NCBI GenBank assembly: GCA_963704915.1
Contig: CAVPIC010000007.1
Location: 123,819 to 187,818 of the forward strand
Length of the DNA stretch: 64,000 nucleotides
DNA from: Ilumatobacteraceae bacterium
Lineage (GTDB): Bacteria; Actinomycetota; Acidimicrobiia; Acidimicrobiales; Ilumatobacteraceae
Reading direction: 5' to 3'
Both the position numbers and the translations under genes were made by a program. A model generated the notes under the pieces. That model worked only from the letters and a program-made list of their open reading frames with translations. It did not search any database and was not told where the DNA came from. This document shows, one piece after another, positions 1 to 64,000 of the stretch (position 1 is the first letter of the stretch; the number at the start of each line of letters is the position of its first letter).

Positions 1-424
1 GCTCACGGCGTTCGTGGGCCCGAAACGTCGTGTCGCCAACGGCAGACGGGTCGTCGAGGGCCAGCACCTCATGCAGGCGACCAGCGACATCTTCCTCGGG
101 TGGACATCGGTCGTCGGTACCGACGAGGTCAAGCGTGACTACTACTTCCGCCAGCTGCGTGACTGGAAGGGTTCCGCCGCTGTCGAGACGATGGACGCCA
201 ACGGGCTGGCCGTGTACGCCCGCATGTGTGGCAAGACGTTGGCTCGGGCGCATGCTCGATCCGGCGACCGTGTGGCGATTGCGTCCTACCTCGGGTCGAG
301 CCAGACGTTCGACAAGGCGATCGGCGAGTTCGCTGTGCAGTACGCAGACCAGAACGAGCGTGACTACGAGGCGCTCCTGGCCGCCGAGACCGAGGGCCGC
401 ATCGAGGTTCGACGCGGGCTGTGA
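1..424 (+). CDS. DUF2252-family protein, C-terminal fragment (5' end outside window)
   Basis: The frame is open from the window edge to the stop at 422-424. The tail (FLGWTSVVG...DYYFRQLRDWKGS...ARAHARSGD...FAVQYADQNERDYEAL) matches the conserved C-terminal half of DUF2252 proteins. Confidence 0.7.
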   Translation, partial: LTAFVGPKRRVANGRRVVEGQHLMQATSDIFLGWTSVVGTDEVKRDYYFRQLRDWKGSAAVETMDANGLAVYARMCGKTLARAHARSGDRVAIASYLGSSQTFDKAIGEFAVQYADQNERDYEALLAAETEGRIEVRRGL

Positions 425-496
425 CGGACCCATCCACCGTGCTCGCCCGGCGAACCGGCTAGCTTCGCCCCCAAACACGACGAGGGGATCACGGGC

Positions 497-1057
497 ATGA
501 GCAACACGATGGAATCCGGTACCGGACTGGAAGGTCTCCGAGTGGCACGCGAGTGGCCGGCGGTCTTCGTGATGGGCCTGGTCACCCTGGCGCTCGGCGT
601 CGTGGTGATCTCCTGGCCGCAGGAGACGCTCAAGGTGATCTCGGTGCTGATCGGTCTACAGATCCTCGTGTACGGGATCTACGGCCTCGTCTCGGCGTTC
701 GCCCACGACACGGTCTCACCAGGCTGGACCGGTTTCGTCGGGATCCTCGGGATCATCATCGGCATCGTCGTGCTGCGCAACCCGTTCGAGACCGTCGCCG
801 TCCTCGCGGCCCTGCTCGGTGTGGTGTGGATCATCGGTGGCATCATCCAGTTCATCGGATCGATCGCCGACGGGGGAGCGGATCATCGCTGGCTCGGAGC
901 GTTCGGCGGCTTGCTCTCGGTCGCCGCCGGCATCGTCGTCGTCTCGTGGCCGGCGCCGACCGTGACCGTCGTGGCGTGGATCTCCGGGCTCTACCTGATC
1001 GTGTTCGGGCTGTTCCTCTGCGTGTCGGCCTTCCAGCTGCGCGGCCTCACGAAGTAA
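497..1057 (+). CDS. HdeD/DUF308-family membrane protein
   Basis: 186 aa made of repeated hydrophobic helices with the DUF308 pattern (LALGVVVISWP..., VVLRNPF..., GIVVVSWP). Confidence 0.7.
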   Translation: MSNTMESGTGLEGLRVAREWPAVFVMGLVTLALGVVVISWPQETLKVISVLIGLQILVYGIYGLVSAFAHDTVSPGWTGFVGILGIIIGIVVLRNPFETVAVLAALLGVVWIIGGIIQFIGSIADGGADHRWLGAFGGLLSVAAGIVVVSWPAPTVTVVAWISGLYLIVFGLFLCVSAFQLRGLTK

Positions 1058-1070
1058 GGGCCACGCCCGT

Positions 1071-1475
1071 TCAGGGCGCAGGGCTCAGCAGGTGAACCGT
1101 GTCGCCGTGAAGGGCCGAGAGCCCGCGATCGAAGGTGACGAGTCGCTCCGCATGATTCGCAGCCAGCGCTACGAGATACGCGTCGGTCACCTGCCGATGC
1201 CCCAACACGCCGCCGAGTCGGTTCCGCTCGTAGGGCAGTGAGTCGGGCCAGAAGCGATGCCACGGTTGCGCCCGGAGAACTTCGAGGACGGAGATCGCGT
1301 CGTCGGCCGTGTGGCCCTCCCGCAGCAGGAATCGCAAGAGGGTTCCTTCGGTGATCGGGCAGGTTGCCAGGGAGGCGTCCGTGCCCTCGAACCATGCGAC
1401 GGCAGTCTCGTGATGGATGTGGTCCTCGACCGTGAGCGCGATCAGCACGTTGCCGTCGGCCAGGTACGTGCTCAC
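1071..1475 (-). CDS. vapC: Type II toxin VapC (PIN-domain ribonuclease)
   Basis: 134 aa with the YLADGNVLIAL start and acidic PIN residues (D..E..D, TFD near the C-terminus). It overlaps the upstream antitoxin gene by 4 nt. Confidence 0.85.
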   Translation of the reverse strand: MSTYLADGNVLIALTVEDHIHHETAVAWFEGTDASLATCPITEGTLLRFLLREGHTADDAISVLEVLRAQPWHRFWPDSLPYERNRLGGVLGHRQVTDAYLVALAANHAERLVTFDRGLSALHGDTVHLLSPAP

Positions 1476-1693
1476 TCGTCGTCCAGCGAGCGCACGTCCT
1501 CGGCGGTGATCGGTCGACCGACCCGAACGATCGGAAGTCCCCGTTTCGAGGTGGGCACCGTCGCCGGCGTGGATGATCGGAGCCCAGCTCGAGCGAGCGC
1601 GACGACGACCTCGCTCATCGACTGGTTGTTCTCGTGTGCCAGCTGGCGTGCCAGGTCGTGGAGATCGTCGGGGAGATCGATCGTCGTGCGCAC
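1472..1693 (-). CDS. vapB: Type II antitoxin VapB (ribbon-helix-helix type)
   Basis: 73 aa starting MRTTIDLPDDLHDLARQLA, typical of RHH/VapB antitoxins. It has an ATGA-type overlap with vapC. Confidence 0.8.
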   Translation of the reverse strand: MRTTIDLPDDLHDLARQLAHENNQSMSEVVVALARAGLRSSTPATVPTSKRGLPIVRVGRPITAEDVRSLDDE

Positions 1694-1724
1694 GAGCGCA
1701 TCATAGCATCACTGCATCAACGCG

Positions 1725-2130
1725 TCATTCCCGGTCCATCGACACGGCCATCCCGGGGAGCTCGACCCAGGGCTGCTTGTGCTCGCACCAGGCTTCGACA
1801 TTCGGCGCGACGCCGGACTTGTCGTCGAGCGTGCCGGCCTTGACGGCGATGAGCCCGGCCGGCTCGATCATCGAGGAGTAGATCGGCGAACCGCACGAAC
1901 CGCAGAAGTTGCGATACACGTAGACGGCGTCGTCGTTCTCGCCACGATCCTCGAACGTGGCGAGGTCTCCCTCCACGGTGAGCTGGTTCTCCATCGCGAT
2001 CAGGTTCACGGAGAATGCACCGCCGCTCTGGCGTTGACAGTGATCGCAGTGGCAGACCGCGGTGGCGATCAGGTCGCCGGTGAGTTCGTAGGTGATCTTG
2101 CCGCAGAGGCATCGTCCGGTTTGTGCTCAT
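1725..2130 (-). pseudogene. GFA-family (glutathione-dependent formaldehyde-activating / CENP-V-like) protein with a disrupted 5' end
   Basis: The GFA frame reads AQTGRCLCGKITYELTGDLIATAVCHCDHCQRQSGGAFSVNLIAMEN... but has no start codon. The only ATG (2130) is in the +1-shifted frame, followed directly by TGA in the GFA frame. The first in-frame start (GTG 2009) would remove the CxC...CxxC zinc ligands. Confidence 0.55.
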
Positions 2131-2256
2131 GGCCCGACGCTAGCGGTTCGGCGTGGTCCGGATCGGAGGTGGAGGACCAATATTTACCGTGAGTAGATTT
2201 CGAGGAACCCATCGACTACTGTTCGGTCCACACACCATTCGAAAGAGGGGAACGCG

Positions 2257-3609
2257 ATGACCACGATCGACGACACCACACCGATGCACCTGCGAGGGAA
2301 CGGCAGGCCCGTGACCGAGGAGCTGACGCTCACCGACCTGAAGGTCACCGGAACGATTCCGGCCGAGCTCGACGGCCGGTACGTCCGCAACGGCGCCAAC
2401 CCACTCACCGGGCTGAGCGATCACCCGTTCTTCGGCGATGGCATGGTGCACGGCGTGCGCCTGCGTGACGGCTCCGCGGAGTGGTACCGCAACCGGTACG
2501 TTCGCACCCCGTTCATCGAGGACCCGACCACCGACATCCTCGATCCGGCCGTCATGATGGACATGACCGCGTCGAAGGCGAACACGCACGTGTTCGGCCA
2601 CGCCGGTCGGATCCTGGCGCTCGAAGAGGGTCACTTCCCGTACGTGCTCGACGGCAACCTCGACACCGTCGGCCCGCTCGACTTCGGCGGAGCACTCACC
2701 GGGTCGTTCACGGCGCACCCCAAGGTCTGCCCGGTGACCGGCGAGCTGATCGCGTTCGGCTACTCGGCGTTCGAGCCGTACCTGCGCTACCTGCGGGTGT
2801 CGGCAGACGGCCAGCTCGTGCAGACCGAGGAGATCACCGTCGGTGGGCCGACGATGATGCACGACTTCAACGTCACCCGCAACAACGTGATCTTCATGGA
2901 CCTGCCGGCCGTGTTCGACCTCGAGCTGGCGATGCAGGGCGAGATGCCGATCCGCTGGGACGACGACTATCCGGCCCGTCTCGGCGTGATGCCCCGCACG
3001 GGCAGTGACGCCGACGTGACGTGGTACGAGATCGAGCCGGGCTATGTGTTCCACCCGATGAACTCCTACGAGGACGGCGACACGATCGTGCTCGACGTCG
3101 CTCGTCTCAGCCACATCTGGCGCGACTCGATGATGGACTTCCCGCCGCCCGAGCTGTGGCGTTGGACGATCGACACCACCAGTGGCAAGGTGAAAGAAGA
3201 GCAGATCGACGACCGCCCCGCCGAGTTCCCGCGGGTCGCCGACTCGGTCGTCGGGCTGAAGCACCGCTTCGGCTACATGATGGGTATCCCCGACAACCCT
3301 GACTACACCGACCCGGCGAATCAGACCGGAGCGATCATCAAGTACGACCGCGAGACGGGCGAGCGCGTCGAGCACGTGCTGGGTCGCGGCCGCCTCTCGG
3401 GCGAGCCGGTGTTCGTCCCCGCCGATGGCGGGACTGCCGAGGACGACGGCTACCTGATGACGTTCGTCTACGAGGCCGAGACCGACTCGAGCACGTTCAT
3501 CGTGCTCGACGCCGCCACGATGGACCAGACCCCGGTCGCCTCGATCGAGCTGCCACGGATCCCGTTCGGGTTCCACGGAAACTGGATCGACTCGTCGGTG
3601 GCCGATTGA
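2257..3609 (+). CDS. Carotenoid oxygenase family dioxygenase (CCD/RPE65 superfamily), paralog 1
   Basis: 450 aa with TGTIPAELDGRYVRNGANP, FFGDGMVHGVRL, WYRNRYVRT and the C-terminal FHGNW motif. An RBS-like AGAGGGGAA lies upstream. Confidence 0.9.
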   Translation: MTTIDDTTPMHLRGNGRPVTEELTLTDLKVTGTIPAELDGRYVRNGANPLTGLSDHPFFGDGMVHGVRLRDGSAEWYRNRYVRTPFIEDPTTDILDPAVMMDMTASKANTHVFGHAGRILALEEGHFPYVLDGNLDTVGPLDFGGALTGSFTAHPKVCPVTGELIAFGYSAFEPYLRYLRVSADGQLVQTEEITVGGPTMMHDFNVTRNNVIFMDLPAVFDLELAMQGEMPIRWDDDYPARLGVMPRTGSDADVTWYEIEPGYVFHPMNSYEDGDTIVLDVARLSHIWRDSMMDFPPPELWRWTIDTTSGKVKEEQIDDRPAEFPRVADSVVGLKHRFGYMMGIPDNPDYTDPANQTGAIIKYDRETGERVEHVLGRGRLSGEPVFVPADGGTAEDDGYLMTFVYEAETDSSTFIVLDAATMDQTPVASIELPRIPFGFHGNWIDSSVAD

Positions 3610-3630
3610 CGCAGATCGACCTCCGAGCCG

Positions 3631-4152
3631 TCAGGGTTGGCGGCCGGTGAACGCGATCAGACGATCCTGGGCGCTCGCGTCGTCGGCGACCTCGACGGCC
3701 GGGGCGAACATCGTGCCGCTGCGCAACATCTCCTCGGGCATCCGCTGCAGGCCGATGAGCGCCGCTTCGACCGCCGCGAGCGGCAGCGTCTCGTCGACCC
3801 CGAGCGAACGCGCGAGGTCCCACGAATGCACGAGGAGATCGGTGATCAACAGCCCCAGCACCTGCTGCTTCGGCATGCCACCGAACGCTTCGGCAACACC
3901 CTCGAGGTTCGAGGGGTCATCGAGCGCCGCCGACAGCGCCGGGCGAACGTCGCTCCACGCGTCGCCTGGCGCCGCGCCCGCGCCGAGGATCCCGCCGCCC
4001 ATCGCTTGCCAGTGCATCGCATGATCGACGAGTTCGCGCACGCTGAACTCCTCACACGTGGTCGGCTTCGACCAGTCGTCGTCGGTGATCGCATCGGCGA
4101 CCTCGGTCCACTTGTCGGCGGTCAAGCGCCAGACTGCTGCTTGTTCGGTCAT
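3631..4152 (-). CDS. TIGR03086 / DinB-like (mycothiol-dependent maleylpyruvate isomerase N-terminal domain) protein
   Basis: 173 aa containing WSKPTTCEEFSVRELVDH...H...LLVHSWDLARS, the pattern typical of this actinobacterial family. Confidence 0.7.
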   Translation of the reverse strand: MTEQAAVWRLTADKWTEVADAITDDDWSKPTTCEEFSVRELVDHAMHWQAMGGGILGAGAAPGDAWSDVRPALSAALDDPSNLEGVAEAFGGMPKQQVLGLLITDLLVHSWDLARSLGVDETLPLAAVEAALIGLQRMPEEMLRSGTMFAPAVEVADDASAQDRLIAFTGRQP

Positions 4153-4250
4153 GACCGCGAACCGTATCGCGTGCTCGAGACCCAGTTCGCCGTGGCCGAT
4201 CGGCTGCGCCGTGCCATGATCAGTTCAGCTGTACCCACGAAGGAGACACC

Positions 4251-5645
4251 ATGACCATCACCGAGCCCAACACGTGGAATTCGCCCTACCTGCAGGGGGT
4301 GTTCGCTCCGGTGACCGAGGAGCGCTATGACACCGCGCTGAAGGTCGTGGGGGAGATCCCCGCCGCACTCAACGGGATGTTCGTGCGCACGGGACCGAAC
4401 CAGCAGTTCGCCCCGATGGGCGCGTATCACCCGTTCGACGGTGACGGCATGTTGCACGCCGTCTACATCGAAGACGGCGCAGCCCGCTACCGGAACCGGT
4501 GGATCGAGTCGAAGGGCCTGCTCGCCGAGCGCGCCCGCGGGCGCGCCTGCTACGGCGGCATGACCAACTTCTCCTTCCCCGACGACGACGTGATGCAGGA
4601 GGGCGGCATGATGAAGAACACCGCTAACACCGCAACGGTCCGTCACGCCGGACGCTATTTCAGCATGGTGGAAGGCTCGCTTCCGACCGAATTCGACACG
4701 GAACTGCGCACGCTCGGCGAGTACGACTTCGGTGGCCGTCTCGACGGGCCGTTCACCGCGCATCCCAAGGTCGACCCGATCAGCGGCGACATGATCTTCT
4801 TCGGCTACAGCCCGATGGCGCCGTACCTGCGCTACCACGAGGTCGACGCGACGGGCCAACTCGTCCACAGCGCCGACATCGACCTGCCCGCCGGCGTGAT
4901 GATGCACGATTTCGCGATCACCGAGCGCTACGCCGTGTTCTTCGACGCTCCGGCCGTGTTCAACATGGACGCGTTGTCGACCGGCGAACCGATGGTGAGC
5001 TGGCGTCCGGAAAACGGCACCCGCATCGGGATCATGCCGCGCCGCGGCACATCGTCCGACATTCGCTGGTTCGAGATCCCCAACTGCTTCGTCGTCCACT
5101 TCTCCAACGCATGGGACGACGGCGACACGATCGAGATCCGAGCGCCGAGGATGGAGGACATGCCCGACGCGTTCGGATCCGACACGGGTGGCGCTCGCCT
5201 GCCGATGCCATGGCGTTGGGAGCTCGATCTCGCCACGGGATCGGTCACCGACGAGCAGACCGACGACGTGCCGGGAGAATTCCCCCGTATCAACGACGCG
5301 ATGATCGGCCGACGCAACCGCTTCGGTTACAACGGCACCGCTCGCGGTTGGGACACCAACTTCGACTTCAACGGCGTCATGCAGTACGACTACGAGCGCG
5401 GGAGCTCGGCGCATTACACCTACGGCCCGACCCAGGTCAGCGGTGAGCACATCTTCGCGGCCGATCCGGACGGGACGGCCGAGAACGACGGTTGGCTGAT
5501 GACCTTCGTCACCGATGCCGAGACCGAGAAGTCCGAGCTGGCGATCATCGATGCCCGCGACGTCTCGGCGGGACCCGTCGCCCGGATCCAGATGGCGGCG
5601 CGCGTGCCGGTCGGCTTCCACGCCAACTGGTTCGCCGCCGACTGA
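4251..5645 (+). CDS. Carotenoid oxygenase family dioxygenase, paralog 2
   Basis: 464 aa with GEIPAALNGMFVRTGPN, FDGDGMLHAVYI, YRNRWIES and FHANWF. A strong RBS (GAAGGAGA) lies upstream. Confidence 0.9.
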   Translation: MTITEPNTWNSPYLQGVFAPVTEERYDTALKVVGEIPAALNGMFVRTGPNQQFAPMGAYHPFDGDGMLHAVYIEDGAARYRNRWIESKGLLAERARGRACYGGMTNFSFPDDDVMQEGGMMKNTANTATVRHAGRYFSMVEGSLPTEFDTELRTLGEYDFGGRLDGPFTAHPKVDPISGDMIFFGYSPMAPYLRYHEVDATGQLVHSADIDLPAGVMMHDFAITERYAVFFDAPAVFNMDALSTGEPMVSWRPENGTRIGIMPRRGTSSDIRWFEIPNCFVVHFSNAWDDGDTIEIRAPRMEDMPDAFGSDTGGARLPMPWRWELDLATGSVTDEQTDDVPGEFPRINDAMIGRRNRFGYNGTARGWDTNFDFNGVMQYDYERGSSAHYTYGPTQVSGEHIFAADPDGTAENDGWLMTFVTDAETEKSELAIIDARDVSAGPVARIQMAARVPVGFHANWFAAD

Positions 5646-5648
5646 CTC

Positions 5649-6590
5649 GTGCGCGCAGTACGGGTTCACGACGGACACGTCGCGGTCGACGACGTCCCGA
5701 CGGTCGACGGTGCAGGCGTGCGCGTCCGTGTGCGATCCGCCGGGATCTGCGGGTCGGACCTCCACCTGATCGACGCCGGCGTGGTCGAAGCGGCGCAGGT
5801 GACGCTCGGCCACGAGGTCGCCGGGCTGACCGACGACGGAACGCCAGTGGCGGTCGAGCCGCTCGCGCCGTGTGGCACATGCGGCCCGTGCGTGGACGGC
5901 GACTACAACCTGTGTCGCTCGGGTGGGGCGATGCTCTTCGGGATCGGTCGCGATGGCGGGATGGCCGACGAGATGTGGGTGCCAGCGCGGGCGCTGGTGC
6001 CGCTGCCCGTCGGCATCGATGTCCGTGACGCATCACTCGTCGAGCCACTCGCCGTGGTCGTGCACTCGTTCCGCCGTGCCGCGGTGCGGCCCGAGCAGCG
6101 CGTCGCCGTGATCGGTGGCGGCTCGATCGGGCTGTGCGCGGTGGCGGTCGGTCGTGCGCTCGGATGCGAGGTCGGCCTCGCCGCACGGCACGACCATCAG
6201 CAGGTGGCGGGGGAGCGGCTCGGCGCGTCGGAGATCTCCGGCGAGTACGACGTGATCATCGAAGCCGCCGGATCGGAGACGGCGCTCGCTCAGGCCGTCG
6301 ACCTGGCCAAGCCGTCCGCGCAGGTCGTGATTCCCGGGATCTACTGGGGCCCGGTTGCGCTGCCCGGCCTGATGATGTGTCTCAAGCAGGTCAGCCTCTG
6401 CCCGACCACGCTCTACGGCCGCCACGCCGGTGGTCGCGACGTCGACAACGCGGCAGCGTTGCTGGCAACGACGCCGGAGCTGCCCGCAACGGTGGTCACG
6501 CACCGCTTCGCGCTGGACGGAGCCGTCGAGGCGTTCGAGGCGGCGGCGAGTCGCTCGGCCGGAGCGATCAAGGTCATCCTCGAACCCTGA
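5649..6590 (+). CDS. Zinc-dependent alcohol dehydrogenase (MDR superfamily)
   Basis: 313 aa with the AGICGSDLH and GHEVAG zinc motifs, CGTCGPC structural-zinc cysteines and a GGGSIG Rossmann motif. The GTG start lies 3 nt after the CCD2 stop. Confidence 0.85.
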   Translation: MRAVRVHDGHVAVDDVPTVDGAGVRVRVRSAGICGSDLHLIDAGVVEAAQVTLGHEVAGLTDDGTPVAVEPLAPCGTCGPCVDGDYNLCRSGGAMLFGIGRDGGMADEMWVPARALVPLPVGIDVRDASLVEPLAVVVHSFRRAAVRPEQRVAVIGGGSIGLCAVAVGRALGCEVGLAARHDHQQVAGERLGASEISGEYDVIIEAAGSETALAQAVDLAKPSAQVVIPGIYWGPVALPGLMMCLKQVSLCPTTLYGRHAGGRDVDNAAALLATTPELPATVVTHRFALDGAVEAFEAAASRSAGAIKVILEP

Positions 6591-6591
6591 C

Positions 6592-8202
6592 TCAGCTGAT
6601 CGGGCGGACCGCGCCTGCGACCGGGTCGACCTCGACCATCGCTCCGTCCGTGATCGACAGTGCGCCCGACGCACCGATGACGGCCGGGATGCCGAGCTCG
6701 CGAGCGAGCACGGCCGCGTGCGACATGGCACCGCCGTCGACGGTGACCACCGCCCCGGCGATGCTCAACACGAGGTTGAATGCCGGCGAGGTCGCCCGCA
6801 CGACGAGGACGTCGCCGGGGGCGAGCCGCTCCATCGCGTCGTCGGCGGAGTCGGCGACGACCGCCCGCCCGGTGTAGCTGACCGAGCCGACGCCGGTGCC
6901 GCTGAGCGGGGGATCGGTGCGATCGCCGGCGAGTCCGGTGTACTTCATCGAGAACTGCACCATCGCGACGGTCGTGGCGAGCGCGGACGGCAATGCGTCG
7001 AGCGGTGGTTGTGCCTCCGGATCGCCCAGGAGCAGCGGTGGATCGAGCGTTGCCTGGGCGAGGCGCGTCGTGGCGCGAGAACGTAGCTCGCCAGGTGTCG
7101 GCGTGGTCGTGCCGAACAGCCCTCGGGCCTCGTCCGGGGTCAGTTCGAACACGTGGTCGCCGACCCCCAATCGTGTCCCGGCCTCGAGGAGCGCACGGCG
7201 CAGGAGCCCGGCCGGCCACTCGATGGTCATCGGGCCCTGGTCGTCGCGCATGTCCATGACGTTGCGGGCATCGGCCAACACCCGATCGAACGTGTCGCGG
7301 TGCTCGGCGGGAACCTGGCTGCGAAGCCGAGCCGCTGTCGCCACGTCGTCGTAGGAGGGCGCCGGTTCAGCCGTTCGGATCGACTGCAGCACGAGGTCGG
7401 GCAGCTCGCCGAGCGTCGACGCGGTGATGTCGTAGCCGGTCGCGAGCACGTGGCCGTGCTCGCGGAGGTGCTCGTCGAGGAGCGCTGCGGCGTCGTCGGA
7501 AGCGGCACGCACGTCGTCGAGTGAGGTGACCGGCGTCTCGGCTTGCTCGATCAAGAGTCGGATGCGATGCAGCCGCTCCCTGGGATGCACCGTCGAGGGC
7601 GACGCACCGGCGAGCGCGTCGATGGCCGTCGCCGGATCGATTCCCCAACCATTGCACTCGTAGAGGTACCGGGCGATCGGGCCCAGATCGTGCCCGTGGA
7701 GCCAGAAGTGCAGCTCGTAGTTGTCGTGCAGGTGATCCAGCAGCTCGCCGACATGCTCGCGGAGTTCGTCGTCGGTGTGCGTGGACGGATCGACGTCCTG
7801 CAGGCGCAGGTTCTCAGAGCGCAGTGATGGTCGGATCTCGCGGTGCCAGCGATCCACCACGGCGTTCGACGGTGACGTCGCCAGCGTGTTGGTCGCTGTC
7901 TTCGCTCGTTTACGGAACTCGGGATGTACTCGTGCGGCCAGCCAGAGCAGGGGAGTGGGTGGCGGCTTGCTGGGCGGCTTGTCGGCGCCGATCAGCGGCC
8001 GAAGTCGCGTGTAGTAGAAGCCGTTGACGAACCGGGCCTCGATCGTGTCGGCCGGCACCCCGAGTTCGGCGAAGATGCGCCGGAAGCCGTGCTCCATGCC
8101 GTCGGTCATCAACCACTGACTGATCGGGGTGACACCACCCGTGTAGTGCGACCGATCCAGCTGCCACTGGCCGGGCCCCGGCACGACGAAGACATCCCCC
8201 AT
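6592..8202 (-). CDS. PEP-utilizing enzyme family protein (C-terminal mobile phosphohistidine domain)
   Basis: The C-terminus (VLVVRATSPAFNLVLSIAGAVVTVDGGAMSHAAVLARELGIPAV) is the PEP-utilizer swivel domain. I chose the start at MGDVFVVPG (8202); the upstream ORF-track extension is Arg/Ser-rich noise. Confidence 0.7.
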   Translation of the reverse strand: MGDVFVVPGPGQWQLDRSHYTGGVTPISQWLMTDGMEHGFRRIFAELGVPADTIEARFVNGFYYTRLRPLIGADKPPSKPPPTPLLWLAARVHPEFRKRAKTATNTLATSPSNAVVDRWHREIRPSLRSENLRLQDVDPSTHTDDELREHVGELLDHLHDNYELHFWLHGHDLGPIARYLYECNGWGIDPATAIDALAGASPSTVHPRERLHRIRLLIEQAETPVTSLDDVRAASDDAAALLDEHLREHGHVLATGYDITASTLGELPDLVLQSIRTAEPAPSYDDVATAARLRSQVPAEHRDTFDRVLADARNVMDMRDDQGPMTIEWPAGLLRRALLEAGTRLGVGDHVFELTPDEARGLFGTTTPTPGELRSRATTRLAQATLDPPLLLGDPEAQPPLDALPSALATTVAMVQFSMKYTGLAGDRTDPPLSGTGVGSVSYTGRAVVADSADDAMERLAPGDVLVVRATSPAFNLVLSIAGAVVTVDGGAMSHAAVLARELGIPAVIGASGALSITDGAMVEVDPVAGAVRPIS

Positions 8203-8269
8203 GGCGAGACATCCTGGCACAGTGGCTGACCGGCGGTCGTCGAGTCGACCGTGTGCTACGACAGGTCGC

Positions 8270-9178
8270 ATGGCACTCGAACTGGGGATCAGCACCCCGT
8301 GGGATCTCTGGAAGCTTCCACACGACGAACAGCGCCGCCGACTCGCCATCATCGCAGAGGCTGGCATCGACCACGTCTTCACCGCCGATCACGTCTCCTT
8401 CCACGACGGCCGTGGCATCGACGGCCTGGTTCATCTCGCGGCGATCAGCGCGCTGGAGCCGAGGCTCGGGCTGCAGGTCGGGGTGTATCTGTTGGCGCTG
8501 CGCCATCCCATGATCGCTGCTCGCCAGATCGCATCGCTCGCCGAGGCAGCGCCAGGGCGTCTCACGGTCGGCGTCGGCGTCGGCGGCGAGGACCGTCACG
8601 AGGTCGAGGTCTGCGAGGTCGATCCGGCGACGCGGGGGCGACGCACCGACGTTGAGCTCCGGCTGGTTCGGTCCCTGCTCGCCGGCGAGACCGTCGACGG
8701 TGACGGCGAGTTCTTCTCGTTCGTCGGCGGTGTGATCCGTCCGCAGCCGGACCCGGCCGTCCCGTTCCTCGTCGGGGGTCGCAGCGAGGCAGCGGTGCGA
8801 CGTGCCGGGTTGCTCGGCGAGGGCTGGCTCGCCGCCTGGTGTTCACCGTCTCGCTTCGCGTCGGCCACGGCGATGGCCGAGGAACTCGGCGCCGATCGCG
8901 ACGTCGCATGGCGACACGGATTGCAGGTCTGGGTCGGTCTCGACACCTCCCGCGAGGCTGCACGGGCACACGTGGCCAGCTCGATGGAGGCGTTCTACGC
9001 GACCGATTTCGAGCGCTTCGAGCGCTACACGCCGTACGGCTCTGCTGACGACGTCGCCGAGTTCCTGTCCCCGTACGTCGCTGCCGGCGCGACCGTGCTC
9101 AACCTCACACCATGCGGACCCGACCGCGACGCCGAGGTCGAGTTGCTCGCCGACGTCAAGCGCCTCCTCGGTCCCTGA
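8270..9178 (+). CDS. LLM-class (luciferase-like) flavin/F420-dependent oxidoreductase
   Basis: It starts MALELGIS and contains GIDHVFTADH, GVYLLALRHP and a TVGVGVGG pattern typical of LLM/F420 enzymes. Start is set at ATG 8270. Confidence 0.8.
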   Translation: MALELGISTPWDLWKLPHDEQRRRLAIIAEAGIDHVFTADHVSFHDGRGIDGLVHLAAISALEPRLGLQVGVYLLALRHPMIAARQIASLAEAAPGRLTVGVGVGGEDRHEVEVCEVDPATRGRRTDVELRLVRSLLAGETVDGDGEFFSFVGGVIRPQPDPAVPFLVGGRSEAAVRRAGLLGEGWLAAWCSPSRFASATAMAEELGADRDVAWRHGLQVWVGLDTSREAARAHVASSMEAFYATDFERFERYTPYGSADDVAEFLSPYVAAGATVLNLTPCGPDRDAEVELLADVKRLLGP

Positions 9179-9187
9179 CCCCCTGAC

Positions 9188-9239
9188 CGTTTGCGTGACG
9201 CTTCCGGTGGACCGGGGCACGCAAAGTGCTGCGCAAACG
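9188..9239 (+). repeat. 52-bp element with inverted termini CGTTTGCG...CGCAAACG (copy A)
   Basis: Sequence: CGTTTGCGTGACGCTTCCGGTGGACCGGGGCACGCAAAGTGCTGCGCAAACG. It has the same length and ends as the copies at 41813-41864 (minus) and 57839-57890. The first 25 nt are nearly identical in all three. Confidence 0.7.
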
Positions 9240-9402
9240 AGCGTGTGTATCTGTAGGGAAGATCGCAAATATCTCTGTGATCTATGCGGGTGATGGGAAT
9301 GATGCGCCGATGAGCCTGTTGTACGAGTCGCTGTCCTCGACGGCGCGAACATCACCGGCGACTTCGCCCCCAGAAGCCGCACTGCAGAGAACCAGGAACG
9401 AC

Positions 9403-9813
9403 ATGTTCACCCGCAAGCACACCATCCATCCTTCACTGCTCGCCAGCGAACTGGCCGTGACCGTTCCCGTCAGCGAACTCGAGCAGCTCGACCGGCTCGC
9501 CACCACGCTCCACATCAGCGCCGGCGAGGAGATCATGCATCTGGATCAGTTCGGACGCGAGTGCTTCGTCGTCATCGACGGCGAGTTCGGTGTGGACCTC
9601 GGCGATCACTCGATCTCCGTCGGTCCCGGTGCTGTGATCGGCGAGCTCGCGCTGTTGACCCTCAAGCCGCGGAACGCTTCGGTGACCGCGACCGTCGACT
9701 CGAGCGTGTACGTGCTGAACCGGGCAGAGTTCGCGACCGTGCTCGACACCTGCCCGAAGCTCTCGCGCTTCGTGCTCGACGGCGCCGTGCGTCGTACCGC
9801 CGCTGCCGCCTGA
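9403..9813 (+). CDS. Cyclic-nucleotide-binding domain protein (stand-alone cNMP domain)
   Basis: The motif FGRECFVVIDGEF...GPGAVIGELALL...RNASVTA matches the cNMP-binding beta-barrel and phosphate-binding cassette. Start is set at ATG 9403, preceded by AGGAA. ATG 9310 is possible. ORF-track start 9226 overlaps the 52-bp repeat. Confidence 0.65.
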   Translation: MFTRKHTIHPSLLASELAVTVPVSELEQLDRLATTLHISAGEEIMHLDQFGRECFVVIDGEFGVDLGDHSISVGPGAVIGELALLTLKPRNASVTATVDSSVYVLNRAEFATVLDTCPKLSRFVLDGAVRRTAAAA

Positions 9814-9853
9814 CGTGGCTCAGCTGGCCCTGTGCCAGATCCCACCGCCCGTT

Positions 9854-9895
9854 GCGATGAGCGAAGCGCCCGAAGAGCGCCACTTGGCTCATCGC
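9854..9895. repeat. 42-bp palindromic element (single copy)
   Basis: Sequence: GCGATGAGCGAAGCGCCCGAAGAGCGCCACTTGGCTCATCGC. It lies between two convergent gene ends. Confidence 0.85.
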
Positions 9896-9925
9896 GCGCG
9901 GTGGTTGGGCCGGAGCGATCGCTCG

Positions 9926-10513
9926 TCAGGATTCGAGCGCGGCGCGGAGTTGTTCGTACGCGTGGTCGGGCATGGAGGTGTAGAGCAGTTCGGCGCCGGC
10001 GAATCGACGTGCCTCGGCCGCGAGGGCGGGCACGTAGACGTGCTCGGCCAGGATGACGACCGTTGACGTTCCCGGCTCGACCGCCTCGCGGAACCACGCC
10101 ACCCACTCGTCGGGGATGCCGAGGTCGACGATCTTGGCGGTGACCGCTCCCGACGCGGCACCGATACCGAGGCCCGCGATCCAGCCAACGGGACCGCCGA
10201 GCACCAGACCGAGAAGGCTCGTCCACATGGCGCCACTGAGCGCTGCGCGCCCGGGCGTGGGGTCGATCGTCTCGACGACCTTCACCGCACCGTCGGGGCT
10301 CTTCGTGACCACCACGGCGTCCTGGAGGTCGAGCGCCCCGGACTCCTTCAACCCGCCCATCGCCAGCAGATACTGCTGGGCGAGGACCTGGCGACCGAAC
10401 GACACGCCGATGATCACCGGCGCACCGGGATCCGAGACCACCCGTTCGTGCGGCTCGATCCCCGCCCGCAGCGCCGGGTCGGGCGGATCGAAGGCCGGAG
10501 TCTGGTCGTTCAT
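9926..10513 (-). CDS. DUF1269-family membrane protein
   Basis: 195 aa with a glycine-zipper segment (LGLVLGGPVGWIAGLGIGAASGAV) flanked by soluble domains, as in DUF1269 proteins. Confidence 0.7.
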   Translation of the reverse strand: MNDQTPAFDPPDPALRAGIEPHERVVSDPGAPVIIGVSFGRQVLAQQYLLAMGGLKESGALDLQDAVVVTKSPDGAVKVVETIDPTPGRAALSGAMWTSLLGLVLGGPVGWIAGLGIGAASGAVTAKIVDLGIPDEWVAWFREAVEPGTSTVVILAEHVYVPALAAEARRFAGAELLYTSMPDHAYEQLRAALES

Positions 10514-10765
10514 GCCCGCAGTCTGCCCGATTCGTGGCCGGAGTCCCTGCCGGTGAGGCCGGTCACGTGCTGGTGACCGTGACCTCGGTCGTGCGCGACG
10601 CCTCGATGAGCGCGTCGAGTTCGCCGGCCATCGGTGCGAGAACGTCGCGCGCGTTGTACGAGCCGGAACCGCCGGCGAGCAGAGCAGGGAGGAGTCGGCG
10701 CATCGGCGGTGAGCGCAGATGCCCGGTACCCTCTCGATCCCAACCGATCAGAAGGAAATCGACTC

Positions 10766-11089
10766 ATGGCCCAGGCCAAACTCACGCCCCTCCAGCAAGC
10801 CGAAGCCGACCGCAAGGCGGCCGAGGACGCCCGCTCGAACAAGGTGCAGAAGACCTACTCCGACGAGGAGAAGGCGACCCGCAAGGAGCGTGTCGCCAAG
10901 GCCAAGGACGCCATGACCCGCTCGGTCGGTCTGAAGGGCGCCCACGTGGCGCCGGCGCGTGCCGCGATCAAGAAGTACCTGCAGAACCTGAACGATCCGA
11001 AGCAGCCCGACGATCAGCAGTTCGAAACACTGATCGAGGCGCCGTTCAAGGCGCCGCCGAAGAAGAAGACCAACGACCGCCGCTTCTGA
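10766..11089 (+). CDS. Small Lys/Ala-rich basic hypothetical protein
   Basis: 107 aa starting at ATG 10766, which is preceded by GAAGGAAA. It has coding-like GC3. I recognised no family. Confidence 0.5.
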   Translation: MAQAKLTPLQQAEADRKAAEDARSNKVQKTYSDEEKATRKERVAKAKDAMTRSVGLKGAHVAPARAAIKKYLQNLNDPKQPDDQQFETLIEAPFKAPPKKKTNDRRF

Positions 11090-11108
11090 GCGCGATCCGC
11101 GCCGCGCT

Positions 11109-11211
11109 GCGATGAGCGAAGCGACCGGATAGCGGCTTTTCGCTCATCGCGGGGCCGGTGCGGCTGGTTGTGATGAGCGAAGCGACCGGATAGCGGCTTT
11201 TCGCTCATCGC
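11109..11211. repeat. Array of two 42-bp palindromic elements (11109-11150, 11170-11211) with a 61-bp period
   Basis: The core is identical in both copies (GAAGCGACCGGATAGCGGCTTTTC). A 19-bp linker separates them. The array lies between convergent genes. Confidence 0.9.
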
Positions 11212-11235
11212 AGAGCGAGTGGGGACAATGGTCGG

Positions 11236-11703
11236 TTACGTCGTGGTGGGTGGCAGGACGGCGTCGACGAGGGCCTGCTCCAGCCGGGACAGCTCGGCCG
11301 TGATGCGCGCTCGGGCTCGGCGCCGGTCGTTCAACGGCATCGTCGCCGAAATGGCCGTGGCTCGCCGGAGCTCGTCGACCGCCCGGAGGATCACCGCCCC
11401 GTCGGCATCGTTCGGATCGGGAAACACCAGCCGAGCGTTGCGCTCCAATGCCGTCACGCGCCGCTCGAGTCCTCGGTGACCGAACCGACGGGTGGGATCG
11501 AGCCGCTCGAGCGACGAGGGTTCCAGCTGGTTGCCGCCATCGTCGGCTCGCCGGTTGGCTGCCCACTCCCGCGCGGCGACCGGCGCCTTGCGGAGCTGCT
11601 CGCGTACTCGTTCGTCCTGCAGCACCGACACCGCGAGCAGGAGTGCGCCCTGCGCTGCCTTGCGTCGGGATGTCGGGATCGGGATGGGTCGCTTGCCGGG
11701 CAT
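11236..11703 (-). CDS. Hypothetical membrane-anchored protein
   Basis: 155 aa from ATG 11703, with one hydrophobic helix (GALLLAVSVL) followed by an Arg/Glu-rich helical region. The ORF-track extension to 12105 is antisense to the MDR gene. Confidence 0.45.
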   Translation of the reverse strand: MPGKRPIPIPTSRRKAAQGALLLAVSVLQDERVREQLRKAPVAAREWAANRRADDGGNQLEPSSLERLDPTRRFGHRGLERRVTALERNARLVFPDPNDADGAVILRAVDELRRATAISATMPLNDRRRARARITAELSRLEQALVDAVLPPTTT

Positions 11704-11788
11704 CGCAGTTGTCGAGCATAGGAGTTGCCCGGTCGTGGTCGTGATCGCCCGGCTGGCGGTGATTCCACGTCGCGATCGGGTGGGCACG

Positions 11789-12949
11789 ATGTGGTTGAGT
11801 GGTTCCATGCCTTCCGAGTATCCCGCCACCGCCCTCGAGCTGCGATCGACGCTGACCGACGATGGCGTCGTCACGCTCGCCATCCGCAGTACCGACGTCG
11901 CCGATCCAACCGACGACCAGGTCGTCGTGCGCGTCGAGGCAGCGCCGATCAATCCGTCCGACCTCGGCATGATGTTCGCCGGCGGCGATCCCAGCGCCGG
12001 CCTCCCGGCTGGAGACGGCATCCACGACGCCGTGGCCGTCCCGGTGACCGAGGCCGCCGTCGCCGCGCAGCGAGCCCGTCTGGGCAAGCCGATGCCGGTC
12101 GGCAACGAAGGTGGTGGCGTGGTGGTTGCCGCCGGTTCGTCGCCCGCTGCGCAGGCACTGCTCGGCAGCGACCGTCGGCTTCCTGTCGGGCAACGCCTAC
12201 GCCCAGTACCGCACGCTGCACGTCAGCCAGTGCCTGCCGATGGCACGACGGCACCGACCCGGCCGATGCCGCAGCGGCGTTCGTGAATCCGCTCACCGCG
12301 CTCGGCATGGTCGAGACGATGCGATCCGAGGGTCACACGGCGCTGGTCCACACCGTCGGGGCCTCCAACCTCGGGCTCATGCTCAACCGGATCTGCATCG
12401 ACGACGGCGTCGGGCTCGTCAACATCGTCCGCAAGCCCGAACACGTCGAACTCCTGCATTCGCTCGGGGCCGATCACGTCGTCGACTCGAGCGCCGAGAC
12501 GCTTCATCGACGATCTGACCGACGCACTGCGGGCGACCGGCGCAACGATCGCCTTCGATGCGATCGGCGGTGGCGATCTCGCGAGCATCCTGCTGTCGCG
12601 GATGGAGAAGGTGGCCGGCGAGCGGGCGGGTGAGTTCAGCCGGTACGGCTCGGACACCCACAAGCAGGTCTACATCTACGGCGGGCTCGATCGGGGGCCG
12701 ACGACGCTGCGACGCGATTTCGGCATGTCGTGGGGTCTCGGCGGCTGGCTGCTGACGCCGTTCCTGATCAAGATCGGCCAGGAGGCCGCCGACCGGCTGC
12801 GCCAGCGTGTCGCCGACGAGATCACCACCACGTTCGCCAGCACGTACGGCACTCGCCTGTCGTTGGTCGACGCCGTCGATCCCGGCCAGGTCGAGCGATA
12901 CGCCCGCATGGCCACCGGCGACAAGGCGCTCGTCACCCCGCACGCCTGA
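11789..12949 (+). pseudogene. MDR-family (quinone oxidoreductase-like) dehydrogenase interrupted by three frameshifts
   Basis: The conserved protein is spread over three frames:
- VVVRVEAAPINPSDL...GNEGGGVVVAAGSSPAAQALLGS
- TVGFLSGNAYAQYRTLHVSQCLPMA
- DGTDPADAAAAFVNPLTALGM...HSLGADHVVDSSAET
- FIDDLTDALRATGATIAFDAIGGG...ALVTPHA
The shifts fall at about 12170, 12246 and 12502. Confidence 0.75.
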
Positions 12950-12955
12950 GTCCAA

Positions 12956-12999
12956 CCCTGTCGTTCGGGTCGGGTCCGCACGGACTCTGACGGACAGGG
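12956..12999. terminator. Nested hairpin between convergent genes (possible bidirectional terminator)
   Basis: An outer stem CCCTGTC (12956-62) pairs with GACAGGG (12993-99), and an inner stem GTCCG pairs with CGGAC. There is no U-tract. Confidence 0.3.
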
Positions 13000-13001
13000 T
13001 G

Positions 13002-13778
13002 TCAGCGGCCGCCTTGGCCGTCGTCGACCTTGATGATCGTGCCGGTCACCATCTCCGAGGCGGGCGACACCAGATACAGCAGCGTGCTGTCGAGGTTCTC
13101 GGGCTGACCGATCCGCTTGCGCGGGAACACCCGGGTGAGATCGCCCATCCGCTCGATCATCCCGTCGGACATCTCCGAGGCGAAGAGACCCGGCGCGATG
13201 GCGTTGACGTTGATGCCGAACCTCGACCACTCGACCGCGAGGGTCTCGGTCAGGCGGTTCACGCCGGCCTTGGTGATCGAGTAGAGCGCCGCTCCACCGC
13301 CGGAATAGTGGAAGCCGCCGACCGAGGAGATGTTGACCATCCGGCCGGGAAGCTTCAGCTCGATCAGTCGCCGCGCCACCTCGCACGACAGGACATACGG
13401 GGCGCGCAGGTTCGTGTCGAGGACCTGGTCGATCAGCTCCAGCGGCATCTTGGTCGCGTACTGGGCATCGGGGATCCCGGCGTTGTTGACCAGGATCTGC
13501 ACGGGATCGAGGTGCCGCTCGATCGTCGCCACTGCCTCCGCCAGCGCTGCGGCGTCGGTGACGTCGAGCTGCAACGGCATGCAGGTGCCGCCGGCATCGT
13601 CGATCTCCTGCGTCACCTCGGCGAGGCGCTCCATCCGACGCCCGGCGGCCACGACGCGAGCGCCGTTCGCGGCGAGCAGCACGGCAAAGCGTCGACCCAG
13701 CCCCGACGATGCACCGGTGACCAGGGCGACCTGGCCGGCGAGATCGATGGTCGGTTCGGGTGCGGTGGTGGCGTCCAT
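13002..13778 (-). CDS. SDR-family oxidoreductase
   Basis: It has VALVTGASSGLG (TGxxxGxG), NNAG and the YSITKAG catalytic motif. Start is set at MDATTAPEP (13778). Confidence 0.85.
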   Translation of the reverse strand: MDATTAPEPTIDLAGQVALVTGASSGLGRRFAVLLAANGARVVAAGRRMERLAEVTQEIDDAGGTCMPLQLDVTDAAALAEAVATIERHLDPVQILVNNAGIPDAQYATKMPLELIDQVLDTNLRAPYVLSCEVARRLIELKLPGRMVNISSVGGFHYSGGGAALYSITKAGVNRLTETLAVEWSRFGINVNAIAPGLFASEMSDGMIERMGDLTRVFPRKRIGQPENLDSTLLYLVSPASEMVTGTIIKVDDGQGGR

Positions 13779-13978
13779 CAGGGCATGCAACCACACCGGC
13801 GTCGTGTCGCCGAAGGTGAACGGTCGATGACGTTGTGGGTCGACCGTGAATTCGACTGAGAGCAACGACGCGAGTGCCCACTCGTGATCCGCGCGGGCTG
13901 CCAATCGTCGAACCGTGCCGTAACCTCGACCGTGCCGACGCCGTCGCCCGACGGGGTGTACCAGATCAGGAGACACAC

Positions 13979-16217
13979 ATGCTGGGCTCATCGCGACGCC
14001 CCACCTCGATCGCCGTCCTGACCAGCGGTGGCGACGCAGCCGGAATGAATGCGGCAGTGCGCGCCGTGGTCCGCACCGGCATCCGCGCCGGGCTCACCGT
14101 CTATGCCGTCTACGAGGGCTTCCAGGGTCTCGTCGACGGCGGGGACTACATCCGCCGGATCACATCCGACGAGGTCGGTGGCATCCTGCACCGGGGCGGC
14201 ACGGTGCTCGGCACGGCGCGCTGTCAGGAGTTCCGCGAGCGTGACGGACGCCGACGGGCTGCCCGCAATTTGGCTGAACTCGGCATCGAGGCGCTCGCCG
14301 TGATCGGTGGCGACGGCAGCTTGACCGGTGCAAACCAGTTGTGCACCGAGTGGCCCGAACTGCTCGACGAGTTGGCCGACCGCGGCGAACTCGACCGTGA
14401 GATCGCCGAGGCCCGACGACGCCTGATCCTGGTCGGCATGGTCGGTTCCATCGACAACGACATGGCCGGCACCGACATGACGATCGGCGCCGATACGGCG
14501 TTGCACCGAATCACCGAGGCGATCGACGCGATCCAGAGCACAGCGTCGAGCCACCAGCGCTCGTTCGTCATCGAGGTGATGGGGCGCAACTGCGGATACC
14601 TCGCCCTGATGGGTGGTATCGCGACAGGTGCGAACTTCGTGTTCCTGCCCGAGAGCCCACCCGAGGACGGCTGGCCCGACACGATGGCCGACGCGTTGAA
14701 GGCGGGGCGGGCGATCGGGCGCCGCTCCAACATCGTGATCGTCGCCGAGGGTGCCCGCGACCGCCACGGCGAGCCGATCACCGCTCACCAGATCCGCGAC
14801 ATCCTCGAGGAGAAGCTCGGCGAGGACACCCGCGTCACCAGCCTCGGACATGTACAGCGTGGCGGTTCACCGAGCGCCTTCGACCGGTATCTCTCGACCG
14901 TGCTCGGGTATGCGGCGGTCGAAAAGATCCTGTCGTCGCCCGACGCCGAACCCCAGCTGATCGGCATCCGTGGCCACCAGATCATCAGTTCACCGCTCAT
15001 GGCGAACGTCGAGACGACCCGGTCGGTGGCCAGGGTGATCGCCGAGCACGACTACGAACGGGCGATGGAGATCCGCGGCGGGAACTTCCGCAGCTCGCTC
15101 GATCTCATCAAGATGATGGTCCAGGCACAGCCCCACGAGACAGCGCCGGAGGAGCGCCGGCTCCGGCTCGCCATCATGCACGCCGGCGGCCCCGCTCCCG
15201 GCATGAACACCGCAGTCCGTGTGGCGGTCCGCGTCGGTCTCGACCATGGGCCACACGATGCTCGGCGTTCGCGACGGCTTCCGGGGGCTGGTCGACGGCA
15301 ACTTCATGATGTTCGAGTGGATGACCGTGTCGAGTTGGGTGTCGAACGGCGGCGCCGAGCTCGGATCGAGTCGCTTCCTGCCGGACGAATCCCACCTCGA
15401 TGTGATCGAGCAGCAGATCACCGAACAGGAACTCGACGGCATCTTGATGATCGGTGGCTTCACCGGCTACAGCGGGGCGTATCTGCTCCGTCAAGCCGCC
15501 GCAACCCGACCAGCGCTGTCGATTCCGATCGTCTGCGTGCCGGCCTCGATCAACAACGACCTCCCCGGGTCGGAGCTGAGCATCGGGGCCGACACCGCCC
15601 TCAACTCCATCGTGCGCGACGTCGACAAGATCAAGCAATCGGCAGTGGCGTCGCAGCGGACGTTCGTCGTCGAGGTGATGGGCAAGGATTCCGGCTACCT
15701 CGCCCTGATGAGTGGTCTCGCCACCGGTGCCGAGCGGGTGTACCTCCCCGAGGAGGGCATCACGCTTCGAGATCTGCAGGTCGACGTCGAAGCGCTCAGT
15801 GCGGGCTTCGCCGGAGGCAAACGGCTCGGTCTCGTCATCCGAAGTGAGCATGCTGACGACATCTACACGACGAGCTTCATCAAGGCGCTGTTCGAGCGGG
15901 AGGGCGGCGACCTCTTCGACGTGCGCGAGGCGGTCCTCGGTCACGTTCAACAAGGTGGCAGCCCGTCGCCGTTCGATCGCATCCAGGCGACCCGGCTGGC
16001 GTCGAGCTCGATCCGACAACTCATCGACGTCGCGAACCGCAACGAGCCGACGGGCCTCATGGCCGGCCTGCGCCACGGCAAGGTGCACTTCGTGGCGCTC
16101 AACGATCTGCCTCAGCTGATGGAGCCGCACGCCCGCCGGCCCCGCCGCCAGGATTGGCTCGACCTCCGTCCGCTTGCGGCGGTGATGGCCGGCCGGAACG
16201 TGCCCGCAGCCAACTGA
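13979..16217 (+). pseudogene. Eukaryote-type tandem (duplicated-domain) 6-phosphofructokinase with one frameshift
   Basis: The first PFK domain (IAVLTSGGDAAGMNAAVR...GSIDNDMAGTD...MGRNCGYLA) and the second (IMHAGGPAPGMNTAVR ... PASINNDLPGSE...MGKDSGYLA) lie in different frames. They join at GAC CAT GGG c CAC ACG (about 15250). AGGAG precedes ATG 13979. Confidence 0.8.
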
Positions 16218-16348
16218 CCGCAGCGGCTCCCCAGTGACACCTGGAACGGGCCGATCGGCCCTGTCGGGACGACCCCCGGGCGCGTATCGTCGCCCGTGCG
16301 ATTGCGCCGATCGATGGAGAATCGCCCACCCCGACAGGAGGAACATCC

Positions 16349-17402
<1,054 letters not shown>

Positions 17403-17414
17403 GAGGAGCCGACA

Positions 17415-18563
17415 GTGCGAATTGGAATCCTGACCGGTGGGGGCGACGTCCCCGGTCTGAACGCCGCCATCAAGGCCGTGGTGATCAGAGCCGCGGAGCA
17501 GGGCCATGAGGTGCTCGGCCTCCGCCGCGGCTGGGCAGGGCTGCTGAATGTCAACCCCGACCAGCCGGAGTCGATCGAGGAGTACACCCAGCCGATGGAC
17601 ACCTCCTGGGTGCGCACCATCGACCGCTCCGGAGGCACGATCCTGCACAGCTCGCGGACCCATCCGGGCAAGGTCAAGGCCGACGACGTCCCCGACTTCC
17701 TCGACCCCCCAGAGGGTGCCGAGCCGCCGTACGACTTCACACCGCACGCGATCAAGGTGCTCGAGACCCTCGGCATCGACGTGCTGATCCCGATCGGTGG
17801 CGACGACACGTTGTCGTATGGTCTGCGGTTGCACCAGGAGGGCGTACCGGTGATCGCCATCCCGAAGACGATGGACAACGATGTCCATGGCACCGACTAC
17901 TGCATCGGGTTCTCGACGGCCGTGACCCGTGGGGTCCAGTTCATCAGCAACCTGCGAACGAGCACCGGTTCACACGAGCGCATCGCCGTGATCGAACTGT
18001 TCGGCCGGTACAGCGGCGAGACCTCCCTGATCACCGCGTACCTCGCCGGCGTCGATCGGGCCGTGATCTCCGAGGTGCCGGTCGACATCGACCGCTTGGC
18101 CGCGTTCCTGGTCGACGACCGTCGCTCCAATCCGAGCAACTACGCCATGGTCACGATCTCGGAGGGCGCCGTGATCGAAGGCGGAGAGATGTCGCTGCGC
18201 GGTGAGGAGGATGCCTACGGGCACCGCAAGCTGGGCGGCATCGGCGAGCAGCTCGGCTCGATGCTGAAGACGGTGACGGGGATCAACATCATCAACCAGA
18301 CGATCGGCTATCTGATGCGTTCGGGCAGTCCTGACTCCCTCGACCTGATGGTCGCCAACAACTACGCCGTGATGGCTGCCGACCTCGCCATGGAGGGCCA
18401 GTCGGGCCGCATGGTCGCCCTGCGCGGCGGCACCTACACCAACGTGCCGATCTCGATGATCGGCGAAGGTGTGAAGCGCGTCGACGTCGGTGAGATGTAC
18501 AACCCCGAGCTGTACAAGCCGGTCATCCGCCACGTGGGCGGCAAGCCCATGTTCCTGTACTGA
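17415..18563 (+). CDS. pfk: 6-phosphofructokinase (ATP- or PPi-dependent, single domain)
   Basis: 382 aa with [40 protein letters not shown] and [14 protein letters not shown] precedes the GTG start. Confidence 0.9.
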
Positions 18564-18621
18564 CGTTCACGTCGGGGCCGTCCGGAGGCGCCGCTGATGG
18601 CGAGGCGTAGCCTGCACGTTC

Positions 18622-20208
18622 GTGACCACTCCTTCGCAGGCCGCCGGTGGCGCCCCGGAACCGGTCGCAGATCAGGAGCTTCGTCAGCGCCTGCTCGATG
18701 CGACCGAGCTGCTCCGCGAGGTCGCGTCGGCGCCGGAGCTCCTCGCGCTCCTCGCCCCGCAGCAGAAGATGGCGCTGCTCAACGCCGCCGGTGACGTCTT
18801 CTACCCCGACCCGGAAGTGCGTCGGCTCCGCACGAAGGCGCTGAAGCGGCAGCGTCGCTCCGATCGGGTGCGCCGGGACGAGGACGTGCTCGCCGGCACA
18901 GGGATCCGTACGCTTCGCGACCAGGCGGTGTTCACGACTCCCAACGCGATACCGCCGGCGGACTTCCTCCAACACGACGTCGACGAACCGACATACCGCG
19001 AGACCGTGGACGATCAGCACTGCTACGTGTGCAAGGCGGACTACCGCGAGATCCACCACTTCTACGACCAGCTCTGTCCGAGCTGCGCCGAGTTCAACTA
19101 TTCGAAGCGTGGTGAGCTGGCCGACCTGTCGGGCACGGTCGCGCTGCTCACCGGCGGGCGGGTGAAGATCGGCTACCAGGCCGGGATCAAGCTGTTGCGG
19201 TGCGGCGCGTCGCTGATCGTCGTCACGCGCTTTCCCCGCGACGCCGCAGCGCGCTACGCCGCCGAGCCCGACTTCGCGGAGTGGGGTGATCGCCTCGAGG
19301 TGTTCGGCCTCGATCTGCGCCACACGCCGAGCGTCGAGGCGTTCGCCCACCACGTGCTCGAGACCCGGGATCGGCTCGACTTCATCGTCAACAACGCCTG
19401 CCAGACCGTGCGGCGCCCGCCGGACTTCTACCGCCACATGATGGACGGCGAAGAGGCGGCGCTCGACACGTTGGCGCCCGAGGTGCTGCAACTCGTCGGC
19501 GCCTACGAGGGCCTCCGCGGCTATCACCTGCTTCCCGGCAGCGACGCCGGCGAACCCGGGGGAGCGGACGTCGCGATGATCGAGGCGGCACCGTTGCCGG
19601 GCCTCACCCGAGCGGCGGCGCTCTCGCAGACCCCGCTGCTCCCCGACGAGCTCGAGGCCCAGGATGCGCTCTTCCCCGAGGGTCGACTCGACCAGGACCT
19701 CCAGCAGGTCGATCTCCGCGAGCGGAACTCGTGGCGGCTGCTGCTCCACGAGGTGTCGTCGGTCGAGTTGCTCGAGACGCAGCTGGTCAACGCCGTGGCA
19801 CCGTTCGTGCTGAACGCCCGGCTGAAGCCGCTGATGGAGGCGACGCCGGGCCGGCACAAGCACGTCGTCAACGTGTCGGCGGTCGAGGGGCAGTTCTACC
19901 GGCTGTGCAAGACCACCCGCCATCCGCACACCAACATGGCCAAGGCGGCGCTCAACATGATGACGCGCACGTCGGCGACCGATTACCACGCGTCGGGCAT
20001 CCACATGAACAGCGTCGACACCGGCTGGGTGAGCGACGAGGATCCGGTGGCGATCGCCGAGCTGAAGCAGGCCGAGCACCGCTTCCACCCGCCGCTCGAC
20101 ATCGTCGACGGCGCCGCCCGCATCGTCGATCCGATCATCGACGGCATCAACTCAGGTCAGCACGTGTGGGGCCAGTTCCTCAAGGACTACCGCCCGACCG
20201 ACTGGTGA
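18622..20208 (+). CDS. Long SDR-family oxidoreductase with an N-terminal extension carrying a CxxC...CxxC motif
   Basis: 528 aa containing CYVCKADY...LCPSCAEFNY, then LLTGGRVKIGYQ, NNACQT and a YRLCKTTRH-type catalytic region. Confidence 0.75.
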   Translation: MTTPSQAAGGAPEPVADQELRQRLLDATELLREVASAPELLALLAPQQKMALLNAAGDVFYPDPEVRRLRTKALKRQRRSDRVRRDEDVLAGTGIRTLRDQAVFTTPNAIPPADFLQHDVDEPTYRETVDDQHCYVCKADYREIHHFYDQLCPSCAEFNYSKRGELADLSGTVALLTGGRVKIGYQAGIKLLRCGASLIVVTRFPRDAAARYAAEPDFAEWGDRLEVFGLDLRHTPSVEAFAHHVLETRDRLDFIVNNACQTVRRPPDFYRHMMDGEEAALDTLAPEVLQLVGAYEGLRGYHLLPGSDAGEPGGADVAMIEAAPLPGLTRAAALSQTPLLPDELEAQDALFPEGRLDQDLQQVDLRERNSWRLLLHEVSSVELLETQLVNAVAPFVLNARLKPLMEATPGRHKHVVNVSAVEGQFYRLCKTTRHPHTNMAKAALNMMTRTSATDYHASGIHMNSVDTGWVSDEDPVAIAELKQAEHRFHPPLDIVDGAARIVDPIIDGINSGQHVWGQFLKDYRPTDW

Positions 20209-21679
20209 TTACCGCGATCGCGGTGAAGGTGCATGACGCCGTCGTCGACGGGCGCCTTGCGGAACATCTTCTTGTCCTTGGCGTAGTTCTGAGGATTGAT
20301 CCACGGCTCGCGATCGCCCTGCTTCGGGTAGCGGTCGGCCGCTCGCCGGATGTAGCCCGATGTCAGGTCGTCGAGCAACGGCCGCAACGTCATCGAGGCG
20401 TCGGACGCCCGCAGGCGCGGCGTGCAGATCTGGGTGCCGGTCTCATCCATGTGGTTGAGCAGACGGCACACGTAGCGGGCGATCAGGTCGGCGCGCAGCG
20501 TCCACGACGCGTTGACGTAGCCGAACGTCGACGCCAGGTTCGGCACATCGGAGTAGGCGAAGCCCTTGTAGGCGACGGTCTGGGCGAAGTCGACCGGCTC
20601 ACCGTCGACGACGAAGTCGACCTCGCCGAGCGTGACCATGTTGAGCCCGGTGGCGGTGACGATGATGTCGGCGTCGAGATGCTCGCCGGACTCGAGCGCG
20701 ATGCCGGTCTCGGTGAACGTGTCGATGCGGTCGGTGACCACCGACGCCGAACCGTTGTTGATCGCATCGAACAGGTCACCGTTCGGCACCAGGCACAGGC
20801 GCTGGTCCCACGGTGCGTAGGTCGGCGTGAAGTGGGTCGCCACGTCGTAGTCGGGGCCCAATGACTCGCCGACCTTCGAGACGAGGAAGTCCTTCGCCTT
20901 GTCGGGGTTCTTGCGCATCCGCTTGTACATCACCTGCTGCAGCACGGTGTTCTTCGTGCGGGTGATTCCGTAGGCGACCTTGTCCGGCAGCACCTTGCGC
21001 AGGCGGTTGGCGATGGCGTCGACATCGGGCCGAGCGACCACATAGGTCGGCGAGCGCTGCAACATCGTGACGTGGCCGGCGGTCGATGCCATCGCCGGAA
21101 CCAGCGTCATCGCCGTCGCCCCGGACCCGATCACGACGATTCGCTTGTCGGCGTCGTCGAGGTCCTCCGGCCACTGCCTGGGGATGCACGATCTCGCCCG
21201 TCGAATCGCTCGCGGCCGGCGAACTCTGGCGTGTAGCCCTCCTTGTAGGAGTAGTAGCCCGAGCACATCGACAAGTAGTTGCACGTGTACGTCGCCGATC
21301 CACCGTCGGCCAGGTCGGCCTCGACGGTCCACGTCGCGGTCTCGCTCGACCACTCGGCCCGCCGCACCAGGTGACCGAAGCGGATGTGGCGGTCGATGCC
21401 GAACTCGGCGATCGTCTCGCGCAGGTACGCCATGATCGACGGGCCGTCGGCAATCGACTTCTCCGCGTTCCACGGCTTGAACTCGAAGCCGAGCGTGTGC
21501 ATGTCGCTGTCGGAGCGGATGCCGGGATAGCGGAAGAGGTCCCAGGTGCCGCCGATGTCGGAGCGTCCCTCGAGGATCAGGTAGGTGCGGTTCGGCGACT
21601 CGACCTGCAGGTGATACGCGGCGCCGATGCCGGAGATACCGGCGCCGATCACGAGGACATCGACATGCTGAACGCTCAT
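20187..21679 (-). pseudogene. Flavin-containing (Baeyer-Villiger type) monooxygenase with two closely spaced frameshifts
   Basis: The N-terminus (VLVIGAGISGIGAAYHL...GGTWDLFRYPGIRSDS) and the remainder (QWPEDLDDADKRIVVIGSGATA...) are in different frames. A short middle piece (GEIVHPQ) is in the third frame. The surplus nucleotides are at about 21197 and 21177. Confidence 0.8.
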
Positions 21680-21771
21680 GGATCGACCGTAGTGCCGGGC
21701 TCGCGAGGCGGCGAACTCTTGACGCTGACCGTGACGTGACCGGGCGACCGTGACGCCCGTACCCTTGACGC

Positions 21772-22719
21772 ATGACCTCGACGTTCGCCCCTCCGACCGG
21801 TCCTCCGGTGACCGGATCGCCCGCGTCCGCGTTCCCCGAGACCGAACTCGTTCCCACCGCCGCTCCTGCACCGGGTGGCCGCAGACGTCCTGTTGCGCTC
21901 GTCGTTGCGGTCGTCGCCGTGATGGCGCTCGGCATCGGGGCCTTCGTCGCGCTCGCGGGCAGCGGATCCGGTGACGGCGCCGATGTCGCCGAGCCCTACT
22001 CGCTGATCGCCGCGGCCGAGAGCACGATCACCGCCCGGACCGTCGAGTTCGACCTCACCGTGTCCGCGTCCGATCTCGCCGACATCACGGTGTCCGGTGC
22101 CGTCGACAACGAGTCGCAGCTCGTGTCGGTCACCACCGACCTCTCCTCGCTGCTGGCGCTCGGCGACACGCCGATCCCGTTCGGCGGTGGCGACATGACC
22201 GTGCTCGTCGACGGCTCGACCGGGGTCCTCTATCTCGACGCGTCGGCACTCGGCGGGTTCCTCCCCGACAGCGCCGGCTGGGTCTCGATCGACCTCGGCA
22301 CCCTCGCCGAGCAGAGCGGGCAGGCGCTCGACGACCTGCAGGACGAGTTCGCCCTCGACCCGAGCGACATCGCCCGTTCGCTGCTCGACACCGAGGACGC
22401 CACCGAGGTCGGTGTCGACACCATCGACGGTGTCGAGGTCAAGCACTACGAGGTCAGCGTCGACATCGCTGCGGCCCTCGCGGCCGTTCCCCAGGCCGAA
22501 CTCGACCCGGCGATCGGCGACATCGAGCTGCCCGACACGATCACCTACGACGTGTGGATCACCGCCGACAACCAGCTCCGTCGCGTGTCGTTCGGCACCG
22601 AGATCGTCGGCCAGACGATCGGGATGCAGCTCGACATGACGACGAGCGACGAACCCCTCGGCATCGAGTTGCCGGCCGACGGTGACGTCTTCGACCTCAC
22701 CGGCCTGCTCGGTTTCTGA
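21772..22719 (+). CDS. Secreted or membrane-anchored hypothetical protein (possibly LppX/LprG/LolA-like fold)
   Basis: 315 aa with a Pro-rich N-terminus and one TM helix (VALVVAVVAVMALGIGAFVAL). An acidic beta-rich domain follows. The function call is weak. Confidence 0.55.
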   Translation: MTSTFAPPTGPPVTGSPASAFPETELVPTAAPAPGGRRRPVALVVAVVAVMALGIGAFVALAGSGSGDGADVAEPYSLIAAAESTITARTVEFDLTVSASDLADITVSGAVDNESQLVSVTTDLSSLLALGDTPIPFGGGDMTVLVDGSTGVLYLDASALGGFLPDSAGWVSIDLGTLAEQSGQALDDLQDEFALDPSDIARSLLDTEDATEVGVDTIDGVEVKHYEVSVDIAAALAAVPQAELDPAIGDIELPDTITYDVWITADNQLRRVSFGTEIVGQTIGMQLDMTTSDEPLGIELPADGDVFDLTGLLGF

Positions 22720-22724
22720 TCGTC

Positions 22725-23594
22725 TCAGCGACGGCGGCGCAGCAGATCGGCTGCCGCGCGGTGCCCTGATTCGCAGGCCGCTCTCGGATCGCCGGCCCAA
22801 CCGGGCGCGGTGAGGAAGCCCGCGGCGAACGCATCGCCGGCGCCCGTGGTGTCGTTGACCCCCGGCACGGCGACTGCATCGACCTCGATCACGGAGCCGT
22901 CGGGGCAGTGGATCAGCGCCGGTGACGGCCCACGCTTGATCACCGTGAGCGCACCGACGACGGCGCCGTCGATGCCGAGCGCAGCGGCCTCGTCCGCGTT
23001 GGCGAACACGACGGTGGGCGCAGCGCGCTCCAGTCGTCGGAGGACCTCGTCGATGCCGACCTCGGTCAGGACTGCCGTGGACGACAGGTCGACCGAGACC
23101 GCGATGCCTCGCTCGTTCGCCCACGCGATCATCGTCGCCGCGGTCGCCGCGATCGGACCGGTGGCCAAGGAATAGAAGGGCACGTGCAGCACGTCGACGC
23201 CGTCGAGCCACGACGGATCGGTTCGGTGAGATCGAGGCAGGATCGTCGATCGGTCAGCATCGTGCGCTCGCCGTGGTGGTCGACGAGCGCGACGATCGTG
23301 CCGGTCGAGCCGCCCCGCCTCGCCATCGTGGTGTCGACGCCGTCGGCGTCGAGTTCCGCGAGCAGTCGCGGTGCCGATCGCGTCGGCGCCCACCTGGCCG
23401 AGGAAACGAGCAGGATGTCCGAGCGTGGCCGCACGGACGGCGACGTTCGCGGCGCTGCCGCCGCGCCGCCGCACGATGTCGGCGTGGGTGTCGGACGCGA
23501 CGTTGACCGGCCCGGCGAGCCGCACGATCACGTCCTCGACGAGGTCGCCGAGGCACGCGAGCACGGGAGCGGGTTCAGCCACCGTCGACGTCAT
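22725..23594 (-). pseudogene. PfkB-family carbohydrate kinase with two frameshifts
   Basis: The N- and C-terminal parts (LGDLVEDVIV...GGSAANVA... and ...DTTGAGDAFAAGFL) share one frame. The middle (RLLAELDADGVDTTMARRGGSTGTIVALVDHHGERTMLTDRRSCLDLTE) is in another. The shifts are at about 23368 (+1) and 23221 (-1). Confidence 0.75.
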
Positions 23595-24225
23595 CGACGA
23601 CCGCCATCACGTCGAGGCCGGAGAACCTGCCCGACGGGTCGGCCACCTCGGCCACCGGATCGTCGACATCGTCGTACTCGAGCCGCAGGGCCTTGCTCAT
23701 CGTGGCGTGCATGGCATAGGTGCAGGTGATGTAGGTGAACTCGAGGATCGCCTCGTCGGAGAGGTGGTGTTGCAGTTCGGCGAACAGCGCGTCGGGTACC
23801 CGGCCGAGCTGCAGGACGAGGCAGTCGGTGTATGCGAGCACCGCCCGTTCGGCCGGGCTCCAGCAGTCGGCCACCGACCAAGCGGGAATCGCCGCCACCT
23901 GGTCGTCGGTGAAGCCCACGTCACGCATCGCCTTGCAGTGCTGGCTGAAGACGAAGCGGCTCCCGACGGCGAATCCGGCGCGGGTCTGGCCCAGCTCGCG
24001 CAGCTGGGCGCTGATGTGGCGGCCCGGGTCTCGGTAGAACTGGAAGCCGGCGGTCGTGTGGTCGAACGCGTCCGGCACGAGGGCGAACACGGTCCACCAG
24101 TTGCCTGGCGTGCCCGATGCGGTGCCGGGTTCGGCGACCGGATCACGGTCGCCGAAGATCATCGAATAGACGGCCTGACCGAGGGGATGAGCATCGTCCT
24201 TCGAGACCTGTGCGAGGCGCGGCAC
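23575..24225 (-). CDS. Carboxymuconolactone decarboxylase (AhpD-like) family protein
   Basis: It contains ...RFVFSQHCKAMRDVGFTDDQV...ERAVLAYTD. The GTG start at 24225 is preceded by GGAGG and lies 1 nt after the VOC gene stop. Confidence 0.7.
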   Translation of the reverse strand: MPRLAQVSKDDAHPLGQAVYSMIFGDRDPVAEPGTASGTPGNWWTVFALVPDAFDHTTAGFQFYRDPGRHISAQLRELGQTRAGFAVGSRFVFSQHCKAMRDVGFTDDQVAAIPAWSVADCWSPAERAVLAYTDCLVLQLGRVPDALFAELQHHLSDEAILEFTYITCTYAMHATMSKALRLEYDDVDDPVAEVADPSGRFSGLDVMAVVDDVDGG

Positions 24226-24226
24226 C

Positions 24227-24763
24227 TCAGGCCTCCGCCGCTGCCGGGCGGCCGGGCGTGGACGCCTCTCGGGACGTCTCCACCAACGGATCGACGCCCA
24301 GGAGTCGGTGCGCTTCGGTCGGATTCGGCTCGAACCCAGGGGTGTCACGACACAGCTCGACCATGATGCCGTTCGGGTCGAGGTAGTACAGCGAGTGGCA
24401 CCAGCCGTGGTCCTGCTCCATCGCCGGTTCGATGCCGTCGGCGCTCATGCGGGCGCGGACGGCCTCCTGCTGTTCGGCGGTGGCCCGGAACGCACAGTGG
24501 TTCACCCAGAACGGCAGCCCGACGCCGTCGGAGACGTCGGTGGTCCACTCGGGCTGCTCGCCCACCTGATGGAACTGGAAGAACGCGATGCATTCGGCCT
24601 CGCCGCGTTCGTTGGGCCCGATGTCGTAGAACACGTGACGCAGCCAGCTCTCACCCATCGCCTGGACCTCGGTGTGGACCAGCGGGAAGCCCATCAGGTC
24701 CTCGTAGAAGTGGGTCGTCGCGTCGACGTCCCGTGTTGCGTAGGCGACATGGTGCAGCGGCAT
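24227..24763 (-). CDS. VOC (glyoxalase/bleomycin-resistance/dioxygenase) family protein
   Basis: 178 aa starting MPLHHVAYATRDVDATTHFYEDLMGF, with ...HCAF... and LDPNGIMVEL. Confidence 0.8.
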   Translation of the reverse strand: MPLHHVAYATRDVDATTHFYEDLMGFPLVHTEVQAMGESWLRHVFYDIGPNERGEAECIAFFQFHQVGEQPEWTTDVSDGVGLPFWVNHCAFRATAEQQEAVRARMSADGIEPAMEQDHGWCHSLYYLDPNGIMVELCRDTPGFEPNPTEAHRLLGVDPLVETSREASTPGRPAAAEA

Positions 24764-24808
24764 GGCCGAAGCGTAGATCCGGGCTCCACATCGGCTAGAG
24801 ACGGGGGG

Positions 24809-25606
24809 ATGCCCTTCGCCGCCGTCAACGGGATCGACGTGTACTTCGAGCTCCACGGGGCCGGGCCGCCGCTGCTCAACATCAGCGGGACCGGCAATGA
24901 CTTGCGGCGCTCCCCGGCAGCGCTGAACCCGGTCAACAAGGCGTACGAAACGCTGCACTACGACCAGCGCGGACTCGGACAGACGTCGAAGCCGTCGGGT
25001 GAAAACACGATGGCCGACTACGCCGACGATGCCGCCGCGCTGATCCACTCGATGGGCTGGGCGCGCTGTCACGTGCTCGGCACCAGTTTCGGCGGAATGG
25101 TGGCGCTGAACCTGGCTCTCCGGCATCCCGACGTCGTCGACCGGGTCGTGCTGTGCTGCACCTCGCCCGGTGGCAATGCCCCGTCGTACCCGCTGCACGA
25201 ATTGGGGCGACTCGACCCGGACGCAGCGTTCGCCACCCGGATGCGACTCACGGATCGCCGGTGGGACCCGGAGGCGGCCGAGCCGATTCCCGGCCTCGGC
25301 AGGTACTACGACCTGATGGTGGCGGCGGCGACGGCCACGCCCGACGCCGAACAGCTGGCCGGACTGCGGCGCCAGCTCGCTGCTCGGGCCGGCCACGACG
25401 TGCTCGCCGACCTGGCATCGATCACCCAGCCGACGCTGGTGTGCGCCGGCCGGTACGACGACATCGCCCCGATGGAGAACTCCGAACTGCTGGCGGCGCG
25501 CATCCCCGGCGCGAGACTGCAGGTGTTCGAAGGAGGCCACTATTTCATGATCCAGGACCGGTCGGCGTTCCCGACCATCATCGAGTTCCTCGGGGGTGAG
25601 TCGTGA
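24809..25606 (+). CDS. Alpha/beta hydrolase
   Basis: It has VYFELHGAGPPLL, the nucleophile elbow GTSFGG and a C-terminal GGHYF motif. It is divergent from the VOC gene with a 45-bp spacer. Confidence 0.85.
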   Translation: MPFAAVNGIDVYFELHGAGPPLLNISGTGNDLRRSPAALNPVNKAYETLHYDQRGLGQTSKPSGENTMADYADDAAALIHSMGWARCHVLGTSFGGMVALNLALRHPDVVDRVVLCCTSPGGNAPSYPLHELGRLDPDAAFATRMRLTDRRWDPEAAEPIPGLGRYYDLMVAAATATPDAEQLAGLRRQLAARAGHDVLADLASITQPTLVCAGRYDDIAPMENSELLAARIPGARLQVFEGGHYFMIQDRSAFPTIIEFLGGES

Positions 25607-26277
25607 TCCGTCTGCGGCAAGTGGCGATGATCGCCCCCGACCTCGACCCGATCGTCGAGGAACTGAGTGCCGTCTTCGGTCTGAAGGTGTGCTTCAGCGA
25701 CCCTGGCGTCGCCGAGTTCGGCTTGCGCAATGCACTCCTCCTCGTCGGTGACCAGTTCATCGAGGTGCTGTCGCCGATCCGCGAGGGCACCACCGTCCAG
25801 CGGCTGCTCGACAAGCGCGGTGGTGCCGGCGGCTACATGGCGATCTTCGAGGTCGACGATCTCGACGAGCGCCTCGACCACCTGGCCGCCAACGATGTGC
25901 GCGTGGTGTGGGCCGGCGATCTGCCCGACATCCGGGGCCGTCATCTCCACCCGGCTGACGTCGGCGGGACGCTCGTGTCGATCGATCAGCCGGTGCCGAA
26001 CGGAAGTTGGCCATGGGGTGGTCCCGACTGGCAGACCCGCTCCGATGAACTGCTGGCCGACGCCGTCGTGACCGGGATTGTCGGCGCGGTCGTGTCGGCA
26101 ACCGACCCTGTTGCGATGCGAGCCAGGTGGACGCAACTCGGACTCGATCGCGACGTGACATTCGTGTCCGCAGGGCCCCGCGGCGACGGTCTCGACGAGG
26201 TGCTGCTCGTCGCCGTCGATCGGTCGCGGGCGGGTGAACGCACCGAGATCGGCGGCGTCACCTTCACACTCGTGTGA
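25603..26277 (+). CDS. VOC/glyoxalase-like domain protein
   Basis: 224 aa containing VAMIAPDLDPIVEEL...FIEVLSPI. It has a GTGA start/stop overlap with the hydrolase gene. Confidence 0.65.
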   Translation: MIRLRQVAMIAPDLDPIVEELSAVFGLKVCFSDPGVAEFGLRNALLLVGDQFIEVLSPIREGTTVQRLLDKRGGAGGYMAIFEVDDLDERLDHLAANDVRVVWAGDLPDIRGRHLHPADVGGTLVSIDQPVPNGSWPWGGPDWQTRSDELLADAVVTGIVGAVVSATDPVAMRARWTQLGLDRDVTFVSAGPRGDGLDEVLLVAVDRSRAGERTEIGGVTFTLV

Positions 26278-26308
26278 CCGCCGCTCCGCCGAGTGCAGTT
26301 CACCTCGT

Positions 26309-26411
26309 GCGATGAGCGAACTGTCGGTATTCGGGCGGTTGGCTCATCGCCGGGTCGAGGAGCTGGCTTGCGATGAGCGAACTGTCGGTATTCGGGCGGT
26401 TGGCTCATCGC
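26309..26411. repeat. Array of two identical 42-bp palindromic elements (26309-26350, 26370-26411) with a 61-bp period
   Basis: Each copy reads GCGATGAGCGAACTGTCGGTATTCGGGCGGTTGGCTCATCGC. The core is inverted relative to the copies at 42583 and 44562. Confidence 0.9.
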
Positions 26412-26970
26412 TGGGGTTGGCTCGGGGCGATCGGGGCGATCGGGGCCGACGACGATGGGTCAGGCGGTACACCGTGGCCCAGGCGACCGCGATGATCGAG
26501 GCGACCGCGGTGCCCTGGTACAGCCAGTGGGTGGTGTCGGTGCCGGCGAAGGCCGCATGCAGACTGACGAGCAGGAAGACGGCGTAGCTCGAGAGATGGA
26601 TCCACCGCCAGACCCGGCGGGGGAGTCGCTTCATGGCGAGCGAGGTCACTTCGACGGCGAGGAGCAACCACAGGGCAATGACACCGAGCGCGACCGCGCC
26701 CGGTTGCCATGACGACGCGTAGGGAACGAGCAGGTCGGCGAGGCCGAAGTGGACGTAGTCGTCGGCGACGAGCGCACCGAGGTGGATCGCCGTGAACGCG
26801 ACCGCGAGTCCGCCGAGCCAGCGGTGCAGGTCGAGCAGCCAGGCAGGTCGCCGATGCTCGGGGAAGGCCTTCGTCGACAACACGATCCCCCAGATCACCG
26901 AGGCGGTCAGCATCAACCAGGCGACGATGCCGGACGCTCGTGTGAGATACCACCACACCTGTGGGTTCAT
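26344..26970 (-). CDS. Ferric-reductase-like (MsrQ-like) transmembrane haem-binding protein
   Basis: 208 aa with six predicted helices and paired His residues (HRWLGG...TAIHLGA; IHLSSY...SLHAAF). The last 22 or so codons run through the palindromic repeat. Confidence 0.75.
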   Translation of the reverse strand: MNPQVWWYLTRASGIVAWLMLTASVIWGIVLSTKAFPEHRRPAWLLDLHRWLGGLAVAFTAIHLGALVADDYVHFGLADLLVPYASSWQPGAVALGVIALWLLLAVEVTSLAMKRLPRRVWRWIHLSSYAVFLLVSLHAAFAGTDTTHWLYQGTAVASIIAVAWATVYRLTHRRRPRSPRSPRANPSDEPTARIPTVRSSQASSSTRR

Positions 26971-27944
26971 GACCGGACTCCTGTCGTCGTGACGTATGGG
27001 GGCAGATCGGCGAGTTCGGCCACGTCGTGGGTGGCGAGGACGTCACCGTCGGTCATGACCGCCACCCCGGTCAGCTCGTGCCGGTCGAGATGGTCGATCA
27101 CCCGCTCGCTGCCGGCGAGGATCGCCGCGGTTGCGTGGGCCTCGGCGAGCCACCCCGATCGGGCGATCACCGTGACCGATGCCAAGTCGGTCGTCGAGAC
27201 GTCGTCGGTCCAGGGATCGATGAGATGGTGTCGTTCGACGCCATCACGGCGCCACCGCCGCGAACGGGTGCTCGACGTGGCCACGCCGCCGCCGGTCACC
27301 TCGATGGTGCCCACGGGTTCCCGGTCGGGGTCGGGGTGTTCGATCACGACCCGCCATCCGCCCTCTGGAGAGCGTTCCGACGCTGCGATGTCGCCGCCGA
27401 TGCTGACCATGGCGCCGTTGGCGCCCGATCGCAGCGCGAGGTCGACGGCGAGATCTGCTGCCAGGCCCTTTCCGATCCCACCCGGATCGATGACCATGCC
27501 GACCGGGAGCTGAACGGTCCCCGCTTCGAGGTCGACCTCGATGTCGTCGAGCGTCAGGCGCTCGGCCGCGTCGTCATCGAACCGGAGTGCTCCGGTCGGC
27601 AGGATCGTGATGCGTCTCGGATCGTCGATGCTCGAGCGGTAACCGGCGGCCATCAACGCCGGAAGCGTGGTGGGATCGAAGCGCTGCTCGGTTGCCCGCC
27701 ACGCCTCGATCATCGTCGCCACCAGCGTGAGCGTCGAAGGATCGACCTCCAGCGGGCTTCCCTCGGCGAGGTTCAGGCGCGAGACGTCACTGTCGGGAAG
27801 GAACCGACTCCAACAGGCCTCGAGGTGTTCGAGCAGGTCGATGAGCGCTGTCGAGCCGCCAGGGGCCTCCGCCAGGTCACCACCGATCGTCACGATCTGG
27901 AGCTCGCTCGCCATCACCCGGCCGCGATGCTCAGCCACTGCCAC
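26967..27944 (-). CDS. apbE: FAD:protein FMN transferase (ApbE family)
   Basis: It contains SRFLPDSDVSRLN, VIDPGGIGKGLAAD, GGDIA and HLIDP. It has an ATGA overlap with the downstream gene. The start is ambiguous: GTG 27944, GTG 27938 or ATG 27914. Confidence 0.85.
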   Translation of the reverse strand: MAVAEHRGRVMASELQIVTIGGDLAEAPGGSTALIDLLEHLEACWSRFLPDSDVSRLNLAEGSPLEVDPSTLTLVATMIEAWRATEQRFDPTTLPALMAAGYRSSIDDPRRITILPTGALRFDDDAAERLTLDDIEVDLEAGTVQLPVGMVIDPGGIGKGLAADLAVDLALRSGANGAMVSIGGDIAASERSPEGGWRVVIEHPDPDREPVGTIEVTGGGVATSSTRSRRWRRDGVERHHLIDPWTDDVSTTDLASVTVIARSGWLAEAHATAAILAGSERVIDHLDRHELTGVAVMTDGDVLATHDVAELADLPPYVTTTGVRS

Positions 27945-28425
27945 GGGTCGTCGCCACCGGAGCAGGGGCCGGCGCCGCTGCCGGCGCCTGAGTCTGAACC
28001 TGAGTCTGCGTCGGAGCCGGCGCGACCACACGGACCTCGGGACGAGCCGTGAGGGTCACCGGAGCGAGGTCGGTTGCCACTGGCGGCGTGGTCGCCTCGG
28101 CGGTCGGCGGCAGCGTGGCCGTGGGGGAGGGGGCGGTGGGGGTGGTCGGCGAGGCGGCGGCGGTCGGCGGCGGGGTGGTCGCAGGTGGGGTACTCGCGGC
28201 CGGCGTGGACACCGCATCGTCGGCGACGGCGCTGGCGATGCCCATCGAGGCGACCAGGCCGAACATGGTGGCGACGCCGAGACCGCCGCTGGCGATCCTC
28301 GATCCGCTCGCTGCATGACGTCGCCGAGGGCGCCGTGCTGGGCTGGGGATGGAGCGGGGCGACACCGCGCTCGCTGCGGGTGGAGGCAATGGCTGGCGAC
28401 CGAGGAGGGGATCGACGTCAGTCAT
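27931..28425 (-). CDS. Membrane-anchored Pro/Thr/Ala-rich protein
   Basis: 164 aa from ATG 28425 with one TM helix (GLGVATMFGLVASMGIASAV). A low-complexity PT/PA-rich extracytoplasmic tail follows. Confidence 0.55.
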   Translation of the reverse strand: MTDVDPLLGRQPLPPPAASAVSPRSIPSPARRPRRRHAASGSRIASGGLGVATMFGLVASMGIASAVADDAVSTPAASTPPATTPPPTAAASPTTPTAPSPTATLPPTAEATTPPVATDLAPVTLTARPEVRVVAPAPTQTQVQTQAPAAAPAPAPVATTRGSG

Positions 28426-29155
28426 CGTCGTCGGCGCCTTCGTACTCGTGATCGTCGTCCTCGTCCTCGTCGTGGTCGTCGTCGTCGTCGTGATCGTCGT
28501 CCTCGTACTCGTCATCGTCATCGTCGTCGTACTCGTCGTCGTCGTGATCGTCGTCGTAGCCGCCATTGGTCGGTGAGGCGCCGACCGGGCTCTGCGTCGC
28601 TCCTGCGGCCGGTGCCTGGGCGAAGATGGTGCTCGGTTCGGTCACGTCGACGACGACAGCGCCATCTTCGCCGAGTGACGCACTGAACACGATTGTTCGG
28701 TCGCCGTTGCTGAACTCGACACGCAGTGAGCGAAGGTCGCCCTGCGAGAGCAGCGGGCTCCAGCCCGGAACTGCCTCCACGTGGTCGAGTGCGAGGCCGC
28801 TCGTGGTCGTCATGATCCACACGGAGCCCGCCTCCTCGATGTCGTACTGCTGGGCGACGTCGGTCGGAAGTGTCGTCTCGACAACGGTGGAGGCCGGCGC
28901 CGTCGTCTCGACCGTCGCGACGGTCGTCGGGATCCCGGCTGGCGCCGCCGCCGGCAGCAGCTCGTCCGTGGCCGCGAGATCACCGAGCGTGCTGTCGTCG
29001 GCGGCATTGAGGATGCCGATGTTCGCAGCAACGGCCGCGGTGCCGGCGAGCAGCACGCCGGCGACCGCTGCCGCCGTGAGGATGGTCGTGCGAGTCGTCG
29101 CGGTTCGCCCCGGCGTGCGGGGGCCTGACGGGGGTGTGGGAGGCGTCGAAGTCAT
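28418..29155 (-). CDS. Membrane-anchored extracytoplasmic protein with a 47-residue Asp/Glu/His/Tyr tail
   Basis: 245 aa from ATG 29155 with a TM helix (ILTAAAVAGVLLAGTAAVAA) and a small beta-rich domain. The C-terminus is GGYDDDHDDDEYDDDDDDEYEDDDHDDDDDHDEDEDDDHEYEGADDDD. Confidence 0.7.
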   Translation of the reverse strand: MTSTPPTPPSGPRTPGRTATTRTTILTAAAVAGVLLAGTAAVAANIGILNAADDSTLGDLAATDELLPAAAPAGIPTTVATVETTAPASTVVETTLPTDVAQQYDIEEAGSVWIMTTTSGLALDHVEAVPGWSPLLSQGDLRSLRVEFSNGDRTIVFSASLGEDGAVVVDVTEPSTIFAQAPAAGATQSPVGASPTNGGYDDDHDDDEYDDDDDDEYEDDDHDDDDDHDEDEDDDHEYEGADDDD

Positions 29156-29189
29156 GGGATCGACCGTACGCCTGGGTGTTCCAGCAGGG

Positions 29190-29216
29190 GGCAAGGCCAA
29201 GGCAAACGTTGGGTAA
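29190..29216. promoter_or_regulatory. Three direct repeats GG(C/T)AA at 11-bp phasing (candidate OmpR-family response-regulator boxes)
   Basis: GGCAA occurs at 29190 and 29201, and GGTAA at 29212. They lie in the 84-bp divergent region between the acidic-tail/ApbE operon and the response-regulator gene. Confidence 0.35.
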
Positions 29217-29239
29217 GCGATCCCCGTGCAGGTCGCCGA

Positions 29240-29948
29240 GTGCGCGAACCTGACGATGTGCGCCTGCTGCTCGTCGAGGACGATCCCACGATCTCCGATC
29301 CGCTGTTGGAAGGGCTGCGCCGCGAAGGGTTCGAGGTCGAGCTGGCATCGACGGGTGCGGCCGCGCTCGCTGCGAAGCCCGTCGACCTGGTGCTGCTCGA
29401 TCTCGGCCTGCCCGATCTGGAAGGGCGCGTCGTGTGCCAGGAGATTCGAGCCTCGAGCAACGTGCCGATCATCGTCGTCACTGCCCGCAGCGACGAGATC
29501 GATCGAGTGGTCCTGCTGGAGCTCGGCGCCGACGACTACGTCGTCAAGCCGTTCGGGTTCCGTGAGCTGGTCGCACGGATCCGGGCGGTGCTGCGCAGGA
29601 CCGGCCAGCCGGACGGCGCCATCGGCGATCTCGAGCCCGTTGAGGTCGGGGCCCTGGTCGTCGATCGCCGTCGGCACGAGGTGACGTTCGGTGGCGCGCC
29701 GGTGGCACTCACGCCGAAGGAGTACGATCTGCTCGTCTGTCTCGCAGTCGACGCCGGAGCGGTGAAGACGCGGGAGCAACTGATGCGTGAAGTCTGGGAC
29801 GAGCACTGGTGGGGTTCGACCAAGACGCTCGACGTCCACGTCGCATCGCTGCGTCGCAAGCTGGACGCCCGAGGTGATCGAGACCGTCCGATCGGTCGGC
29901 TACCGATTTGCTGCGCACGACGAGCGCGCCTCGGCCGGCGCGGAGTGA
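29240..29948 (+). pseudogene. OmpR/PhoB-family response regulator with a frameshift near the 3' end
   Basis: The receiver domain (LLLVEDDP...DLVLLDLGLPD...) and winged helix (LTPKEYDLL...TLDVHVASLRRKLDA) are followed by EVIETVRSVGYRFAA in the +1 frame. The shift is at about 29870 and the stop at 29946-29948. Confidence 0.8.
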
Positions 29949-29955
29949 CATCGCC

Positions 29956-31339
29956 GTGACCCGCCGACTCCTTGCCGGTTATCTGACGATCACGGTGATC
30001 GTGTTGGTGCTGCTGATGGTGCCACTCGGCGTGTTCTACTCCCAGCGCGAGCGCGAGCGGCTCGCTGCCGACGTCGAGCACGATGCGAACGTCATCGCAA
30101 CGCTCTACGAGGACGATCTCGAAGCCGGCACGGCGCTCGATCCGACACCGGCAGACGACCTACGAGGACCGCACCGGTGCCCGCGTCGTGGTGGTCGACA
30201 GCGCAGGGATCTCCCAGGTCGACACCGGCGCCGACGTCGATCGCGACTTCTCGACGCGGCCGGAATTCGAGGCTGCGCTGGAGGGTGTGCGGACCTCCGG
30301 CACCCGTCGATCGGAGACCCTCGGCACCGACCTGCTGTACGTTGCCGTGCCGGTGGCGTCCGGTGGCACCGTGCACGGCGCCCTGCGCATCACGCTCGAC
30401 ACGGCCGATGTGAACCAACGGATCCGCAACTTCTGGCTGGCGCTCGGGGGTATCGCAGCGGTCGTGTTGGCGGCGGTGGTCCTGATCGGATGGGTGATCG
30501 CTCGCTCGGTCACGCGGCCGCTGCGGGAGCTGACGACGACGGCGGAACGCTTCGCAGGCGGCGATCTCTCGGTCAGCGACCACGTCGCTCAAGGTCCCCC
30601 GGAGATCCGAGCGCTCGACACCACGATGACCACGATGGCGCAACGACTCGACGCGGTGTTGACCGATCAGCGCAGGTTCGTCGCCGACGCATCGCACCAA
30701 CTGCGGACGCCGTTGACCGCATTGCGGCTCCGCCTCGAGAACCTGCAGAGCGATCTCGAGGCCGGAGGCGGCGATCCCGATGGGCACGCCGTCGATGCGT
30801 TGGAACGGGCGATCGGTGAGACCGAGCGGCTCACGGAGCTCGTCTCGAATCTCCTGCAACTGGCTCGCGCCGATGCTCGACCCGTCACCGATGTCGTCGA
30901 TCTCGGCGTGCTCGTGGCGGATCGCGTCGACACGTGGACGGCCCTCGCCGATGAACGTGGTGTCGTGTTGCGCCACGCTCCTCCGGACGCGCCGACACTG
31001 GTGCGGTGTGTTGCAGGCGCGACCGAGCAGATCCTCGACAACCTGCTCGACAATGCGCTGGCCGTCTCGCCTGCAGGCGAACGCATCGACGTCGAGATCG
31101 ACCGCAGTCGCGATGGGTGCGTGCAGTTGCGGGTCGTCGACCACGGACCGGGACTCGACGACGCGGCGAAGGCCGACGCGATGCGGCGGTTCTGGCGCGG
31201 TGACGCCACGAGGCCCGGCACCGGTCTCGGTCTCGCCATCGTCGAGACGCTCGCGGCGTCGTCCGGCGGGGGTGTGGAGCTGGTCGATACCGTGGGCGGT
31301 GGGCTCACGGTGATCGTCGAGTTGCCCCTGGGGGAGTAG
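29956..31339 (+). pseudogene. Sensor histidine kinase (HAMP-HisKA-HATPase) with a frameshift in the sensor domain
   Basis: The GTG start at 29956 is followed by a TM helix. A frame change falls at about 30154 (CCG GCA g ACG ACC). Downstream lie a second TM helix, HAMP, the H-box ADASHQLRTPLTAL, and N/G boxes (DNLLDNA, GTGLGLAIV). Confidence 0.8.
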
Positions 31340-31372
31340 CAGACGAGAAGTAGCAATCCCGATCTGGATCGT

Positions 31373-31388
31373 ATACCCTTAGGGGTAT
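31373..31388. promoter_or_regulatory. Palindrome ATACCC-TTAG-GGGTAT (CsoR/RcnR-type operator-like)
   Basis: It has perfect 6-bp arms and overlaps the start codon of the small Cys-rich ORF. The TACCC...GGGTA architecture resembles known CsoR-family operators. Confidence 0.35.
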
Positions 31389-31545
31389 GTGTAGACAAAC
31401 CACCTGCAGGAAGTGCAATCGGCCGAGCTGGGCCGGCTGCGGAGCCCACGTCGAGCAGGTGCTCGGCCATGTCCCCCAGAACGATCGCTGCCAGTGCGGC
31501 TCGGGCACCTCGTCCGGCGGCCCCTCCAGCTGGTTCCGTCGCTGA
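31387..31545 (+). CDS. Small Cys-rich protein (52 aa), absent from the ORF track
   Basis: Sequence: MCRQTTCRKCNRPSWAGCGAHVEQVLGHVPQNDRCQCGSGTSSGGPSSWFRR. The six Cys are arranged as C-x5-C-x2-C-x7-C-x16-C-x-C. It resembles a conserved small protein I recall from actinobacteria and fungi (MC.KTTC..C.K.TW.GCG.H). GC3 is high. Confidence 0.55.
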   Translation: MCRQTTCRKCNRPSWAGCGAHVEQVLGHVPQNDRCQCGSGTSSGGPSSWFRR

Positions 31546-31592
31546 CGGGTTGACGAGACCTCTGACATCGCTGGGGCTGGGGTGAAGATTTT

Positions 31593-31624
31593 CTATTGCG
31601 AATCTGACTCGCAATAGTTAGTGT
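31593..31624 (+). promoter_or_regulatory. TetR operator palindrome overlapping a putative promoter
   Basis: A perfect inverted repeat CTATTGCGA-N7-TCGCAATAG spans 31593-31617. It overlaps -35 TTGCGA (31596-601), and -10 TAGTGT (31619-24) follows it with 17-nt -35/-10 spacing. The -10 ends 9 nt before the TetR ATG, implying a leaderless or near-leaderless mRNA. This is a locally AT-rich patch. Confidence 0.5.
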
Positions 31625-31633
31625 CGTCGTGTC

Positions 31634-32259
31634 ATGGGGGACACGACGACGGACAACGCACCGACGATCGACGGGCGACGGGCCCGGCGCGAGCGCGGCA
31701 GGACCGCCGTGATCGACGCGGTGTTCGAACTCGCCGAGGAGGGGAAGATCCCGCCCACGGCGGAACTCGTCGCCGAACGCTCCGGCGTGTCGGTGGCGTC
31801 GATCTTCCGGTACTTCGACGGCCTCGACGACCTGCAGGTGCATGCCCATCGCCGATTCCGCGAGCGATTCGCGCCGCTGGTGGCCGCAGTCGGCAACGGA
31901 CCTCGTGCCGAACGCATCGCTGCCTTCGTCGAGTCACGGCTCGACCTCTACGAGCAGGCGGGGGCGATCATGGCGCTCGGCTCGACTGCGCGCGCTCGAA
32001 CACGAACCGCTTGCTCGAGGCGTCGACCGAGACCAAGGCAGCACTGGCCGACCAGGTCCGCACGACCTTCGAGCCCGAATCGCAGGGCAGGCCACCCGGT
32101 CTGGTCGCCGAACTCGTCGCAGTGATCGACGCGTTCACCTCTGTCGAGGCGTGGGACGTGATGCGCAGGACGCACGCTCGGTCGCGGCACCAGATCGCCA
32201 CCAGCTGGCGCCGCGGCATTGCCGCACTGATCGACGACTGGGAACAGGACGGCAACTGA
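31634..32259 (+). pseudogene. TetR-family transcriptional regulator with one frameshift
   Basis: The HTH region (AVIDAVFELAEEGKIPPTAELVAERSGVSVASIFRYF) is in one frame. The C-terminal domain (SNTNRLLEASTETKAALADQV...SWRRGIAALIDDWEQ) is in another. A 1-nt deficit lies near 31995. Confidence 0.75.
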
Positions 32260-32260
32260 C

Positions 32261-34541
32261 ATGACACGACCATCGCGATTCGAGGGCACGATCGGGCGTA
32301 CGGTCGCCGAGTCGACGCCGTACTTCGACGAACCACCGCACCCGGCGACGACGCCCCGAACGTGGTGGTCGTGCTGCTCGACGACACCGGATTCGCCCAG
32401 TTCGGCTGCTACGGCTCCGACATCGACACGCCCAACGTCGACGCGCTCGCCGCCGGTGGCCTGCAGTTCACCAACTTCCACGTGACGCCGCTGTGCTCGC
32501 CGACCCGGGCATCGCTGCTCGACCGGCCGATCGCAGCACGCCGTCGGGATGCGGGCCGTGTCGAACTTCCGCACGGGGTTTCCGAACATGCTCGGCCACA
32601 TCTCGAACCACGCCGCAACGATGGCCGAGGTGCTTCGCAATGCCGGCTACGCCACGTTCGCGGTCGGCAAGTGGCACCTCGCGCCGATGGAGCAGTGTTC
32701 GGCCGCCGGCCCGTTCGACCAGTGGCCGCTGGCGCGTGGGTTCGACCGGTTCTACGGCTTCATGGAGGGCGAGACCGACCAGTTCCACCCCGAACTGGTC
32801 GCCGACAACCACCCCATCACGCCGCCGGCGGGCCCCGACGATGGCTATCACCTGTCGGAGGATCTGGTCGACCAGGCACTGCGGATGATCTCCGACAGTG
32901 TCGGCGTGCGCCCCGATCGGCCGTTCTTCACCTACCTCGCGTTCGGAGCGACGCATGCACCGCATCAGGCGCCACCGGAGTACCTCGCAAAGTACCGCGG
33001 GAAGTTCGACGAGGGCTGGGACGTCGTGCGCCAGCGCTGGTTCGAGCGCCAGCTCGAGCTCGGCATCATTCCGCAGGGGACCGAACTCGCACCACGCAAT
33101 CCGGGTGTCGACGCCTGGGACGACCTCCCGGAGAACCAGCAGCGACTGGCGTGTCGACTCCAGGAGGCCTTCGCCGCGTTCCTCGACCACACCGACGATC
33201 AGATCGGTCGCCTCGTCGACGGACTGCGACGGCTCGGACAGCTCGACAACACCGTGCTCGTCGTGCTGGCGGACAACGGCGCATCGCAGGAGGGCGGTCC
33301 GTTCGGGGTCATGCACGAGATGAAGTTCTTCAACGGGATCTTCGAGACGCCCGACCAGGCCGTCGAGCGCATCGACGACATCGGCGGCCCGCACAGCCAC
33401 ACCAACTACCCGTGGGGCTGGGCGCAGTGCGGCAACACCCCGTTCAAGTGGTACAAGCAGAACACCCACGAAGGCGGGGTCCACGTGCCGATGGTGGTGC
33501 ACTGGCCCGAACGGATCGCCGGCGATGCGGCCGGAACCCGGCGCGATCAGTTCACCTTCGTCGCCGACATCGCTCCGACGATCTACGAACTCGTGGGCGT
33601 CACCCCGCCCGGGGTGTACCGAGGGATCGAGCAACTCCCGGTGACCGGGCACTCGTTCGCCGCGGCCCTCGATGACGCCGGGTCGCCGGCGAGCGAACCA
33701 ACTCCAGTACTTCGAGATGGGCGGCAGCCGAGCGCTGGTGGCAGGGGAGTGGAAGGCGGTCTGCAAGCACATCGCAGGCGCCGACTACGACACCGAACCG
33801 TGGGAGCTGTACCACCTCGCAAGCGACTTCTCCGAGTGCCGAGACCTCGCGGCCGTGCAGCCCGAGCGACTCGCCGAGTTGCAGGGGCTCTGGTGGCAGG
33901 AAGCCGAGCGCCACGGCGTGCTGCCGCTCGACGACCGGATGTTCGAGCTGTTCGGCACCCGGTTCCGCGATCACTCGCCGCATCCCGCCGATCGCCGGTA
34001 CGTGTATCGACCGCCGATGTCGCCGCTGCCGGGCCAGGCGGCCGCGGCCATCGGTGGCCGCAGCTTCGACCTCACTGCGCGCCTCACACGGCAAGCCGGC
34101 GACGACGGCGTGCTCTACGCCACCGGCACCGAGAACAGCGGTGTGGCGGTGTTCGTGCAGGGCGACCGCCTCGTGGTCGACTACAACGCCTTCGACGACC
34201 ACACGATCCTCGAGTCGGACGTGACGCTGCCAGCGGGCGACGTGACCGTGACCGTCAGCGTGCGCCGAGGTCCGTCGCGGACCGGCACCATGCACCTCGC
34301 CGTCGACGGTGCACCGGCCGGGTCGGCCGACCTCGCGTTGTTCATGTCGATGATGTCGTCGGTCGGTCCGAGCATCGGCGAGGACCACGGCTCCGCGGTG
34401 TCGCAGCGCTACCACGCGCCGTTCCCGTTCACCGGAATCCTGCACGAGATCGAGATCCAATTGCTGTCCCGCGAGGACGCCGAAGCCCGCGACGCCGAAC
34501 TGGCCGAGGTTGCGGCCCGAGCAGTGATGAGCCGCCAGTGA
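32261..34541 (+). pseudogene. Formylglycine-type arylsulfatase (about 760 aa) with three frameshifts
   Basis: The pieces are:
- MTRPSRFEGTIGRTVAESTPYFDEPPHP
- GDDAPNVVVVLLDDTGFAQFGCYGS...[10 protein letters not shown]
- [13 protein letters not shown]...KWHL...[11 protein letters not shown]...
- [14 protein letters not shown]...[24 protein letters not shown]
The shifts are at about 32344 (-1), 32521 (+1) and 33695 (+1). Confidence 0.8.
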
Positions 34542-35395
34542 CCATCGACATCACGCTCCTCGGCACCGGGAGCCCGATGGCCGATCCGAACCGGGCAGGA
34601 CCGGCGACGCTCGTCCAGGCCGGCGGCGAGCACTACCTGGTCGACTGCGGCCGCGGCGTGCTCATGCGGCTGGCCGCGGCGGGCGTCCCGGTCGGACAGG
34701 TGACCGCCGTCTGCATCACACACCTGCACAGCGACCACATCACCGACCTCAACGACGTGATCACCGCCATGTGGATCACCACGTTCGAGCCGACGCCACT
34801 GCGGATCATCGGCCCGCCCGGCACGAAGGAGGTCGTCGGCCACATCCTCGCCTCGCTCGGCCCCGACATCGGCTACCGCCTCGCCCACCATGCCGACCTC
34901 GAGCAGCCGCCGTTGTTGGAGATCACCGAGACCGACGGCGTCGGGCAGCCCGACGTGTCGGTCGGCGCCGTCCGCGTGACGACCGCTCCCACCGATCACC
35001 GGCCGGTCGAGCCGAGCATCGCGTTCCGATTCGACCACGCCGGCACCGCTGCGGTGGTGGCCGGCGACACCGTGCCGTGTGACGGGCTCGACGAGGTGTG
35101 TCGTGGCGCGCAGGCGCTCGTCCACACGGCGATCCGCAAGGACATCATCACCAACGTGCCGATCCCGCGACTGCAGGACACGCTCGATTACCACTCGTCG
35201 CCCGAGGAGGCGGCCCAGACCGCCGAGCGGGCAGGGATGGGCACGCTCGTCCTCACGCACTACGTGCCGGCGATCCCGCCCGGTGGTGGCGACGACTGGC
35301 GACAACTCGCTGCCCAACACTTCACCGGTCGCGTCGAACTCGGCGACGACCTCCACCGCATCACCATCACCTCGGAGACCCAGGACGATTCATGA
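34538..35395 (+). CDS. MBL-fold metallo-hydrolase (RNase Z/ElaC-like)
   Basis: 285 aa with LLGTGSP, the motif [12 protein letters not shown] (HxHxDH) and THY. It has a GTGA overlap with the sulfatase stop. Confidence 0.8.
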
Positions 35396-36309
35396 AGACG
35401 CTGCGCACACCCGACGAACGATTCGAGGGGCTCGACGGGTATCCGTTCGAGCCGCACTACGCCGAGATCGCCGCGAGTGCCGGCGAACGTGACGGTGGCA
35501 CGCTGCGCGTGCACTACCTCGACGAAGGGCCCGCCGACGCTGCACCGGTGCTGCTGCTGCACGGCGAACCGTCGTGGAGCTACCTGTACCGCCACATGAT
35601 CCCGCCGCTGGTTGCCGCCGGTCACCGGGTGATCGTCCCCGATCTGGTCGGATTCGGGCGCAGCGACAAGCCGACCGAGCAGGGTGACTACACCTACGCC
35701 CGCCACGTCGAGTGGATGCGCGAGCTGCTGTTCGATCACCTCGACCTGCGCGACATCACGTTCTTCGGCCAGGACTGGGGCGGGCTCGTCGGGCTTCGGT
35801 TGCTCGCCCTCGATCCCGATCGGTACGCACGGGTGGCGATCGGCAACACCGGCCTGCCGACCGGCCACGGGCCCGCCAGCGATGCGTTCATGGCCTGGCA
35901 GAAGTTCTCGCAGGAGACGCCCGTGTTCGACATCGGATTCCTGATCAACTCGGCCACCACCACCGACCTGACGCCGGAGGTGATCGCCGGCTACGACGCG
36001 CCGTTCCCCGATGACAGCTACAAGGCCGGGGCGCGCATCTTCCCGACGCTGGTGCCGACGAGCCCCGACGATCCGGCAAGTGCTGACAACATGGCTGCCT
36101 GGGAGGTCCTGTCGAAGTTCGACAAGCCGTTCCTGTTGTGCTTCAGCGACAGCGATCCGGTCACGAAGGGCGGCGACGCCCCGTTCCTCGCAAAGGTGCC
36201 CGGGGCCCAGGGGCAACCTCACGTCACGATCGAAGGGGGCGGTCACTTCTTCCAGGAGGACCGTGGTCCCGAGCTCGCCGACCTGTTGGTCGGCTTCATC
36301 GGGTCCTGA
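35392..36309 (+). CDS. Haloalkane dehalogenase (alpha/beta hydrolase, HLD-I like)
   Basis: 305 aa with [23 protein letters not shown], the nucleophile motif GQDWGG and GGGHFFQED. It has an ATGA overlap with the upstream gene. Confidence 0.85.
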
Positions 36310-37202
36310 TGGCAGTCGTCGCAGGGCCCGATCTCGAGTGGCGCGAGCTGAGCCGGCGTGCCGCGCTCCAGTCCCATCGCCTGATCGGCTGGATCTACTG
36401 GGATCCACGAGCGATCGCCAACTATGCGGCACTCGGCGTCCCCGACGGGATCGGCTATTACATCGCCACTCGTGGCGCAACGCTGGGAGACGCCGGCAAC
36501 GACGTGGTGACGGCGGCGTTCTACTCCATTCATCCCGGCTTCGTCGCGTTCGGACTCGATCAGTGCCGCACGCACACGACGTTCGAGTCCGCCGCCGCGG
36601 CCCGTGATGCGGCCGTGACCGATGGCTTGCGCGAGTACGTGCCGGAGATCTGTGACGAGCTCGCGTCGATGGCGCCGCAACTCTGGGCCGCAGCCGACGC
36701 GCTCCCGCTGGCGGGACGAGCGTTGTTCGCGTCGACCCGTGCGTGGCCGCGTCCGGACGACGCGCTGGTGTCTGCGTGGCTCGCGGTCAACTGCATCCGC
36801 GAGTGGCGTGGCGACACGCACTGGGCGATCCAGATCGCCGAGGACATCACCGGCACTGCGGCCGGCATCCTCGACGGCGCCTGGCGGAACTACGACGGTG
36901 ACTGGCTGGCCCGCAGCCGCGGCGCCGACGACGCCGCGCTCGCGATCGGGTTCGCCGAGCTGGAGGCTCGTGGGCTCGCGTCCGACGGGGCGGTCAACGC
37001 GGCCGGCATCGAGTACCGGCAGGGGTTGGAGGATCGCCTCGACGATCTCTGCGCCGCGGCGTGGCGCCACCTCGGCGAGGACGCAACGGTCCGGTTCGTC
37101 GAACTCGTCGAACCGGTCGGCGGGCGGCTCGTCGAACGCATCGACGTCACCGCCGGCCCCAACTGGATGCCCGCAGCACGCGACCGGAAGGCCCCCTCGT
37201 GA
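36309..37202 (+). CDS. Conserved actinobacterial hypothetical protein (SCO6745-family-like)
   Basis: 297 aa containing LIGWIYWDPRAIANYAALGVPDGIGYYIATRGATLGDAG...VVTAAFYSIHPGFV. It has a TGATG junction with the dehalogenase gene. The family assignment is from memory only. Confidence 0.6.
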   Translation: MAVVAGPDLEWRELSRRAALQSHRLIGWIYWDPRAIANYAALGVPDGIGYYIATRGATLGDAGNDVVTAAFYSIHPGFVAFGLDQCRTHTTFESAAAARDAAVTDGLREYVPEICDELASMAPQLWAAADALPLAGRALFASTRAWPRPDDALVSAWLAVNCIREWRGDTHWAIQIAEDITGTAAGILDGAWRNYDGDWLARSRGADDAALAIGFAELEARGLASDGAVNAAGIEYRQGLEDRLDDLCAAAWRHLGEDATVRFVELVEPVGGRLVERIDVTAGPNWMPAARDRKAPS

Positions 37203-37684
37203 TCACCACCGAACGAACCCGGACGATCCCGGCCCGACAGTCACGGGTGTGGGATGTCCTCGCCGACTTCGACCGTCTCGCCGTCTGGGCCGACAACGCC
37301 GACCACACCTGCTGGCTCGACGAGCCCGCCGACGACGGCCGCATGATCGGCCGGGCACGCCGGGTGCAGGCCGGCAGGGTGGTGCTCGTCGAGCGGATCA
37401 CTGTCTGGGAGCCGCCGGCCCGCCTCGCCTACGACCTCGGCGGACTGCCGCCGGTGGTCAAGTCCGCAGTGAACGAGTGGCGTCTCGTCGCCGACCCGTC
37501 GGACGGCAACCGGACGATCGTCACGCTGGCCACCCACGTCGACTGCGGTCCTCGACCGCCACAGCAACTCATCGCCCGCCTCGTCGGCAAGCGCCTGGCC
37601 AAAGCGTCCGACGTGATGCTGGTAGGCCTGGCCGACCATCTCGCTGTGACGCACCTCTCCGATTTGAAGGGAACACCGACATGA
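37199..37684 (+). CDS. SRPBCC (START/polyketide-cyclase-like) family protein
   Basis: 161 aa with the typical start (ERTRTIPARQSRVWDVLADFDRLAVW). It has GTGA and ATGA overlaps with its neighbours. Confidence 0.75.
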   Translation: MITTERTRTIPARQSRVWDVLADFDRLAVWADNADHTCWLDEPADDGRMIGRARRVQAGRVVLVERITVWEPPARLAYDLGGLPPVVKSAVNEWRLVADPSDGNRTIVTLATHVDCGPRPPQQLIARLVGKRLAKASDVMLVGLADHLAVTHLSDLKGTPT

Positions 37685-40272
37685 GCCAGACACGACCCGA
37701 CGTGATCGTGATCATGACCGACCAGGAGCGGGCAGCTCCGCCGTACGAATCCGACGAGCTGCGGGCATGGCGCCACGACACCCTCACCGGGCGCACGTGG
37801 TTCGCGGAACATGCGGTGTCGTTCGGTCGCCACTACACCGGCTCGCTGGCGTGCGTGCCGAGTCGACCGACGCTGTTCACCGGGCAGTACCCAGACCTGC
37901 ACGGGGTGACGCAGACTGATGGCCTCGGCAAGCTGCACGACGACTCACGGCTGCGCTGGCTTCCCGAAGGCGAGGTGCCGACGCTCGGCAACTGGTTCCG
38001 AGCTGCCGGCTACGACACGCACTATGACGGCAAGTGGCACATCAGCCATGCCGACCTGGTCGATGCGGCGACCGGTGAGATCGTTGCCACCAATGACGAC
38101 GACGGCAACGTCGATGCTGCCGCGGTGCAGCGCTATCTCGCCGCCGACCCACTCGGGCCGTACGGGTTCTCCGGCTGGGTCGGCCCGGAGCCCCACGGTG
38201 CTGGACTTGCCAACGCCGGGGTGCGCCGTGACCCGCTGATCGCGGCTCGTGTGGTCGCCTGGTTGGAAGACCGCTACGCCCGCCGAGCAGCGGGCGACGC
38301 CGACGCACAGCGACCATTCCTGCTGGTGGCGAGCTTCGTCAATCCCCACGACATCGTGCTGTTCCCCGCGTGGATCCGCCAGGGCATGCCGATCGAGCCG
38401 GGCTCGCTCGACCCGCCCACGGTTGCGCCCTCGCCGACCGACGACGAGGACCTGTCGACCAAGCCCGCCGCACAGATCGCCTACCGCGAGTCGTATCCCA
38501 CCGGGTACGGACCGGTGGCGCTGGTCGGCAAGTCCTATCGCGACCACGCCCAGGAGTACCGCGACCTCTACTACCGGCTGCACGCAGATGTCGACGGTCC
38601 GCTCGACCAGGTGCGCCGGGCGATCACCGCCGGCCACGAGAGCGGTGCCTTCGACGAAGCGGTGATCGTCCGCACGGTCGACCACGGAGAGCTGCTCGGC
38701 GCCCACGGCGGGCTCCACCAGAAGTGGTTCAACCTCTACGACGAGGCAACCCGTGTGCCCTTCGAGGTGGTTCGACTCGGTTCGAGCCCGACCGAGCCGC
38801 GGGTGATCGACGACGCACCGACGTCCCACGTCGACCTCGTTCCGACGCTGCTCGGCGCGGCTGGCATCGACGAAGCCGAGGTGGCCCAGAGGTTGCGCGC
38901 CGAGTTCAGTGAGGTCCATCCGTTGCCCGGTCGCAATCTGATGCCGGTCGTCGATGGGGTGCTGACACCGGACCGAAATCGTGCGGTGTATGTCCTGACC
39001 AGGGACAACATGCTCGAAGGAGACACAGGGGCCTCGGGGTTCGCCCGCCGGATCGGACGGACGGTGAAGCCGCCCGCGCCGTTGCGGATCAAGGTGCCGG
39101 CCCACGTGGGAGCGAACTTCGAAGGGGTCGTCGTCAGGGTCGAGGACACCGACGCACCCGGCGGTGCCGGGCACTTGTGGAAGCTGGTGCGCACGTTCGA
39201 CGACCCGGCGACCTGGACCGAACCCGGGGTTCGCCACCTTGCCGCGAACGGGTTGCGCGGCGACGAGTACCGCACCGAACCGCTCGCTGACCAGTGGGAG
39301 CTCTACGACCTGACCGCCGATCCGGTCGAGCACGTCAATTGCTGGCGCGATAATGACACACGCTCCGTGTTCGAGCACATGCAGACCGTCTTGAAGCACG
39401 AGCGGGCGCATTCGGTGCCCGAACGCAACGTGCCGTGGCCCTATGTGCGCCGGCGGGCGAGCGCTCCGGCGACCAAGCGGGTGCCGCCACCGGCGCGGCT
39501 GTTGCGCAAGGGGCTGCAGAAGCTCGGGTTGCATCCTGACGACCCTGACGCGCGTGAGTTCGAACTCCTCGGCAAGCGGGCGCTGATCGTGTGCACCAAC
39601 CACGCGGTGCTCGACGTCGGCAAGGCGACAGGTGTGTTCGCCAGCGAGATGACGGTGCCGTACTACGCGTTCCTCGACGCCGGCATGTTCGTCGATCTCG
39701 CCAGCCCGAACGGGGGAGTGATCCCCGTCGACCCGCAGAGCGTCAAACCCGTGATCCGCAGCGCCGATGACGATCGGTTCCTCGCCGACCCCGAACTCCG
39801 AGGGAAGGTCGCGGACTCGCTGGCGGTCGCCGATGTCGACATCGCGTCGTACGACATCGTCTTCCTCGCCGGCGGCTGGGGTGCGGCGTTCGACCTCGGC
39901 ACGTCGGACGCACTCGGCGAGACGATGACCGAGGCGAACGCGCTCGGCAAGGTGATCGGCGGGGTCTGCCACGGGCCGCTCGGGCTGTTGCGAGCGACCG
40001 CACCCGACGGTCGCCCGCTGGTCGAGGGACGCCGGGTCTCAGCGGTGACCGACAAGCAGGTGCGCGAGCTCGGCATCGAGGCGACACCGCAGCACCCCGA
40101 GACCGAGCTGCGTGCCGCTGGGGCCGTGTTCGAGAGCGTGCACGCTCGCCGAGACCCGCTCGCCAACCACTGGGTCGTCGACGGCAACCTCGTCACCGGC
40201 CAGAACCAGAATGCCGGGCCGATGGTGGCGCGGGAGATGATGCAGATCCTCACCCAACGAGATGGACAGTGA
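37681..40272 (+). CDS. Formylglycine-type sulfatase fused to a C-terminal DJ-1/PfpI (class I glutamine-amidotransferase-like) domain
   Basis: 863 aa. The N-terminus has VIVIMTDQER, the signature CVPSRPTLFTGQ and KWHISH. The C-terminal 230 or so aa (ALIVCTNHAVL...IVFLAGGWGAAFDL...VIGGVCHGPLGLL...VTGQNQNAG) match DJ-1/PfpI/Hsp31-like proteins, including a nucleophile-elbow Cys-His. No stop codon separates the two parts. Confidence 0.85.
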   Translation: MSQTRPDVIVIMTDQERAAPPYESDELRAWRHDTLTGRTWFAEHAVSFGRHYTGSLACVPSRPTLFTGQYPDLHGVTQTDGLGKLHDDSRLRWLPEGEVPTLGNWFRAAGYDTHYDGKWHISHADLVDAATGEIVATNDDDGNVDAAAVQRYLAADPLGPYGFSGWVGPEPHGAGLANAGVRRDPLIAARVVAWLEDRYARRAAGDADAQRPFLLVASFVNPHDIVLFPAWIRQGMPIEPGSLDPPTVAPSPTDDEDLSTKPAAQIAYRESYPTGYGPVALVGKSYRDHAQEYRDLYYRLHADVDGPLDQVRRAITAGHESGAFDEAVIVRTVDHGELLGAHGGLHQKWFNLYDEATRVPFEVVRLGSSPTEPRVIDDAPTSHVDLVPTLLGAAGIDEAEVAQRLRAEFSEVHPLPGRNLMPVVDGVLTPDRNRAVYVLTRDNMLEGDTGASGFARRIGRTVKPPAPLRIKVPAHVGANFEGVVVRVEDTDAPGGAGHLWKLVRTFDDPATWTEPGVRHLAANGLRGDEYRTEPLADQWELYDLTADPVEHVNCWRDNDTRSVFEHMQTVLKHERAHSVPERNVPWPYVRRRASAPATKRVPPPARLLRKGLQKLGLHPDDPDAREFELLGKRALIVCTNHAVLDVGKATGVFASEMTVPYYAFLDAGMFVDLASPNGGVIPVDPQSVKPVIRSADDDRFLADPELRGKVADSLAVADVDIASYDIVFLAGGWGAAFDLGTSDALGETMTEANALGKVIGGVCHGPLGLLRATAPDGRPLVEGRRVSAVTDKQVRELGIEATPQHPETELRAAGAVFESVHARRDPLANHWVVDGNLVTGQNQNAGPMVAREMMQILTQRDGQ

Positions 40273-41119
40273 CATGACCGACACGCGCACACCCCGCTAC
40301 GGAACCGTCGATCGTGAGTACGGGATGAGACTGGCGACCATGCCACCCGACGAGGACGGTCCGGTGTGGATGGTCAACCTCATGAAGTACCGCGAGGTTG
40401 CGGACTACGCCGACGGTCGCGAGTCGGCGATCAGCGGACGCGACGCCGACGATCTCTACACGCCGCGGGAGTCGCTCGCGGCGATCGGCGCCGAGATCGT
40501 GTTCGCCGGCGAGGTCGACCAGCAGTTGCTCGGCGACGCGCCGATCTGGGACCGCGTCGGGGTGGTGAAGTATCCGACGCGTCGCTCGTTCATCGAGATG
40601 CAGTCGCGTCCCGACTTCCAGCGCCAGCACGTCCACAAGGACGCCGGGATGGCCGAGACGATCGTCATCGGGTGCCAGCCGATCGACGTTCCGACGGCAC
40701 CCGACGGCACCGAGCCCGTCGACTGGGCCGACGTGCCGCACCCGCCGACCGACGGCGACGGCCCGGTGATGGTGATCCACGTCCTCAAGTACCACGAGGC
40801 CGCTACGGCATCGATCACGCCTGAGGACATGGCGGCATACCAGCGCGCCGCTGCCGAGGTCGCCGTTCCCCATGGTGTGCGGATCTCCGGGTGGTTCGCC
40901 GCCGAGGGCACGATCCTCGGTGACGGACGCACATGGGACCAGGTCCGGTTCAACCTGTTCCCGAGCAAGGCGGCGTTCATGGCGGTCGTGGTGGACCCGG
41001 CGCGCCTGGAAGCCCAGAAGTCCAGCCGTGAACCGGCGATCGCCGACACATACACGATGATCGTGCGGCCCTCGATCGACCACATCGCCGACAGCATTGC
41101 GGGCATCGACCTGCGATGA
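40262..41119 (+). CDS. Tandem DUF1330-domain protein
   Basis: It has two DUF1330-like halves (VWMVNLMKYREVADY...; VMVIHVLKYHEAATASI...). The start is ATG 40262 (11-nt overlap) or ATG 40274 (1 nt after the upstream stop). The stop codon 41117-41119 lies inside a palindromic repeat. Confidence 0.75.
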   Translation: MDSDMTDTRTPRYGTVDREYGMRLATMPPDEDGPVWMVNLMKYREVADYADGRESAISGRDADDLYTPRESLAAIGAEIVFAGEVDQQLLGDAPIWDRVGVVKYPTRRSFIEMQSRPDFQRQHVHKDAGMAETIVIGCQPIDVPTAPDGTEPVDWADVPHPPTDGDGPVMVIHVLKYHEAATASITPEDMAAYQRAAAEVAVPHGVRISGWFAAEGTILGDGRTWDQVRFNLFPSKAAFMAVVVDPARLEAQKSSREPAIADTYTMIVRPSIDHIADSIAGIDLR

Positions 41120-41215
41120 GCCAAGTGTCGCCATTCAGGCGGTTCGCTCATCGCTGGGGTGGGAACGTTGTCTGCGATGAGCGAAGTGTCGGTATCCGGG
41201 CGGTTGGCTCATCGC
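41113..41215. repeat. Array of two 42-bp palindromic elements (41113-41154, 41174-41215) with a 61-bp period
   Basis: The copies read GCGATGAGCCAAGTGTCGCCATTCAGGCGGTTCGCTCATCGC and GCGATGAGCGAAGTGTCGGTATCCGGGCGGTTGGCTCATCGC. Confidence 0.9.
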
Positions 41216-41234
41216 TGGGGAGGGAGCGCCCTCG

Positions 41235-41771
41235 GTGAGTGGGCCTCGGTACTTTGCATTCATGCGGGCGATCAACACCGGTACGCGGAGGTTGACGAAC
41301 GAGCGGCTGCTGGAGCCCTTCGTCGAACTGGGCTTCACCGACGTCGCCGCCTACCAGGCGGCCGGCAACGTCACGTTTCGCAGCGATCATGCGGTCGACG
41401 AGCACCGCATCGAACGCGAGCTGGCAGCGGCGTACGGCTTCGACACGCCGGCGTTCGTCCGATCGGCGGCCGACGTGAGAGCGATCGCCGACGTCGAACC
41501 GTTCTCGCCGACGGAGATCGCTGCGACGGCCAGAAAGGTGCAGGTGACGTTCCTGCGGAGCCCACCGTCACGCGATCAGATCGCTGCCCTCGTCGATCTC
41601 GCCCCCGACGACGACCTCGTGCGGGTGATCGGATGCGAGTGGTACTGGCTGCCGGTCGAGGGCATCAGCGGGTCCAAGCTCGATGTCGGGCAGGTCGAGT
41701 CGCTGCTGGGCGAAATGACCATGCGTACCCTCGGAACCGTGGCACGTATGTCGAGCAAGTTCGCCGGCTGA
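41235..41771 (+). CDS. DUF1697-family protein
   Basis: 178 aa with a GTG start. It contains YFAFMRAINTGTRRLTNERLLEPFVELGFTDVAAYQAAGNVTF, characteristic of DUF1697. Confidence 0.8.
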   Translation: MSGPRYFAFMRAINTGTRRLTNERLLEPFVELGFTDVAAYQAAGNVTFRSDHAVDEHRIERELAAAYGFDTPAFVRSAADVRAIADVEPFSPTEIAATARKVQVTFLRSPPSRDQIAALVDLAPDDDLVRVIGCEWYWLPVEGISGSKLDVGQVESLLGEMTMRTLGTVARMSSKFAG

Positions 41772-41803
41772 GCTCCCCGGCTGAGCTCCCCGGCTGAGCT
41801 CCA
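41766..41803 (+). repeat. 13-bp tandem repeat (GGCTGAGCTCCCC) with 2.9 copies
   Basis: Sequence: GGCTGAGCTCCCC GGCTGAGCTCCCC GGCTGAGCTCCA. The first unit contains the DUF1697 stop codon. Confidence 0.8.
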
Positions 41804-41812
41804 CCAGCACCA

Positions 41813-41864
41813 CGTTTGTGATGCAATCCGGGTGGGGCGGTCCACCGAAACCGTCACGCAAACG
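41813..41864 (-). repeat. 52-bp element with inverted termini (copy C, reverse orientation)
   Basis: The reverse complement reads CGTTTGCGTGACGGTTTCGGTGGACCGCCCCACCCGGATTGCATCACAAACG. It is exactly 52 bp, like copies A and B. Confidence 0.7.
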
Positions 41865-41918
41865 TGGGTCGAGGAAACCGATTGTCGGTCACTGCTGGGA
41901 ACGAGGCAAGATCCGCCG

Positions 41919-42563
41919 ATGCCACCTGTTCATTCGCTCGCCGCCTTCGCAGCGGTGTCGTTCGCGATCATCATCATTCCGGGACCGAGCGTGATGTTCG
42001 TGGTCGGCAGGGCGTTGTCGCTCGGCCGGCGCGCCGCACTCGTCACGGTGGCCGGTAACGCGCTCGGTTTCTACGTCCAGGTGATGCTCGTGGCGGTCGG
42101 CCTCGGAGCGATCGTCGAGCGATCGGCAGCCGTGTTCACCACCATCAAGCTGATCGGTGCGCTCTACCTCGTCTGGGTCGGGGCGCAGGCGATCATTCAC
42201 CGTCGGGCCAACGCTCAGCGTGCGGTCCTCGTCGAGGGCGCTGACGTGGTGGGCCATCGGTCGCTGTTCCTGGACGGCTTCGTGGTGGGCGTGGCGAATC
42301 CCAAGACGATCGTGTTCTTCGCCGCGATCCTGCCCCAGTTCGTGGCCGCCGGCGGCGCTCCGGCTGGGGTGCAGATGCTGGCGCTCGGGGTGATCTTCGC
42401 AGTGATTGCGTTGGCATCCGACAGCGCGTGGGGCCTCGCCGCAGGGACCGCACGACAGTGGTTCGCAGGCTCGCCCAGGCGACTCGAACTCGTCGGCGCC
42501 GCAGGAGGCGCGGCGATCGTGGGTCTCGGGGTTCGATTGGCGCTCACACGCCGCTCCGACTGA
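41919..42563 (+). CDS. LysE/RhtB-family amino-acid exporter
   Basis: 214 aa with AAVSFAIIIIPGPSVMFVVGRAL and FVVGVANPKTIVFFAAILPQF. Confidence 0.85.
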   Translation: MPPVHSLAAFAAVSFAIIIIPGPSVMFVVGRALSLGRRAALVTVAGNALGFYVQVMLVAVGLGAIVERSAAVFTTIKLIGALYLVWVGAQAIIHRRANAQRAVLVEGADVVGHRSLFLDGFVVGVANPKTIVFFAAILPQFVAAGGAPAGVQMLALGVIFAVIALASDSAWGLAAGTARQWFAGSPRRLELVGAAGGAAIVGLGVRLALTRRSD

Positions 42564-42582
42564 TGGCGCCTGCCGGCGGCCT

Positions 42583-42745
42583 GCCATGAGCCAACCGCCC
42601 GAATCCCGGCTTTTCGCTCATCGCTGGGCGCGTACACCGTGTCCGATGAGCGAAGCGCCCGGATGGCGTCACTTGGCTCATCGCAGGCGGTTGGACTCGG
42701 TCAGCGATGAGCGAACCGCCCGAATCCCGGCTTTTCGCTCATCGC
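42583..42745. repeat. Array of three 42-bp palindromic elements (42583-42624, 42643-42684, 42704-42745)
   Basis: The periods are 60 and 61 bp. The core subtypes alternate a-b-a. Confidence 0.9.
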
Positions 42746-42767
42746 TGGGGATGGGCGGCGGTGTTGG

Positions 42768-44474
42768 TCAGGTGAGGTCGAACCAGGACAGCGTCTCGGC
42801 GACGGCGATCGGATCGGACGCGTTGGCCTGTGCGCTCGGGTCGTCGAGCACTTCCGAGATACTGCGGCGTCCGTTGAGCACTTCGCCCCACGATCTCCGA
42901 TCGATCTGCAGGACGACGTCGGCGTCGACACCGTCGGTCGGCGCGGCGACGCCGTTGCGGACGTGGAGACCGGCTGCACCGTCTGGGAGCTCGATGCACA
43001 GGTGCCGTTCGGCGCCCTCACAGCGTTGCGGGTCGAGCATCACCCGCAGGATGTGGACCACGTCGCTGGGGTCGGCGTCGGCGACCTGGGCGCCGGGAAA
43101 CCGGTGGCGGCGGAATCTCGTCGTGTCGATGGCTCCCTCGAGCTCCAGCGCTCGCGTGAGACTCCAGTTGCGGATGTTGGCTGACGTGGTGCGCTGGCCG
43201 ACCGCACGCAGCGCTGCAGCGAGGCGGCCGCGGTCTTCACGGCAGTCGGGATCGACCCGTACGAGCCAGGTTGCCAACTCGAGCGCCCACCGCAGATCGT
43301 CGTCGGCAAGTGCGGCGTCGATCTGCGTGCGCACCTGGTCGACGCCACCGAATCCGTCGATGAGCTTACGCGCACGCTCGATCGGCGGCACCGGGAACAG
43401 CCGCGCCGTGTCGCCGTCGAACCATCCGCGCAGCCCGGTGTGGATCTGTCGGACGTGGTGTTCGGCCAGTCCGTAGAACTGGGTCTGGAAGTACGAGTCA
43501 CCGCACGAGTCCGGCAACTGGACGAACTCCGTCAGCTCGCCATGGGTGAGGCCCTTGTTGACGCCGCGCACGGTCTGGTCCCACATGAACTGGATGGCGT
43601 CGCGGCTGCGTGTCAGCTCGGTGCGGATGCGATCCGTTCCGCTGATCGGTGGTCCGTGCGTGCCAACCAGATGCTCGGCGTCGAGGCCGATCATGTGGTC
43701 GAATCCGGCGAGCAGGATACGTGGGTCGCGGTACTCCTCGCCGCGGATCGCGAACACGTTGAACAGCGCCGGCCACGCCAGGTTGTTGACGCACACCCCG
43801 AGGTCGGGGAACCAGATCGTGATCGAGTCGGTGGCATCGGACTCGGCCGGGGTCAGCTCGACCCTCAGTCCGGCGAGGGTGATCGTCACGGGTTCGCCGA
43901 ATGTGTCGGTCGGCTCGAGGAAGCCCTCGGTGAACGGCGCGTGCTCGGGGATCCGGAACGCGGGCCCGAGGCCGCCGCTGACGAGTGCGTCGGGCCCCGC
44001 CGGCGGCAGCAGCATGCCGAACTGGTGCACGAGCCCATACTGTGAGACCGGTCCGACCTCGCCCGCCTGGCGGCGACGGTTGGCGATCACACCCGCGTGT
44101 GCCCAGATGGGAATCGACGATGACGCGCCAGACTCGATCAGGGCCTCCGTGCCGCCGACGTAGTGGAAGTGGCTGTAGATCACACCGACCACCGGTGCAG
44201 CAGTGTGGGTACGCACCTGCTCCAGCGACCACCGCATCTCCTCGATCGAGTCGCCGGTGTCGATGACGATCAACCCATCGGGCCCCTCGACGAACGTCTG
44301 GTTGGACAGACCATTGCCGACGGCGCACCACACGCCCGGGGCGACCTCGTGCAGCCGTCGCTCGAACCGTTGCGCGTGCTCGATCGCCTCGCGCCGAGCA
44401 AGCGCACCGTTCGGAGCCGTCGAAACGCGCGACTCGTCGCGGTCGAAGCTGGCGGGAATCGTTGGCGCGGTCAT
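42768..44474 (-). CDS. MBL-fold alkyl/aryl sulfatase (SdsA1/Bds1-type, with a C-terminal SCP2-like domain)
   Basis: 568 aa containing LIVIDTGDSIEE, VIYSHFHYVGG, a dimerisation region (FYGLAEHHVRQIHTGLRGWFDGD) and a C-terminal SCP2-like segment. The gene is intact. Confidence 0.85.
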   Translation of the reverse strand: MTAPTIPASFDRDESRVSTAPNGALARREAIEHAQRFERRLHEVAPGVWCAVGNGLSNQTFVEGPDGLIVIDTGDSIEEMRWSLEQVRTHTAAPVVGVIYSHFHYVGGTEALIESGASSSIPIWAHAGVIANRRRQAGEVGPVSQYGLVHQFGMLLPPAGPDALVSGGLGPAFRIPEHAPFTEGFLEPTDTFGEPVTITLAGLRVELTPAESDATDSITIWFPDLGVCVNNLAWPALFNVFAIRGEEYRDPRILLAGFDHMIGLDAEHLVGTHGPPISGTDRIRTELTRSRDAIQFMWDQTVRGVNKGLTHGELTEFVQLPDSCGDSYFQTQFYGLAEHHVRQIHTGLRGWFDGDTARLFPVPPIERARKLIDGFGGVDQVRTQIDAALADDDLRWALELATWLVRVDPDCREDRGRLAAALRAVGQRTTSANIRNWSLTRALELEGAIDTTRFRRHRFPGAQVADADPSDVVHILRVMLDPQRCEGAERHLCIELPDGAAGLHVRNGVAAPTDGVDADVVLQIDRRSWGEVLNGRRSISEVLDDPSAQANASDPIAVAETLSWFDLT

Positions 44475-44500
44475 CGCCCGAGCATGTCAGACCGACCGCT

Positions 44501-44603
44501 GCGATGAGCGAAGCGCCCAGATGGCGCCACTTGGCTCATCGCAGCGGGTGGAACCGGGGCATCGATGAGCGAACCGCCCGGATACCGGCTTTTCGCTCAT
44601 CGC
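44501..44603. repeat. Array of two 42-bp palindromic elements (44501-44542, 44562-44603) with a 61-bp period
   Basis: Core subtype b is followed by subtype a. The array lies between two co-directional minus-strand genes. Confidence 0.9.
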
Positions 44604-44630
44604 TGGGGATGTGTCGGCGGCTGCGGGGTG

Positions 44631-45431
44631 TCAGAGCGTCGAGATGCCGCCGTCGACGGGGATCACGCTGCCGGTGGTGAACGCACCGGCCCGGCTGGCG
44701 AGGAAGATCACCGTGCCGGCGATGTCCTCCGGTGATCCGATGCGCCGGCGGGGCACACCGGCCTCGACCATCTTGCGGCTGTCGGGGTCGTCGAGTCGGT
44801 AGGCCATCATCTTCGACTCGAACGGGCCGGGAGCGATCGAGTTGATCGTGATGTCGTCGCGCACCAGATGCGCCGCCATGTGCCGGGCCATCATGTGGAT
44901 GCCCGCCTTCGACGCCGAATACGAGTAGTTGTCGCCGACCGGGACGCGGATCCCGTCGATCGAGCCGATCATGATCACACGCGCCGGATCCTCGGCGGTG
45001 GCGCCGGCCTTCAGCTGGGGGAGCAGTGCTTGGGTGAGCATGAACGGGGCCTTGACGTTGATGTCGAGCACCTTGTCGAAACCGATCTCGGGAAACTCGC
45101 CCAGCGGCGCGCCCCACGCGGCACCGGCGTTGTTCACCAGGATGTCGACCTGCGACTCGCGCTCGGTCAGGGTGCTCACGAACGACATGAGCCCCTCCGC
45201 AGTCGACAGATCGGCCGGGATCGAAATGCACTCGCCGTGTGCGGACAGCTCGGCTGCAGCGGCGTCGCAAGCGTCGGCCTTGCGGGCGGTGATGTAGACG
45301 CGTACGCCGTTGGCGACCAGCCCCGAGGCGATCATGAATCCGATCCCACGAGACCCGCCGGTGACCACGGCGACCTTCCCAGCGAGTCCGAACAGGTTGT
45401 CGAGTGCGAGCGGAGACGTCGAATCGGGCAT
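44631..45431 (-). CDS. SDR-family oxidoreductase (RhlG/FabG-like)
   Basis: 266 aa with KVAVVTGGSRGIG, NNAG and YSASKAG. Confidence 0.85.
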   Translation of the reverse strand: MPDSTSPLALDNLFGLAGKVAVVTGGSRGIGFMIASGLVANGVRVYITARKADACDAAAAELSAHGECISIPADLSTAEGLMSFVSTLTERESQVDILVNNAGAAWGAPLGEFPEIGFDKVLDINVKAPFMLTQALLPQLKAGATAEDPARVIMIGSIDGIRVPVGDNYSYSASKAGIHMMARHMAAHLVRDDITINSIAPGPFESKMMAYRLDDPDSRKMVEAGVPRRRIGSPEDIAGTVIFLASRAGAFTTGSVIPVDGGISTL

Positions 45432-45441
45432 GCTGACGAGT

Positions 45442-46602
45442 ATGGCGCAGGACGACAACAGCAACGGCGGCGAGGTCAATCGAGTACTGGAGATCCGCCG
45501 CGGGTCGATCGGCGAGTCCGAGGTCCACGACGAGCCGCTCGCTCCGTTGCATGATGGCCAGATCCGCCTCCGGGTCGATCGATTCGCGGTCACTGCCAAC
45601 AACGTCAGCTATGCCGGCGCCGGTGACCTGCTCGGCTACTGGGACTTCTTCCCGTCGTCCGACCCCACCACCTGGGGCCGAGTCCCTGCGGTCGGCTACG
45701 CCGAGATCATCGAGTCGCGCCATGACGATCTCGCGGTCGGCGGTCGCTATCACGGGTGGTTCCCCATGGCCGAGACGGTCACGTTCACCGCGACGGCCAC
45801 CCGCGACGGGTTCCGTGACGACGGCGCTCACCGCCAGGCGCATGCGCCGATCTATCGGTCCTACACCCGCACCGACATCGACCCGCTCCACGACGACGCA
45901 CCCGACGGCGAGGACCGTCACGCGCTGCTGCGCGTGCTACTGCTCACCGGGTTCCTCGCCGACGAGTTCTTCGCCGACTCCGGCGGTGCGACTGCTGACG
46001 GCGCGCCGCCGTTCTTCGGAGCCGAGCAGGTGATCGTGCTGTCCGCCTCGTCGAAGACGGCGATCGGCTTCAGCCAGCGCGCCGCACAGCGAGACGGCCT
46101 CGCCGTTGTCGGGCTCACCTCGACCGCCAACGCCGACTTCGTCCGCTCGCTCGGCTTCTCCGACACGGTGGTCACCTACGACCGGATCGACAACCCCGAC
46201 ACCGGGATCCCGCTGGTCGACAGCGTGGTGATCGACATGGCCGGCAACCCGAACGTGCTCGCCGCCGTGCACCAGTGGCTGGGCGACCGGATCAAGCACT
46301 CGATGATGATCGGGCGGAGCCATCACGACGCCGTGCCGACCGCTGCGCCCGGCCCGCTCCCGGGACCTGCGCCGCAGTTCTTCTTCGCGCCGACCGAACT
46401 CGACCGGCTGGTGGAGGGCTGGGGTGCCGACGACTACCGGCGCCGCACCGCCGAGGCCACCCACGAGTTCATCGAGGCGAGCCGCGCCTGGATGACGATC
46501 GACGAACGTCGCGGACCCGATGGACCCGCATCGGCCTGGGCGTCGATCTACGCGGGTGAAGTCACCCCCGATGTCGGCGTGATCGCGTCGTTCCACCCGT
46601 GA
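45442..46602 (+). CDS. DUF2855-family protein
   Basis: About 386 aa with an MDR-like fold and no clear cofactor motif (RLRVDRFAVTANNVSYAGAGDLLGYWDFFP...). Its start lies 10 bp from the divergent SDR start; ATG 45430 is an alternative. Confidence 0.65.
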   Translation: MAQDDNSNGGEVNRVLEIRRGSIGESEVHDEPLAPLHDGQIRLRVDRFAVTANNVSYAGAGDLLGYWDFFPSSDPTTWGRVPAVGYAEIIESRHDDLAVGGRYHGWFPMAETVTFTATATRDGFRDDGAHRQAHAPIYRSYTRTDIDPLHDDAPDGEDRHALLRVLLLTGFLADEFFADSGGATADGAPPFFGAEQVIVLSASSKTAIGFSQRAAQRDGLAVVGLTSTANADFVRSLGFSDTVVTYDRIDNPDTGIPLVDSVVIDMAGNPNVLAAVHQWLGDRIKHSMMIGRSHHDAVPTAAPGPLPGPAPQFFFAPTELDRLVEGWGADDYRRRTAEATHEFIEASRAWMTIDERRGPDGPASAWASIYAGEVTPDVGVIASFHP

Positions 46603-47867
46603 GCCGCCCGCCCCTGCATCGGCGACTGCTCCGCGTCCCCCGGCCGAGCGACAAACGCCTCGCCGTGCGTGTGACGCCCGATGCGCTGCGACACATCCGC
46701 TCCGGGCACCCCTGGGTCTTCGAGGAATCGGTCACCTCGATCAGCCACGAGGCCGACGTCGGCGACGTCTCGGTGATCTTCGACAACGACCGCAAGTTCG
46801 TCGCGCTCGCGCTCTACGACCCCGACTCGCCGATCCAGTTCCGGATCCTCCACGTCGGCAAGCCGACGCCGATCGACGCCGACTGGTGGCGATCGACGAT
46901 CGATGCAGCACTCGCGGTCCGGGCGCCGTTCACCACCGCCCCCGACGCCGACCGCCTCGCGTACCGCGTCCTCAACGGCGAGAACGACGGTGTGTCCGGG
47001 CTGGTCGTCGATCGCTTCGCGGGGGTCCTCGTGATCAAGCTGTACTCGGCCGCCTGGTTTGCTCACTTGGTCCCGGTGGTCAATGCGCTGCTCGATCTCA
47101 CCGGCTGCAGCGGCGTGGTGCTGCGCCTCGCCCGCAACTTGCAGACCCGCGAGACCTTCGGGCTCGTCGACGGCGACGTGATCGCCGGCGATCTGCCCGA
47201 CGGCCCCGTCCGATTCCTGGAAGCAGGCCTCGAATTCGACGCCGACGTGCGCACCGGGCAGAAGACCGGCCACTTCCTCGACCAACGTGCGAACCGCATC
47301 CGCGTCGGAGAGATGTCGGCCGGACGCGAAGTCCTCGACGTCTTCGCGTCCACCGGCGGCTTCAGCGTGCACGCGGCTGCCGGGGGAGCGAGATCGGTGC
47401 ACGCAGTCGATCTGTCGGCGCCGACGCTCGCCGCGGCCGAGCACAACGTGGCGCTCAACGCCCACCTCGACGCGGTCCGTGCTTGTGCGTTCACGACCGA
47501 AGTCGGCGACGCCTTCGAGGTCATGGCGCAACTCGCCCGAGCCGGCCATGACTACGACCTCGTCGTCGTCGATCCGCCGTCGTTCGCTCAGCGCCAGGCG
47601 AACGTCGAGGGGGCCCTGCGCGCCTACACTCGCCTCACGCATCTGGCGCTTCGCCTCGTGCGGCCGGGCGGGACGCTGGTCCAGGCGTCGTGTTCGAGCC
47701 GTGTGACCGCCGAGCAGTTCTTCGACACCGTCGTCGATGCAGCCGAATCCGCCGGACGACCGCTGAGCGAGATCGCCCGGACCGGCCACGACATCGACCA
47801 CCCCGTCACGTTTCGTGAAGGCGCCTACCTCAAGGCCGGAGTCTGGACGGTTGGCGCCCGGCGCTGA
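46599..47867 (+). CDS. Class I SAM-dependent rRNA methyltransferase (RlmI/RlmK-like, PUA-type N-terminus)
   Basis: 422 aa containing YRVLNGENDGVSGLVVDRF, QKTGHFLDQR, VLDVFASTGGFS and VVDPPSF. Confidence 0.85.
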   Translation: MSRPPLHRRLLRVPRPSDKRLAVRVTPDALRHIRSGHPWVFEESVTSISHEADVGDVSVIFDNDRKFVALALYDPDSPIQFRILHVGKPTPIDADWWRSTIDAALAVRAPFTTAPDADRLAYRVLNGENDGVSGLVVDRFAGVLVIKLYSAAWFAHLVPVVNALLDLTGCSGVVLRLARNLQTRETFGLVDGDVIAGDLPDGPVRFLEAGLEFDADVRTGQKTGHFLDQRANRIRVGEMSAGREVLDVFASTGGFSVHAAAGGARSVHAVDLSAPTLAAAEHNVALNAHLDAVRACAFTTEVGDAFEVMAQLARAGHDYDLVVVDPPSFAQRQANVEGALRAYTRLTHLALRLVRPGGTLVQASCSSRVTAEQFFDTVVDAAESAGRPLSEIARTGHDIDHPVTFREGAYLKAGVWTVGARR

Positions 47868-47880
47868 TCGCCACCGCGGG

Positions 47881-49362
47881 CTATTCGACGAGGACGTGGC
47901 CGACCGGACTCGTCCGGCGAACGTGTCCGAGGACCGGACTCGCAACCACGGTGGCCCGCGCTCCCTGGGGAATCGCATGACGTTCGCCGGTCTTCCAGGC
48001 GGTGATCGTGTCGGCGCTGCCGTCGTCGACGGCGAGGTACACCCGGTAACGGTCGCGTTCGAGCGTCCGCTGGAGCCTCCTCGGAAGAGGTGACACCTCG
48101 GCGGGGCGGCGCGTCCGTAGCACGGCACCCGTGCGCTCGACCGAGTTGAACCCGTCGAAGGCGCCCGCCAGTGCCATCCAGAGCCCGAGCACGATCGGCA
48201 CGTAGGCGAGGAAGGTCAACGCAGTAGCGATGTCGGCGATCAGCCAGTCCTGCGACGGGAACTGGTCGTAGATCCAGTCGAACGTCTCACCGCGTGCGAC
48301 ATCGCTCGCCCACGACCGCAACCTCAGGCCGATGAAACAGGCCACGAGTCCGACGCCGATGGCCGCGAACGGGGCGGTGCCGTAGCCGACCCGAGTCGGG
48401 TACGTCACCCGGACCAGCCGGGCCCGGCCGCCGACGGTGCTCCATGCCCGGTGGTGGTCCTCGCGCGCCAGGGGCAGCTCGACTGCTGCGCCGACGGCGA
48501 GACACATCGCCGTTGCATAGGCGAGTCGTCGATCGCCGGTCTCGACGGCGCTCGGTGCCAGATCGGCGAAGCCGCCGACGGCCAGACGTTCGCGCACAGC
48601 GAGCCATCGACGCGTGGCCTCGACGCCGTCGGCGGTGTGTGTGTACGACGGTCTGACGAACAGCCGGACGGCACACACGACCGCTGAGACGAGCAGCACG
48701 GCCAACGTCCAGCCGATGATGCGCACGCCCACCGAGTCGATCACGGCCACCTCGGTGTCGCCGGTACCGCGGGCGATCAGCCAGCACAGCGCTGCACCCG
48801 CCCAGAGCGCGCCCGGAACGAGGAGGTCGGTGGGGGCCCAGCGGCGCCGTGCGAGGCCGGCCTGCACCGCCTCGTCGACGACGAGCCCGCTGAACCGGCG
48901 CCACCAGGAGCTGCGGATGTCGACAGCCAGATAGCGCACCGGGATGGCTCGGTCAGTGGTGAATCGGGACAGCACGTGTTGCAGGACGAGCCGTTCGTGA
49001 GGACGCAACGCGTCGCCCTGGTACGCCGTTGCCGCCGGCCGGACCCGCGCCAGCTCCTCGAGATCGTCCTCGGGCGGGAGGATGCGCAGCCAGCCCCGAG
49101 CGGCCAGGTCGATCATCGTGGCCCGGAATCCTGCCGCCGTCACCGTGGCGTCGTTGGTCAACATGTTGACCACGGCGGGCGGGTCGGCGCGCAGCGCGCC
49201 TGCGACGTTGTCCGCCTCCGGGCGCGGTGGCAGCAGCCGGTCACGGGTGCGCACGAAGGTGAGCCAGCCCGCGACGACGAAGAGCGCGCCGAGCCACAGC
49301 CAGCCCGCCGTGAAAGCCGGCGCGATGATGCCGACCACGCCCAACGTCATGGGCGTCATCAT
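47881..49362 (-). CDS. DUF2207-like polytopic membrane protein
   Basis: It contains FRATMIDLAARGWLRI and several TM helices. ATG 49362 lies 4 nt after the MscS stop. Confidence 0.55.
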   Translation of the reverse strand: MMTPMTLGVVGIIAPAFTAGWLWLGALFVVAGWLTFVRTRDRLLPPRPEADNVAGALRADPPAVVNMLTNDATVTAAGFRATMIDLAARGWLRILPPEDDLEELARVRPAATAYQGDALRPHERLVLQHVLSRFTTDRAIPVRYLAVDIRSSWWRRFSGLVVDEAVQAGLARRRWAPTDLLVPGALWAGAALCWLIARGTGDTEVAVIDSVGVRIIGWTLAVLLVSAVVCAVRLFVRPSYTHTADGVEATRRWLAVRERLAVGGFADLAPSAVETGDRRLAYATAMCLAVGAAVELPLAREDHHRAWSTVGGRARLVRVTYPTRVGYGTAPFAAIGVGLVACFIGLRLRSWASDVARGETFDWIYDQFPSQDWLIADIATALTFLAYVPIVLGLWMALAGAFDGFNSVERTGAVLRTRRPAEVSPLPRRLQRTLERDRYRVYLAVDDGSADTITAWKTGERHAIPQGARATVVASPVLGHVRRTSPVGHVLVE

Positions 49363-49366
49363 GGCA

Positions 49367-50554
49367 TCACGGTGGGGCTTCGAAGGGATCGTCCCCCGGG
49401 GAGCTCGCCGCGTCGGTGCCCGCGTCGGTGTCATCGTCGCGTCGCACCCAGATCGTCCGCTGTGGGAACGGGATGTCGATGCCGGCGCCGTCCAGCGCCG
49501 CCTTGAGCGCCTCGCGCAGCGCTCGTTGCAGGCCCCACTGGGCGCCTGGCTGCACCTTGGCCGTGACGCGAATGGTGATGCCGTCGGCGCCCAGTGCCTC
49601 GACGCCGAGTACCTGTGGGGGATCGATGACCACGGCCGACCACTCCTCGGTCGCGACCAGTTCGTTCGCGCAGTCGATGATCACCTGGCGTGCGGCAGCC
49701 AGATCGCAGTCGTACGCGACGTCGACGTCGACGAGCGCCACGGACCAGAGCTGTGACCGGTTGCCTACGCGTGTCACGTACCCGTTCGGCACGTGCCACA
49801 CCGTGCCGTCGACGCCTCGAAGGACGGTCGTGCGCAACGAGATCTTCTCCACGACACCGCTCGCTTCGTCGAGGTCGACGACGTCTCCGACGCCGTACTG
49901 ATCCTCGAGCAGCATGAACAGCCCGGCGATGCAGTCCTTCACCAGGCTCTGCGCGCCGAAGCCGAGTGCCACGCCGGCGATGCCCGCACCGGCGATGAGG
50001 GGTCCGAGGTTCACGCCGGTCTCGCCGAGGGCCGTGAGCACCGCGATGGTCCAGATGAGCACTGACGCGGTGCTGCCGACGACGAGGGAGATCGAGTGCA
50101 GCCGAGCCTGGCGTCGTGGGTCGTCTTCGGTGATGCCGATCGGCTCGGCGACCAGCGCGGTCGCTCGGTCGCCCAGCTTCTGGATGTGGCGGGCAGCCGA
50201 TGCCCGGTCGGGGGCGACCACTCGGGCCACCATGTGTCCGAGGTACCGCCGCGCGAGGTGTGCGACGACGAAGGCAACGACGAAGATCACGATCATGGTG
50301 ACCGCCCACTCGGCGATCGAGGAGAGGAATCGGTTGCCTCCGGTGAGATCGAACACCGTTTCGCAGACCCAACCCGGATTGGGGCCGCATGCGTTGTCCA
50401 GTTCTGGGTCCACGACAGCGACCGTACCCAACCATCCCACGCCCACACGGGATGCAGGCGCGCTGTTCGAACCGATCTTGACGCCACGTTGAGGCAACCT
50501 TGCCCCGACCTCGACAGCAGCAGCCGATAGCATCGTCCGGATGTCGAAACCCAT
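49367..50554 (-). CDS. Mechanosensitive ion channel (MscS family)
   Basis: The core motif is LGPLIAGAGIAGVALGFGAQSLVKDCIAGLFMLLEDQYGVGD. The start is ambiguous: ATG 50554 overlaps the divergent ugd start, and ATG 50533 is an alternative. Confidence 0.85.
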   Translation of the reverse strand: MGFDIRTMLSAAAVEVGARLPQRGVKIGSNSAPASRVGVGWLGTVAVVDPELDNACGPNPGWVCETVFDLTGGNRFLSSIAEWAVTMIVIFVVAFVVAHLARRYLGHMVARVVAPDRASAARHIQKLGDRATALVAEPIGITEDDPRRQARLHSISLVVGSTASVLIWTIAVLTALGETGVNLGPLIAGAGIAGVALGFGAQSLVKDCIAGLFMLLEDQYGVGDVVDLDEASGVVEKISLRTTVLRGVDGTVWHVPNGYVTRVGNRSQLWSVALVDVDVAYDCDLAAARQVIIDCANELVATEEWSAVVIDPPQVLGVEALGADGITIRVTAKVQPGAQWGLQRALREALKAALDGAGIDIPFPQRTIWVRRDDDTDAGTDAASSPGDDPFEAPP

Positions 50555-51857
50555 CCGTCTCGGTGTCGTCGGAACCGGCTACGTCGGTTTGACCACGGGC
50601 GCCTGCTTCGCCCACCTCGGGCATCACGTCGTGTGCGGCGACATCGACCAGCGCAAGGTCGACCTCCTCAACGACGGACACATCCCTATCGTTGAGGAGG
50701 GTCTCGAGACCATCGTGAACGACGCCCGCACCGCAGGCCTGCTGGAGTTCGTCCTGGGCGCCGAATCTGCCGCCGATGGCGCCGACATCGTGTTCCTGTG
50801 CGTGCCCACGCCGCAGGGCGACGACGGCAGTGCCGATCTGAGTTACATCCAGGCCGCCGCCGCCCAGATCGCCCCGGTGCTGAAGCCGGGCGCGGTCGTG
50901 GTCAACAAGTCGACCGTTCCCGTCGGCTCCACGCTGGCGGTCGAGCGAGTGCTCCAGCGTGACGACGTCTTCGTCGTGTCGAACCCCGAGTTCCTGCGTG
51001 AGGGCACCGCAGTCCACGACTTCCTGCACCCCGACCGCGTGGTGATCGGCAGCGCCGATCGCGGCGCGGCCGAACGCGTCGCCGAGCTGTACGCCACGAT
51101 CGACACGCCGATCCTGATCACCGACCCCGCATCGGCCGAGACGATCAAGTACGCCGCCAACGGCTTCCTGGCCATGAAGATCAGCTTCGTGAACGCCGTC
51201 GCGGCGATGTGCGAGGCGGTCGGCGCGGACGTCGCCGCCGTCGTCGACGGGATCGGCTCCGATCAGCGCATCGGCAGCCAGTTCCTGCGGCCGGGTCCCG
51301 GCTGGGGTGGGAGTTGCTTCCCGAAGGACTCGCGTGCGCTGGTCAAGATCGCCGAGGACCACGGATACAACTTCACGATGATGCGCGGCGTCATCGACGT
51401 CAACGACGAACAACTCCAGCGGATGGTCGCCAAGATCCGCTCCGCTGTCGGTCGGCCCGACGGTGACCTCGACGGTGTCACCGTCGGTGCGCTCGGCCTC
51501 ACGTTCAAGGCCGGTACCGATGACCTCCGTGAGTCACCCGCGTTGGCGATCATCGCCGAGCTGCGCGCCCTCGGCGCGACCGTGCGGGCCTACGACCCGA
51601 CGACGGTCGGCGAACTGACGCCGCATCAGACCGTCGTGCTCGACGGGATCGACCTGGTGGCCGATGCGCTCGACGTTGCCGACGATGCCGACGTGCTCAC
51701 GGTGTTCACCGAGTGGCCGGACTTCGCCAAGGTCGATCTTGGCGGACTTGCAGCCCGCGTTGCGCGCCCCGTCACCGTCGTCGACACACGCAACCTTCTC
51801 GACCCGGTGCTCGTCCGCGAAGCCGGTCTCGGCTACGACGGCGTCGGTCGCCACTGA
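50541..51857 (+). CDS. ugd: UDP-glucose 6-dehydrogenase
   Basis: 438 aa with LGVVGTGYVGLTTGACFA, GGSCFPKD and LGLTFKAGTDDLRESPA. Confidence 0.9.
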   Translation: MSKPIRLGVVGTGYVGLTTGACFAHLGHHVVCGDIDQRKVDLLNDGHIPIVEEGLETIVNDARTAGLLEFVLGAESAADGADIVFLCVPTPQGDDGSADLSYIQAAAAQIAPVLKPGAVVVNKSTVPVGSTLAVERVLQRDDVFVVSNPEFLREGTAVHDFLHPDRVVIGSADRGAAERVAELYATIDTPILITDPASAETIKYAANGFLAMKISFVNAVAAMCEAVGADVAAVVDGIGSDQRIGSQFLRPGPGWGGSCFPKDSRALVKIAEDHGYNFTMMRGVIDVNDEQLQRMVAKIRSAVGRPDGDLDGVTVGALGLTFKAGTDDLRESPALAIIAELRALGATVRAYDPTTVGELTPHQTVVLDGIDLVADALDVADDADVLTVFTEWPDFAKVDLGGLAARVARPVTVVDTRNLLDPVLVREAGLGYDGVGRH

Positions 51858-51876
51858 ACGCGACGGCGTCGGCGCC

Positions 51877-52809
51877 TCAGCCGAGGCGTGACGCGAAGTA
51901 CTCGGCGGTGCGCTCGATGCCCTCGCGCAGCTGCACCGTCGGTTCCCAGCCCAGCAGCGTGTGGGCCTTGGTCAAGTCGGGCTTGCGCTGCATCGGATCG
52001 TCGACCGGCAGCGGCAGGTACACGAGTTCGGACGACGAGCCGGTGACCTCGACGATCAGTTCGGCGAGCTGAGCGATCGTGAACTCGTGGTCGTTGCCGA
52101 TGTTGATCGGGCCGGTCTGCTCGGAGTCGAGCAGTGCCAGGAACCCGCGGATCTCGTCGTCGACGTAGGTGAACGAACGGGTCTGGGACCCGTCGCCGAA
52201 GATCGTGATCGGCTCGCCACGCAGGGCCTGGACGAGGAAGTTCGACACCGCACGCCCGTCGTCCGGACGCATGCGCGGCCCGTAGGTGTTGAAGATTCGC
52301 ACGATGCGAACGTCGACACCGTGGTGGCGGTGGTAGGCCATCGTCATCGCCTCGGCATAGCGCTTCGCTTCGTCGTAGACGCCACGGGGGCCGATCGGGT
52401 TGACGTTGCCCCAGTACTCCTCGGGCTGCGGGTGCACGAGCGGGTCGCCGTACACCTCGGAGGTCGACGCGAGGAAGAACCGGGCGCCCTTTGCCAGCGC
52501 GAGACCGAGCGTGTTGTGTGTCCCGAGTCCGCCGACCTTGAGGATCTGGATCGGGATCCGTTCGAAGTCGGCCGGGCTCGCCGGGCTCGCCAGGTGCATC
52601 ACGGCATCGACGTGGCCCGGGACCCACACGTAGTTGCTGACGTCGTGCTCGACGAAGGTGAAGCCGGCGCCGAACAACTCCTCGATGTTGTCGACCGAGC
52701 CTGTGACGAGGTTGTCCATCGCAATCACCTCGTCACCGCGTTCGAGCAGCGCTCGGCACAGGTGCGATCCGAGAAATCCTGCTCCACCGGTGACGACGAC
52801 TCGTGCCAT
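51877..52809 (-). CDS. UDP-glucuronate decarboxylase (UDP-xylose synthase-like SDR)
   Basis: 310 aa with [27 protein letters not shown] and [10 protein letters not shown]. It is convergent with ugd. Confidence 0.85.
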
Positions 52810-52868
52810 GGCGGCAGCGTACGCGGGGATCCGGCCGCTGGCGTGGGTCATGCCTACACTGAGCCACC

Positions 52869-54173
52869 GTGTGGAGCAGCCGGGTGAACGTGCGGTGGCG
52901 CCCATCCAGCTTCGACATCCGCACCGGCGAGTTCCGCGACCTGGTGCGACGCTCCCGCGAGGTCGTGCTCCTGGCAGCGATCACGGGAGCACTCACCGGG
53001 CTGTTCGTGAGGTTCTTCGAGTACGTCGTGGTCGAGGTCGTGTACGAACGGATCGTGCACGGACCGTTGTGGGTCGGAGCGGTCGCCCCCGGAATCGGAC
53101 TGATGCTCTCGGCGATCCTGCTCAAGACCCTCGGCAACGGCGCGTCGCCGGCCACCTCCGACGAGTACCTCCGGGCGTTCCACGATCCCGAGTATCCGCT
53201 GCGGCCGCGGGCGTTCATCGGACGCATGGCCGCATCGATCACCACGCTGGGCTCCGGCGGGGCGATGGGTCTCGAAGGTCCGTCGATGTACGGCGGTTCG
53301 GCGCTCGGCGCGATGATCCAGCGTCGGCTCCCCTCGGCGTTCCGCGGCGTCGATCACCGCACCCTGCTCGTCGCTGGCGCAGCAGCTGGTGTTGCTGCGA
53401 TCTTCAAGGCGCCGGCGACCGGCGCGATCTTCGCGCTCGAAGTGCCGTTCCGGGACCAGATGGCCAGACGGATGCTCCTGCCCGCCCTGGTGGCGAGCGC
53501 ATCGGGCTATCTCGTCTTCGTCGCGCTGAGCAACACCGATCCGATCTTCGTGTTCCAGAACGAGCGCGGTGCGTCATTCCAGTACCGCGACCTCGCTGGC
53601 GCGATCCTCATCGGTATCTGCTGCGCGATCGGTGCACGCTCGTTCTCCCGTCTGATCCGGTACGCCAAGGCCGTCACGTACCGTCCGGTCGCGCTGCGCG
53701 TGTTCGTCGCCAGCGTGACGTTGGCCGTGCTGTTCGTGATCAGCCGTCTCCTCACCGGTGAGAGCCTCACGATCGGCACTGGGTACGAGGTGATCCGATG
53801 GCTGTCGGAGGAACACGCGCTGTGGCTGCTGGCGGTGGTGTTCGCCCTGCGATGTCTGGCGACGGCGACCACGCTCGCCGGAGGTGGAGTCGGCGGACTG
53901 TTCGTGCCGTTGGTGGTCGCCGGCGCGATCGTCGGACGAGGCGTCGGTGACATCGTCAACCCACTCGACCCGACGCTGTACGTGCTGCTGGGCATCGCCG
54001 CGTTCCTGGGCGCCGGTTATCGGGTGCCACTCGCCGCGGTGATGTTCGTCGCCGAGGCCACCGGCCAGCCAGGCTTCATCGTGCCGGCGCTCTTCGCGGC
54101 CGTCGCCGCCGAGCTGGTGATGGGCGAACAATCGATCACCACGTTCCAACGCTCGCCCGACCGCGTCAACTGA
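52869..54173 (+). CDS. ClC-family voltage-gated chloride channel
   Basis: 434 aa with [19 protein letters not shown] and GGLFVP motifs. Confidence 0.85.
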
Positions 54174-54186
54174 CGAGACTGAGACG

Positions 54187-56055
54187 ATGGCCAACGACGT
54201 CAATGTGACCGCCGAGTTGCAGGGGACCATCGTCGCGGTGTTCGTCGAGGCCGGAGCGCCGGTGGCGGCCGGCGACGTCCTGGCGCTCGTCGAGTCGATG
54301 AAGATGCATCACGAGATCGTCGCTCCCGTGTCCGGCGTCGTCGACTCGCTCGCGGTCAGCCAGGGTGACACGGTCGCGATCGGTCAGCAGTTCGCCTGCA
54401 TCACCGAAGGTGCTGGGCCGCTCGAGGTCCATCCGGCATCTGGCGCTGCTCCCGCGTCGCCCATCGGCCTGGAGCGTGACGACCTGCGCGAAGTGATCGC
54501 CCGACACGAGATCGGCCTCGACGCGCAGCGGCCGCGGGCGGTCGAGCGGCGGCGCTCGAGGGGGCACCGGACCGCGAGGGAGAACATCGGTGACCTCGTC
54601 GACGATGGCACGTTCGTGGAGTACGGGCCGCTCGTGATCGCAGCGCAGCGCCGCCGGCGCAGCGTCGAGGACCTGATCGCGTCGACCCCGGCCGACGGGC
54701 TGGTCGGCGGGATCGGCGAGGTGAACGGCGAGCTGTTCGGCTCCGGCTCGTCGAGCCGTGCATCGAAGGTCGTCGCCGTCTCCTACGACTACACCGTGCT
54801 CGCCGGGACACAGGGCACGCAGAACCATCGCAAGAAGGACCGCCTGTTCGAGGTCGCCGAGCAGCTGCGGATCCCGATCGTGTTCTTCACCGAGGGCGGC
54901 GGCGGACGCCCGGGCGACACCGACGGCATCGGCGTGAGCGGGCTCGACTGTCTCGCCTTTCGATGGTTCGCCGAACTCTCCGGCACGGTGCCCCTCGTCG
55001 GGGTGAACTCGGGCTACTGCTTCGCCGGCAACGCAGCGATCCTCGGGTGCTGCGACGTCGTGATCGCCACCGAGGACTCGAACATCGGCATGGGTGGACC
55101 GGCGATGATCGAGGGAGGCGGGCTCGGCGTGTTCCAGCCCACGGAGATCGGTCCGATCGAGGTGCAACGACGCAACGGTGTCATCGACATCGTCGTCGCC
55201 GACGAGGCGGCCGCTGTCGCGGCCGCCAAGCGGTACCTCTCGTACTTCCAGGGACGCACCGCTGTCTGGGCGGCACCCGACCAGGCGGCGTTGCGCGACG
55301 TCGTGCCGGTCGACCGGCTCCGCGTGTACGACATCCGCCGCGCGATCGACGGGCTCTTCGACACCGACTCGGTGCTCGAGCTCCGTCGCGAGTTCGGCAT
55401 CGGGATGGTCACCGCCCTCGCTCGGATCGAGGGCCGACCCGTCGGGGTCGTCGCCAACGACCCGGGCCACCTCGCCGGGGCGATCGACTCCGACGGAGCC
55501 GACAAGGCGGCGAGGTTCATGCAGTTGTGTGACGCGTTCGGGTTGCCGATCGTGACGTTGGTCGACACGCCGGGGATGATGGTCGGCCCGGATGTCGAGG
55601 CGACGGCGCTCGTTCGCCACTGCAGCCGGTTGTTCGTGACGGGAGCGAACCTCTCGGTTCCGATGGTGTCGGTGGTGACCCGCAAGGCCTACGGCCTCGG
55701 GGCACAGGCGATGATGGGTGGCACCACCAAGGCGCCGGTCGCCTGCCTGTCGTGGCCGACCGGAGAGTTCGGGGGCATGGGGCTCGAGGGCGCCGTGCGG
55801 CTCGGGTATCGCAAGGAGCTCGAGGCCGTCACCGACGACGCCGAACGTGAGGTGCTGTTCCGCGAGATGGTCGACCGGATGTACGCCCACGGCAAGGCCG
55901 TCAGCGTGGCCTCGTTCTTCGAGATCGACGACGTGATCGACCCAGCCGACACCCGGCGCTGGATCACCACGATCTTCGACGCCGCGCCCGAGACCCACCG
56001 GGCCGCGACCGACCCGACGGCCCCACCCCGGCGCCCGAACATCGACACCTGGTGA
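54187..56055 (+). CDS. Acyl-CoA carboxylase carboxyltransferase with an N-terminal biotinyl (BCCP) domain
   Basis: The first 70 or so aa carry the biotinylation motif (LVESMKMHHEI). The rest is a PccB/AccD-type carboxyltransferase (FTEGGGGRPGD...GYCFAGNAA...DTPGMMVG). Confidence 0.85.
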   Translation: MANDVNVTAELQGTIVAVFVEAGAPVAAGDVLALVESMKMHHEIVAPVSGVVDSLAVSQGDTVAIGQQFACITEGAGPLEVHPASGAAPASPIGLERDDLREVIARHEIGLDAQRPRAVERRRSRGHRTARENIGDLVDDGTFVEYGPLVIAAQRRRRSVEDLIASTPADGLVGGIGEVNGELFGSGSSSRASKVVAVSYDYTVLAGTQGTQNHRKKDRLFEVAEQLRIPIVFFTEGGGGRPGDTDGIGVSGLDCLAFRWFAELSGTVPLVGVNSGYCFAGNAAILGCCDVVIATEDSNIGMGGPAMIEGGGLGVFQPTEIGPIEVQRRNGVIDIVVADEAAAVAAAKRYLSYFQGRTAVWAAPDQAALRDVVPVDRLRVYDIRRAIDGLFDTDSVLELRREFGIGMVTALARIEGRPVGVVANDPGHLAGAIDSDGADKAARFMQLCDAFGLPIVTLVDTPGMMVGPDVEATALVRHCSRLFVTGANLSVPMVSVVTRKAYGLGAQAMMGGTTKAPVACLSWPTGEFGGMGLEGAVRLGYRKELEAVTDDAEREVLFREMVDRMYAHGKAVSVASFFEIDDVIDPADTRRWITTIFDAAPETHRAATDPTAPPRRPNIDTW

Positions 56056-56058
56056 GTG

Positions 56059-57069
56059 CTAGGCGCCGCAACCGGTTGCGAGCACCTCGGTGAGTTCGCC
56101 GTCGTCGTAGGCGTACACGATCACCGCGGCACCCTCGTAGTACCAGGCGTGCACCAGGACCTCCATGCGCCCGTCACCGTTGAGGTCGGCGACGTCGAGG
56201 ATGCGGTACCGCTCGATGATCTCGAAGGACCCCTCGTCGTCGTCGCCGTCGCCGTCGCCGGGATCGTCGGGAACCGCCGAGAGCAGCACGGTGTCGGCCG
56301 CACGGGTGGTCGCGTCGATCACCAGCAGCGCGGCGAGGTCGCCCGGTGCCCCGACAATGCTCGGTTGCACGAACTCGAACGACACCAGGGCCTCGTCGTC
56401 GCCGTCGCCGTCGAGATCGGTGACCACGAGTTGTTCGACGGCCCCTTGTGTGGCGTCGACGGCCTCGTCCTCAAATGCTGCTTCGCCCAGCGCCCGATAG
56501 GCCTCGGGCGCGGTCGAGCTGACGGCGACCGGCCTCGGCTTGAGCGCCCAGGGCTTCTGCAGGACTGCGACGGCGCTGTAGCCGAAGCCCGGCGGTTCGG
56601 GAGGCGCAATCTCGACGTCGATCGCCGGGCCGACGCGCCCGTCGAAGCAGGCCTCGGTGTTGTCGCCCAGCGTGACCGGCGTCTCGCCGGCCAGGTTGCT
56701 GACGACGAACGACGTGCCCGCTTCGATGCCCGGGCGGATCGGGTTGCCGCTCGGATCGGTCGCCTCCTGCCAGCGGTCCTGCTGCCAGGCGCCGAGGAAC
56801 AGCCATCCGCCGTCGCTCGATCCTCCGATCAGGAGCGGGACCAGGGCGTCGGCGGGACCGCTGGGTGCGGTGGTCGTCGACTCGGGCGGTGCCGTCGTCG
56901 TGGTCGTGGACTCGGGTGGCGAGGTGGTGGTGGTCGTCGAGGTGGTGGTCGTCGACGTGGTGGAGGTGAGCGTCGGTTGTGGCGACGACTGTTCCTCGGT
57001 GGTGCACGCGGCGATCAGGAGTGCGATCCCCAGGGCGGCGGCAAGCGGCGTGGCAGAACGAGCCCTCAC
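56059..57069 (-). CDS. Lipoprotein with a Thr/Pro-rich linker and FG-GAP/Ca-binding-like DxDGDG motifs
   Basis: It has a signal peptide with a lipobox (ALLIAAC), a TSTTT... linker, and the motifs DLDGDGDDE and DLNGDGRME. Confidence 0.7.
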   Translation of the reverse strand: MRARSATPLAAALGIALLIAACTTEEQSSPQPTLTSTTSTTTTSTTTTTSPPESTTTTTAPPESTTTAPSGPADALVPLLIGGSSDGGWLFLGAWQQDRWQEATDPSGNPIRPGIEAGTSFVVSNLAGETPVTLGDNTEACFDGRVGPAIDVEIAPPEPPGFGYSAVAVLQKPWALKPRPVAVSSTAPEAYRALGEAAFEDEAVDATQGAVEQLVVTDLDGDGDDEALVSFEFVQPSIVGAPGDLAALLVIDATTRAADTVLLSAVPDDPGDGDGDDDEGSFEIIERYRILDVADLNGDGRMEVLVHAWYYEGAAVIVYAYDDGELTEVLATGCGA

Positions 57070-57818
57070 GGTACGGTCACCGATTCACCGGGTTGCAGGA
57101 GATGGAGGTGGCTCGAGAGCTCGGCATCGTCGAGTGCCGCCGCGAAGAGATCGGGCGGAGTTTCGAACCAGCTCGGCAGTTGGCGGCGGCCATCTTCCGG
57201 AGCGTAGGTCCCCCAGTGGATCGGGACGACGATGCCGGGTCGGATCAGCCCGGTTGCCGTCGCGGCCCTCGTCGGGTCGAGGTGTCCCACGCCCAGTGAC
57301 GATCCCCATCCCCAGATCGGCAGCAGTGCGACGTCGATGTCCGTGAGCGATTCCATCCCCGCGAACAGGTCGGTGTCGCCTGGGAAGTAGACGCGGCGAC
57401 CCTCCCCACTGACGACGTATCCGATCGGCGGTGCCGACACACGGCTGTGCGGGCCGCGGCCGTGCTTGTGTGCTGCGGGAACCACCTCGGCGGTCACGAG
57501 CGGGCCATCGAGGTGGACCGTGTCGCCGACGCGCACCTCGGTGACGTCGGTGAATCCGGCCGCTCGCAGCAACCGGCCGGTGCCGATCGGCGTGACGAAG
57601 CGGGTGTCGGGGCGGACGCGGCGCAGCGATGGAAGGTGGAGATGATCGAGGTGTGCGTGCGAGAGCAGCACGGTGTCGACGTCGGCGATGTCCGGGGCCG
57701 GCAGCTCCCGGCGTCGGCGGAGGTGGGCGACGCGCCGGGTCAGCAACGGGTCGGTCAGGATGCGATGGCCGCCGACCTCGATCAGCGCTGTGGCATGGCC
57801 AACCCAGTGCACCTTCAC
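57066..57818 (-). CDS. MBL-fold metallo-hydrolase
   Basis: 250 aa with a GTG start, containing VHWVGHATALIE...ILTDP and LLSHAHLDH. Confidence 0.8.
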   Translation of the reverse strand: MKVHWVGHATALIEVGGHRILTDPLLTRRVAHLRRRRELPAPDIADVDTVLLSHAHLDHLHLPSLRRVRPDTRFVTPIGTGRLLRAAGFTDVTEVRVGDTVHLDGPLVTAEVVPAAHKHGRGPHSRVSAPPIGYVVSGEGRRVYFPGDTDLFAGMESLTDIDVALLPIWGWGSSLGVGHLDPTRAATATGLIRPGIVVPIHWGTYAPEDGRRQLPSWFETPPDLFAAALDDAELSSHLHLLQPGESVTVP

Positions 57819-57838
57819 GCCACCAGGCTAGGCCAAGC

Positions 57839-57890
57839 CGTTTGCGTCACGGTTTCGGTGACCCGTCTCGCCAGAATTGCAGCGCAAACG
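57839..57890 (+). repeat. 52-bp element with inverted termini (copy B)
   Basis: Sequence: CGTTTGCGTCACGGTTTCGGTGACCCGTCTCGCCAGAATTGCAGCGCAAACG. It lies 21 bp upstream (on the opposite strand) of the MBL gene start. Confidence 0.7.
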
Positions 57891-57931
57891 TGGTGCGGTG
57901 TGGTGTGGTGTGCGTGGCGTCGGATGACAGT

Positions 57932-58930
57932 TCAGCCGAGGTCGGGCCAGCGGCGCTGCTGTCGACGGCGCAGGCCGGCGGTGCCGAGCTTGCGGCGTTC
58001 CGCGAGTGCCCAGTCGCGGCGCCAGCCGGTGTGGTCGGGGCCGGTCAGCGTCGGGCTGGTGCCCGACGCGGCCCGTTGGCGTGCGGTCCAGAAGTCGGTG
58101 ATGGCCTCGTCGCCGAGCACGGTGACGGCAGCTTCGATACGGCCGTTGAAGTGGCGCGTCGATTCGCCGTCCTCGCTGTGCAGTGGCGCCCCGAACACGA
58201 CCTTGGTGCGACCGGGCTTCGGGCGCTTCATTCCCTTGCCGAAGATGGCCCCGGTGCCGTCGATGAACACGGGCACGACCGGAGCGCCGGTGCGCGCCGA
58301 CAGGTAGGCGGCACCGCCCTTGAAGTCCTGCCCCCATCCGTCGGGTGACCGGCCACCTTCGGGGTAGATCACCAGGCTGTAGCCGTCATCGACCAGGCCC
58401 TTGATCATGTCCGACGACTTGCGGCCCGTGAGTTCGCGGTCGATCGGAATCGCGTTGAGCGACAGCGCGGACAGGGTTGCCTTCCACTTCTTGTCGAAGA
58501 AGTAGTCCGCTGCAGCGGCGACCACCAGCTTGTGACGCCAGGCGAGCGGCACCGACCGGATCATCAATCCGGTGTCGAGGTGGCTGTGGTGGTTCGGTGC
58601 GAAGATCACCGCGGGAGGATCGTCGAGCGATGCGAGATCGGCGAGCCGGTCGGTGCCGACGATCTCCGGTGACGCGAGGACGCGAGTGGCCAGACGAACC
58701 GGACCCTCGACCATCGCGGTGCGCACGGACGTCGCGAGGGGTCGGCGCGCCCACTCGGTGTCGTAGTGCGCGCCCAGCCCGGAGACCTCGGGCGGCACCT
58801 CGACGCCGCGAGGAACCGTGGGCGCCCGGTAGGGGAACCCGAAGTTGCGCAGCGGCAGGGTGGCGCGCCGTAGGGCGTCCTCGGCGAAGCCGGCGGCCCG
58901 CTGAGCCCGCTGGAGGTTCCGGTCGACCAT
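57932..58930 (-). CDS. Lysophospholipid / 1-acyl-sn-glycerol-3-phosphate acyltransferase (PlsC family)
   Basis: 332 aa with the HX4D block (APNHHSHLDT) and the YPEGGRS block. Confidence 0.8.
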   Translation of the reverse strand: MVDRNLQRAQRAAGFAEDALRRATLPLRNFGFPYRAPTVPRGVEVPPEVSGLGAHYDTEWARRPLATSVRTAMVEGPVRLATRVLASPEIVGTDRLADLASLDDPPAVIFAPNHHSHLDTGLMIRSVPLAWRHKLVVAAAADYFFDKKWKATLSALSLNAIPIDRELTGRKSSDMIKGLVDDGYSLVIYPEGGRSPDGWGQDFKGGAAYLSARTGAPVVPVFIDGTGAIFGKGMKRPKPGRTKVVFGAPLHSEDGESTRHFNGRIEAAVTVLGDEAITDFWTARQRAASGTSPTLTGPDHTGWRRDWALAERRKLGTAGLRRRQQRRWPDLG

Positions 58931-58938
58931 CGAGATCT

Positions 58939-60525
58939 CTACTTCACGTCCGCGATCATCAGCGGCGGGGTCTTGATGTGGGTGATCGTCGGGGAGCGGC
59001 CAACGACGTCCGAGGCGATCTCGAAGGCGTCGTTCATGGTGGACGCGGGCGTGAAACCGAGCTTGCGAACGGTCGCCGGGTCGCCGCCGACGATGATCAC
59101 CTTGCCGACGTGCTTCAGGGCATGGCTGCCCCAGTACCACATGTAGAATGGGTGGACGCCGTGGTAGGCGTTCGTGGTGCGGTACAGGTGGCGGTACCAG
59201 TCGTCCTCCGCGTACTGCTTCTCCCACTTCTGCGACATCACGTGCGGGTCGCGAGTGTCGGCCAGCACCTCTTCGAAGAAGTCGATGTAGCTGGGGTGAT
59301 GCACCGGGTGGAACTCGTTGGTGGTCGGATGGGTGAGGATCAGCACACCTCCCTCACGCACGAGCGGCTTGCCGCGGTAGAGGTTGAAGAAGTACCCGAG
59401 TCCGGTGCACATCACGAGGATCGGGTTCATGATCGAGTGGACGTTGTAGGGGCAGATGTAGGGGATGCCCATCGTGAGGATGTCGGTCTGGCCCTCGACC
59501 TCGACGAGTTGCTGGTCGTACACGTTCTGGGTGGTGACCTTGTGGACCGCCTCGACCTCGCCGCACTGGATGCTGGTCATCTGGTGCGGCGCTTCGATGC
59601 CCTGGAAGATCTTGCGGGCGGTCCGCGCCGGCAGCTTCGCCACCGACTTGGCGGTACCGAGATAGAGCGCCCGGTCCTTCGCGTTCCACTCCCACTCGCG
59701 CTTGGAGAGGAACTCGAAGGGTTGCGGGAACGTGTCGGTGTTCAGCGTCGTCTCGATCTGGAACACCTTGGGGCCGTGGTCGCGCATGACCTTGCCCATG
59801 CGCCACGTGCTCTTGTGGAGCTCGGACGCGTGCTGGTCCATGAACGAGTGCGACGCCTCCATCGTGGTCGGGTTGTGGTGATGGCGCAGCGATCGGTAGC
59901 TGGCGAGGCCGACGGCGGTCGACTTCCAGCCGCCGTCCATGGCGACGAGGTTGATGTTGACGTAGACGAGCAGGTCGGATTCGGCGGCGCGCTTGTTGAT
60001 CTCGATCTCTTCGCCCTGGTCGGTCGTGCCGAGGAAGGCGAGGTTGTCCGGGTCTTCGGCGTCGTGCTGGTACAGCAGGCCGCGCGGCTCGAAGGCGTCG
60101 TAGACGCGGTCGCCGAGGGCGTGGCGCAGCTCGAATTCGTGCATCCGCCGGTGCAGTGCGAGCGCGGCGATGATGTGGACGTCGTCGACGCCGGCATCGG
60201 CGGCCATCGTGAGCACCTGCTCGATGATCCGTTGACGCAGGTCGGGTCGGCGCATCTGCGGCAGCGGCAGCGACACGTCGTCGAACGCGATCGTGAGCTT
60301 CATGCCGGGGAACAGCAGCGACGGCAGCGGGTCCATGTCGATCGGATTGAGCAGCGCCGTGCGGATCGCGCCGTCGATGTCGTCGATCGCCTCGTGCGGC
60401 TCGGGCGCGTAGATCACCCGTGAACGGTCAGCGGGGAGCTTCTCGAGGCGGAACCCCTCGCCGTGCCAGAACAGGGTGGGCGGCGTCGACTTGTCGACGT
60501 CCAGAACGAATCCAGGGCGTGGCAT
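58939..60525 (-). CDS. LarA-like (lactate racemase N-terminal domain / DUF2088) protein
   Basis: 528 aa containing KLTIAFDDVSLPLP, DLLVYVNINLVAMDGGWKSTAVGLASYRSLRHHHN and a typical LarA-family C-terminal half. Confidence 0.75.
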   Translation of the reverse strand: MPRPGFVLDVDKSTPPTLFWHGEGFRLEKLPADRSRVIYAPEPHEAIDDIDGAIRTALLNPIDMDPLPSLLFPGMKLTIAFDDVSLPLPQMRRPDLRQRIIEQVLTMAADAGVDDVHIIAALALHRRMHEFELRHALGDRVYDAFEPRGLLYQHDAEDPDNLAFLGTTDQGEEIEINKRAAESDLLVYVNINLVAMDGGWKSTAVGLASYRSLRHHHNPTTMEASHSFMDQHASELHKSTWRMGKVMRDHGPKVFQIETTLNTDTFPQPFEFLSKREWEWNAKDRALYLGTAKSVAKLPARTARKIFQGIEAPHQMTSIQCGEVEAVHKVTTQNVYDQQLVEVEGQTDILTMGIPYICPYNVHSIMNPILVMCTGLGYFFNLYRGKPLVREGGVLILTHPTTNEFHPVHHPSYIDFFEEVLADTRDPHVMSQKWEKQYAEDDWYRHLYRTTNAYHGVHPFYMWYWGSHALKHVGKVIIVGGDPATVRKLGFTPASTMNDAFEIASDVVGRSPTITHIKTPPLMIADVK

Positions 60526-61724
60526 CAGTTGGCTTCCTTGCGCAGGTCGAACGCGATCTTGACGGCGCCGCGGCGGCCGGCGGTGGCGGCGTGGGCGATG
60601 GCGTCGACGTGGTCGGGCAGTGGATAGGTGGCCGAGAGCAGGCGCTCGGCGCGCAGCTCGTCGGCGGTCTCGATGGCGAGGTCGAACGTGCGAACCGTCC
60701 GGCCGTCGGGGAGGTGTTCGGTGCCGTAGGTGTAGGCGCCCTTGAGTTCGGTCTCGCGGTGCCAGAGCCCGGTGAGGTCGAGCGTGACGTCGGCGGGCAT
60801 GCCGAGCAGCACGACGCGCCCGCGCGGACGCGTGATGCGCAGGCAGTCGGCCACGGTGTCGCTGGTGCCGACGGCGTCGATCGTGACGTGGGCACCCGAC
60901 GACAGGTGGTCGCCGACCATGTGGCAGCCGGCAGCTCGCCGTACCGCTCGGGCAAGCTCGTCGGGGGCGACGACGACGTCGGCGCCGAACTCCTTCGCGA
61001 ACTGGCGCTGGTGGGGGTAGCGGGCGCCGGCGATGATGCGGACGTCGGGCACGTAGCGGCGCAGTCCGGCGATCGCCGCGAGGCCCATCGTGCCCGCACC
61101 GAGCACAGCGACGATCGCGGGCTGGCTGGTGTCGCTGCGAGCCGCGACGACCGGTGCCGCGAGCAGAGCGGCGTGGATGCCGCCGGCGAACGGCTCGACG
61201 AGCACGGCGCGCTCGTCGGGCATGTCGTCGCCGATGCGGTGGAGTTGTGACTCGTGTGCGACGAACTCGGGGGCCCAGCCGCCGCCGGTCGAGCAGCAGA
61301 ACCCGGTCTGGATTCCTGGCTCGAGCGGGCCCGTGGCGAGGTGGGCGTAGTCGTCGCCGTCGCCGGGCGCGGCACCCTCGAACGGGGGAGCGAAGCCGCG
61401 CGCCTCGTGGCCGAGGACCGGTTCGAGGATCACGCGCGTGCCGTCGTCGAGCTCGCCGACGACCTCGTGGCCGGGGACGAACGGGAACGACACCCAGTCC
61501 TCGAAGTACAGCGACGCATGGCCCTCGACGAGCGAGAGGTCCGACCCGCAGATGCCGGCGAGTCGGGTGCGCACACGCTGCCATCCCGGCCCGGGGAGTT
61601 CGGGCTCGTCGACCGAGGTGTACTCGAGCGGCCCCAACTTGGTGGCCGTGACGGGCGAGATCGCCGACGCGATCAGCGCCATCCCGAGCTTGCGCACCGA
61701 ACGCGAGACCTGCAGCGCCTTCAC
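60525..61724 (-). CDS. Zinc-binding alcohol dehydrogenase family protein
   Basis: 399 aa with a GTG start, containing LAGICGSDL, PGHEVVG and GAGTMGLAA. It has overlapping stop/start junctions with both neighbours. Confidence 0.8.
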   Translation of the reverse strand: MKALQVSRSVRKLGMALIASAISPVTATKLGPLEYTSVDEPELPGPGWQRVRTRLAGICGSDLSLVEGHASLYFEDWVSFPFVPGHEVVGELDDGTRVILEPVLGHEARGFAPPFEGAAPGDGDDYAHLATGPLEPGIQTGFCCSTGGGWAPEFVAHESQLHRIGDDMPDERAVLVEPFAGGIHAALLAAPVVAARSDTSQPAIVAVLGAGTMGLAAIAGLRRYVPDVRIIAGARYPHQRQFAKEFGADVVVAPDELARAVRRAAGCHMVGDHLSSGAHVTIDAVGTSDTVADCLRITRPRGRVVLLGMPADVTLDLTGLWHRETELKGAYTYGTEHLPDGRTVRTFDLAIETADELRAERLLSATYPLPDHVDAIAHAATAGRRGAVKIAFDLRKEAN

Positions 61725-64000
61725 GCGCGGGCTCCGAAGCGTTCGTTGCGCTGGCGTTCCGACAGCAGCGGCCCGATCGGCAGGCGAGGGCGGGGACCGC
61801 CCGGCGCCTTCGTCCAGTGTTCGACGAGCCAGCCGCGCTTGCGGGCGATCGCGGCCAGGCGTGTCTCGGGGTTGACCGCCACCGGGAAGCCGACCGCCTC
61901 GAACAGCGGGAGGTCCGACGACGAGTCGGCGTAGGCGACGCACTCGTCGAGGTCGAATCCCTCCGCGTCGCAGTAGTCGGCGAGCACCTGCGCCCGCGCT
62001 TCGCCGGTCGGCGGAACCGTGTGCATCTCGCCCGAGTAGGTGTTGTCCGACTTGATCGTCATCTCGGCAGCGACGATCTCGTCGAAGAGCGGTCGCAGCC
62101 CCTCGACGTTGAAGCTCAGTGCACCGGTGATCAGGATCGTCCGATGGCCCATCGCGCGGTGTTGACGGACGCGCCGCATGCCCTCCGGGAACGACTTGGT
62201 CATGATGATCTGGCCGAACATCTCGCGGGCGTCGGCCTCGATCTGCTCGACCGGCGCGTCCTCGTAGCGGCGGTAGAAGTAGCGCAGGAAGTCGCTGCGG
62301 TCCGCTCGGTCGAGCTTCAACAGCCCCGGGCCCTCCACGAGGGTGCGCAGCACGTAGCGGAGCCGCTCGGGCGTGTCGAGGCGGCGGGTGGCGAGCCACG
62401 AATAGCTCTCGACGACGTTCGACGAGATCAGCGTGTTCTCGAGGTCGAACGCGACCACCTGCCGCTTCGGGTCGAGCACCTGCTTGCGCAGCCGCGCCAT
62501 GCGGTCCGACGACGGTGAAGGACCGGGTGTGGTCTTGACCCGGGCGTGCTTGACGATCGACGGCAGGTGGATCTGGGTGATGTAGGTCGGCCAGTCGACC
62601 GAGCGCGGGTCGAAGTTGAACGTCGCCCTGTCGGCGTCGTCGAGCTCGCCCCAGGTGAGCATCAGGTTGTCGACCTGGTAGATCGCCTCGCACTCGGTGT
62701 ACAGGCCGTAGAGCTCGACGTAGGTGAGTGCCCGCTCGACCTCGGTGCGCTTCGTCTCGACCTGGGCCGACCACTCGGCCTGGCGCCCGCGCAGCGGGAG
62801 GTTCTGCAGCACCTTCTCGCCGGCAGACAGGATCGTCTTGGCCCGGTTCAACTGGCCCTGCACCCGGCCGCGGCCGGGGAAGCGGAACTCGGGCACGACG
62901 ATCGGCTGGCCCTTGGAGTCGTAGATCGGGTGCTCGAGGAACCAGCCGCTCACGTTGTCGACGAGCATCCGGTACTTCAGCGGGTTGATGCCGCCCGAGG
63001 CGACCTGCGTGATCTCTGGGGCTCGCTCCGGGCCGAGGGCAGCGACGGCGATGATCGAGGCGACGACGATGTCGACCGGGATGACGTCGACGGTTCCCTC
63101 GGGCACGCCGGGGAACTCGTCGAGCAGACCGCGGGCGTAGGAGATCAGCACCGGCTCGGCCATGCGGAACCCGCGGATCCAGCCGGGCTTCGGTTCGGCG
63201 AGCGCGGATTCGATGATCGACGGGCGGACGATCGACACCGGCACCGGGCCCTTGACGTCGGTCAGCGCCTGCTCGCCGAGTGCCTTGGTGAACGCGTAGG
63301 CGTCCGGCCATCCGACGCTGGCGGCCCGCGCCCGACCGGCGTCGACGAGCTGGTCCTTGACCCACTTCTCGCGCAGCTGCTCGGTCTTCGAGGCGAGCGC
63401 GGGTGCGCCGGCCGCGCCGAGCTCGGTCCGGGCCTCCTTGCGGAACGCTTCGAGCTGCTCGCGGGTGCGGCTCGCCGCGTCGGCGTCGGACCGCAGCCGC
63501 CGGCTCGCAGCAACTTCGCTGCGCCAGTCGATGCCGATGTCGAAGGGGCCGTCGCTGACGAGCTTCTCGGGCGCGTTGCCGCGACGGTTGCCGGCGACGT
63601 AGCACGTCGACACGGCCACGAGGTGTGGGGTGATGCCGATCGCGTTGCACAGATCGGCGATGCGCGACGGGCCGAGCAGGTTGATCTCGACGGCGGAGTC
63701 GAGCGGCGAGTCGAACGACACCGCAGCGGCGGAGTGGATCACGGTGTCGCAGCTGGCGAAGGTCGCCCGATCGGCGTCGTTCAGTCCCAGCCCGTCGCGG
63801 GTGACGTCGCCGGCGATCGTGGTGACCCGACTGGTGACCGTGGCGAAGTCGACGCCCTGTTCGGTGCACTGCGCACGCAGCCGGTCGAAGGCGTCGTTCT
63901 TGAAGATCTCGCGATCGGTGCGTCGTGCGGCGCTGGTGCGTTGGCCGTCGCGCACGAGCAGTACCAGCTCGCAGTCGGGGACCGATCGCAGCAGGCGTTC
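61721..64000 (-). CDS. Fatty acyl-CoA reductase (male-sterility NAD-binding domain) fused to a HAD-IB phosphatase domain; 5' end outside window
   Basis: The frame is open to the window edge (ERLLRSVPDCELVLLVRDGQ...). The FAR domain has VIHSAAAVSF, STCYV and YAFTKALGE. The C-terminal HAD-IB domain has VVAFDLENTLISSN and YADSSSDLPLF. Confidence 0.8.
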   Translation of the reverse strand, partial: ERLLRSVPDCELVLLVRDGQRTSAARRTDREIFKNDAFDRLRAQCTEQGVDFATVTSRVTTIAGDVTRDGLGLNDADRATFASCDTVIHSAAAVSFDSPLDSAVEINLLGPSRIADLCNAIGITPHLVAVSTCYVAGNRRGNAPEKLVSDGPFDIGIDWRSEVAASRRLRSDADAASRTREQLEAFRKEARTELGAAGAPALASKTEQLREKWVKDQLVDAGRARAASVGWPDAYAFTKALGEQALTDVKGPVPVSIVRPSIIESALAEPKPGWIRGFRMAEPVLISYARGLLDEFPGVPEGTVDVIPVDIVVASIIAVAALGPERAPEITQVASGGINPLKYRMLVDNVSGWFLEHPIYDSKGQPIVVPEFRFPGRGRVQGQLNRAKTILSAGEKVLQNLPLRGRQAEWSAQVETKRTEVERALTYVELYGLYTECEAIYQVDNLMLTWGELDDADRATFNFDPRSVDWPTYITQIHLPSIVKHARVKTTPGPSPSSDRMARLRKQVLDPKRQVVAFDLENTLISSNVVESYSWLATRRLDTPERLRYVLRTLVEGPGLLKLDRADRSDFLRYFYRRYEDAPVEQIEADAREMFGQIIMTKSFPEGMRRVRQHRAMGHRTILITGALSFNVEGLRPLFDEIVAAEMTIKSDNTYSGEMHTVPPTGEARAQVLADYCDAEGFDLDECVAYADSSSDLPLFEAVGFPVAVNPETRLAAIARKRGWLVEHWTKAPGGPRPRLPIGPLLSERQRNERFGARA

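Follow-up and report, generated by a model that had tools for sequence, protein, structure and literature searches.

A REP-like family of small hairpin-forming intergenic repeats with fixed array spacing in Ilumatobacteraceae

Rickettsia palindromic elements (RPE), which are 100-150 bp long and often genic, can be inserted in-frame into coding sequence, where they lengthen the protein by a peptide segment. The actinobacterial MIRU repeats form intergenic head-to-tail arrays whose period is fixed at a few tens of bp and whose copy number varies by strain; they are not conserved-foot palindromes, are found inside operons and contain small overlapping ORFs. The REP elements of Enterobacteria and Pseudomonas are GTAG-tagged and mobilised by RAYT/TnpA-REP, and the described REP superfamilies are defined by a GT[AG]G or CGTC tag (PMC3733652, PMC6006769). 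The REP/BIMEs of E. coli are mobile and are also bound by gyrase and IHF (PMC6006769). Actinobacteria are not mentioned in PMC3733652.

Here, we analysed a window of DNA from the Ilumatobacteraceae, a family of the Acidimicrobiia (the whole stretch of 64,000 nucleotides), carrying copies of a 42-bp quasi-palindrome that formed an imperfect hairpin when single-stranded. The hairpin had an invariant 12-bp foot, in which GCGATGAGC-S-AA paired with TT-S-GCTCATCGC. Above the foot, positions 13-16/27-30 formed an internal loop or bulges, topped by an upper stem of 3-5 bp and a 4-nt loop N-A-T-N. The pattern GCGATGAGC-N24-GCTCATCGC with at most two mismatches was found 12 times in the 64-kb window, against 0.01 expected from 100 shuffles of it. 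A covariance model trained on 121 copies, all from other genomes, recovered the identical 12 copies with filters off (53-69 bits), exactly those listed in an earlier sequence-only reading. The next hit in the window scored only 14.5 bits, so there were no hidden degenerate copies. The arms, described in that reading as perfectly complementary, were perfect in 8 of the 12 copies, but copies 11170 (GTG...), 42583 (GCC...), 42643 (CCG...) and 44562 (TCG...) had a single arm mismatch each. Stable hairpin formation as ssDNA was confirmed for 9 of the 10 copies tested (-12.5 to -16.7 kcal/mol, z -3.6 to -5.4), the exception being the weakly folding, mismatched copy 42583.

The first locus was a single minus-strand copy with a 'b'-like core (9854-9895; 53.5 bits, found by both pattern and covariance model) between the convergent genes 9226-9813(+) (cNMP-binding) and 9926-10513(-) (DUF1269). 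It was followed by a minus-strand doublet, whose first copy (11109-11150, 65.3 bits) began 19 nt past the stop of ORF 10634-11089(+) and whose second copy (11170-11211, 57.7 bits, arm GTGATGAGC) had the stop of ORF 11236-12105(-) 24 nt downstream. The 19-nt G-rich linker between them (GGGGCCGGTGCGGCTGGTT, 11151-11169) was unrelated to both flanks. The plus-strand doublet at 26309-26350 (65.7 bits) and 26370-26411 (68.4 bits) consisted of two identical copies. Here, the Ferric_reduct gene 26344-26970(-) read across copy 26370, which lay entirely within the 3' end of the ORF, and across the 19-nt linker (26351-26369), translated within the C-terminal tail; it terminated at the arm TGA of 26309, the right arm of this copy supplying the stop (TCA at 26344-26346, minus-strand reading). 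The same arrangement was present in four related loci (L120-L123). In the next plus-strand doublet, the left-arm TGA (41117-41119) of the first copy (41113-41154, 59.8 bits) was the stop codon of gene 40262-41119(+), and 19 nt separated the end of the second copy (41174-41215, 69.1 bits) from the DUF1697 start (41235) that followed it. Their 19-nt linker (TGGGGTGGGAACGTTGTCT, 41155-41173) was identical at 13/19 positions to the 19 nt after the second copy. Thus, the claim that every copy was intergenic or at a gene 3' end needed one correction: the copies were located at gene ends, but two genes ended inside an element. The arm thus offers a TGA stop whichever strand is read, as used by these two window genes.

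The two remaining arrays, both on the minus strand, flanked an alkyl-sulfatase gene. The triplet began 19 nt past the LysE stop (42563) with the arm-mismatched copy 42583-42624 (57.6 bits), followed by an 18-nt linker (42625-42642), a 'b'-core copy (42643-42684, 56.6 bits), a 19-nt linker (AGGCGGTTGGACTCGGTCA, 42685-42703) and an 'a'-core copy (42704-42745, 68.6 bits) with the alkyl-sulfatase stop (42768) 22 nt downstream. The doublet lay 26 nt from the alkyl-sulfatase start (44474, minus strand) and consisted of a 'b'-core copy (44501-44542, 58.1 bits), a 19-nt linker (AGCGGGTGGAACCGGGGCA, 44543-44561) and an 'a'-core copy (44562-44603, 62.3 bits), with the stop of the SDR gene 44631-45602(-) 27 nt downstream. 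The 'b' copies 42643 and 44501 matched at 40/42 positions and the 'a' copies 42704 and 44562 at 39/42, so that the 42-mers were ~95% identical while the linkers agreed at only 63%; the sequences to the right of the two 'b' copies were indeed related, as had been proposed (12/19 identical). The proposed division into two core subtypes fitted 6 of the 12 copies, whereas 11109/11170, 26309/26370, 41113 and 41174 were other variants, four of these six being in the opposite orientation. Start-to-start distances in the window arrays were 61, 61, 61, 60, 61 and 61 bp when re-measured, in agreement with the earlier values, the triplet's 18-nt linker giving the sole 60-bp period. TRF independently found a period of 61 for two arrays (41111-41225 and 42586-42746).

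The element was not confined to this window. When a single genome was scanned for each species, at least 115 loci were obtained from at least 39 assemblies, nearly all labelled Ilumatobacteraceae. A metagenome scan added 120 further loci, and many contigs from sediment and soil carried the element. The invariant arms were common to the window and the other Ilumatobacteraceae assemblies. No match for the element, and hence no catalogued family that would have removed its novelty, was found in Rfam. The repeats make up a large family of small intergenic hairpins in these soil and sediment actinobacteria that had not been described before.

Units persisted almost exclusively between genes, most of them 0-40 nt past a stop codon. 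Namely, a stop codon lay -7 to +40 nt from the array on 94 of 116 array sides facing a gene 3' end, and only 8 of 123 arrays, representing two independent events, had an open, coding-like frame. With ~2 of ~117 independent sites genic, the intergenic versus genic comparison suggested in the sequence-only reading revealed strong exclusion from coding DNA. This position raised the possibility that the elements were selected RNA structures, either bidirectional terminators or stabilisers of mRNA 3' ends, resembling each other through function rather than mobility. Accordingly, convergent gene pairs flanked 33 of the 90 classified arrays compared with ~25% of background gene pairs, the hairpins were very stable as RNA (z -3.6 to -8.2) as well as DNA, and a palindrome would fold on both strands. 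However, the copies lacked a T/U tract and a terminator scan picked up none of them, 15 of the 90 arrays were between divergent genes, element orientation showed no relation to transcription (19 co-directional, 17 opposite), and the lack of an Rfam match also spoke against this explanation. Moreover, an identical 9-12-bp foot was found at hundreds of unrelated 3' UTRs and also in an in-frame copy within a methyltransferase gene, which shows that the copies share their descent through copying and did not converge. We therefore regarded selection for RNA function as a somewhat unlikely origin of the family, and a secondary role of this kind as plausible.

Mobility was evident from comparisons between related genomes, where the same sites had 0, 1, 2 or 3 copies. 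The methyltransferase orthologs differed by exactly 14 aa (42 nt), one of them carrying an in-frame 14-codon unit. L124 and L126 had no copy at site 41113, the flanking genes there overlapping by GTGA. In the window, L124, L125 and L126, respectively, site 42583 had 3, 2, 0 and 0 copies, and site 44501 had 2, 1, 0 and 1 (decayed). In L015, sites 9854 and 11109 were both occupied, the former by a decayed orthologous copy and the latter by one copy without the 61 bp of linker and second unit present in the window. The doublet at 26309 was kept in L120-L123 (83.6% nucleotide identity to the window). Thus, individual sites differed from one related genome to another through gain and loss of units, insertion can occur as exactly 42 bp with an undetectable target duplication, and the element is, or was, mobile. 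Additionally, cores were homogenised within a genome: the mean core distance was 5.1/24 within an assembly versus 9.0/24 between assemblies, a value reached by 0 of 500 permutations. The arms were invariant across the bacterial family and were kept even inside the methyltransferase coding region against codon bias (codons GAT, CGA and TCA).

Local multiplication of units also produced head-to-tail arrays, in which the period was 61 bp or, less often, 71-72 bp; both spacing classes were seen in two independent data sets. Neighbouring copies were near-identical (mean difference of 2.6/42 positions in 68 pairs from other genomes), and there were neither mixed-orientation arrays nor inverted doublets. 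The BIME-like alternating mosaic of the sequence-only reading was therefore confined to two window arrays. The length of the duplication was fixed while its end points varied. Linkers shared a G-rich consensus, some being built from local flanks, and in the 26309 array the spacing was kept although 7 of 19 linker bases differed from the orthologous linker in L121 (12/19 identical). Regularly spaced palindromes with dissimilar 19-nt sequences between them could be read as degenerate CRISPR-like or integron attC-like recombination arrays, and the location at gene 3' ends, the conserved outer boxes, the variable middle and the unpaired bases recall attC. This reading was effectively refuted: the arrays had only 1-5 units scattered over hundreds of loci, the linkers were too short for CRISPR spacers and partly consensus- or flank-derived, ~35 ORFs flanking or between copies (window and loci) gave no cas or integrase Pfam match, the flanks were conserved syntenic housekeeping genes rather than cassettes, and the R'/R'' (GTTRRRY) motif was absent.

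The fixed spacing also bears on whether the elements are duplex sites for a dimeric DNA-binding protein (chromosome-structuring, gyrase-like or nucleoid-associated), arranged on the same helix face and mobile only secondarily. The 12-bp half-sites had dyad symmetry, were invariant across at least 39 assemblies and persisted in coding DNA despite codon bias; the two spacing classes differed by one helical turn, spacing survived linker change, and orientation was independent of transcription. On the other hand, compensatory changes in the core kept pairing, which points to folding as a single strand and away from a duplex site. In the proposed register, 82.6% of cells were paired versus 32-47% in slid registers, and both-side changes occurred in 91 cells versus 62 in shuffles (0 of 500 shuffles reached the observed value). 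Furthermore, the conserved asymmetric internal loop would be meaningless in double-stranded DNA, no protein candidate emerged, and the sites clustered at gene 3' ends instead of being spread as for chromosome organisation. We thus considered duplex binding unlikely as the primary explanation. It is compatible with the preferred reading of the copies as mobile REP-like repeats, since E. coli REP/BIMEs combine mobility with binding by gyrase and IHF (PMC6006769).

Compared with RPE, the methyltransferase copy was a similar in-frame palindromic repeat adding a peptide segment, but the Ilumatobacteraceae element was only 42 bp long and rarely genic. By description only, it resembled MIRU as actinobacterial head-to-tail intergenic arrays with fixed period and variable copy number and differed in being a palindrome with a conserved foot. 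REP elements were the nearest known kind, as the sequence-only reading had held for this dispersed, hairpin-forming intergenic palindrome family with a fixed array period. Both are small imperfect palindromes scattered through the genome in many copies. They share a 'long hairpin' architecture of paired foot, bulge or internal loop and upper stem, lie mostly behind genes in the gaps of convergent or co-directional gene pairs, exist in sequence variants particular to a species, build clusters tandemly reiterated along with flanking DNA and occasionally occur in-frame inside genes (PMC3733652, PMC6006769). However, the foot of REPs differs by species, whereas the foot here was a perfect 9-12-bp palindrome invariant family-wide; REPINs and BIMEs are inverted alternating pairs, whereas neighbours here were always head-to-tail at a fixed 61 or 71-72 bp; and the host belonged to the Actinomycetota. 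The position matrices, which showed the invariant foot together with C17, A21, T22 and G25-G26, contained neither a GT[AG]G nor a CGTC tag. They also had no conserved unpaired tetranucleotide beside the foot, so the guide-sequence logic of IS200/IS605 and RAYT had no visible counterpart. The CGTC-tagged alphaproteobacterial REPs (Di Nocera et al. 2013) similarly have no known dedicated transposase (PMC3733652), but differ in tag, sequence, clade and array geometry. The 'double-foot' REPs of RAYT subclass 2.4 (Cyanobacteria/Bacteroidetes) likewise carry one motif in inverted orientation at both hairpin ends and show in-frame gene insertions, but have a GT[AG]G...C[TC]AC foot and a flanked tnpA-REP gene (PMC6006769), neither of which was seen here.

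The RAYT gene that the sequence-only reading had suggested looking for was not encountered: no Y1/RAYT transposase lay beside any of ~380 copies examined. Three approximate Y1 probe sequences gave 0 matches in ~12,000 ORFs from ~1.6 Mb around copies, and ~20 ORFs with a copy on each side were ordinary metabolic genes, with no transposase or nuclease among them. One HUH-like regex candidate proved to be a cytochrome b subunit and was rejected.

Taken together, we assigned a probability of roughly 0.75 to the copies being small non-autonomous, Ilumatobacteraceae-specific repeats of an untagged 'double-foot' REP-like class. They would spread and be homogenised through their hairpin form in ssDNA at the replication fork, the foot presumably being recognised by a sequence-specific enzyme or repair process. 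An enzyme of this kind may be a nuclease of the HUH/Y1 type distantly resembling RAYT, or a different one whose gene lies elsewhere in the genome. The quantisation of the spacing at 61/71 bp and the fixed duplication length with its variable end points are predicted by no known REP mechanism. Thus, the Ilumatobacteraceae extend REP-like repeats to a new clade, in a family with unusual features. Its copies may also act at the RNA level, being tolerated or used by the host because a stable stem-loop just past the stop codon would protect or end transcripts.

The 42-bp palindromic element occurred twelve times in the window, at six loci that we name by their start positions: a single copy at 9854, doublets at 11109, 26309, 41113 and 44501, and a triplet at 42583. 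The pattern GCGATGAGC-N24-GCTCATCGC with up to two mismatches returned precisely the twelve copies located by the sequence-only reading, against 0.01 in shuffled sequence. A covariance model (R1), built on an alignment (A2) of 121 copies from other genomes and run over the window with filters off, scored these twelve at 53-69 bits and everything else at 14.5 bits or below. Since the model recovered only the twelve, the census of the window was complete and included no decayed copies; the density was six loci per 64 kb. The arms were perfect in eight of the twelve copies and had one mismatch each in the other four. The fixed array period reported earlier was borne out by start-to-start distances of 61, 61, 61, 60, 61 and 61 bp, and Tandem Repeats Finder independently called a period of 61 at two of the window arrays. 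Hairpin formation, proposed for every copy, held for nine of the ten copies tested as single-stranded DNA (-12.5 to -16.7 kcal/mol, z-scores -3.6 to -5.4); the copy at 42583, which has an arm mismatch, folded poorly. RNA folds of the window arrays gave z-scores of -3.6 to -8.2.

Across 199 copies, positions 1-12 (GCGATGAGC-S-AA) and 31-42 (TT-S-GCTCATCGC) were nearly invariant, as were C17, A21, T22 and G25-G26. The unit was built of a 12-bp foot, an internal loop or bulge, an upper stem of 3-5 bp and a 4-nt loop. The element has an orientation because its core is imperfectly palindromic; the consensus after orienting was GCGATGAGC GAA A.GCC.G TAT. CGGGCGG TTC GCTCATCGC, and the 3' half of the oriented copies was more conserved than the 5' half. 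In the commonest core variants AA faced GG in a 2x2 internal loop, or there were two bulges of one base each; other variants were perfect stems of very different sequence (GAAACCCCCG/CGGGGGTTTC, GAGTCCCCC/GGGGGACTC and GAACGCCCCGG/CCGGGCGTTC). In alignment A2, 82.6% of the cells paired in the proposed register compared to 32-47% in slid registers, and changes on both sides of a pair were more frequent than in all 500 shuffles. The only feature beyond the 42 bp was a base composition skewed symmetrically, towards C on the left and G on the right, and the matrices of the 199 copies or of the 164 confidently oriented ones held no conserved tetranucleotide or other motif beyond the palindrome. Insertion into pre-existing hairpins predicts mutually complementary flanks; the two flanks of one copy showed no complementarity beyond base composition, which argues against such an origin. 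A hammerhead-like reading of CGATGAG...GAA was also dropped, as inspection found no stem II and Rfam was negative.

The element is real and forms a large family. An exact-arm scan of one genome per species returned at least 115 loci in at least 39 assemblies, nearly all of them labelled Ilumatobacteraceae. Four rows among the matches listed (L018, L099, L019:348 and L115:7825, all in DNA from other genomes) had cores unrelated to the element; these are the chance matches to be expected of 18 fixed bases in 596 Gb, estimated at about 9. A metagenome scan contributed 120 further loci with a median G+C of 67%, and the viral contigs scanned with the arm pattern contained no copies. The window itself had a G+C of 66-71%, its closest relatives were Ilumatobacteraceae MAGs, and the protein homologs of its genes carried the name 'Ilumatobacteraceae bacterium'. 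The comparison loci L101 and L120 matched it at nucleotide identities of 86% over 5.1 kb and 83.6% over 17.7 kb, respectively. In keeping with the novelty claimed at the outset, Rfam with gathering thresholds gave no match to a catalogued RNA family at the elements, and with E-values up to 10 the stretch 41000-44800 gave at best chance matches to miRNA-type hairpins (22 bits against a threshold of 90). Full-text literature searches on the arm sequences and on repeats of Ilumatobacter or Acidimicrobiia returned nothing relevant. Public sequencing runs covered at most 12% of the locus in any one run, and none of them was RNA.

Several other features were recorded in the window. Its only Rfam match above the gathering threshold was Ms_AS-5 (RF02465, a Mycobacterium antisense sRNA; 57.7 bits) at 37852-37896 (-), antisense within the sulfatase/DJ-1 fusion ORF 36622-40272(+); the probable cause of this match is that the sulfatase coding sequence is conserved, not that an sRNA gene is present. 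At 41764-41802, three perfect copies of a 13-bp unit (CCGGCTGAGCTCC) stood in tandem across the stop codon of DUF1697 (41771) and the short interval ahead of LysE. At 28412-28557 the hexamer TCGTCG was repeated 24 times (or a 15-mer 8 times) inside ORF 28418-29839(-), which had no Pfam match; judging by its sequence, this array would encode an acidic low-complexity stretch.

The window loci were placed at gene 3' ends or between genes, four of them (9854, 11109, 26309 and 42583) between convergent gene ends and two (41113 and 44501) between co-directional genes, with 19-40 nt from the elements to the adjoining stop or start codons. The original statement on position needed one amendment, namely that two genes end inside an element. 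For the gene at 40262-41119, the left-arm TGA of copy 41113 served as the stop codon. The reading frame of Ferric_reduct (MsrQ-like; 26344-26970(-)) continued through copy 26370 and the linker up to the arm TGA of copy 26309, and the same read-through arrangement of gene and doublet was found in the relatives L120-L123. A 9-bp repeat (TCGGGGCGA x2.8) at 26422-26446 adjoined the 26309 array within the C-terminal tail of Ferric_reduct.

The same placement was seen in the wider family. Among the matches listed, a stop codon fell at -7 to +40 nt in 94 of the 116 array sides that faced a gene 3' end, and the arm's own TGA served as the stop in ten of those 94. Array contexts in this set were convergent in 33 cases, tandem in 42 and divergent in 15, against a background of about 25/54/21% for all neighbouring gene pairs; therefore, the preference for gene 3' ends was real but not absolute. 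Of the 123 arrays compared with coding frames among the matches listed, 115 lay outside an open coding frame, and only 8, representing two independent events, lay in an open, coding-like one. A possible second genic site (the single copy L017:3140-3181 and the doublet L089:6906-7008) preceded a UvrD-like helicase domain, in a frame that is open and coding-like. The 103-nt doublet would shift that frame, so the copies may instead lie 5' of the actual start codon, outside the gene. Since 61 mod 3 equals 1, three successive copies place the arm TGA in all three frames on both strands.

No T tract was present 3' of the hairpins, and a terminator scan recovered zero copies. In tandem contexts, 19 elements were co-directional with transcription and 17 opposite. 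Orientation was thus independent of transcription, which makes a strand-specific RNA function unlikely; a symmetric hairpin would function on either strand. The position of the element also brought integron attC sites into consideration, which carry R''/R' boxes (RYYYAAC...GTTRRRY) and stand at the 3' end of mobile cassettes beside intI. We rejected this assignment, as the consensus contained no R''/R' boxes and the neighbours were syntenic chromosomal genes conserved between genomes.

The 132 arrays among the matches listed comprised 70 single copies, 54 doublets, six triplets and two five-unit arrays. Neighbouring copies in this set always had the same orientation, with zero arrays of mixed orientation, and were usually near-identical (on average 2.6 differences in 42, with 15 pairs identical). 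REPINs and BIMEs consist of inverted neighbours that fold into one long hairpin, or of alternating subtypes with conserved linker motifs. The BIME-like mosaic of two alternating core subtypes, a and b, described from the sequence-only reading did not extend beyond two window arrays, and elsewhere neighbours were alike and never inverted. RNAfold suggested a REPIN-like long hairpin across the doublet for two window arrays, and 53 non-identical doublets gave it no support: compared with pairing inside each copy, pairing between the copies was superior in 7, the same in 43 and inferior in 3, and the (C,C)+(G,G) combination that such a hairpin requires occurred only twice.

The spacing of the copies was quantised. 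In the genome loci among the matches listed, 63 distances were 61 bp, as were 32 of 46 in the metagenome loci, an independent set. Another discrete class lay at 71-72 bp, and the range between the two was nearly empty. The corresponding linkers were 18-19 nt or 29-30 nt long. The two classes differ by one helical turn, which suggests that a protein on duplex DNA constrains the spacing. An orthologous doublet in the window and in L121 kept the 61-bp period and unchanged arms, while its linker differed at 7 of 19 bases and its core at about 9 of 24.

The linkers themselves were of mixed origin. Some arrays were plain local duplications in which the linker consisted of the first bases of the right flank fused to the last bases of the left one; L111 is a perfect case, in which the right flank supplied 6 nt and the left flank 13-14 nt. 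The register of these flank-derived linkers differed by locus, the duplication length being fixed and its end points variable. Other arrays had identical copies and a linker unrelated to either flank, and about half of the linkers fitted a loose G-rich consensus, TGGGG-N10-GGTT. That linker-like flanks are the remains of shrunken arrays was rejected, with zero decayed copies beside such arrays. That the mobile unit measures 61 bp and ends in a conserved tail was only partly true: a few loci had both copy and tail in common, and the flanks of similar-core copies were unrelated on average (6.6/19 identical). Two arrays in L019 (5554-5656 and 7777-7940), which flank an MFS transporter gene 2.2 kb apart, had 19-nt linkers identical at 18 of 19 positions; therefore, either a copy-plus-linker unit was duplicated at a distance or the gene was bracketed by direct repeats. 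CRISPR arrays have identical repeats and unique spacers of at least 26 nt, are long and adjoin cas genes. The linkers of the element were short, G-rich and related to one another or to the flanks, its arrays had one to five units at many loci, and no cas domains were present in the neighbouring ORFs scanned, so that we rejected this candidate as well.

Mobility could be followed at filled and empty sites. The element stood in frame within a class I SAM-methyltransferase at six loci (L024, L048, L057, L068, L072 and L109; for instance L048:5684-5725) as an insert of 14 codons reading S-DER-x7-xRS-S. Orthologs about 80% identical lacked precisely these 14 residues, and among the best database homologs most (251 aa) had the insert and a minority (236-241 aa) did not. 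Precisely 42 nt separated filled from empty genes, and no target duplication was visible. The arms inside the gene were unchanged letter for letter despite codons that are rare at high G+C (GAT, CGA and TCA), and the cores of the six orthologous copies were widely divergent. The insert forms a 14-residue loop between motif II and strand beta-3. MITEs, which derive from DDE transposons, have terminal inverted repeats, a target-site duplication and a related full-length IS. The arms could pass for terminal inverted repeats of 9-12 bp, yet the 42-nt difference came without duplication, similar-core copies had unrelated flanks and no parent IS was seen, which argues against a MITE.

In the window, the doublet at 41113 is a lineage-specific gain. 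The site was empty in the comparison loci L124 and L126, where the flanking genes overlap by GTGA; the window had 130 extra nt (8 nt, a copy, 19 nt, a second copy and 19 nt). At 42583 the window, L124, L125 and L126 held 3, 2, 0 and 0 copies, and at 44501 they held 2, 1, 0 and 1 (decayed), these two sites flanking the alkyl-sulfatase gene. The sites 26309, 9854 and 11109 are old: the 26309 doublet was common to the window and L120-L123, and L015 occupied both 9854 (decayed there) and 11109 (a single copy against the doublet of the window). Gene content also varied, as LysE, one or two SDR genes and DUF1697 were present or absent when window 40262-46602 was compared with L124, L125 and L126, and L126 had a 409-aa gene inserted in this region. 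Thus, the arrays there sit in a variable, sulfatase-rich neighbourhood.

The cores are genome-specific. Among the matches listed, cores from one assembly had a mean distance of 5.1/24 and cores from different assemblies one of 9.0/24. Pairs with at most three core differences made up 29% within and 1.9% between, and 0 of 500 label permutations matched the observed clustering. The block b-linker-a stood on both sides of the alkyl-sulfatase gene, with 42-mers identical at 40/42 and 39/42 positions and a linker at only 12/19. Therefore, some process homogenises or replaces the 42-mers and spares the sequence between them.

The element is best read as a REP-like family whose members are small, non-autonomous repeats that form hairpins. 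Described REPs have a long-hairpin build, lie extragenically downstream of genes, have genome-specific variants, are reiterated in tandem along with flanking DNA and occasionally occur in frame (PMC3733652, PMC6006769). The element resembled them in its size and long-hairpin build, in its extragenic position 3' of genes, in its genome-specific variants, in its tandem reiteration with flanking DNA and in its being found now and then in frame within genes. A canonical REP is an imperfect palindrome of 20-40 bp with a basal stem of 7-20 nt, a loop of 2-5 nt and, optionally, a bulge and a second stem; the element fits this description, though its 42 bp are 2 bp above the range usually quoted. It also shared the high copy number and the extragenic sites downstream between convergent or co-directional ORFs. 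REPs of the GTAG superfamily carry an unpaired GT[AG]G 0-2 nt 5' of the hairpin foot, and a canonical REP has a cognate Y1 transposase (RAYT) gene flanked by REP copies. On two defining tests the element departed from the described superfamilies: neither a GT[AG]G nor a CGTC tag was present and, more tentatively, no RAYT turned up near the copies sampled. It further differed from described REPs in a palindromic foot that was invariant across a whole bacterial family and in strictly head-to-tail arrays with quantised spacing.

Three approximate Y1-transposase probes (IS608 TnpA, E. coli RayT and IS200 TnpA) had no match among the roughly 12,000 ORFs of the 1.6 Mb that surround some 380 copies. 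This negative is weak because RAYT genes are single-copy and such a sample would hold at most about one. Around 20 ORFs bracketed by copies were ordinary genes by Pfam (GcvP, MFS, GNAT, acyl-CoA dehydrogenase, MoeA, IndA, Rrf2, luciferase-like, EamA, GDPD and others), and the sole HUH-like candidate from a regex search was succinate-dehydrogenase cytochrome b.

This mobile hairpin might be moved on single-stranded DNA by a foot-specific enzyme, and it might also serve as an mRNA 3' stem-loop. We give roughly one chance in five to the proposal that it is the substrate of a putative Ilumatobacteraceae-specific machinery unrelated to RAYT, either a palindrome- or hairpin-specific nuclease or recombinase or a DNA-binding protein. 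Such machinery would hold the 9-12-bp foot constant over family-level divergence, even within a gene, would overwrite the cores and so give each genome its own variants, and would space the copies by 61 bp or by 71-72 bp, two distances that differ by one helical turn. If this were true, the arrays would be phased protein-binding platforms and not junk.

REP-type repeats have been worked out almost wholly in Proteobacteria, where the GTAG tag and RAYT explain their spread. Here, the same ecology of hairpins that lie at gene ends, are genome-specific and occasionally stand in frame within genes was matched in Acidimicrobiia, without the tag or inverted pairs and so far without an enzyme; the family can therefore be used to ask if a RAYT is necessary for REP-like behaviour. 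Being sharp and measurable, the constraint of 61/71-bp phasing should lead to a protein partner. Moreover, the elements mark gene ends and sometimes supply stop codons or extend or interrupt ORFs, which is relevant to the annotation of soil and sediment Ilumatobacteraceae MAGs, and their copy-number variation at fixed sites could act as a strain marker.

Follow-up and report, generated by a model that had tools for sequence, protein, structure and literature searches.

In the terminal hairpins of parvoviruses and AAV, rolling-hairpin replication gives rise to two isomers in which the inner palindrome is reverse-complemented inside an outer stem; these flip and flop forms stand at the ends of linear replicons, are made in each replication round and occur at about 1:1 in one population. 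The dRS3/NIME arrays of Neisseria, which resemble the arrays described below, are intergenic and made up of spacer-like units in alternation with short repeats whose inverted arms are conserved and whose centres vary; dRS3 is 20 bp long, the intervening RS units measure 50-150 bp, and dRS3 is a sequence into which IS110-type elements insert and phages integrate. Hairpin loops are known to be inverted in place when replication switches template between strands, in Actinobacteria as well (PMC8794818). One end of the REP palindrome is marked by a conserved tetranucleotide, GTAG or CGTC (PMC3733652), and in BIME clusters the REPs are regularly spaced and alternate in orientation (PMC2817692).

The window, that is, the whole stretch of 64,000 nt of Ilumatobacteraceae DNA analysed here, contained exactly 12 matches to GCGATGAGC-N24-GCTCATCGC with up to three mismatches allowed; 0.18 matches were expected in the shuffled window, and 12 were reached in 0 of 100 shuffles. 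All 12 elements lie between called genes, in six intergenic clusters (Table 1). Each element is 42 bp long and comprises a 9-bp arm GCGATGAGC, a 24-bp core and a 9-bp arm GCTCATCGC, the arms being invariant and exact inverted repeats of each other. The core is quasi-palindromic with an invariant AT at its centre; one half mostly reads (G/C)AACCGCCCG and the opposite half is more variable, so that bulges or internal loops are fixed in the hairpin. On one side of the element lies a G-rich linker of about 19 nt, (T)GGGG...GGTT, and element and linker together make up a tandemly amplified unit of 61 bp, with 61-bp spacing in 63 of 79 neighbouring copies. The spacers have a mean G-C of +5.3, with values of at least +6 in 52% of them versus 7.5% of random 19-mers, and their consensus is T1, G2-4, G16-17 and T18-19.

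Table 1. Repeat clusters and G-rich tails in the window
Feature	Positions	Strand	Description
Single element	9854-9895	.	Core GAAGCGCCCGAAGAGCGCCACTTG, B-type; orientation class as 42643 and 44501
Two-element array	11109-11211 (11109-11150, 11170-11211)	.	Identical cores GAAGCGACCGGATAGCGGCTTTTC; convergent genes on either side
Array of two identical elements	26309-26411 (26309-26350, 26370-26411)	.	Core GAACTGTCGGTATTCGGGCGGTTG; flipped class
G-rich tail of the 26309 array	26412-26446	+	tGGGGttggctcGGGGcgatcGGGGcgatcGGGG; four G4 runs including a 9-nt tandem repeat
Two-element array	41113-41215	.	Both of the flipped class; 41113-41154 core CAAGTGTCGCCATTCAGGCGGTTC; 41174-41215 core GAAGTGTCGGTATCCGGGCGGTTG
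G-rich tail of the 41113 array	41216-41234	+	tggggagggagcgccctcg
Three-element array	42583-42745	.	Forward orientation; 42583-42624 (A), 42643-42684 (B), 42704-42745 (A)
G-rich tail of the 42583 array	42746-42770	+	tggggatgggcggcggtgttggtca; homologous to the 44604 tail
Two-element array	44501-44603	.	Forward orientation; 44501-44542 (B), 44562-44603 (A)
G-rich tail of the 44501 array	44604-44628	+	tggggatgtgtcggcggctgcgggg

The larger sample comprised about 400 copies at 245 related loci from related genomes and metagenomes; the genome scan yielded 115 loci, almost all in Ilumatobacteraceae MAGs, and the metagenome scan 120 further loci. No Rfam family matched at the gathering threshold, and a permissive Rfam search returned a chance miRNA match alone (E = 0.23). 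The literature search on the repeat returned nothing relevant, and no dispersed repeat family was found described for Acidimicrobiia. The family is apparently new to description and confined almost entirely to Ilumatobacteraceae (Acidimicrobiia).

Within the window, the 9854 element sits between convergent genes encoding a cNMP-binding protein (ending at 9813) and a DUF1269 protein (- strand, ending at 9926), and the spacer of the 11109 array is a G-rich 19-mer, ggggccggtgcggctggtt. In the 26309 array, the conserved core half CGGGCGGTT adjoins the G-rich tail, in which TRF detected 2.8 copies of a period of 9 at 26422-26446. The 41113 array is flanked by two + strand genes, and the gene at 40262-41119 stops at a TGA within the left arm of the 41113 element; the internal spacer of this array, tggggtgggaacgttgtct, matches the tail at 13/19 in direct reading, so the tail belongs to the repeated 61-nt unit. 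The cores of the 42583 array carry CCGCCCG in the left half, and the neighbours of that array are a LysE gene (41955-42563, +) and an alkyl-sulfatase gene (42768-44474, -). Both neighbours of the 44501 array are on the - strand: an SDR gene, which ends at 44631, and the alkyl-sulfatase gene, whose start is at 44474. Spacer and tail included (44501-44628), the doublets at 42643 and 44501 are identical at 103 of 128 positions.

The preliminary description had proposed that the cores at 26309, 26370, 41113 and 41174 are reverse complements of those in the other eight copies, with the flanks keeping one polarity, and both observations held. The four cores resembled the other eight more closely as reverse complements (19-20/24) than in direct comparison (11-15/24); over the whole matrix the two sets agreed at 10-15/24 positions directly and 15-20/24 as reverse complements, cores of the same class compared directly agreed at 15-24/24, and these values are read against a high baseline of reverse-complement similarity, because the core is itself a quasi-palindrome (self-reverse-complement identity of 10-16/24 in the window), and against the non-independence of the window copies, tandem copies being duplicates. 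The three core comparisons it had quoted were reproduced, with direct and reverse-complement identities of 14/24 and 20/24 for 26309 and 42583, 14/24 and 20/24 for 41174 and 44562, and 11/24 and 20/24 for 41113 and 42643. As had also been described, T stands at -1 in 10 of the 12 window copies and TGGG(G) at +1 in six of the 12, for one core class at 26412, 41155 and 41216 and for the other at 42625, 42746 and 44604. Furthermore, the G-rich linker or tail is on the + strand in all six window clusters. Enrichment of the flanks over background was confirmed in the larger sample, where TGGG/TCGGG on the right reached 23.7% and GTT on the left 11.9%, compared with about 1% at random positions; the flank motifs co-occurred in a polar fashion (GTT with TGGG 11, AAC with CCCA 13, symmetric TGGG with CCCA 3).

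The uncoupling of core orientation from this polar flank is supported beyond the window too: in 50 independent arrays whose spacer is clearly G-rich, the two combinations of core orientation and linker polarity numbered 27 and 23 (binomial p = 0.67), and exact reverse-complement core pairs (24/24) with the same linker polarity occur, for example L019:7777 versus L104:299 and L106:6610. A core-flank association of 3-4:1, seen on individual copies in a first, smaller sample, came to 29 versus 17 when counted by array and was gone with the larger sample. Calling orientation by strand-specific folding energy gave inconsistent results for directly similar cores, and similarity-based assignment was used instead. 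A hairpin reaching into the flanks was likewise rejected, the C-rich left and G-rich right flanks being complementary in composition only (true pairs 4.77/14 versus re-paired 4.65), as was a GTT motif lying 8 nt beyond single copies to left and right, which traced to one conserved gene end (..ACGTTCGAGCG) sampled across many orthologs.

In the preliminary description, isomerisation of the core between the arms had been offered as one of two explanations. An active process of this kind would involve a site-specific invertase, or a hairpin intermediate in replication or transposition, that continually inverts the core between the arms, so that isomers coexist at each locus. The roughly 1:1 orientations relative to the linker, the existence of exact reverse-complement cores, and the perfect inverted repeats of the arms together with strong folding of the element all agree with it. 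However, in near-identical strains with at least 99.6% identical flanks, the elements were identical at 4/4 testable loci (two loci compared among six assemblies of one species, plus the L017/L153 and L132/L226 pairs), these being consensus assemblies, which low-frequency isomers inside a population could escape. A relative with 88% protein identity kept the orientation in 4/4 orthologous elements, adjacent copies inside arrays had the same orientation in 62 cases, the flipped one in none, and were ambiguous in 11, and every ortholog group whose flanks are at least 90% identical was of a single orientation. In addition, the elements are internal to the chromosome instead of at replicon ends, no recombinase was encoded nearby (among about 60 window genes and three array-bracketed genes elsewhere), and synapsis by an ordinary recombinase needs more than a 24-bp segment. 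Ongoing flip/flop finds no support in these comparisons and is highly improbable. The features of an invertible DNA switch (inverton) were found in part: inverted repeats are present, but the window holds no recombinase, mixed states were absent and the segment is only 24 bp. The best reading is that both core orientations exist as a fixed evolutionary state per locus and not as a running flip-flop switch.

Over longer distances, turnover is fast in cores and linkers, with the arms left invariant. At 80-87% flank identity, 14 orthologs had the same orientation, four were flipped and 48 were past recognition; the flipped four share just 13-18/24 positions and could therefore be replacements instead of inversions. 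At 93-95% flank identity, the arms were 100% identical, the cores 38-96% and the spacers 50-68%, and in relatives picked by protein, with no selection on the repeat, the arms had at most two mismatches and the cores were divergent. Cores at orthologous sites look genome-specific. Among the orthologs of the window clusters, the 9854 element has a decayed copy in L015 and a copy in the same orientation (21/24) in L126, the 11109 array is represented in L015 by a single copy with unchanged orientation, and the 26309 array in L127 (91.5% flank identity) keeps its orientation, with two copies that are unlike each other. In L122, the 42583 array is represented by two copies with orientation and order kept, and both copies of the 44501 array are kept in the same orientation (21/24 and 22/24).

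The second explanation offered earlier was insertion into a T^TGGGG target. In its general form, a mobile element with palindromic ends would insert in random orientation into an oriented target, for example (G)GTT^TGGGG, the flanks being the target and the core the cargo. It predicts the 1:1 orientation ratio that was found, the flank motifs are 10-20 fold enriched, and related species differ in the presence or absence and the copy number of elements at the same junctions. At the 41113 junction, the relatives L116 and L124 have no element, their flanking genes overlap by 4 nt, and the empty junction reads ...TCGG TGGGG TGAG..., in favour of the proposal; the other empty site, in L030, is without the TGGGG motif. 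Of the flank-BLAST candidates, most were spurious, and the two usable cases, L030 against L058/L046 and the 41113 junction with its counterparts in L116 and L124, disagree over a TGGGG target. Target-site duplication, expected of MITEs and transposons with terminal inverted repeats, was absent from the flank k-mers (k = 3, three observed versus 2.8 expected from re-paired controls; k = 4-6, none). Different arrays share homologous G-rich sequence, as do the spacer and tail of a single array, and it recurs with the element at the fixed 61-bp period; it therefore travels with the element. The 41113 insertion amounts to about 2 x 61 nt and not 2 x 42 nt, and single copies carry the motif on either side independently. 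Among the approximately 60 window genes and three array-bracketed genes in other loci, no transposase, recombinase, integrase or Y1 transposase was found, nor any trans-acting protein for the repeat. Since TGGGG is part of the repeated unit, support for a T^TGGGG insertion target is weak at best, and we regard a mobile element of this kind as unlikely.

It is also conceivable that no inversion ever took place, that interchangeable half-sites were drawn onto a palindromic consensus, and that the reverse-complement appearance came from half-site shuffling or hairpin-templated correction, orientation then not being a heritable unit. Chimeric halves from different copies fold like real ones (-27.4 versus -27.2 kcal/mol), the window cores can be composed from about six half-types, and the 41174 core is, in direct reading, the reverse complement of the B right half plus that of the A left half. 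Perfect palindromes also occur, such as L076 with a self-reverse-complement identity of 24/24, and a change of several bases separates the orthologs L065 and L081 and makes the stem more complementary. Nevertheless, different genomes hold exact whole-core reverse-complement pairs (24/24) in which every asymmetry is mirrored, and asymmetric combinations such as CAACCGCCCGAATCCCGGCTTTTC recur unchanged across many genomes, which argues that the asymmetry is inherited as a unit. An origin from a pool of half-sites is unlikely.

Considering these results, we propose the following scenario, which we hold with somewhat better than even confidence. The elements would form a REP/BIME-like family of intergenic palindromes whose core is set either way by rare events and is then frozen by array expansion. 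Because the arms are perfect palindromes, only the core distinguishes the two orientations, and it can be set in either of them. The core may have been inverted in place, via inter-strand template switching or arm-to-arm recombination, or it may have been overwritten from another copy that paired through the arms in either direction; tandem duplication would then expand the 61-bp unit and freeze the core orientation. Arm-to-arm inversion, as a rare evolutionary event, is a good candidate for the origin of the two states, and static assemblies would fit inversion, conversion and re-insertion alike as their source. Given a symmetric element and rare setting events, the flip would be no switch but a neutral polymorphism, arisen in evolution, of an element whose function is symmetric. 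One point against this scenario is that simple duplication of a symmetric founder does not account for the constant 61-bp period. That period would be explained, together with the 1:1 ratio and the fast genome-specific turnover of cores between conserved arms, if a lineage-specific hairpin-processing enzyme, RAYT-like or an unrelated nuclease or resolvase, cut the arms and repeatedly excised or overwrote the core via a single-stranded hairpin; since the arms are alike on the two strands, chance would decide at each event whether the core goes in as flip or flop. We consider such an enzyme distinctly improbable. If true, hairpin-transfer flip/flop would have a non-terminal counterpart on the chromosome, and bacterial repeats would evolve in concert in a new way.

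The hairpin potential of the elements is pronounced, with z-scores of -3.7 to -5.5, and core self-complementarity averaged -27.2 kcal/mol versus -21.2 kcal/mol for shuffled cores, with 96% of copies beating their own shuffles; no covariation between the stem halves was detected past the consensus. At the DNA level, the 26309 element forms a far more stable hairpin on the + strand (-14.1 kcal/mol, z -5.3) than on the - strand (-9.9 kcal/mol, z -3.7), because of G.T pairs. The arrays lie in 41 convergent, 56 tandem and 23 divergent gene contexts (background 137, 500 and 149, respectively), and the upstream stop codon is at a median distance of 13-21 nt from the elements. A pure terminator role does not fit, since 19% of arrays, a share equal to the background, lie between divergent genes. 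No intrinsic terminator was predicted at 40800-44800, and the promoter scan returned nothing relevant; a G-run and not a T-run follows the hairpin. A link to transcription was considered and rejected: in tandem contexts, the direction of transcription predicts neither the polarity of the linker (10 versus 14) nor the orientation of the core (21 versus 17). A lineage-specific protein probably recognises the invariant arms, and extrusion of the element into a hairpin or cruciform is likewise probable. Judging by where the arrays lie, the element may serve in insulation or in forming transcript 3' ends, or it may bind nucleoid proteins, as proposed for REPs.

Acidimicrobiia are abundant in soil and water and little studied. 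The family shares the defining features of REPs, yet its build is symmetric and its orientation is readable solely from the inner core; with invariant arms, retained hairpin potential and free core orientation, it offers a natural experiment on REP-type constraint. If core turnover is enzyme-driven, it would provide a new way of homogenising bacterial repeats. Furthermore, in Ilumatobacteraceae MAGs, the 61-bp arrays can break assemblies, provide stop codons for neighbouring genes and mark intergenic boundaries.

Unlike the flip/flop termini of parvoviruses and AAV, the present elements are fixed per locus and lie in the interior of a 251-kb chromosomal contig, between housekeeping genes, and unlike Neisseria dRS3, they showed no IS110-type or phage association. 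The small loop inversions known from chloroplast hairpins are comparable to the core inversion considered here. Like the REP/BIME, REP/RAYT and REPIN sequences of Enterobacteria and Pseudomonads (PMC2817692, PMC3116915, PMC3733652), the present repeats are short imperfect palindromes (20-40 bp class) in high copy number; they are strictly intergenic and close to gene ends, persist at orthologous sites with genome-specific variants, and form regularly spaced clusters with conserved linkers. They differ in that the host is an acidimicrobial actinobacterium, the outer arms form a perfect palindrome that leaves orientation visible in the core alone, the core stands either way round relative to the linker, and the arrays are direct, with a 61-bp period and neighbours that never alternate, unlike those of BIMEs. 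The GTAG/CGTC tag is absent from the arms GCGATGAGC and GCTCATCGC, the flank profiles showing nothing beyond A/T at -1, T at +1 and runs rich in G or in C, and no RAYT gene (Y1 HUH transposase, PF01797), which in REP systems tends to have REPs on either side, was found among the window genes and the three array-bracketed genes in other loci. With regard to template switching (PMC8794818), known loop inversions are mostly 4-8 nt long and concern single genes, whereas the core considered here is 24 bp, quasi-palindromic and part of a dispersed repeat family, and its inversion is deduced from static comparisons and not reconstructed on a tree. As in those hairpins, however, a segment between short perfect inverted repeats appears reverse-complemented while stems and flanks stay fixed, and such inversions would likewise be infrequent, heritable and, the structure being symmetric, neutral.

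In the 42-bp element (read at named sites), a 24-bp core is bounded by two 9-bp arms, GCGATGAGC on the left and GCTCATCGC on the right, which are exact reverse complements of one another. An arm pattern search tolerating up to three mismatches returned 12 matches in the window versus 0.18 expected from shuffles, adjacent copies having a period of 61 bp with one exception of 60 bp. As a whole, the element is imperfectly palindromic about an AT dinucleotide (core positions 12-13), and it gave z-scores of -3.7 to -5.5 when folded as single-stranded DNA. The scan of one genome per species, with the exact arms as query, detected at least 115 loci, among whose listed matches nearly all were Ilumatobacteraceae MAGs, and a metagenome scan contributed a further 120 loci; the combined loci hold approximately 400 copies in 277 clusters. 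The window is itself a segment of a 251-kb Ilumatobacteraceae MAG contig.

Positions of the palindromic elements and of other features in the window
Feature	Position	Strand	Context	Basis
Element, single copy	9854		intergenic	pattern search
Two-element cluster	11109, 11170		intergenic	pattern search
Two-element cluster	26309, 26370		intergenic	pattern search
Two-element cluster	41113, 41174		intergenic	pattern search
Three-element cluster	42583, 42643, 42704		intergenic	pattern search
Two-element cluster	44501, 44562		intergenic	pattern search
G-quadruplex-type motif	26412-26446		tail 3' of the 26309 array	
LysE gene	41955-42563			
Alkyl-sulfatase gene	42768-44474		between two direct repeats	
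Direct repeats around alkyl-sulfatase gene	42643-42770, 44501-44628			
PIN-domain gene	1071-1475	-	4-nt overlap with end of upstream 73-aa ORF	
73-aa ORF	1472-1693	-		no Pfam match
RPE65-family (carotenoid cleavage oxygenase-like) genes	2257-3609, 4251-5645	+	small - strand MDMPI_N-domain gene sits between them	
TCGTCG / TCGTCCTCGTCATCG simple repeat	28412-28557		24 copies of the 6-mer; within 462-aa - strand gene 28418-29806	no Pfam match for the gene
Ms_AS-5 (Mycobacterium antisense sRNA family)	37852-37896	-	antisense, within sulfatase gene 37702-40272	Rfam, 57.7 bits (gathering score 46)

The preliminary description stated that the cores at 26309, 26370, 41113 and 41174 are reversed relative to the other eight while the flanks keep one polarity, and this observation was correct at those positions. 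In an identity matrix, these four cores were consistently closer to the other eight as reverse complements than directly, and the reported 20/24 identities were reproduced for 26309 and 42583 (direct 14), 41174 and 44562 (direct 14), and 41113 and 42643 (direct 11), against a baseline of reverse-complement similarity that is elevated because the core is itself partly self-complementary. A T immediately 5' of the left arm was confirmed in 10/12 copies, and TGGG(G) 3' of the right arm in 6/12, three per core class, these copies being non-independent since tandem copies are duplicates (the 42643 and 44501 doublets are identical at 103/128 positions, including spacer and tail). When core orientation was tabulated against linker polarity in the larger sample, with each orthologous locus entered once, no association was detected (27 versus 23 arrays, p = 0.67), indicating that core orientation is independent of linker polarity family-wide and thus that the window observation generalises. 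Furthermore, reverse-complement cores (24/24) with the same linker polarity were found in different genomes. A core–linker association of 3-4:1 among individual copies of the first, smaller sample was rejected, as it came to 29 versus 17 by array in the same sample and was lost in the larger one; the copy-level ratio is thus attributed to non-independence of copies.

Flipping of the core between the arms had been proposed as one explanation. Such isomerisation as a running process was not borne out, as adjacent cores in arrays were co-oriented in 62/62 informative pairs and none of the ortholog groups with at least 90% flank identity held both core states. The elements were identical at two loci across six assemblies of a sister species, and two more near-identical strain pairs agreed in their elements save one point substitution. 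In the relative L122, whose alkyl-sulfatase is 88% identical, 4/4 orthologous elements keep their orientation and the order of the core types A and B. At 80-87% flank identity, the majority of orthologous cores were unrecognisable; among the recognisable ones, 14 kept their orientation and four were apparently flipped, the latter with an identity of only 13-18/24. The strain, array and ortholog comparisons thus make orientation a heritable, rarely changing property of each locus, which appears to have been fixed prior to array expansion. The sole likeness to parvoviral flip/flop is the existence of two reverse-complement isomers; parvoviral isomers share one population and sit terminally, whereas the present element is internal to its contig and showed no coexisting isomers in the assemblies compared.

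The flank polarity claimed previously is real, with flank motifs enriched 10-20 fold in the larger sample; 24 copies bore a polar pair, either GTT|element|TGGG or the complementary arrangement, versus three with symmetric TGGG and CCCA. The spacing was 61 bp in 63/79 adjacent copy pairs, and the 19-nt spacers, with a loose consensus T-GGG(G)...GG-TT, were G-rich on one strand (mean G-C of +5.3; G-C of at least +6 in 52% versus 7.5% of random 19-mers). At the 41113 array, the terminal tail matched the internal spacer at 13/19 positions on direct reading, and the tails at 42746 and 44604 were homologous to each other. The linker is repeated along with the element, so TGGGG is the linker start of the unit and not a target in its own right. 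In 6/6 window clusters (9854-44628; chance approximately 1 in 32, two-sided), the G-rich linker or tail lay on the + strand, and its strand was mixed at other loci with two polar arrays (two concordant, one discordant); the uniformity in the window may reflect replication-strand bias or local duplication history. The tail of the 26309 array reads GGGG-N7-GGGG-N5-GGGG-N5-GGGG, a canonical G-quadruplex-type motif that includes 2.8 tandem copies of the 9-nt sequence TCGGGGCGA.

The other explanation offered was insertion of a palindromic-ended element, in either orientation, into a TGGGG-containing target. In two relatives (L116:6485-6519 and L124:8820-8870), the 41113 junction carries no element, and a 276-278-aa gene and a DUF1697 gene overlap there by 4 nt in an operon-style arrangement; this element-free junction reads ...TCGG TGGGG TGAG..., a sequence that would fit such a target. 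The window, however, contains additional DNA (41113-41234) amounting to about two 61-nt units, linkers included, and the C-terminus of the upstream gene is remodelled, unlike in L116 and L124. Moreover, the TGGGG motif was absent when the related filled loci L058 and L046 were compared with the empty locus L030, and no target-site duplication was found. With the linker repeating along with the element, insertion into a target is thus possible but not favoured. The position of the LysE gene varies among relatives. At the junction of the 41113 array in another species (L125:8550-8680), a different palindrome with arms GCGATGAGT and ACTCATCGC and an unrelated 25-nt core precedes partial repeats of GGCGCGGAAACTCA(T/C)CGCTTGCG, and may represent a sister repeat family.

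At loci retrieved through a neighbouring protein, which involves no selection on the repeat, the arms showed 0-2 mismatches and the cores had diverged. At 93-95% flank identity, arms were 100%, cores 38-96% and spacers 50-68% identical. Cores at orthologous sites appear genome-specific, and the orthologous copy was decaying or missing in some genomes. The hairpin potential of the cores was above chance (-27.2 versus -21.2 kcal/mol), and chimeric cores with halves exchanged between copies showed no loss (-27.4 kcal/mol), indicating no covariation past the shared palindromic consensus; certain asymmetric core combinations reappear unchanged in many genomes. The orthologous two-copy arrays L046:1711 and L058:6835 lie between the same convergent genes with 95% identical left flanks, their cores being unrelated and their spacer polarity opposite, and the equivalent junction in L030 has no element, so whole-array turnover is fast.

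Convergent-gene gaps hold 41/120 arrays versus 137/786 in the background, twice the expectation, and the median distance from the upstream stop codon to the array is 13-21 nt. Divergent-gene gaps hold 19% of arrays, the background level, and these cases look genuine. TGA is present in both arms and on both strands: for the gene at 40262-41119, the left arm (41113-41121) of the first element in the 41113 array supplies the TGA stop codon, and a called - strand gene with a Ferric_reduct domain (26344-26970) would cross the 26370 copy and stop in an arm of the 26309 copy (26342-26350). By supplying stop codons, the repeats thus reshape the C-termini of neighbouring genes. Neither linker polarity nor core orientation tracked the direction of transcription, an Rfam search of the element gave no match, and a scan detected no canonical terminator or promoter signal. 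The approximately 60 window genes are ordinary metabolic and transport genes, with no transposase, integrase or recombinase among them. The direct repeats around the alkyl-sulfatase gene, each a composite of B element, spacer, A element and tail, could favour its loss or movement; both arrays are also found in L122.

Elsewhere in the window, the Ms_AS-5 match probably reflects conservation of the coding sequence and not an sRNA of this bacterium, the pair formed by the PIN-domain gene and the 73-aa ORF looks like a VapBC-type toxin–antitoxin, and the 6-mer repeat would specify a low-complexity acidic tract.

Considering the observed element anatomy and orientation statistics, we propose that the elements most likely form a REP/BIME-like repeat family whose recognition sequence is perfectly symmetric. 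As the arms are identical on both strands, the core is not tied to the linker, and rare events may set it in either orientation. The core may be inverted in place when inter-strand template switching occurs from arm to arm, a process documented to invert hairpin loops, Actinobacteria included (PMC8794818), or may be overwritten from another copy pairing via the arms. The orientation thus set would then spread as the 61-bp unit duplicates in tandem. We also infer an arm-binding protein, and the element may help to form transcript ends or act in insulation. REPs and BIMEs (PMC2817692; PMC3116915) are similar to the present element in size, abundance, intergenic location, clustering and persistence. 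However, it lacks two of their defining features, as the GTAG/CGTC tag of REPs (PMC3733652) is absent from it and the alternating orientation of BIMEs in clusters was not found in its arrays, suggesting a new REP-like variant outside the REP/RAYT family.

Follow-up and report, generated by a model that had tools for sequence, protein, structure and literature searches.

The ether-lipid operon of Myxococcus xanthus, elbABCDE, comprises MXAN_1531-1527 (Lorenzen et al. 2014, reviewed in PMC9131029). Its locus tags run from MXAN_1531 (elbA) down to MXAN_1527 (elbE), (PMC13012113), and elbC is hence MXAN_1529; elbD is MXAN_1528. The domains encoded across this locus are SDR, HAD, Lar_N, NAD_binding_4-Sterile-AMP-binding-PP-binding-Acyltransferase and SDR. 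Insertions in elbD and elbE reduce alkyl and vinyl ether lipids, i15:0 aldehyde needs elbD, the effects of an elbB insertion are put down to polarity, and AGPS is only a minor contributor to the ether lipids of this organism (PMC9131029). The need for the elb operon in ether lipid formation is established in M. xanthus only (PMC9131029); Pontiella carries ElbD homologues and no ether lipids were found there.

elbC is a LarA-type gene of LarAH group 15, a group that includes MXAN_1529 in Desguin et al. 2020 and was not tied to elbC in that work, where group 14 was labelled 'unknown function'. Table S1 of the same paper lists PlsC, HAD and Zn-dehydrogenase genes adjoining LarAH groups 14, 15 and 16. 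Groups 14 and 15 are without His174 (Desguin et al. 2020; Gatreddi et al. 2025), and in seven out of seven racemase/epimerase assays with 2-hydroxyacid substrates LarAH14, the orthologue from Frankia, showed no activity. In the single-His LarA-like enzymes the nickel-pincer nucleotide (NPN) is bound covalently, and these enzymes carry a ligand for which the authors tentatively modelled a phosphorylated sugar.

We analysed a 64,000-nucleotide stretch of Ilumatobacteraceae DNA (the window) in which four genes are coupled on one strand. The features are as follows.

61721-64000, minus strand: fusion of a fatty acyl-CoA reductase (FAR) with a HAD protein, 5′ end past the window edge (Pfam domains, structure and Elb matches)
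61721-61724, minus strand: GTGA junction, FAR-HAD stop and dehydrogenase start (direct sequence reading)
60525-61724, minus strand: Zn-dependent medium-chain dehydrogenase of polyol/ketose-reductase type (ADH_N, ADH_zinc_N, solved relatives)
60523-60527, minus strand: TGATG junction, dehydrogenase stop and LarAH start (direct sequence reading)
58939-60525, minus strand: LarA-family protein, LarAH group 14, ElbC orthologue (Lar_N, NF052592, fold)
58931-58938, minus strand: 8-nt spacer, LarAH stop to PlsC start (direct sequence reading)
57932-58930, minus strand: PlsC/AGPAT-type acyltransferase (PF01553, motifs)

The junctions as originally described (GTGA, TGATG and an 8-nt gap) agree with direct reading and with an independent gene call by GC3, which placed minus-strand genes at 57932-58930, 58939-60525, 60525-61724 and 61721 to >64000. 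On this strand the FAR-HAD stop TGA (61723-61721) shares bases with the dehydrogenase start GTG (61724-61722), which has GGAG 7 nt upstream; the dehydrogenase stop TGA (60527-60525) shares a base with the LarAH start ATG (60525-60523), preceded by AAGGAAG; and the LarAH stop TAG (58941-58939) is followed by 8 nt (58938-58931) and the PlsC ATG at 58930. All four genes of the original prediction stand, with minor corrections: LarAH starts at 60525, not 60527, and FAR-HAD extends past the window edge. Pfam and NCBIfam domain matches likewise bear out the four products as first named (FAR-HAD, Zn-dependent alcohol dehydrogenase, LarA family, PlsC). Related organisms have metatranscriptome contigs over each of the four genes, and one such contig (60371-60725) bridges the TGATG junction.

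Conservation was assessed at 80 Acidimicrobiia genome loci, counting only those where the contig extends far enough to judge. FAR-HAD, LarAH and PlsC occur together at all 55 judgeable loci and all four genes at 53 of these 55; taken singly, FAR-HAD is present at 61/61 judgeable loci, the dehydrogenase at 68/71 and PlsC at 70/70. Gene order and tight junctions are repeated down to a LarAH identity as low as 70%, and a divergently oriented TetR regulator lies upstream. The four-gene arrangement is far beyond chance, and the genes form one conserved unit, which supports the operon first proposed. Chance adjacency of four unrelated genes, for which the only argument is that families of this kind are abundant in Actinomycetota generally, is refuted by the order and junctions in 53/55 loci and by the same modules in Myxococcota; we give it practically no credence.

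Four of the operon's modules have counterparts in the elb operon. When ElbA-E were searched by tblastn against the whole 64-kb window, the matches were solely to LarAH, HAD, FAR and PlsC. Identity is 49% between LarAH and ElbC (MXAN_1529; over 523 aa), 33% between the HAD part and full-length ElbB (E 4e-34), 30% between the FAR part and ElbD residues 45-541 (E 3e-43), and 37% between PlsC and residues 1270-1394 of ElbD, its C-terminal acyltransferase domain (E 8e-18). An ElbC orthologue therefore lies beside ElbB-like HAD, FAR and AGPAT modules, and this HAD-LarAH-FAR/AT core is retained in two further elb-type loci besides that of M. xanthus. Both operons are tightly coupled on one strand with no AGPS in the cluster. 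They differ in how the modules are packaged. FAR is fused to HAD in the window, whereas in M. xanthus FAR is fused to ACS-ACP-AGPAT (ElbD) and HAD is free (ElbB). The window AGPAT is a free PlsC; acyl-CoA synthetase and ACP are missing, with AMP-binding and PP-binding domains both absent from the operon and no match in the window to ElbD residues 542-1269. A Zn-dependent polyol-type dehydrogenase replaces the two SDR genes, which encode reductases of the NAD-dependent epimerase/dehydratase family; at E<1e-5, tblastn with ElbA and ElbE matched nothing in the window. The window comes from an actinobacterium, a background in which ether lipids are not reported, and our literature search found no paper tying Acidimicrobiia to alkylglycerols.

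The original prediction had offered an ether, wax or otherwise modified glycerolipid as the product. The ether or modified glycerolipid part is independently supported by the homology of four domains to ElbC, ElbB and both ends of ElbD, given that elb disruption lowers alkyl and vinyl ether lipids in M. xanthus (PMC9131029). The locus may also share the overall logic of the eukaryotic and myxobacterial AGPS route (FAR1, GNPAT, AGPS, acyl/alkyl-DHAP reductase), in which a fatty alcohol or aldehyde meets a triose-phosphate backbone. The operon has a FAR, an acyltransferase of PlsC/GNPAT type and a candidate for the ketoreductase. In place of AGPS, however, it has a LarA-type protein at a conserved position, and none of the called window genes contains a FAD-dependent AGPS domain.

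The FAR part of the fusion (about 62537-64000) is truncated by the window edge. About 30 N-terminal residues are missing, among them the dinucleotide-binding motif GATGFVG; an orthologue of about 790 aa has the GxxGxxG motif. NAD_binding_4 is matched with an E-value of about 1e-49 (9e-50; 169.6 bits), the Sterile domain slightly below its cut-off (33.5 against 35.4 bits), and the YxxxK motif (YAFTK) is conserved, so that both a Rossmann and a FAR C-terminal domain are recognizable. The best solved relative is the fatty acyl-CoA reductase 7eoz (E 4e-54), FAR-HAD residues 1-488 aligning to 7eoz residues 33-508, and the FAR domain is no nearer to ElbD than to this Marinobacter-type enzyme. The HAD-IB domain (about 61820-62464) matches PF12710 (2e-26, 94 bits) and scores 96 bits against TIGR01490, whose cut-off is 98.3. 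Its motifs depart from the canonical HAD-IB set of DxDx(T/V) in motif I, Lys in motif III and an acidic pair in motif IV. Motif I reads FDLENT (D-L-E-N-T) and motif III has Arg, DxE/Arg thus standing in place of DxD/Lys, without exception in 66/66 orthologues; motifs II (T) and IV (DSxSD) are retained. The HAD domain is therefore not canonical, although it may act as a phosphatase. PlsC matches Acyltransferase PF01553 (1e-15, 57.8 bits) and the Thermotoga maritima PlsC structure 5kym, and contains both the HX4D motif (NHHSHLD) and YPEGGRS (PEGGRS, an (E)GxR-type motif III).

These enzymes could also be read as a fatty-alcohol, wax-ester or other neutral-lipid pathway without an ether bond, in which FAR would supply a fatty alcohol, the PlsC-type enzyme would esterify that alcohol or a lysolipid, and LarAH, the dehydrogenase and HAD would serve a side substrate. 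The FAR domain is indeed most like the alcohol-forming 7eoz over its full length, PlsC-family enzymes form esters, and the presence of an ElbD homologue is not always a sign of ether lipids. Wax synthesis, however, needs no phosphatase, polyol dehydrogenase or LarA-type protein, all of which are kept with FAR in 53/55 loci and also in the myxobacterial elb operon, which is genetically linked to ether lipids. We regard a pathway without an ether bond as unlikely.

The dehydrogenase had been taken as an enzyme of alcohol/aldehyde chemistry. A fatty-alcohol dehydrogenase role is not borne out by profiles and solved relatives, which place it with polyol, ketose-reductase and threonine dehydrogenases. 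ADH_N and ADH_zinc_N are both matched, the GICGSD and PGHE zinc-ligand motifs are found, and the GroES-like and Rossmann domains with Cys/His/Glu are those of polyol-branch MDR enzymes. The nearest solved structures are the NADP(H) ketose reductase 1e3j, sorbitol dehydrogenase and L-threonine 3-dehydrogenase; scyllo-inosose, L-idonate, threonine and galactitol-1-P dehydrogenases are matched weakly, and no equivalog model reached its cut-off. The enzyme is a candidate oxidoreductase for the keto/hydroxyl state of backbone C2.

The window LarAH belongs to the LarA superfamily (PF09861/DUF2088). It matches Lar_N PF09861 (1.4e-37) and all 520 positions (1-520) of NCBIfam NF052592 'LarAH14/15/16' (888.4 bits against a cut-off of 740), whose title is 'NPN-dependent hydroxyacid isomerase, LarAH14/15/16 family'. 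Its AlphaFold model (pLDDT 95.4) has the two-domain LarA fold, and LarA-family chains account for all 19 of its significant fold matches in the PDB, led by 9q3k (TM 0.79/0.86). Among described proteins it is a further member of LarAH group 14, alongside Frankia LarAH14, Acidimicrobium ferrooxidans Afer_1430 and Ilumatobacter coccineus YM304_22240, from which it differs in nothing of substance: the family (NF052592, 888 bits), the signature residues (D, L, H, gap/Asn, K, H) and the neighbours in Table S1 (COG0204, COG0560, COG1063, COG3320) are the same. A LarA homologue, thought unexpected in such a context, is the rule for the LarAH 14-16 branch, as already tabulated in Desguin et al. 2020.

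The residues that anchor and use the cofactor are only partly those of a racemase. In comparison with Lactiplantibacillus plantarum LarA (5HUQ), the fold is the same and the NPN anchors align, K201 (GGWK) with the Lys184 thioamide tether, H217 (RHHH) with the nickel ligand His200 and D83 (FDD) with Asp72, as does catalytic H125 with His108. None of these four residues varies among 60 sequences drawn from three branches (window, ElbC and a third). The protein is about 100 residues longer than LarA, however, and no lar maturation genes are adjacent. The second catalytic His found in LarA (His174) is Asn192 (VNINL) in the alignment, at least 90% conserved in the 60 sequences, and the carboxylate binders are replaced, Arg75 by Leu (alignment to 5huq) and Lys298 by Asn (group 14 signature, Desguin et al. 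2020 Table S3). Lactate racemization by LarAH is not expected, and a 2-hydroxyacid racemase role seems unlikely from sequence, because Asn replaces the second His and the carboxylate-binding Arg is absent.

The same substitutions bear on stereo-inversion, a role first suggested for LarAH. The enzyme might racemise a 2-hydroxy acid, or it might convert backbones of sn-glycerol-3-phosphate and sn-glycerol-1-phosphate type into each other, so that the lipid would have an unusual configuration; its superfamily membership and retained NPN anchors would fit, the M. xanthus ether lipid TG-1 is drawn as a rac-glycerol lipid (PMC9131029), and MAGs of Asgard archaea contain distant relatives. By the known mechanism, however, inversion in both directions depends on a pair of catalytic His, and here the second is Asn and the Arg75 and Lys298 equivalents are replaced; LarAH14 is inactive on seven 2-hydroxyacid substrates, and the gene context of the distant relatives, those from Asgard archaea included, is not a lipid one. 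We consider inversion very improbable.

LarASp and LarABw (9q2u, 9q3k, 9q3j; Gatreddi et al. 2025) are single-His enzymes. They are both the best sequence match to LarAH (E 5e-32) and its best fold match (9q3k/9q3j, TM 0.79/0.86). Like LarAH, these octameric enzymes have Asn where LarA has His174, keep the NPN Lys and the nickel His, and are about 500 aa long; their Tyr307 and His401 have equivalents in Y360 and H458. Structure-based identity is only about 20-22%, and Leu stands for their Lys76 and Pro359 for their His306. Their gene context is glycolysis and carbohydrate metabolism, whereas that of LarAH is lipid. Hydride shuttling other than racemization is possible for NPN (PMC13524815).

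LarAH might instead not be a nickel enzyme at all, acting as a substrate-binding, scaffolding or regulatory subunit through its conserved C-terminal His-rich site. The H/K/H triad is absent in about half of 60 full-length family representatives, which keep H399, H410, H455, H458, Y448, R449 and W463, and Frankia group 16 paralogues are without the NPN lysine and still beside PlsC and HAD; because of these two observations the LarAH14/15/16 family may be able to work without NPN. Some database entries name ElbC orthologues 'transcriptional regulator'. The maturation genes larB, larC and larE, for which a search had been proposed, were not found nearby: tblastn with the L. plantarum proteins matched nothing in the window, nor in the 80 loci with ±10 kb on each side, and no called window gene has a LarB, LarC or LarE Pfam domain. 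Against a non-nickel role, the triad is invariant in 60/60 sequences from the window, ElbC and third branches, which argues for selection on cofactor binding, and NPN is covalently bound in the nearest solved relative. We hold a role without nickel to be distinctly unlikely.

Our favoured, if far from certain, interpretation is that the operon is the Acidimicrobiia (Ilumatobacteraceae-like) form of an elb-type ether-lipid operon, with the same modules repackaged and LarAH moving hydride. Its product is probably alkyl-ether glycerolipids. In the pathway we propose, FAR would reduce acyl-CoA to a fatty aldehyde or alcohol. LarAH would carry nickel-pincer nucleotide on Lys201 and His217, and its His125 would shift hydride on a glycerol-phosphate or dihydroxyacetone-phosphate backbone, a step that would be required for an ether bond without an AGPS-type synthase. 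The Zn dehydrogenase would then determine whether C2 of the alkylated backbone is keto or hydroxyl, PlsC would acylate the free hydroxyl and the HAD domain would take off the phosphate, giving a predicted 1-O-alkyl-acyl-glycerolipid.

A bolder proposal, which we put forward only tentatively and think rather unlikely, is that ElbC/LarAH14 is the missing ether-bond-forming enzyme of an AGPS-independent bacterial pathway and works by hydride borrowing. The fatty aldehyde supplied by FAR would enter into a hemiacetal or oxocarbenium, and the nickel-pincer cofactor would take hydride from the glycerol-phosphate backbone at C2 and give it back to the carbon of that intermediate. Overall, aldehyde and glycerol-3-phosphate would yield 1-O-alkyl-dihydroxyacetone phosphate and water, followed by reduction by the Zn dehydrogenase (or ElbE), acylation by PlsC and dephosphorylation by HAD. 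If true, this would be the first non-isomerase reaction for a LarA-fold enzyme and a new route to ether lipids under oxic conditions.

Four minus-strand genes occupy the window's final 6 kb. They were recovered by a GC3-based gene caller written independently of the original prediction, whose three junctions (GTGA, TGATG and an 8-nt gap) are as it gave them. Two boundaries were corrected: the gene for the LarA homologue (LarAH) starts at 60525, and the gene for the fatty acyl-CoA reductase–HAD fusion (FAR-HAD) is truncated by the window end.

Features of the operon (genes from the GC3-based call)
57932–58930, minus strand: PlsC acyltransferase
58931–58938, minus strand: 8-nt spacer between LarAH and PlsC
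58939–60525, minus strand: LarAH
60523–60527, minus strand: TGATG junction of dehydrogenase and LarAH, with AAGGAAG upstream
60525–61724, minus strand: Zn dehydrogenase
61721–61724, minus strand: GTGA junction of FAR-HAD and dehydrogenase, with GGAG lying 7 nt before the GTG
61721 to the window edge, minus strand: FAR-HAD
61820–62464, minus strand: HAD domain of FAR-HAD

At the closest genome locus (L026, 97% LarAH identity) the FAR-HAD orthologue is ~790 aa long and begins with a GATGFVG nucleotide-binding motif, which is absent from the window protein because the window end cuts the gene at that point. An exact-sequence look-up of window LarAH returned no record by which the contig could be extended. 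A scan of 55900–64000 for promoter and terminator consensus sequences returned no sites and is uninformative in a GC-rich genome.

The original prediction treated the four genes as one pathway, and within Acidimicrobiia they do stay together. A one-genome-per-species scan found at least 595 loci encoding relatives; the best 80, which were analysed, are all from Acidimicrobiia (Ilumatobacteraceae, Microthrixaceae, Aquihabitans and others), with 70–97% LarAH identity. The window proteins were compared with these 80 loci by tblastn, a locus being counted only where its contig extends far enough to judge. FAR-HAD was present upstream in 61/61 loci, the dehydrogenase in 68/71 and PlsC downstream in 70/70; all four genes occurred in 53 of 55, and FAR-HAD, LarAH and PlsC in 55 of 55. 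In three loci LarAH directly follows FAR-HAD, with no dehydrogenase. The four genes form a conserved functional unit. In four marine metatranscriptome assemblies, short contigs (85–99% alike) cover the four genes at a similarly low depth, and one of them crosses the dehydrogenase/LarAH junction. These contigs, which come from related organisms and could reflect DNA carry-over, give weak support to expression of the operon and are not proof of a single transcript.

In many Acidimicrobiia loci a divergently transcribed TetR-family gene lies just upstream of FAR-HAD (minus strand, 5658–6254 in L026), and its product likely regulates the operon; the equivalent position falls beyond the window end. 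Other neighbours were rejected as pathway genes and ascribed to lineage synteny, namely GltB/GltD, LysM, aconitase, citrate synthase and LysR downstream, and Ddl, MurF and an MFS transporter upstream. Two genes that overlap each other by 4 nt were likewise excluded from the unit, because only the closest relatives share them.

56059–57069, minus strand: 336-aa protein with faint FG-GAP/lipoprotein matches
57066–57818, minus strand: MBL-fold metal-dependent hydrolase, after a 113-nt gap from PlsC

Further side observations concern other genes of the window. The carrier–carboxyltransferase fusion among them is unusual for an acyl-CoA carboxylase component and is convergent to the neighbours of the lipid operon. 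Several sulfatase-type genes lie close together (32549–44474), and two carotenoid cleavage oxygenase genes near each other are followed by a dehydrogenase gene. The aldolase ORF holds the C-terminal half only (profile positions 126–229), which may mean a mis-called start or a split gene.

2257–3609 and 4251–5645, plus strand: two RPE65-family carotenoid cleavage oxygenases
5649–6590: Zn-dependent dehydrogenase
15219–18563, plus strand: DeoC/LacD aldolase (ORF 16932–17402) between two phosphofructokinase-family genes
32549–35395: 948-aa sulfatase fused to an MBL-fold domain
37681–40272: 863-aa sulfatase fused to a DJ-1/PfpI domain
42768–44474: sulfatase-type gene with an alkyl-sulfatase dimerisation domain
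54187–56055, plus strand: 622-aa protein, biotinyl/lipoyl carrier domain fused to a carboxyltransferase domain (methylmalonyl-CoA decarboxylase alpha-like)

FAR-HAD comprises an NAD_binding_4 domain, a Sterile-type C-terminal domain (33.5 bits, just below cut-off) and a HAD-IB domain. Its residues 1–488 align to the solved fatty acyl-CoA reductase 7eoz (E = 4e-54), and the SDR YxxxK motif is conserved. The second gene encodes a Zn-dependent medium-chain dehydrogenase whose nearest named or solved relatives are ketose reductase and the sorbitol, xylitol, L-idonate, scyllo-inosose, galactitol-1-phosphate and threonine dehydrogenases. Hence it is assigned by homology to the dehydrogenases that oxidise a polyol at a secondary alcohol group, as distinct from fatty-alcohol dehydrogenases. 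The PlsC/AGPAT acyltransferase carries the HX4D (NHHSHLD) and PEGGRS motifs.

A LarA homologue in such a context had been called unexpected. The association is real, yet it was already tabulated by Desguin et al. (2020, PMC7583248), who divided 354 LarA homologues among 25 groups and gave the neighbouring genes in Table S1. Group 14, with 8 members including Acidimicrobium ferrooxidans, Ilumatobacter coccineus and Frankia, has as neighbours COG0204 (PlsC), COG0560 (HAD/SerB) and COG1063 (Zn dehydrogenase), each at 88%, and COG3320 (thioester reductase) at 50%. Group 15, whose members are unnamed in Table S1, neighbours two COG0451, COG0560 and COG1022 (acyl-CoA synthetase), and group 16 (Frankia) neighbours COG0204 and COG0560; all three groups are labelled 'unknown function' (PMC7583248). 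A Frankia LarAH14, purified and given the nickel-pincer nucleotide (NPN), was inactive in all seven assays.

Group 15 leads to a known lipid operon. Table S3 of the same study lists MXAN_1529 of Myxococcus xanthus in this group (PMC7583248). The ether-lipid operon elbABCDE spans MXAN_1531 (elbA) to MXAN_1527 (elbE) (PMC13012113), and elbD is MXAN_1528 (PMC11980068). By locus-tag order together with the group 15 listing, elbC is MXAN_1529, so that ElbC, called a protein of unknown function in the myxobacterial literature (PMC9131029), is a LarA homologue. This connection seems new to the open literature searched, since no paper there names 'ElbC' together with 'lactate racemase' or 'nickel-pincer'.

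The proteins themselves bear out the relationship. In the M. xanthus elb locus ElbA and ElbE are SDR proteins, ElbB is a HAD protein (PF12710), ElbC carries Lar_N, and ElbD joins NAD_binding_4, Sterile, AMP-binding, PP-binding and Acyltransferase domains. Window LarAH matches ElbC at 49% over 523 aa (E = 0.0), the HAD domain matches the whole of ElbB at 33% (E = 4e-34), the FAR domain matches ElbD residues 45–541 at 30% (E = 3e-43), and PlsC matches ElbD residues 1270–1394 at 37% (E = 8e-18). In tblastn of ElbA–E against the whole 64-kb window, matches were confined to the four operon genes, with none for ElbA or ElbE. Two further metagenomic elb-type loci have the order HAD, Lar_N, ElbD, SDR, with overlapping or near-overlapping junctions. 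The Acidimicrobiia operon is a simpler, four-gene form of the elb module set, in which a polyol-type Zn dehydrogenase takes the place of M. xanthus ElbE/ElbA. The HAD domains also differ: whereas ElbB has a canonical FDVDGT motif and the motif III Lys, motif I is FDLENT in 66/66 Acidimicrobiia FAR-HAD orthologues, with Glu for the general acid/base Asp+2, and Arg replaces the motif III lysine, again in 66/66. Such strict conservation argues for a functional domain, which may not be an ordinary phosphatase.

In M. xanthus, elbD insertions and elbE inactivation reduce the levels of alkyl and vinyl ether lipids, an i15:0 aldehyde is elbD-dependent, and MXAN_1676, the homologue of the FAD enzyme AGPS, plays only a minor part; the main route needs the elb operon (PMC9131029). 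The lipid idea of the original prediction is partly right, and it is best supported, through Elb homology, in one specific form, a putative elb-type operon for alkyl-ether glycerolipids, since the window operon shares the elb module set without AGPS.

What LarAH might contribute was assessed from its residues and fold. It has a Lar_N match and scores 888 bits with NCBIfam NF052592 ('LarAH14/15/16 family'), whose cut-off is 740. Aligned to Lactiplantibacillus plantarum LarA (5huq) and LarASp (9q2u), it retains Asp72 (catalytic, contacting the cofactor ribose) as D83, the catalytic His108 as H125, the NPN-tethering Lys184 as K201 and the nickel ligand His200 as H217. The second catalytic histidine, His174, is N192; Arg75, which binds the carboxylate and the NPN phosphate, is Leu; and the signature published for the group has Asn for Lys298 (Desguin et al. 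2020, PMC7583248). Across 60 aligned sequences, drawn from Acidimicrobiia, the ElbC branch and a stand-alone third branch, D83, H125, K201 and H217 are invariant and N192 is at least 90% conserved. The confident AlphaFold model (pLDDT 95.4) best matches the LarA-like, single-catalytic-histidine enzymes 9q3k and 9q3j (TM 0.79/0.86), followed by classical LarA, Mar2 and GntE. The 9q3k/9q3j enzymes bind NPN covalently and carry an unidentified ~316 Da ligand, tentatively modelled as a phosphorylated sugar, and their genes adjoin triose-phosphate and glycolysis genes (Gatreddi et al. 2025). Two of their ligand contacts, Tyr307 and His401, are kept in LarAH (Y360 and H458), whereas His306 is Pro. 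On these grounds LarAH very likely binds NPN and is predicted to be able to abstract a hydride with one general base. The stereo-inversion suggested earlier does not hold up: with N192 replacing the second catalytic histidine, LarAH is predicted to be incapable of the classical inversion by two bases, and its residues do not suit an alpha-hydroxy-carboxylate.

A gluconate/mannonate 2-epimerase (GntE) reading was also rejected. A 2024 JBC paper identifies a Phytophthora 'LarAH15' as GntE; its pocket is described as GntE-like and it falls within the GntE branch. Groups 14 and 15 of the 2020 study, by contrast, lack His174 and are actinobacterial or myxobacterial. The 2024 and 2020 numberings of 'LarAH15' are not reconciled, and the NF052592 name lumps LarAH14/15/16. 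A more distant, triad-bearing branch (35–40% identity; Lokiarchaeota, a deltaproteobacterium and an Actinobacteria MAG) has the gene standing alone, with no lipid genes near it at these loci, so the lipid link is limited to groups 14–16 and does not extend to the whole family. At the Lokiarchaeota MAG locus (L082, 8001–9539) the LarAH relative adjoins a GH38 alpha-mannosidase and an ADP-ribosylglycohydrolase; P0348, a Promethearchaeota MAG protein, is another triad-bearing Asgard relative, about 35–40% identical to window LarAH.

It is possible that LarAH has a cofactor-free role. Frankia group 16, which lacks the NPN lysine, still adjoins PlsC and HAD. Moreover, of 60 full-length sequences representing the wider family, about half (50%-cluster representatives aligned to window LarAH, P0122–P0270, 29–55% identity) have lost the His/Lys/His triad while retaining a histidine-rich C-terminal site (H399, H410, H455, H458, Y448, R449 and W463), which points either to another conserved site or to paralogues that work without the cofactor. 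The NPN maturation genes larB, larC and larE, to which the original prediction had pointed, have no homologue in the window or within 10 kb of LarAH in the 80 loci (queries were L. plantarum larC, larE and a frameshifted larB, from a plasmid collection search), and no called window gene has a Pfam domain of LarB, LarC or LarE. Searched with LarAH, the plasmid collection gave only distant classical larA genes, whose context was not useful, and the literature searched held nothing on lar maturation genes in Myxococcus or Frankia. With its cofactor residues in place, window LarAH is still preferred as an NPN enzyme.

Family chemistry suggests how an elb-type pathway with an NPN-dependent LarAH could run. 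FAR would supply a fatty aldehyde or alcohol, LarAH would carry out a hydride-shuttling step on a C3-phosphate backbone, the polyol-type dehydrogenase would set the C2 keto/hydroxyl, PlsC would acylate and the HAD domain would dephosphorylate. In the boldest version, LarAH is a candidate for forming the ether bond itself: the C2 hydride of glycerol-3-phosphate would be borrowed and returned to the aldehyde-derived carbon, giving alkyl-DHAP. NphT is a precedent for non-racemase NPN hydride transfer (PMC13524815).

The operon is an architectural variant of the known, only partly understood elb system, and it bears on two questions: how aerobic bacteria make alkyl ether lipids without AGPS, and what LarA-family proteins with a single catalytic histidine do, for which structures exist. 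Its main value lies in the link between ElbC and the LarA family and in the small set of four genes that it offers for expression; the link supplies a specific candidate reaction for each of the two fields. The literature searched holds no report of ether lipids in Acidimicrobiia. Should the product not be an ether lipid, the unit would still be a widely conserved lipid operon. Acidimicrobiia abound in marine, freshwater, sediment and soil samples, and they may be an overlooked source of the non-isoprenoid alkyl glycerol ethers that serve as environmental biomarkers.
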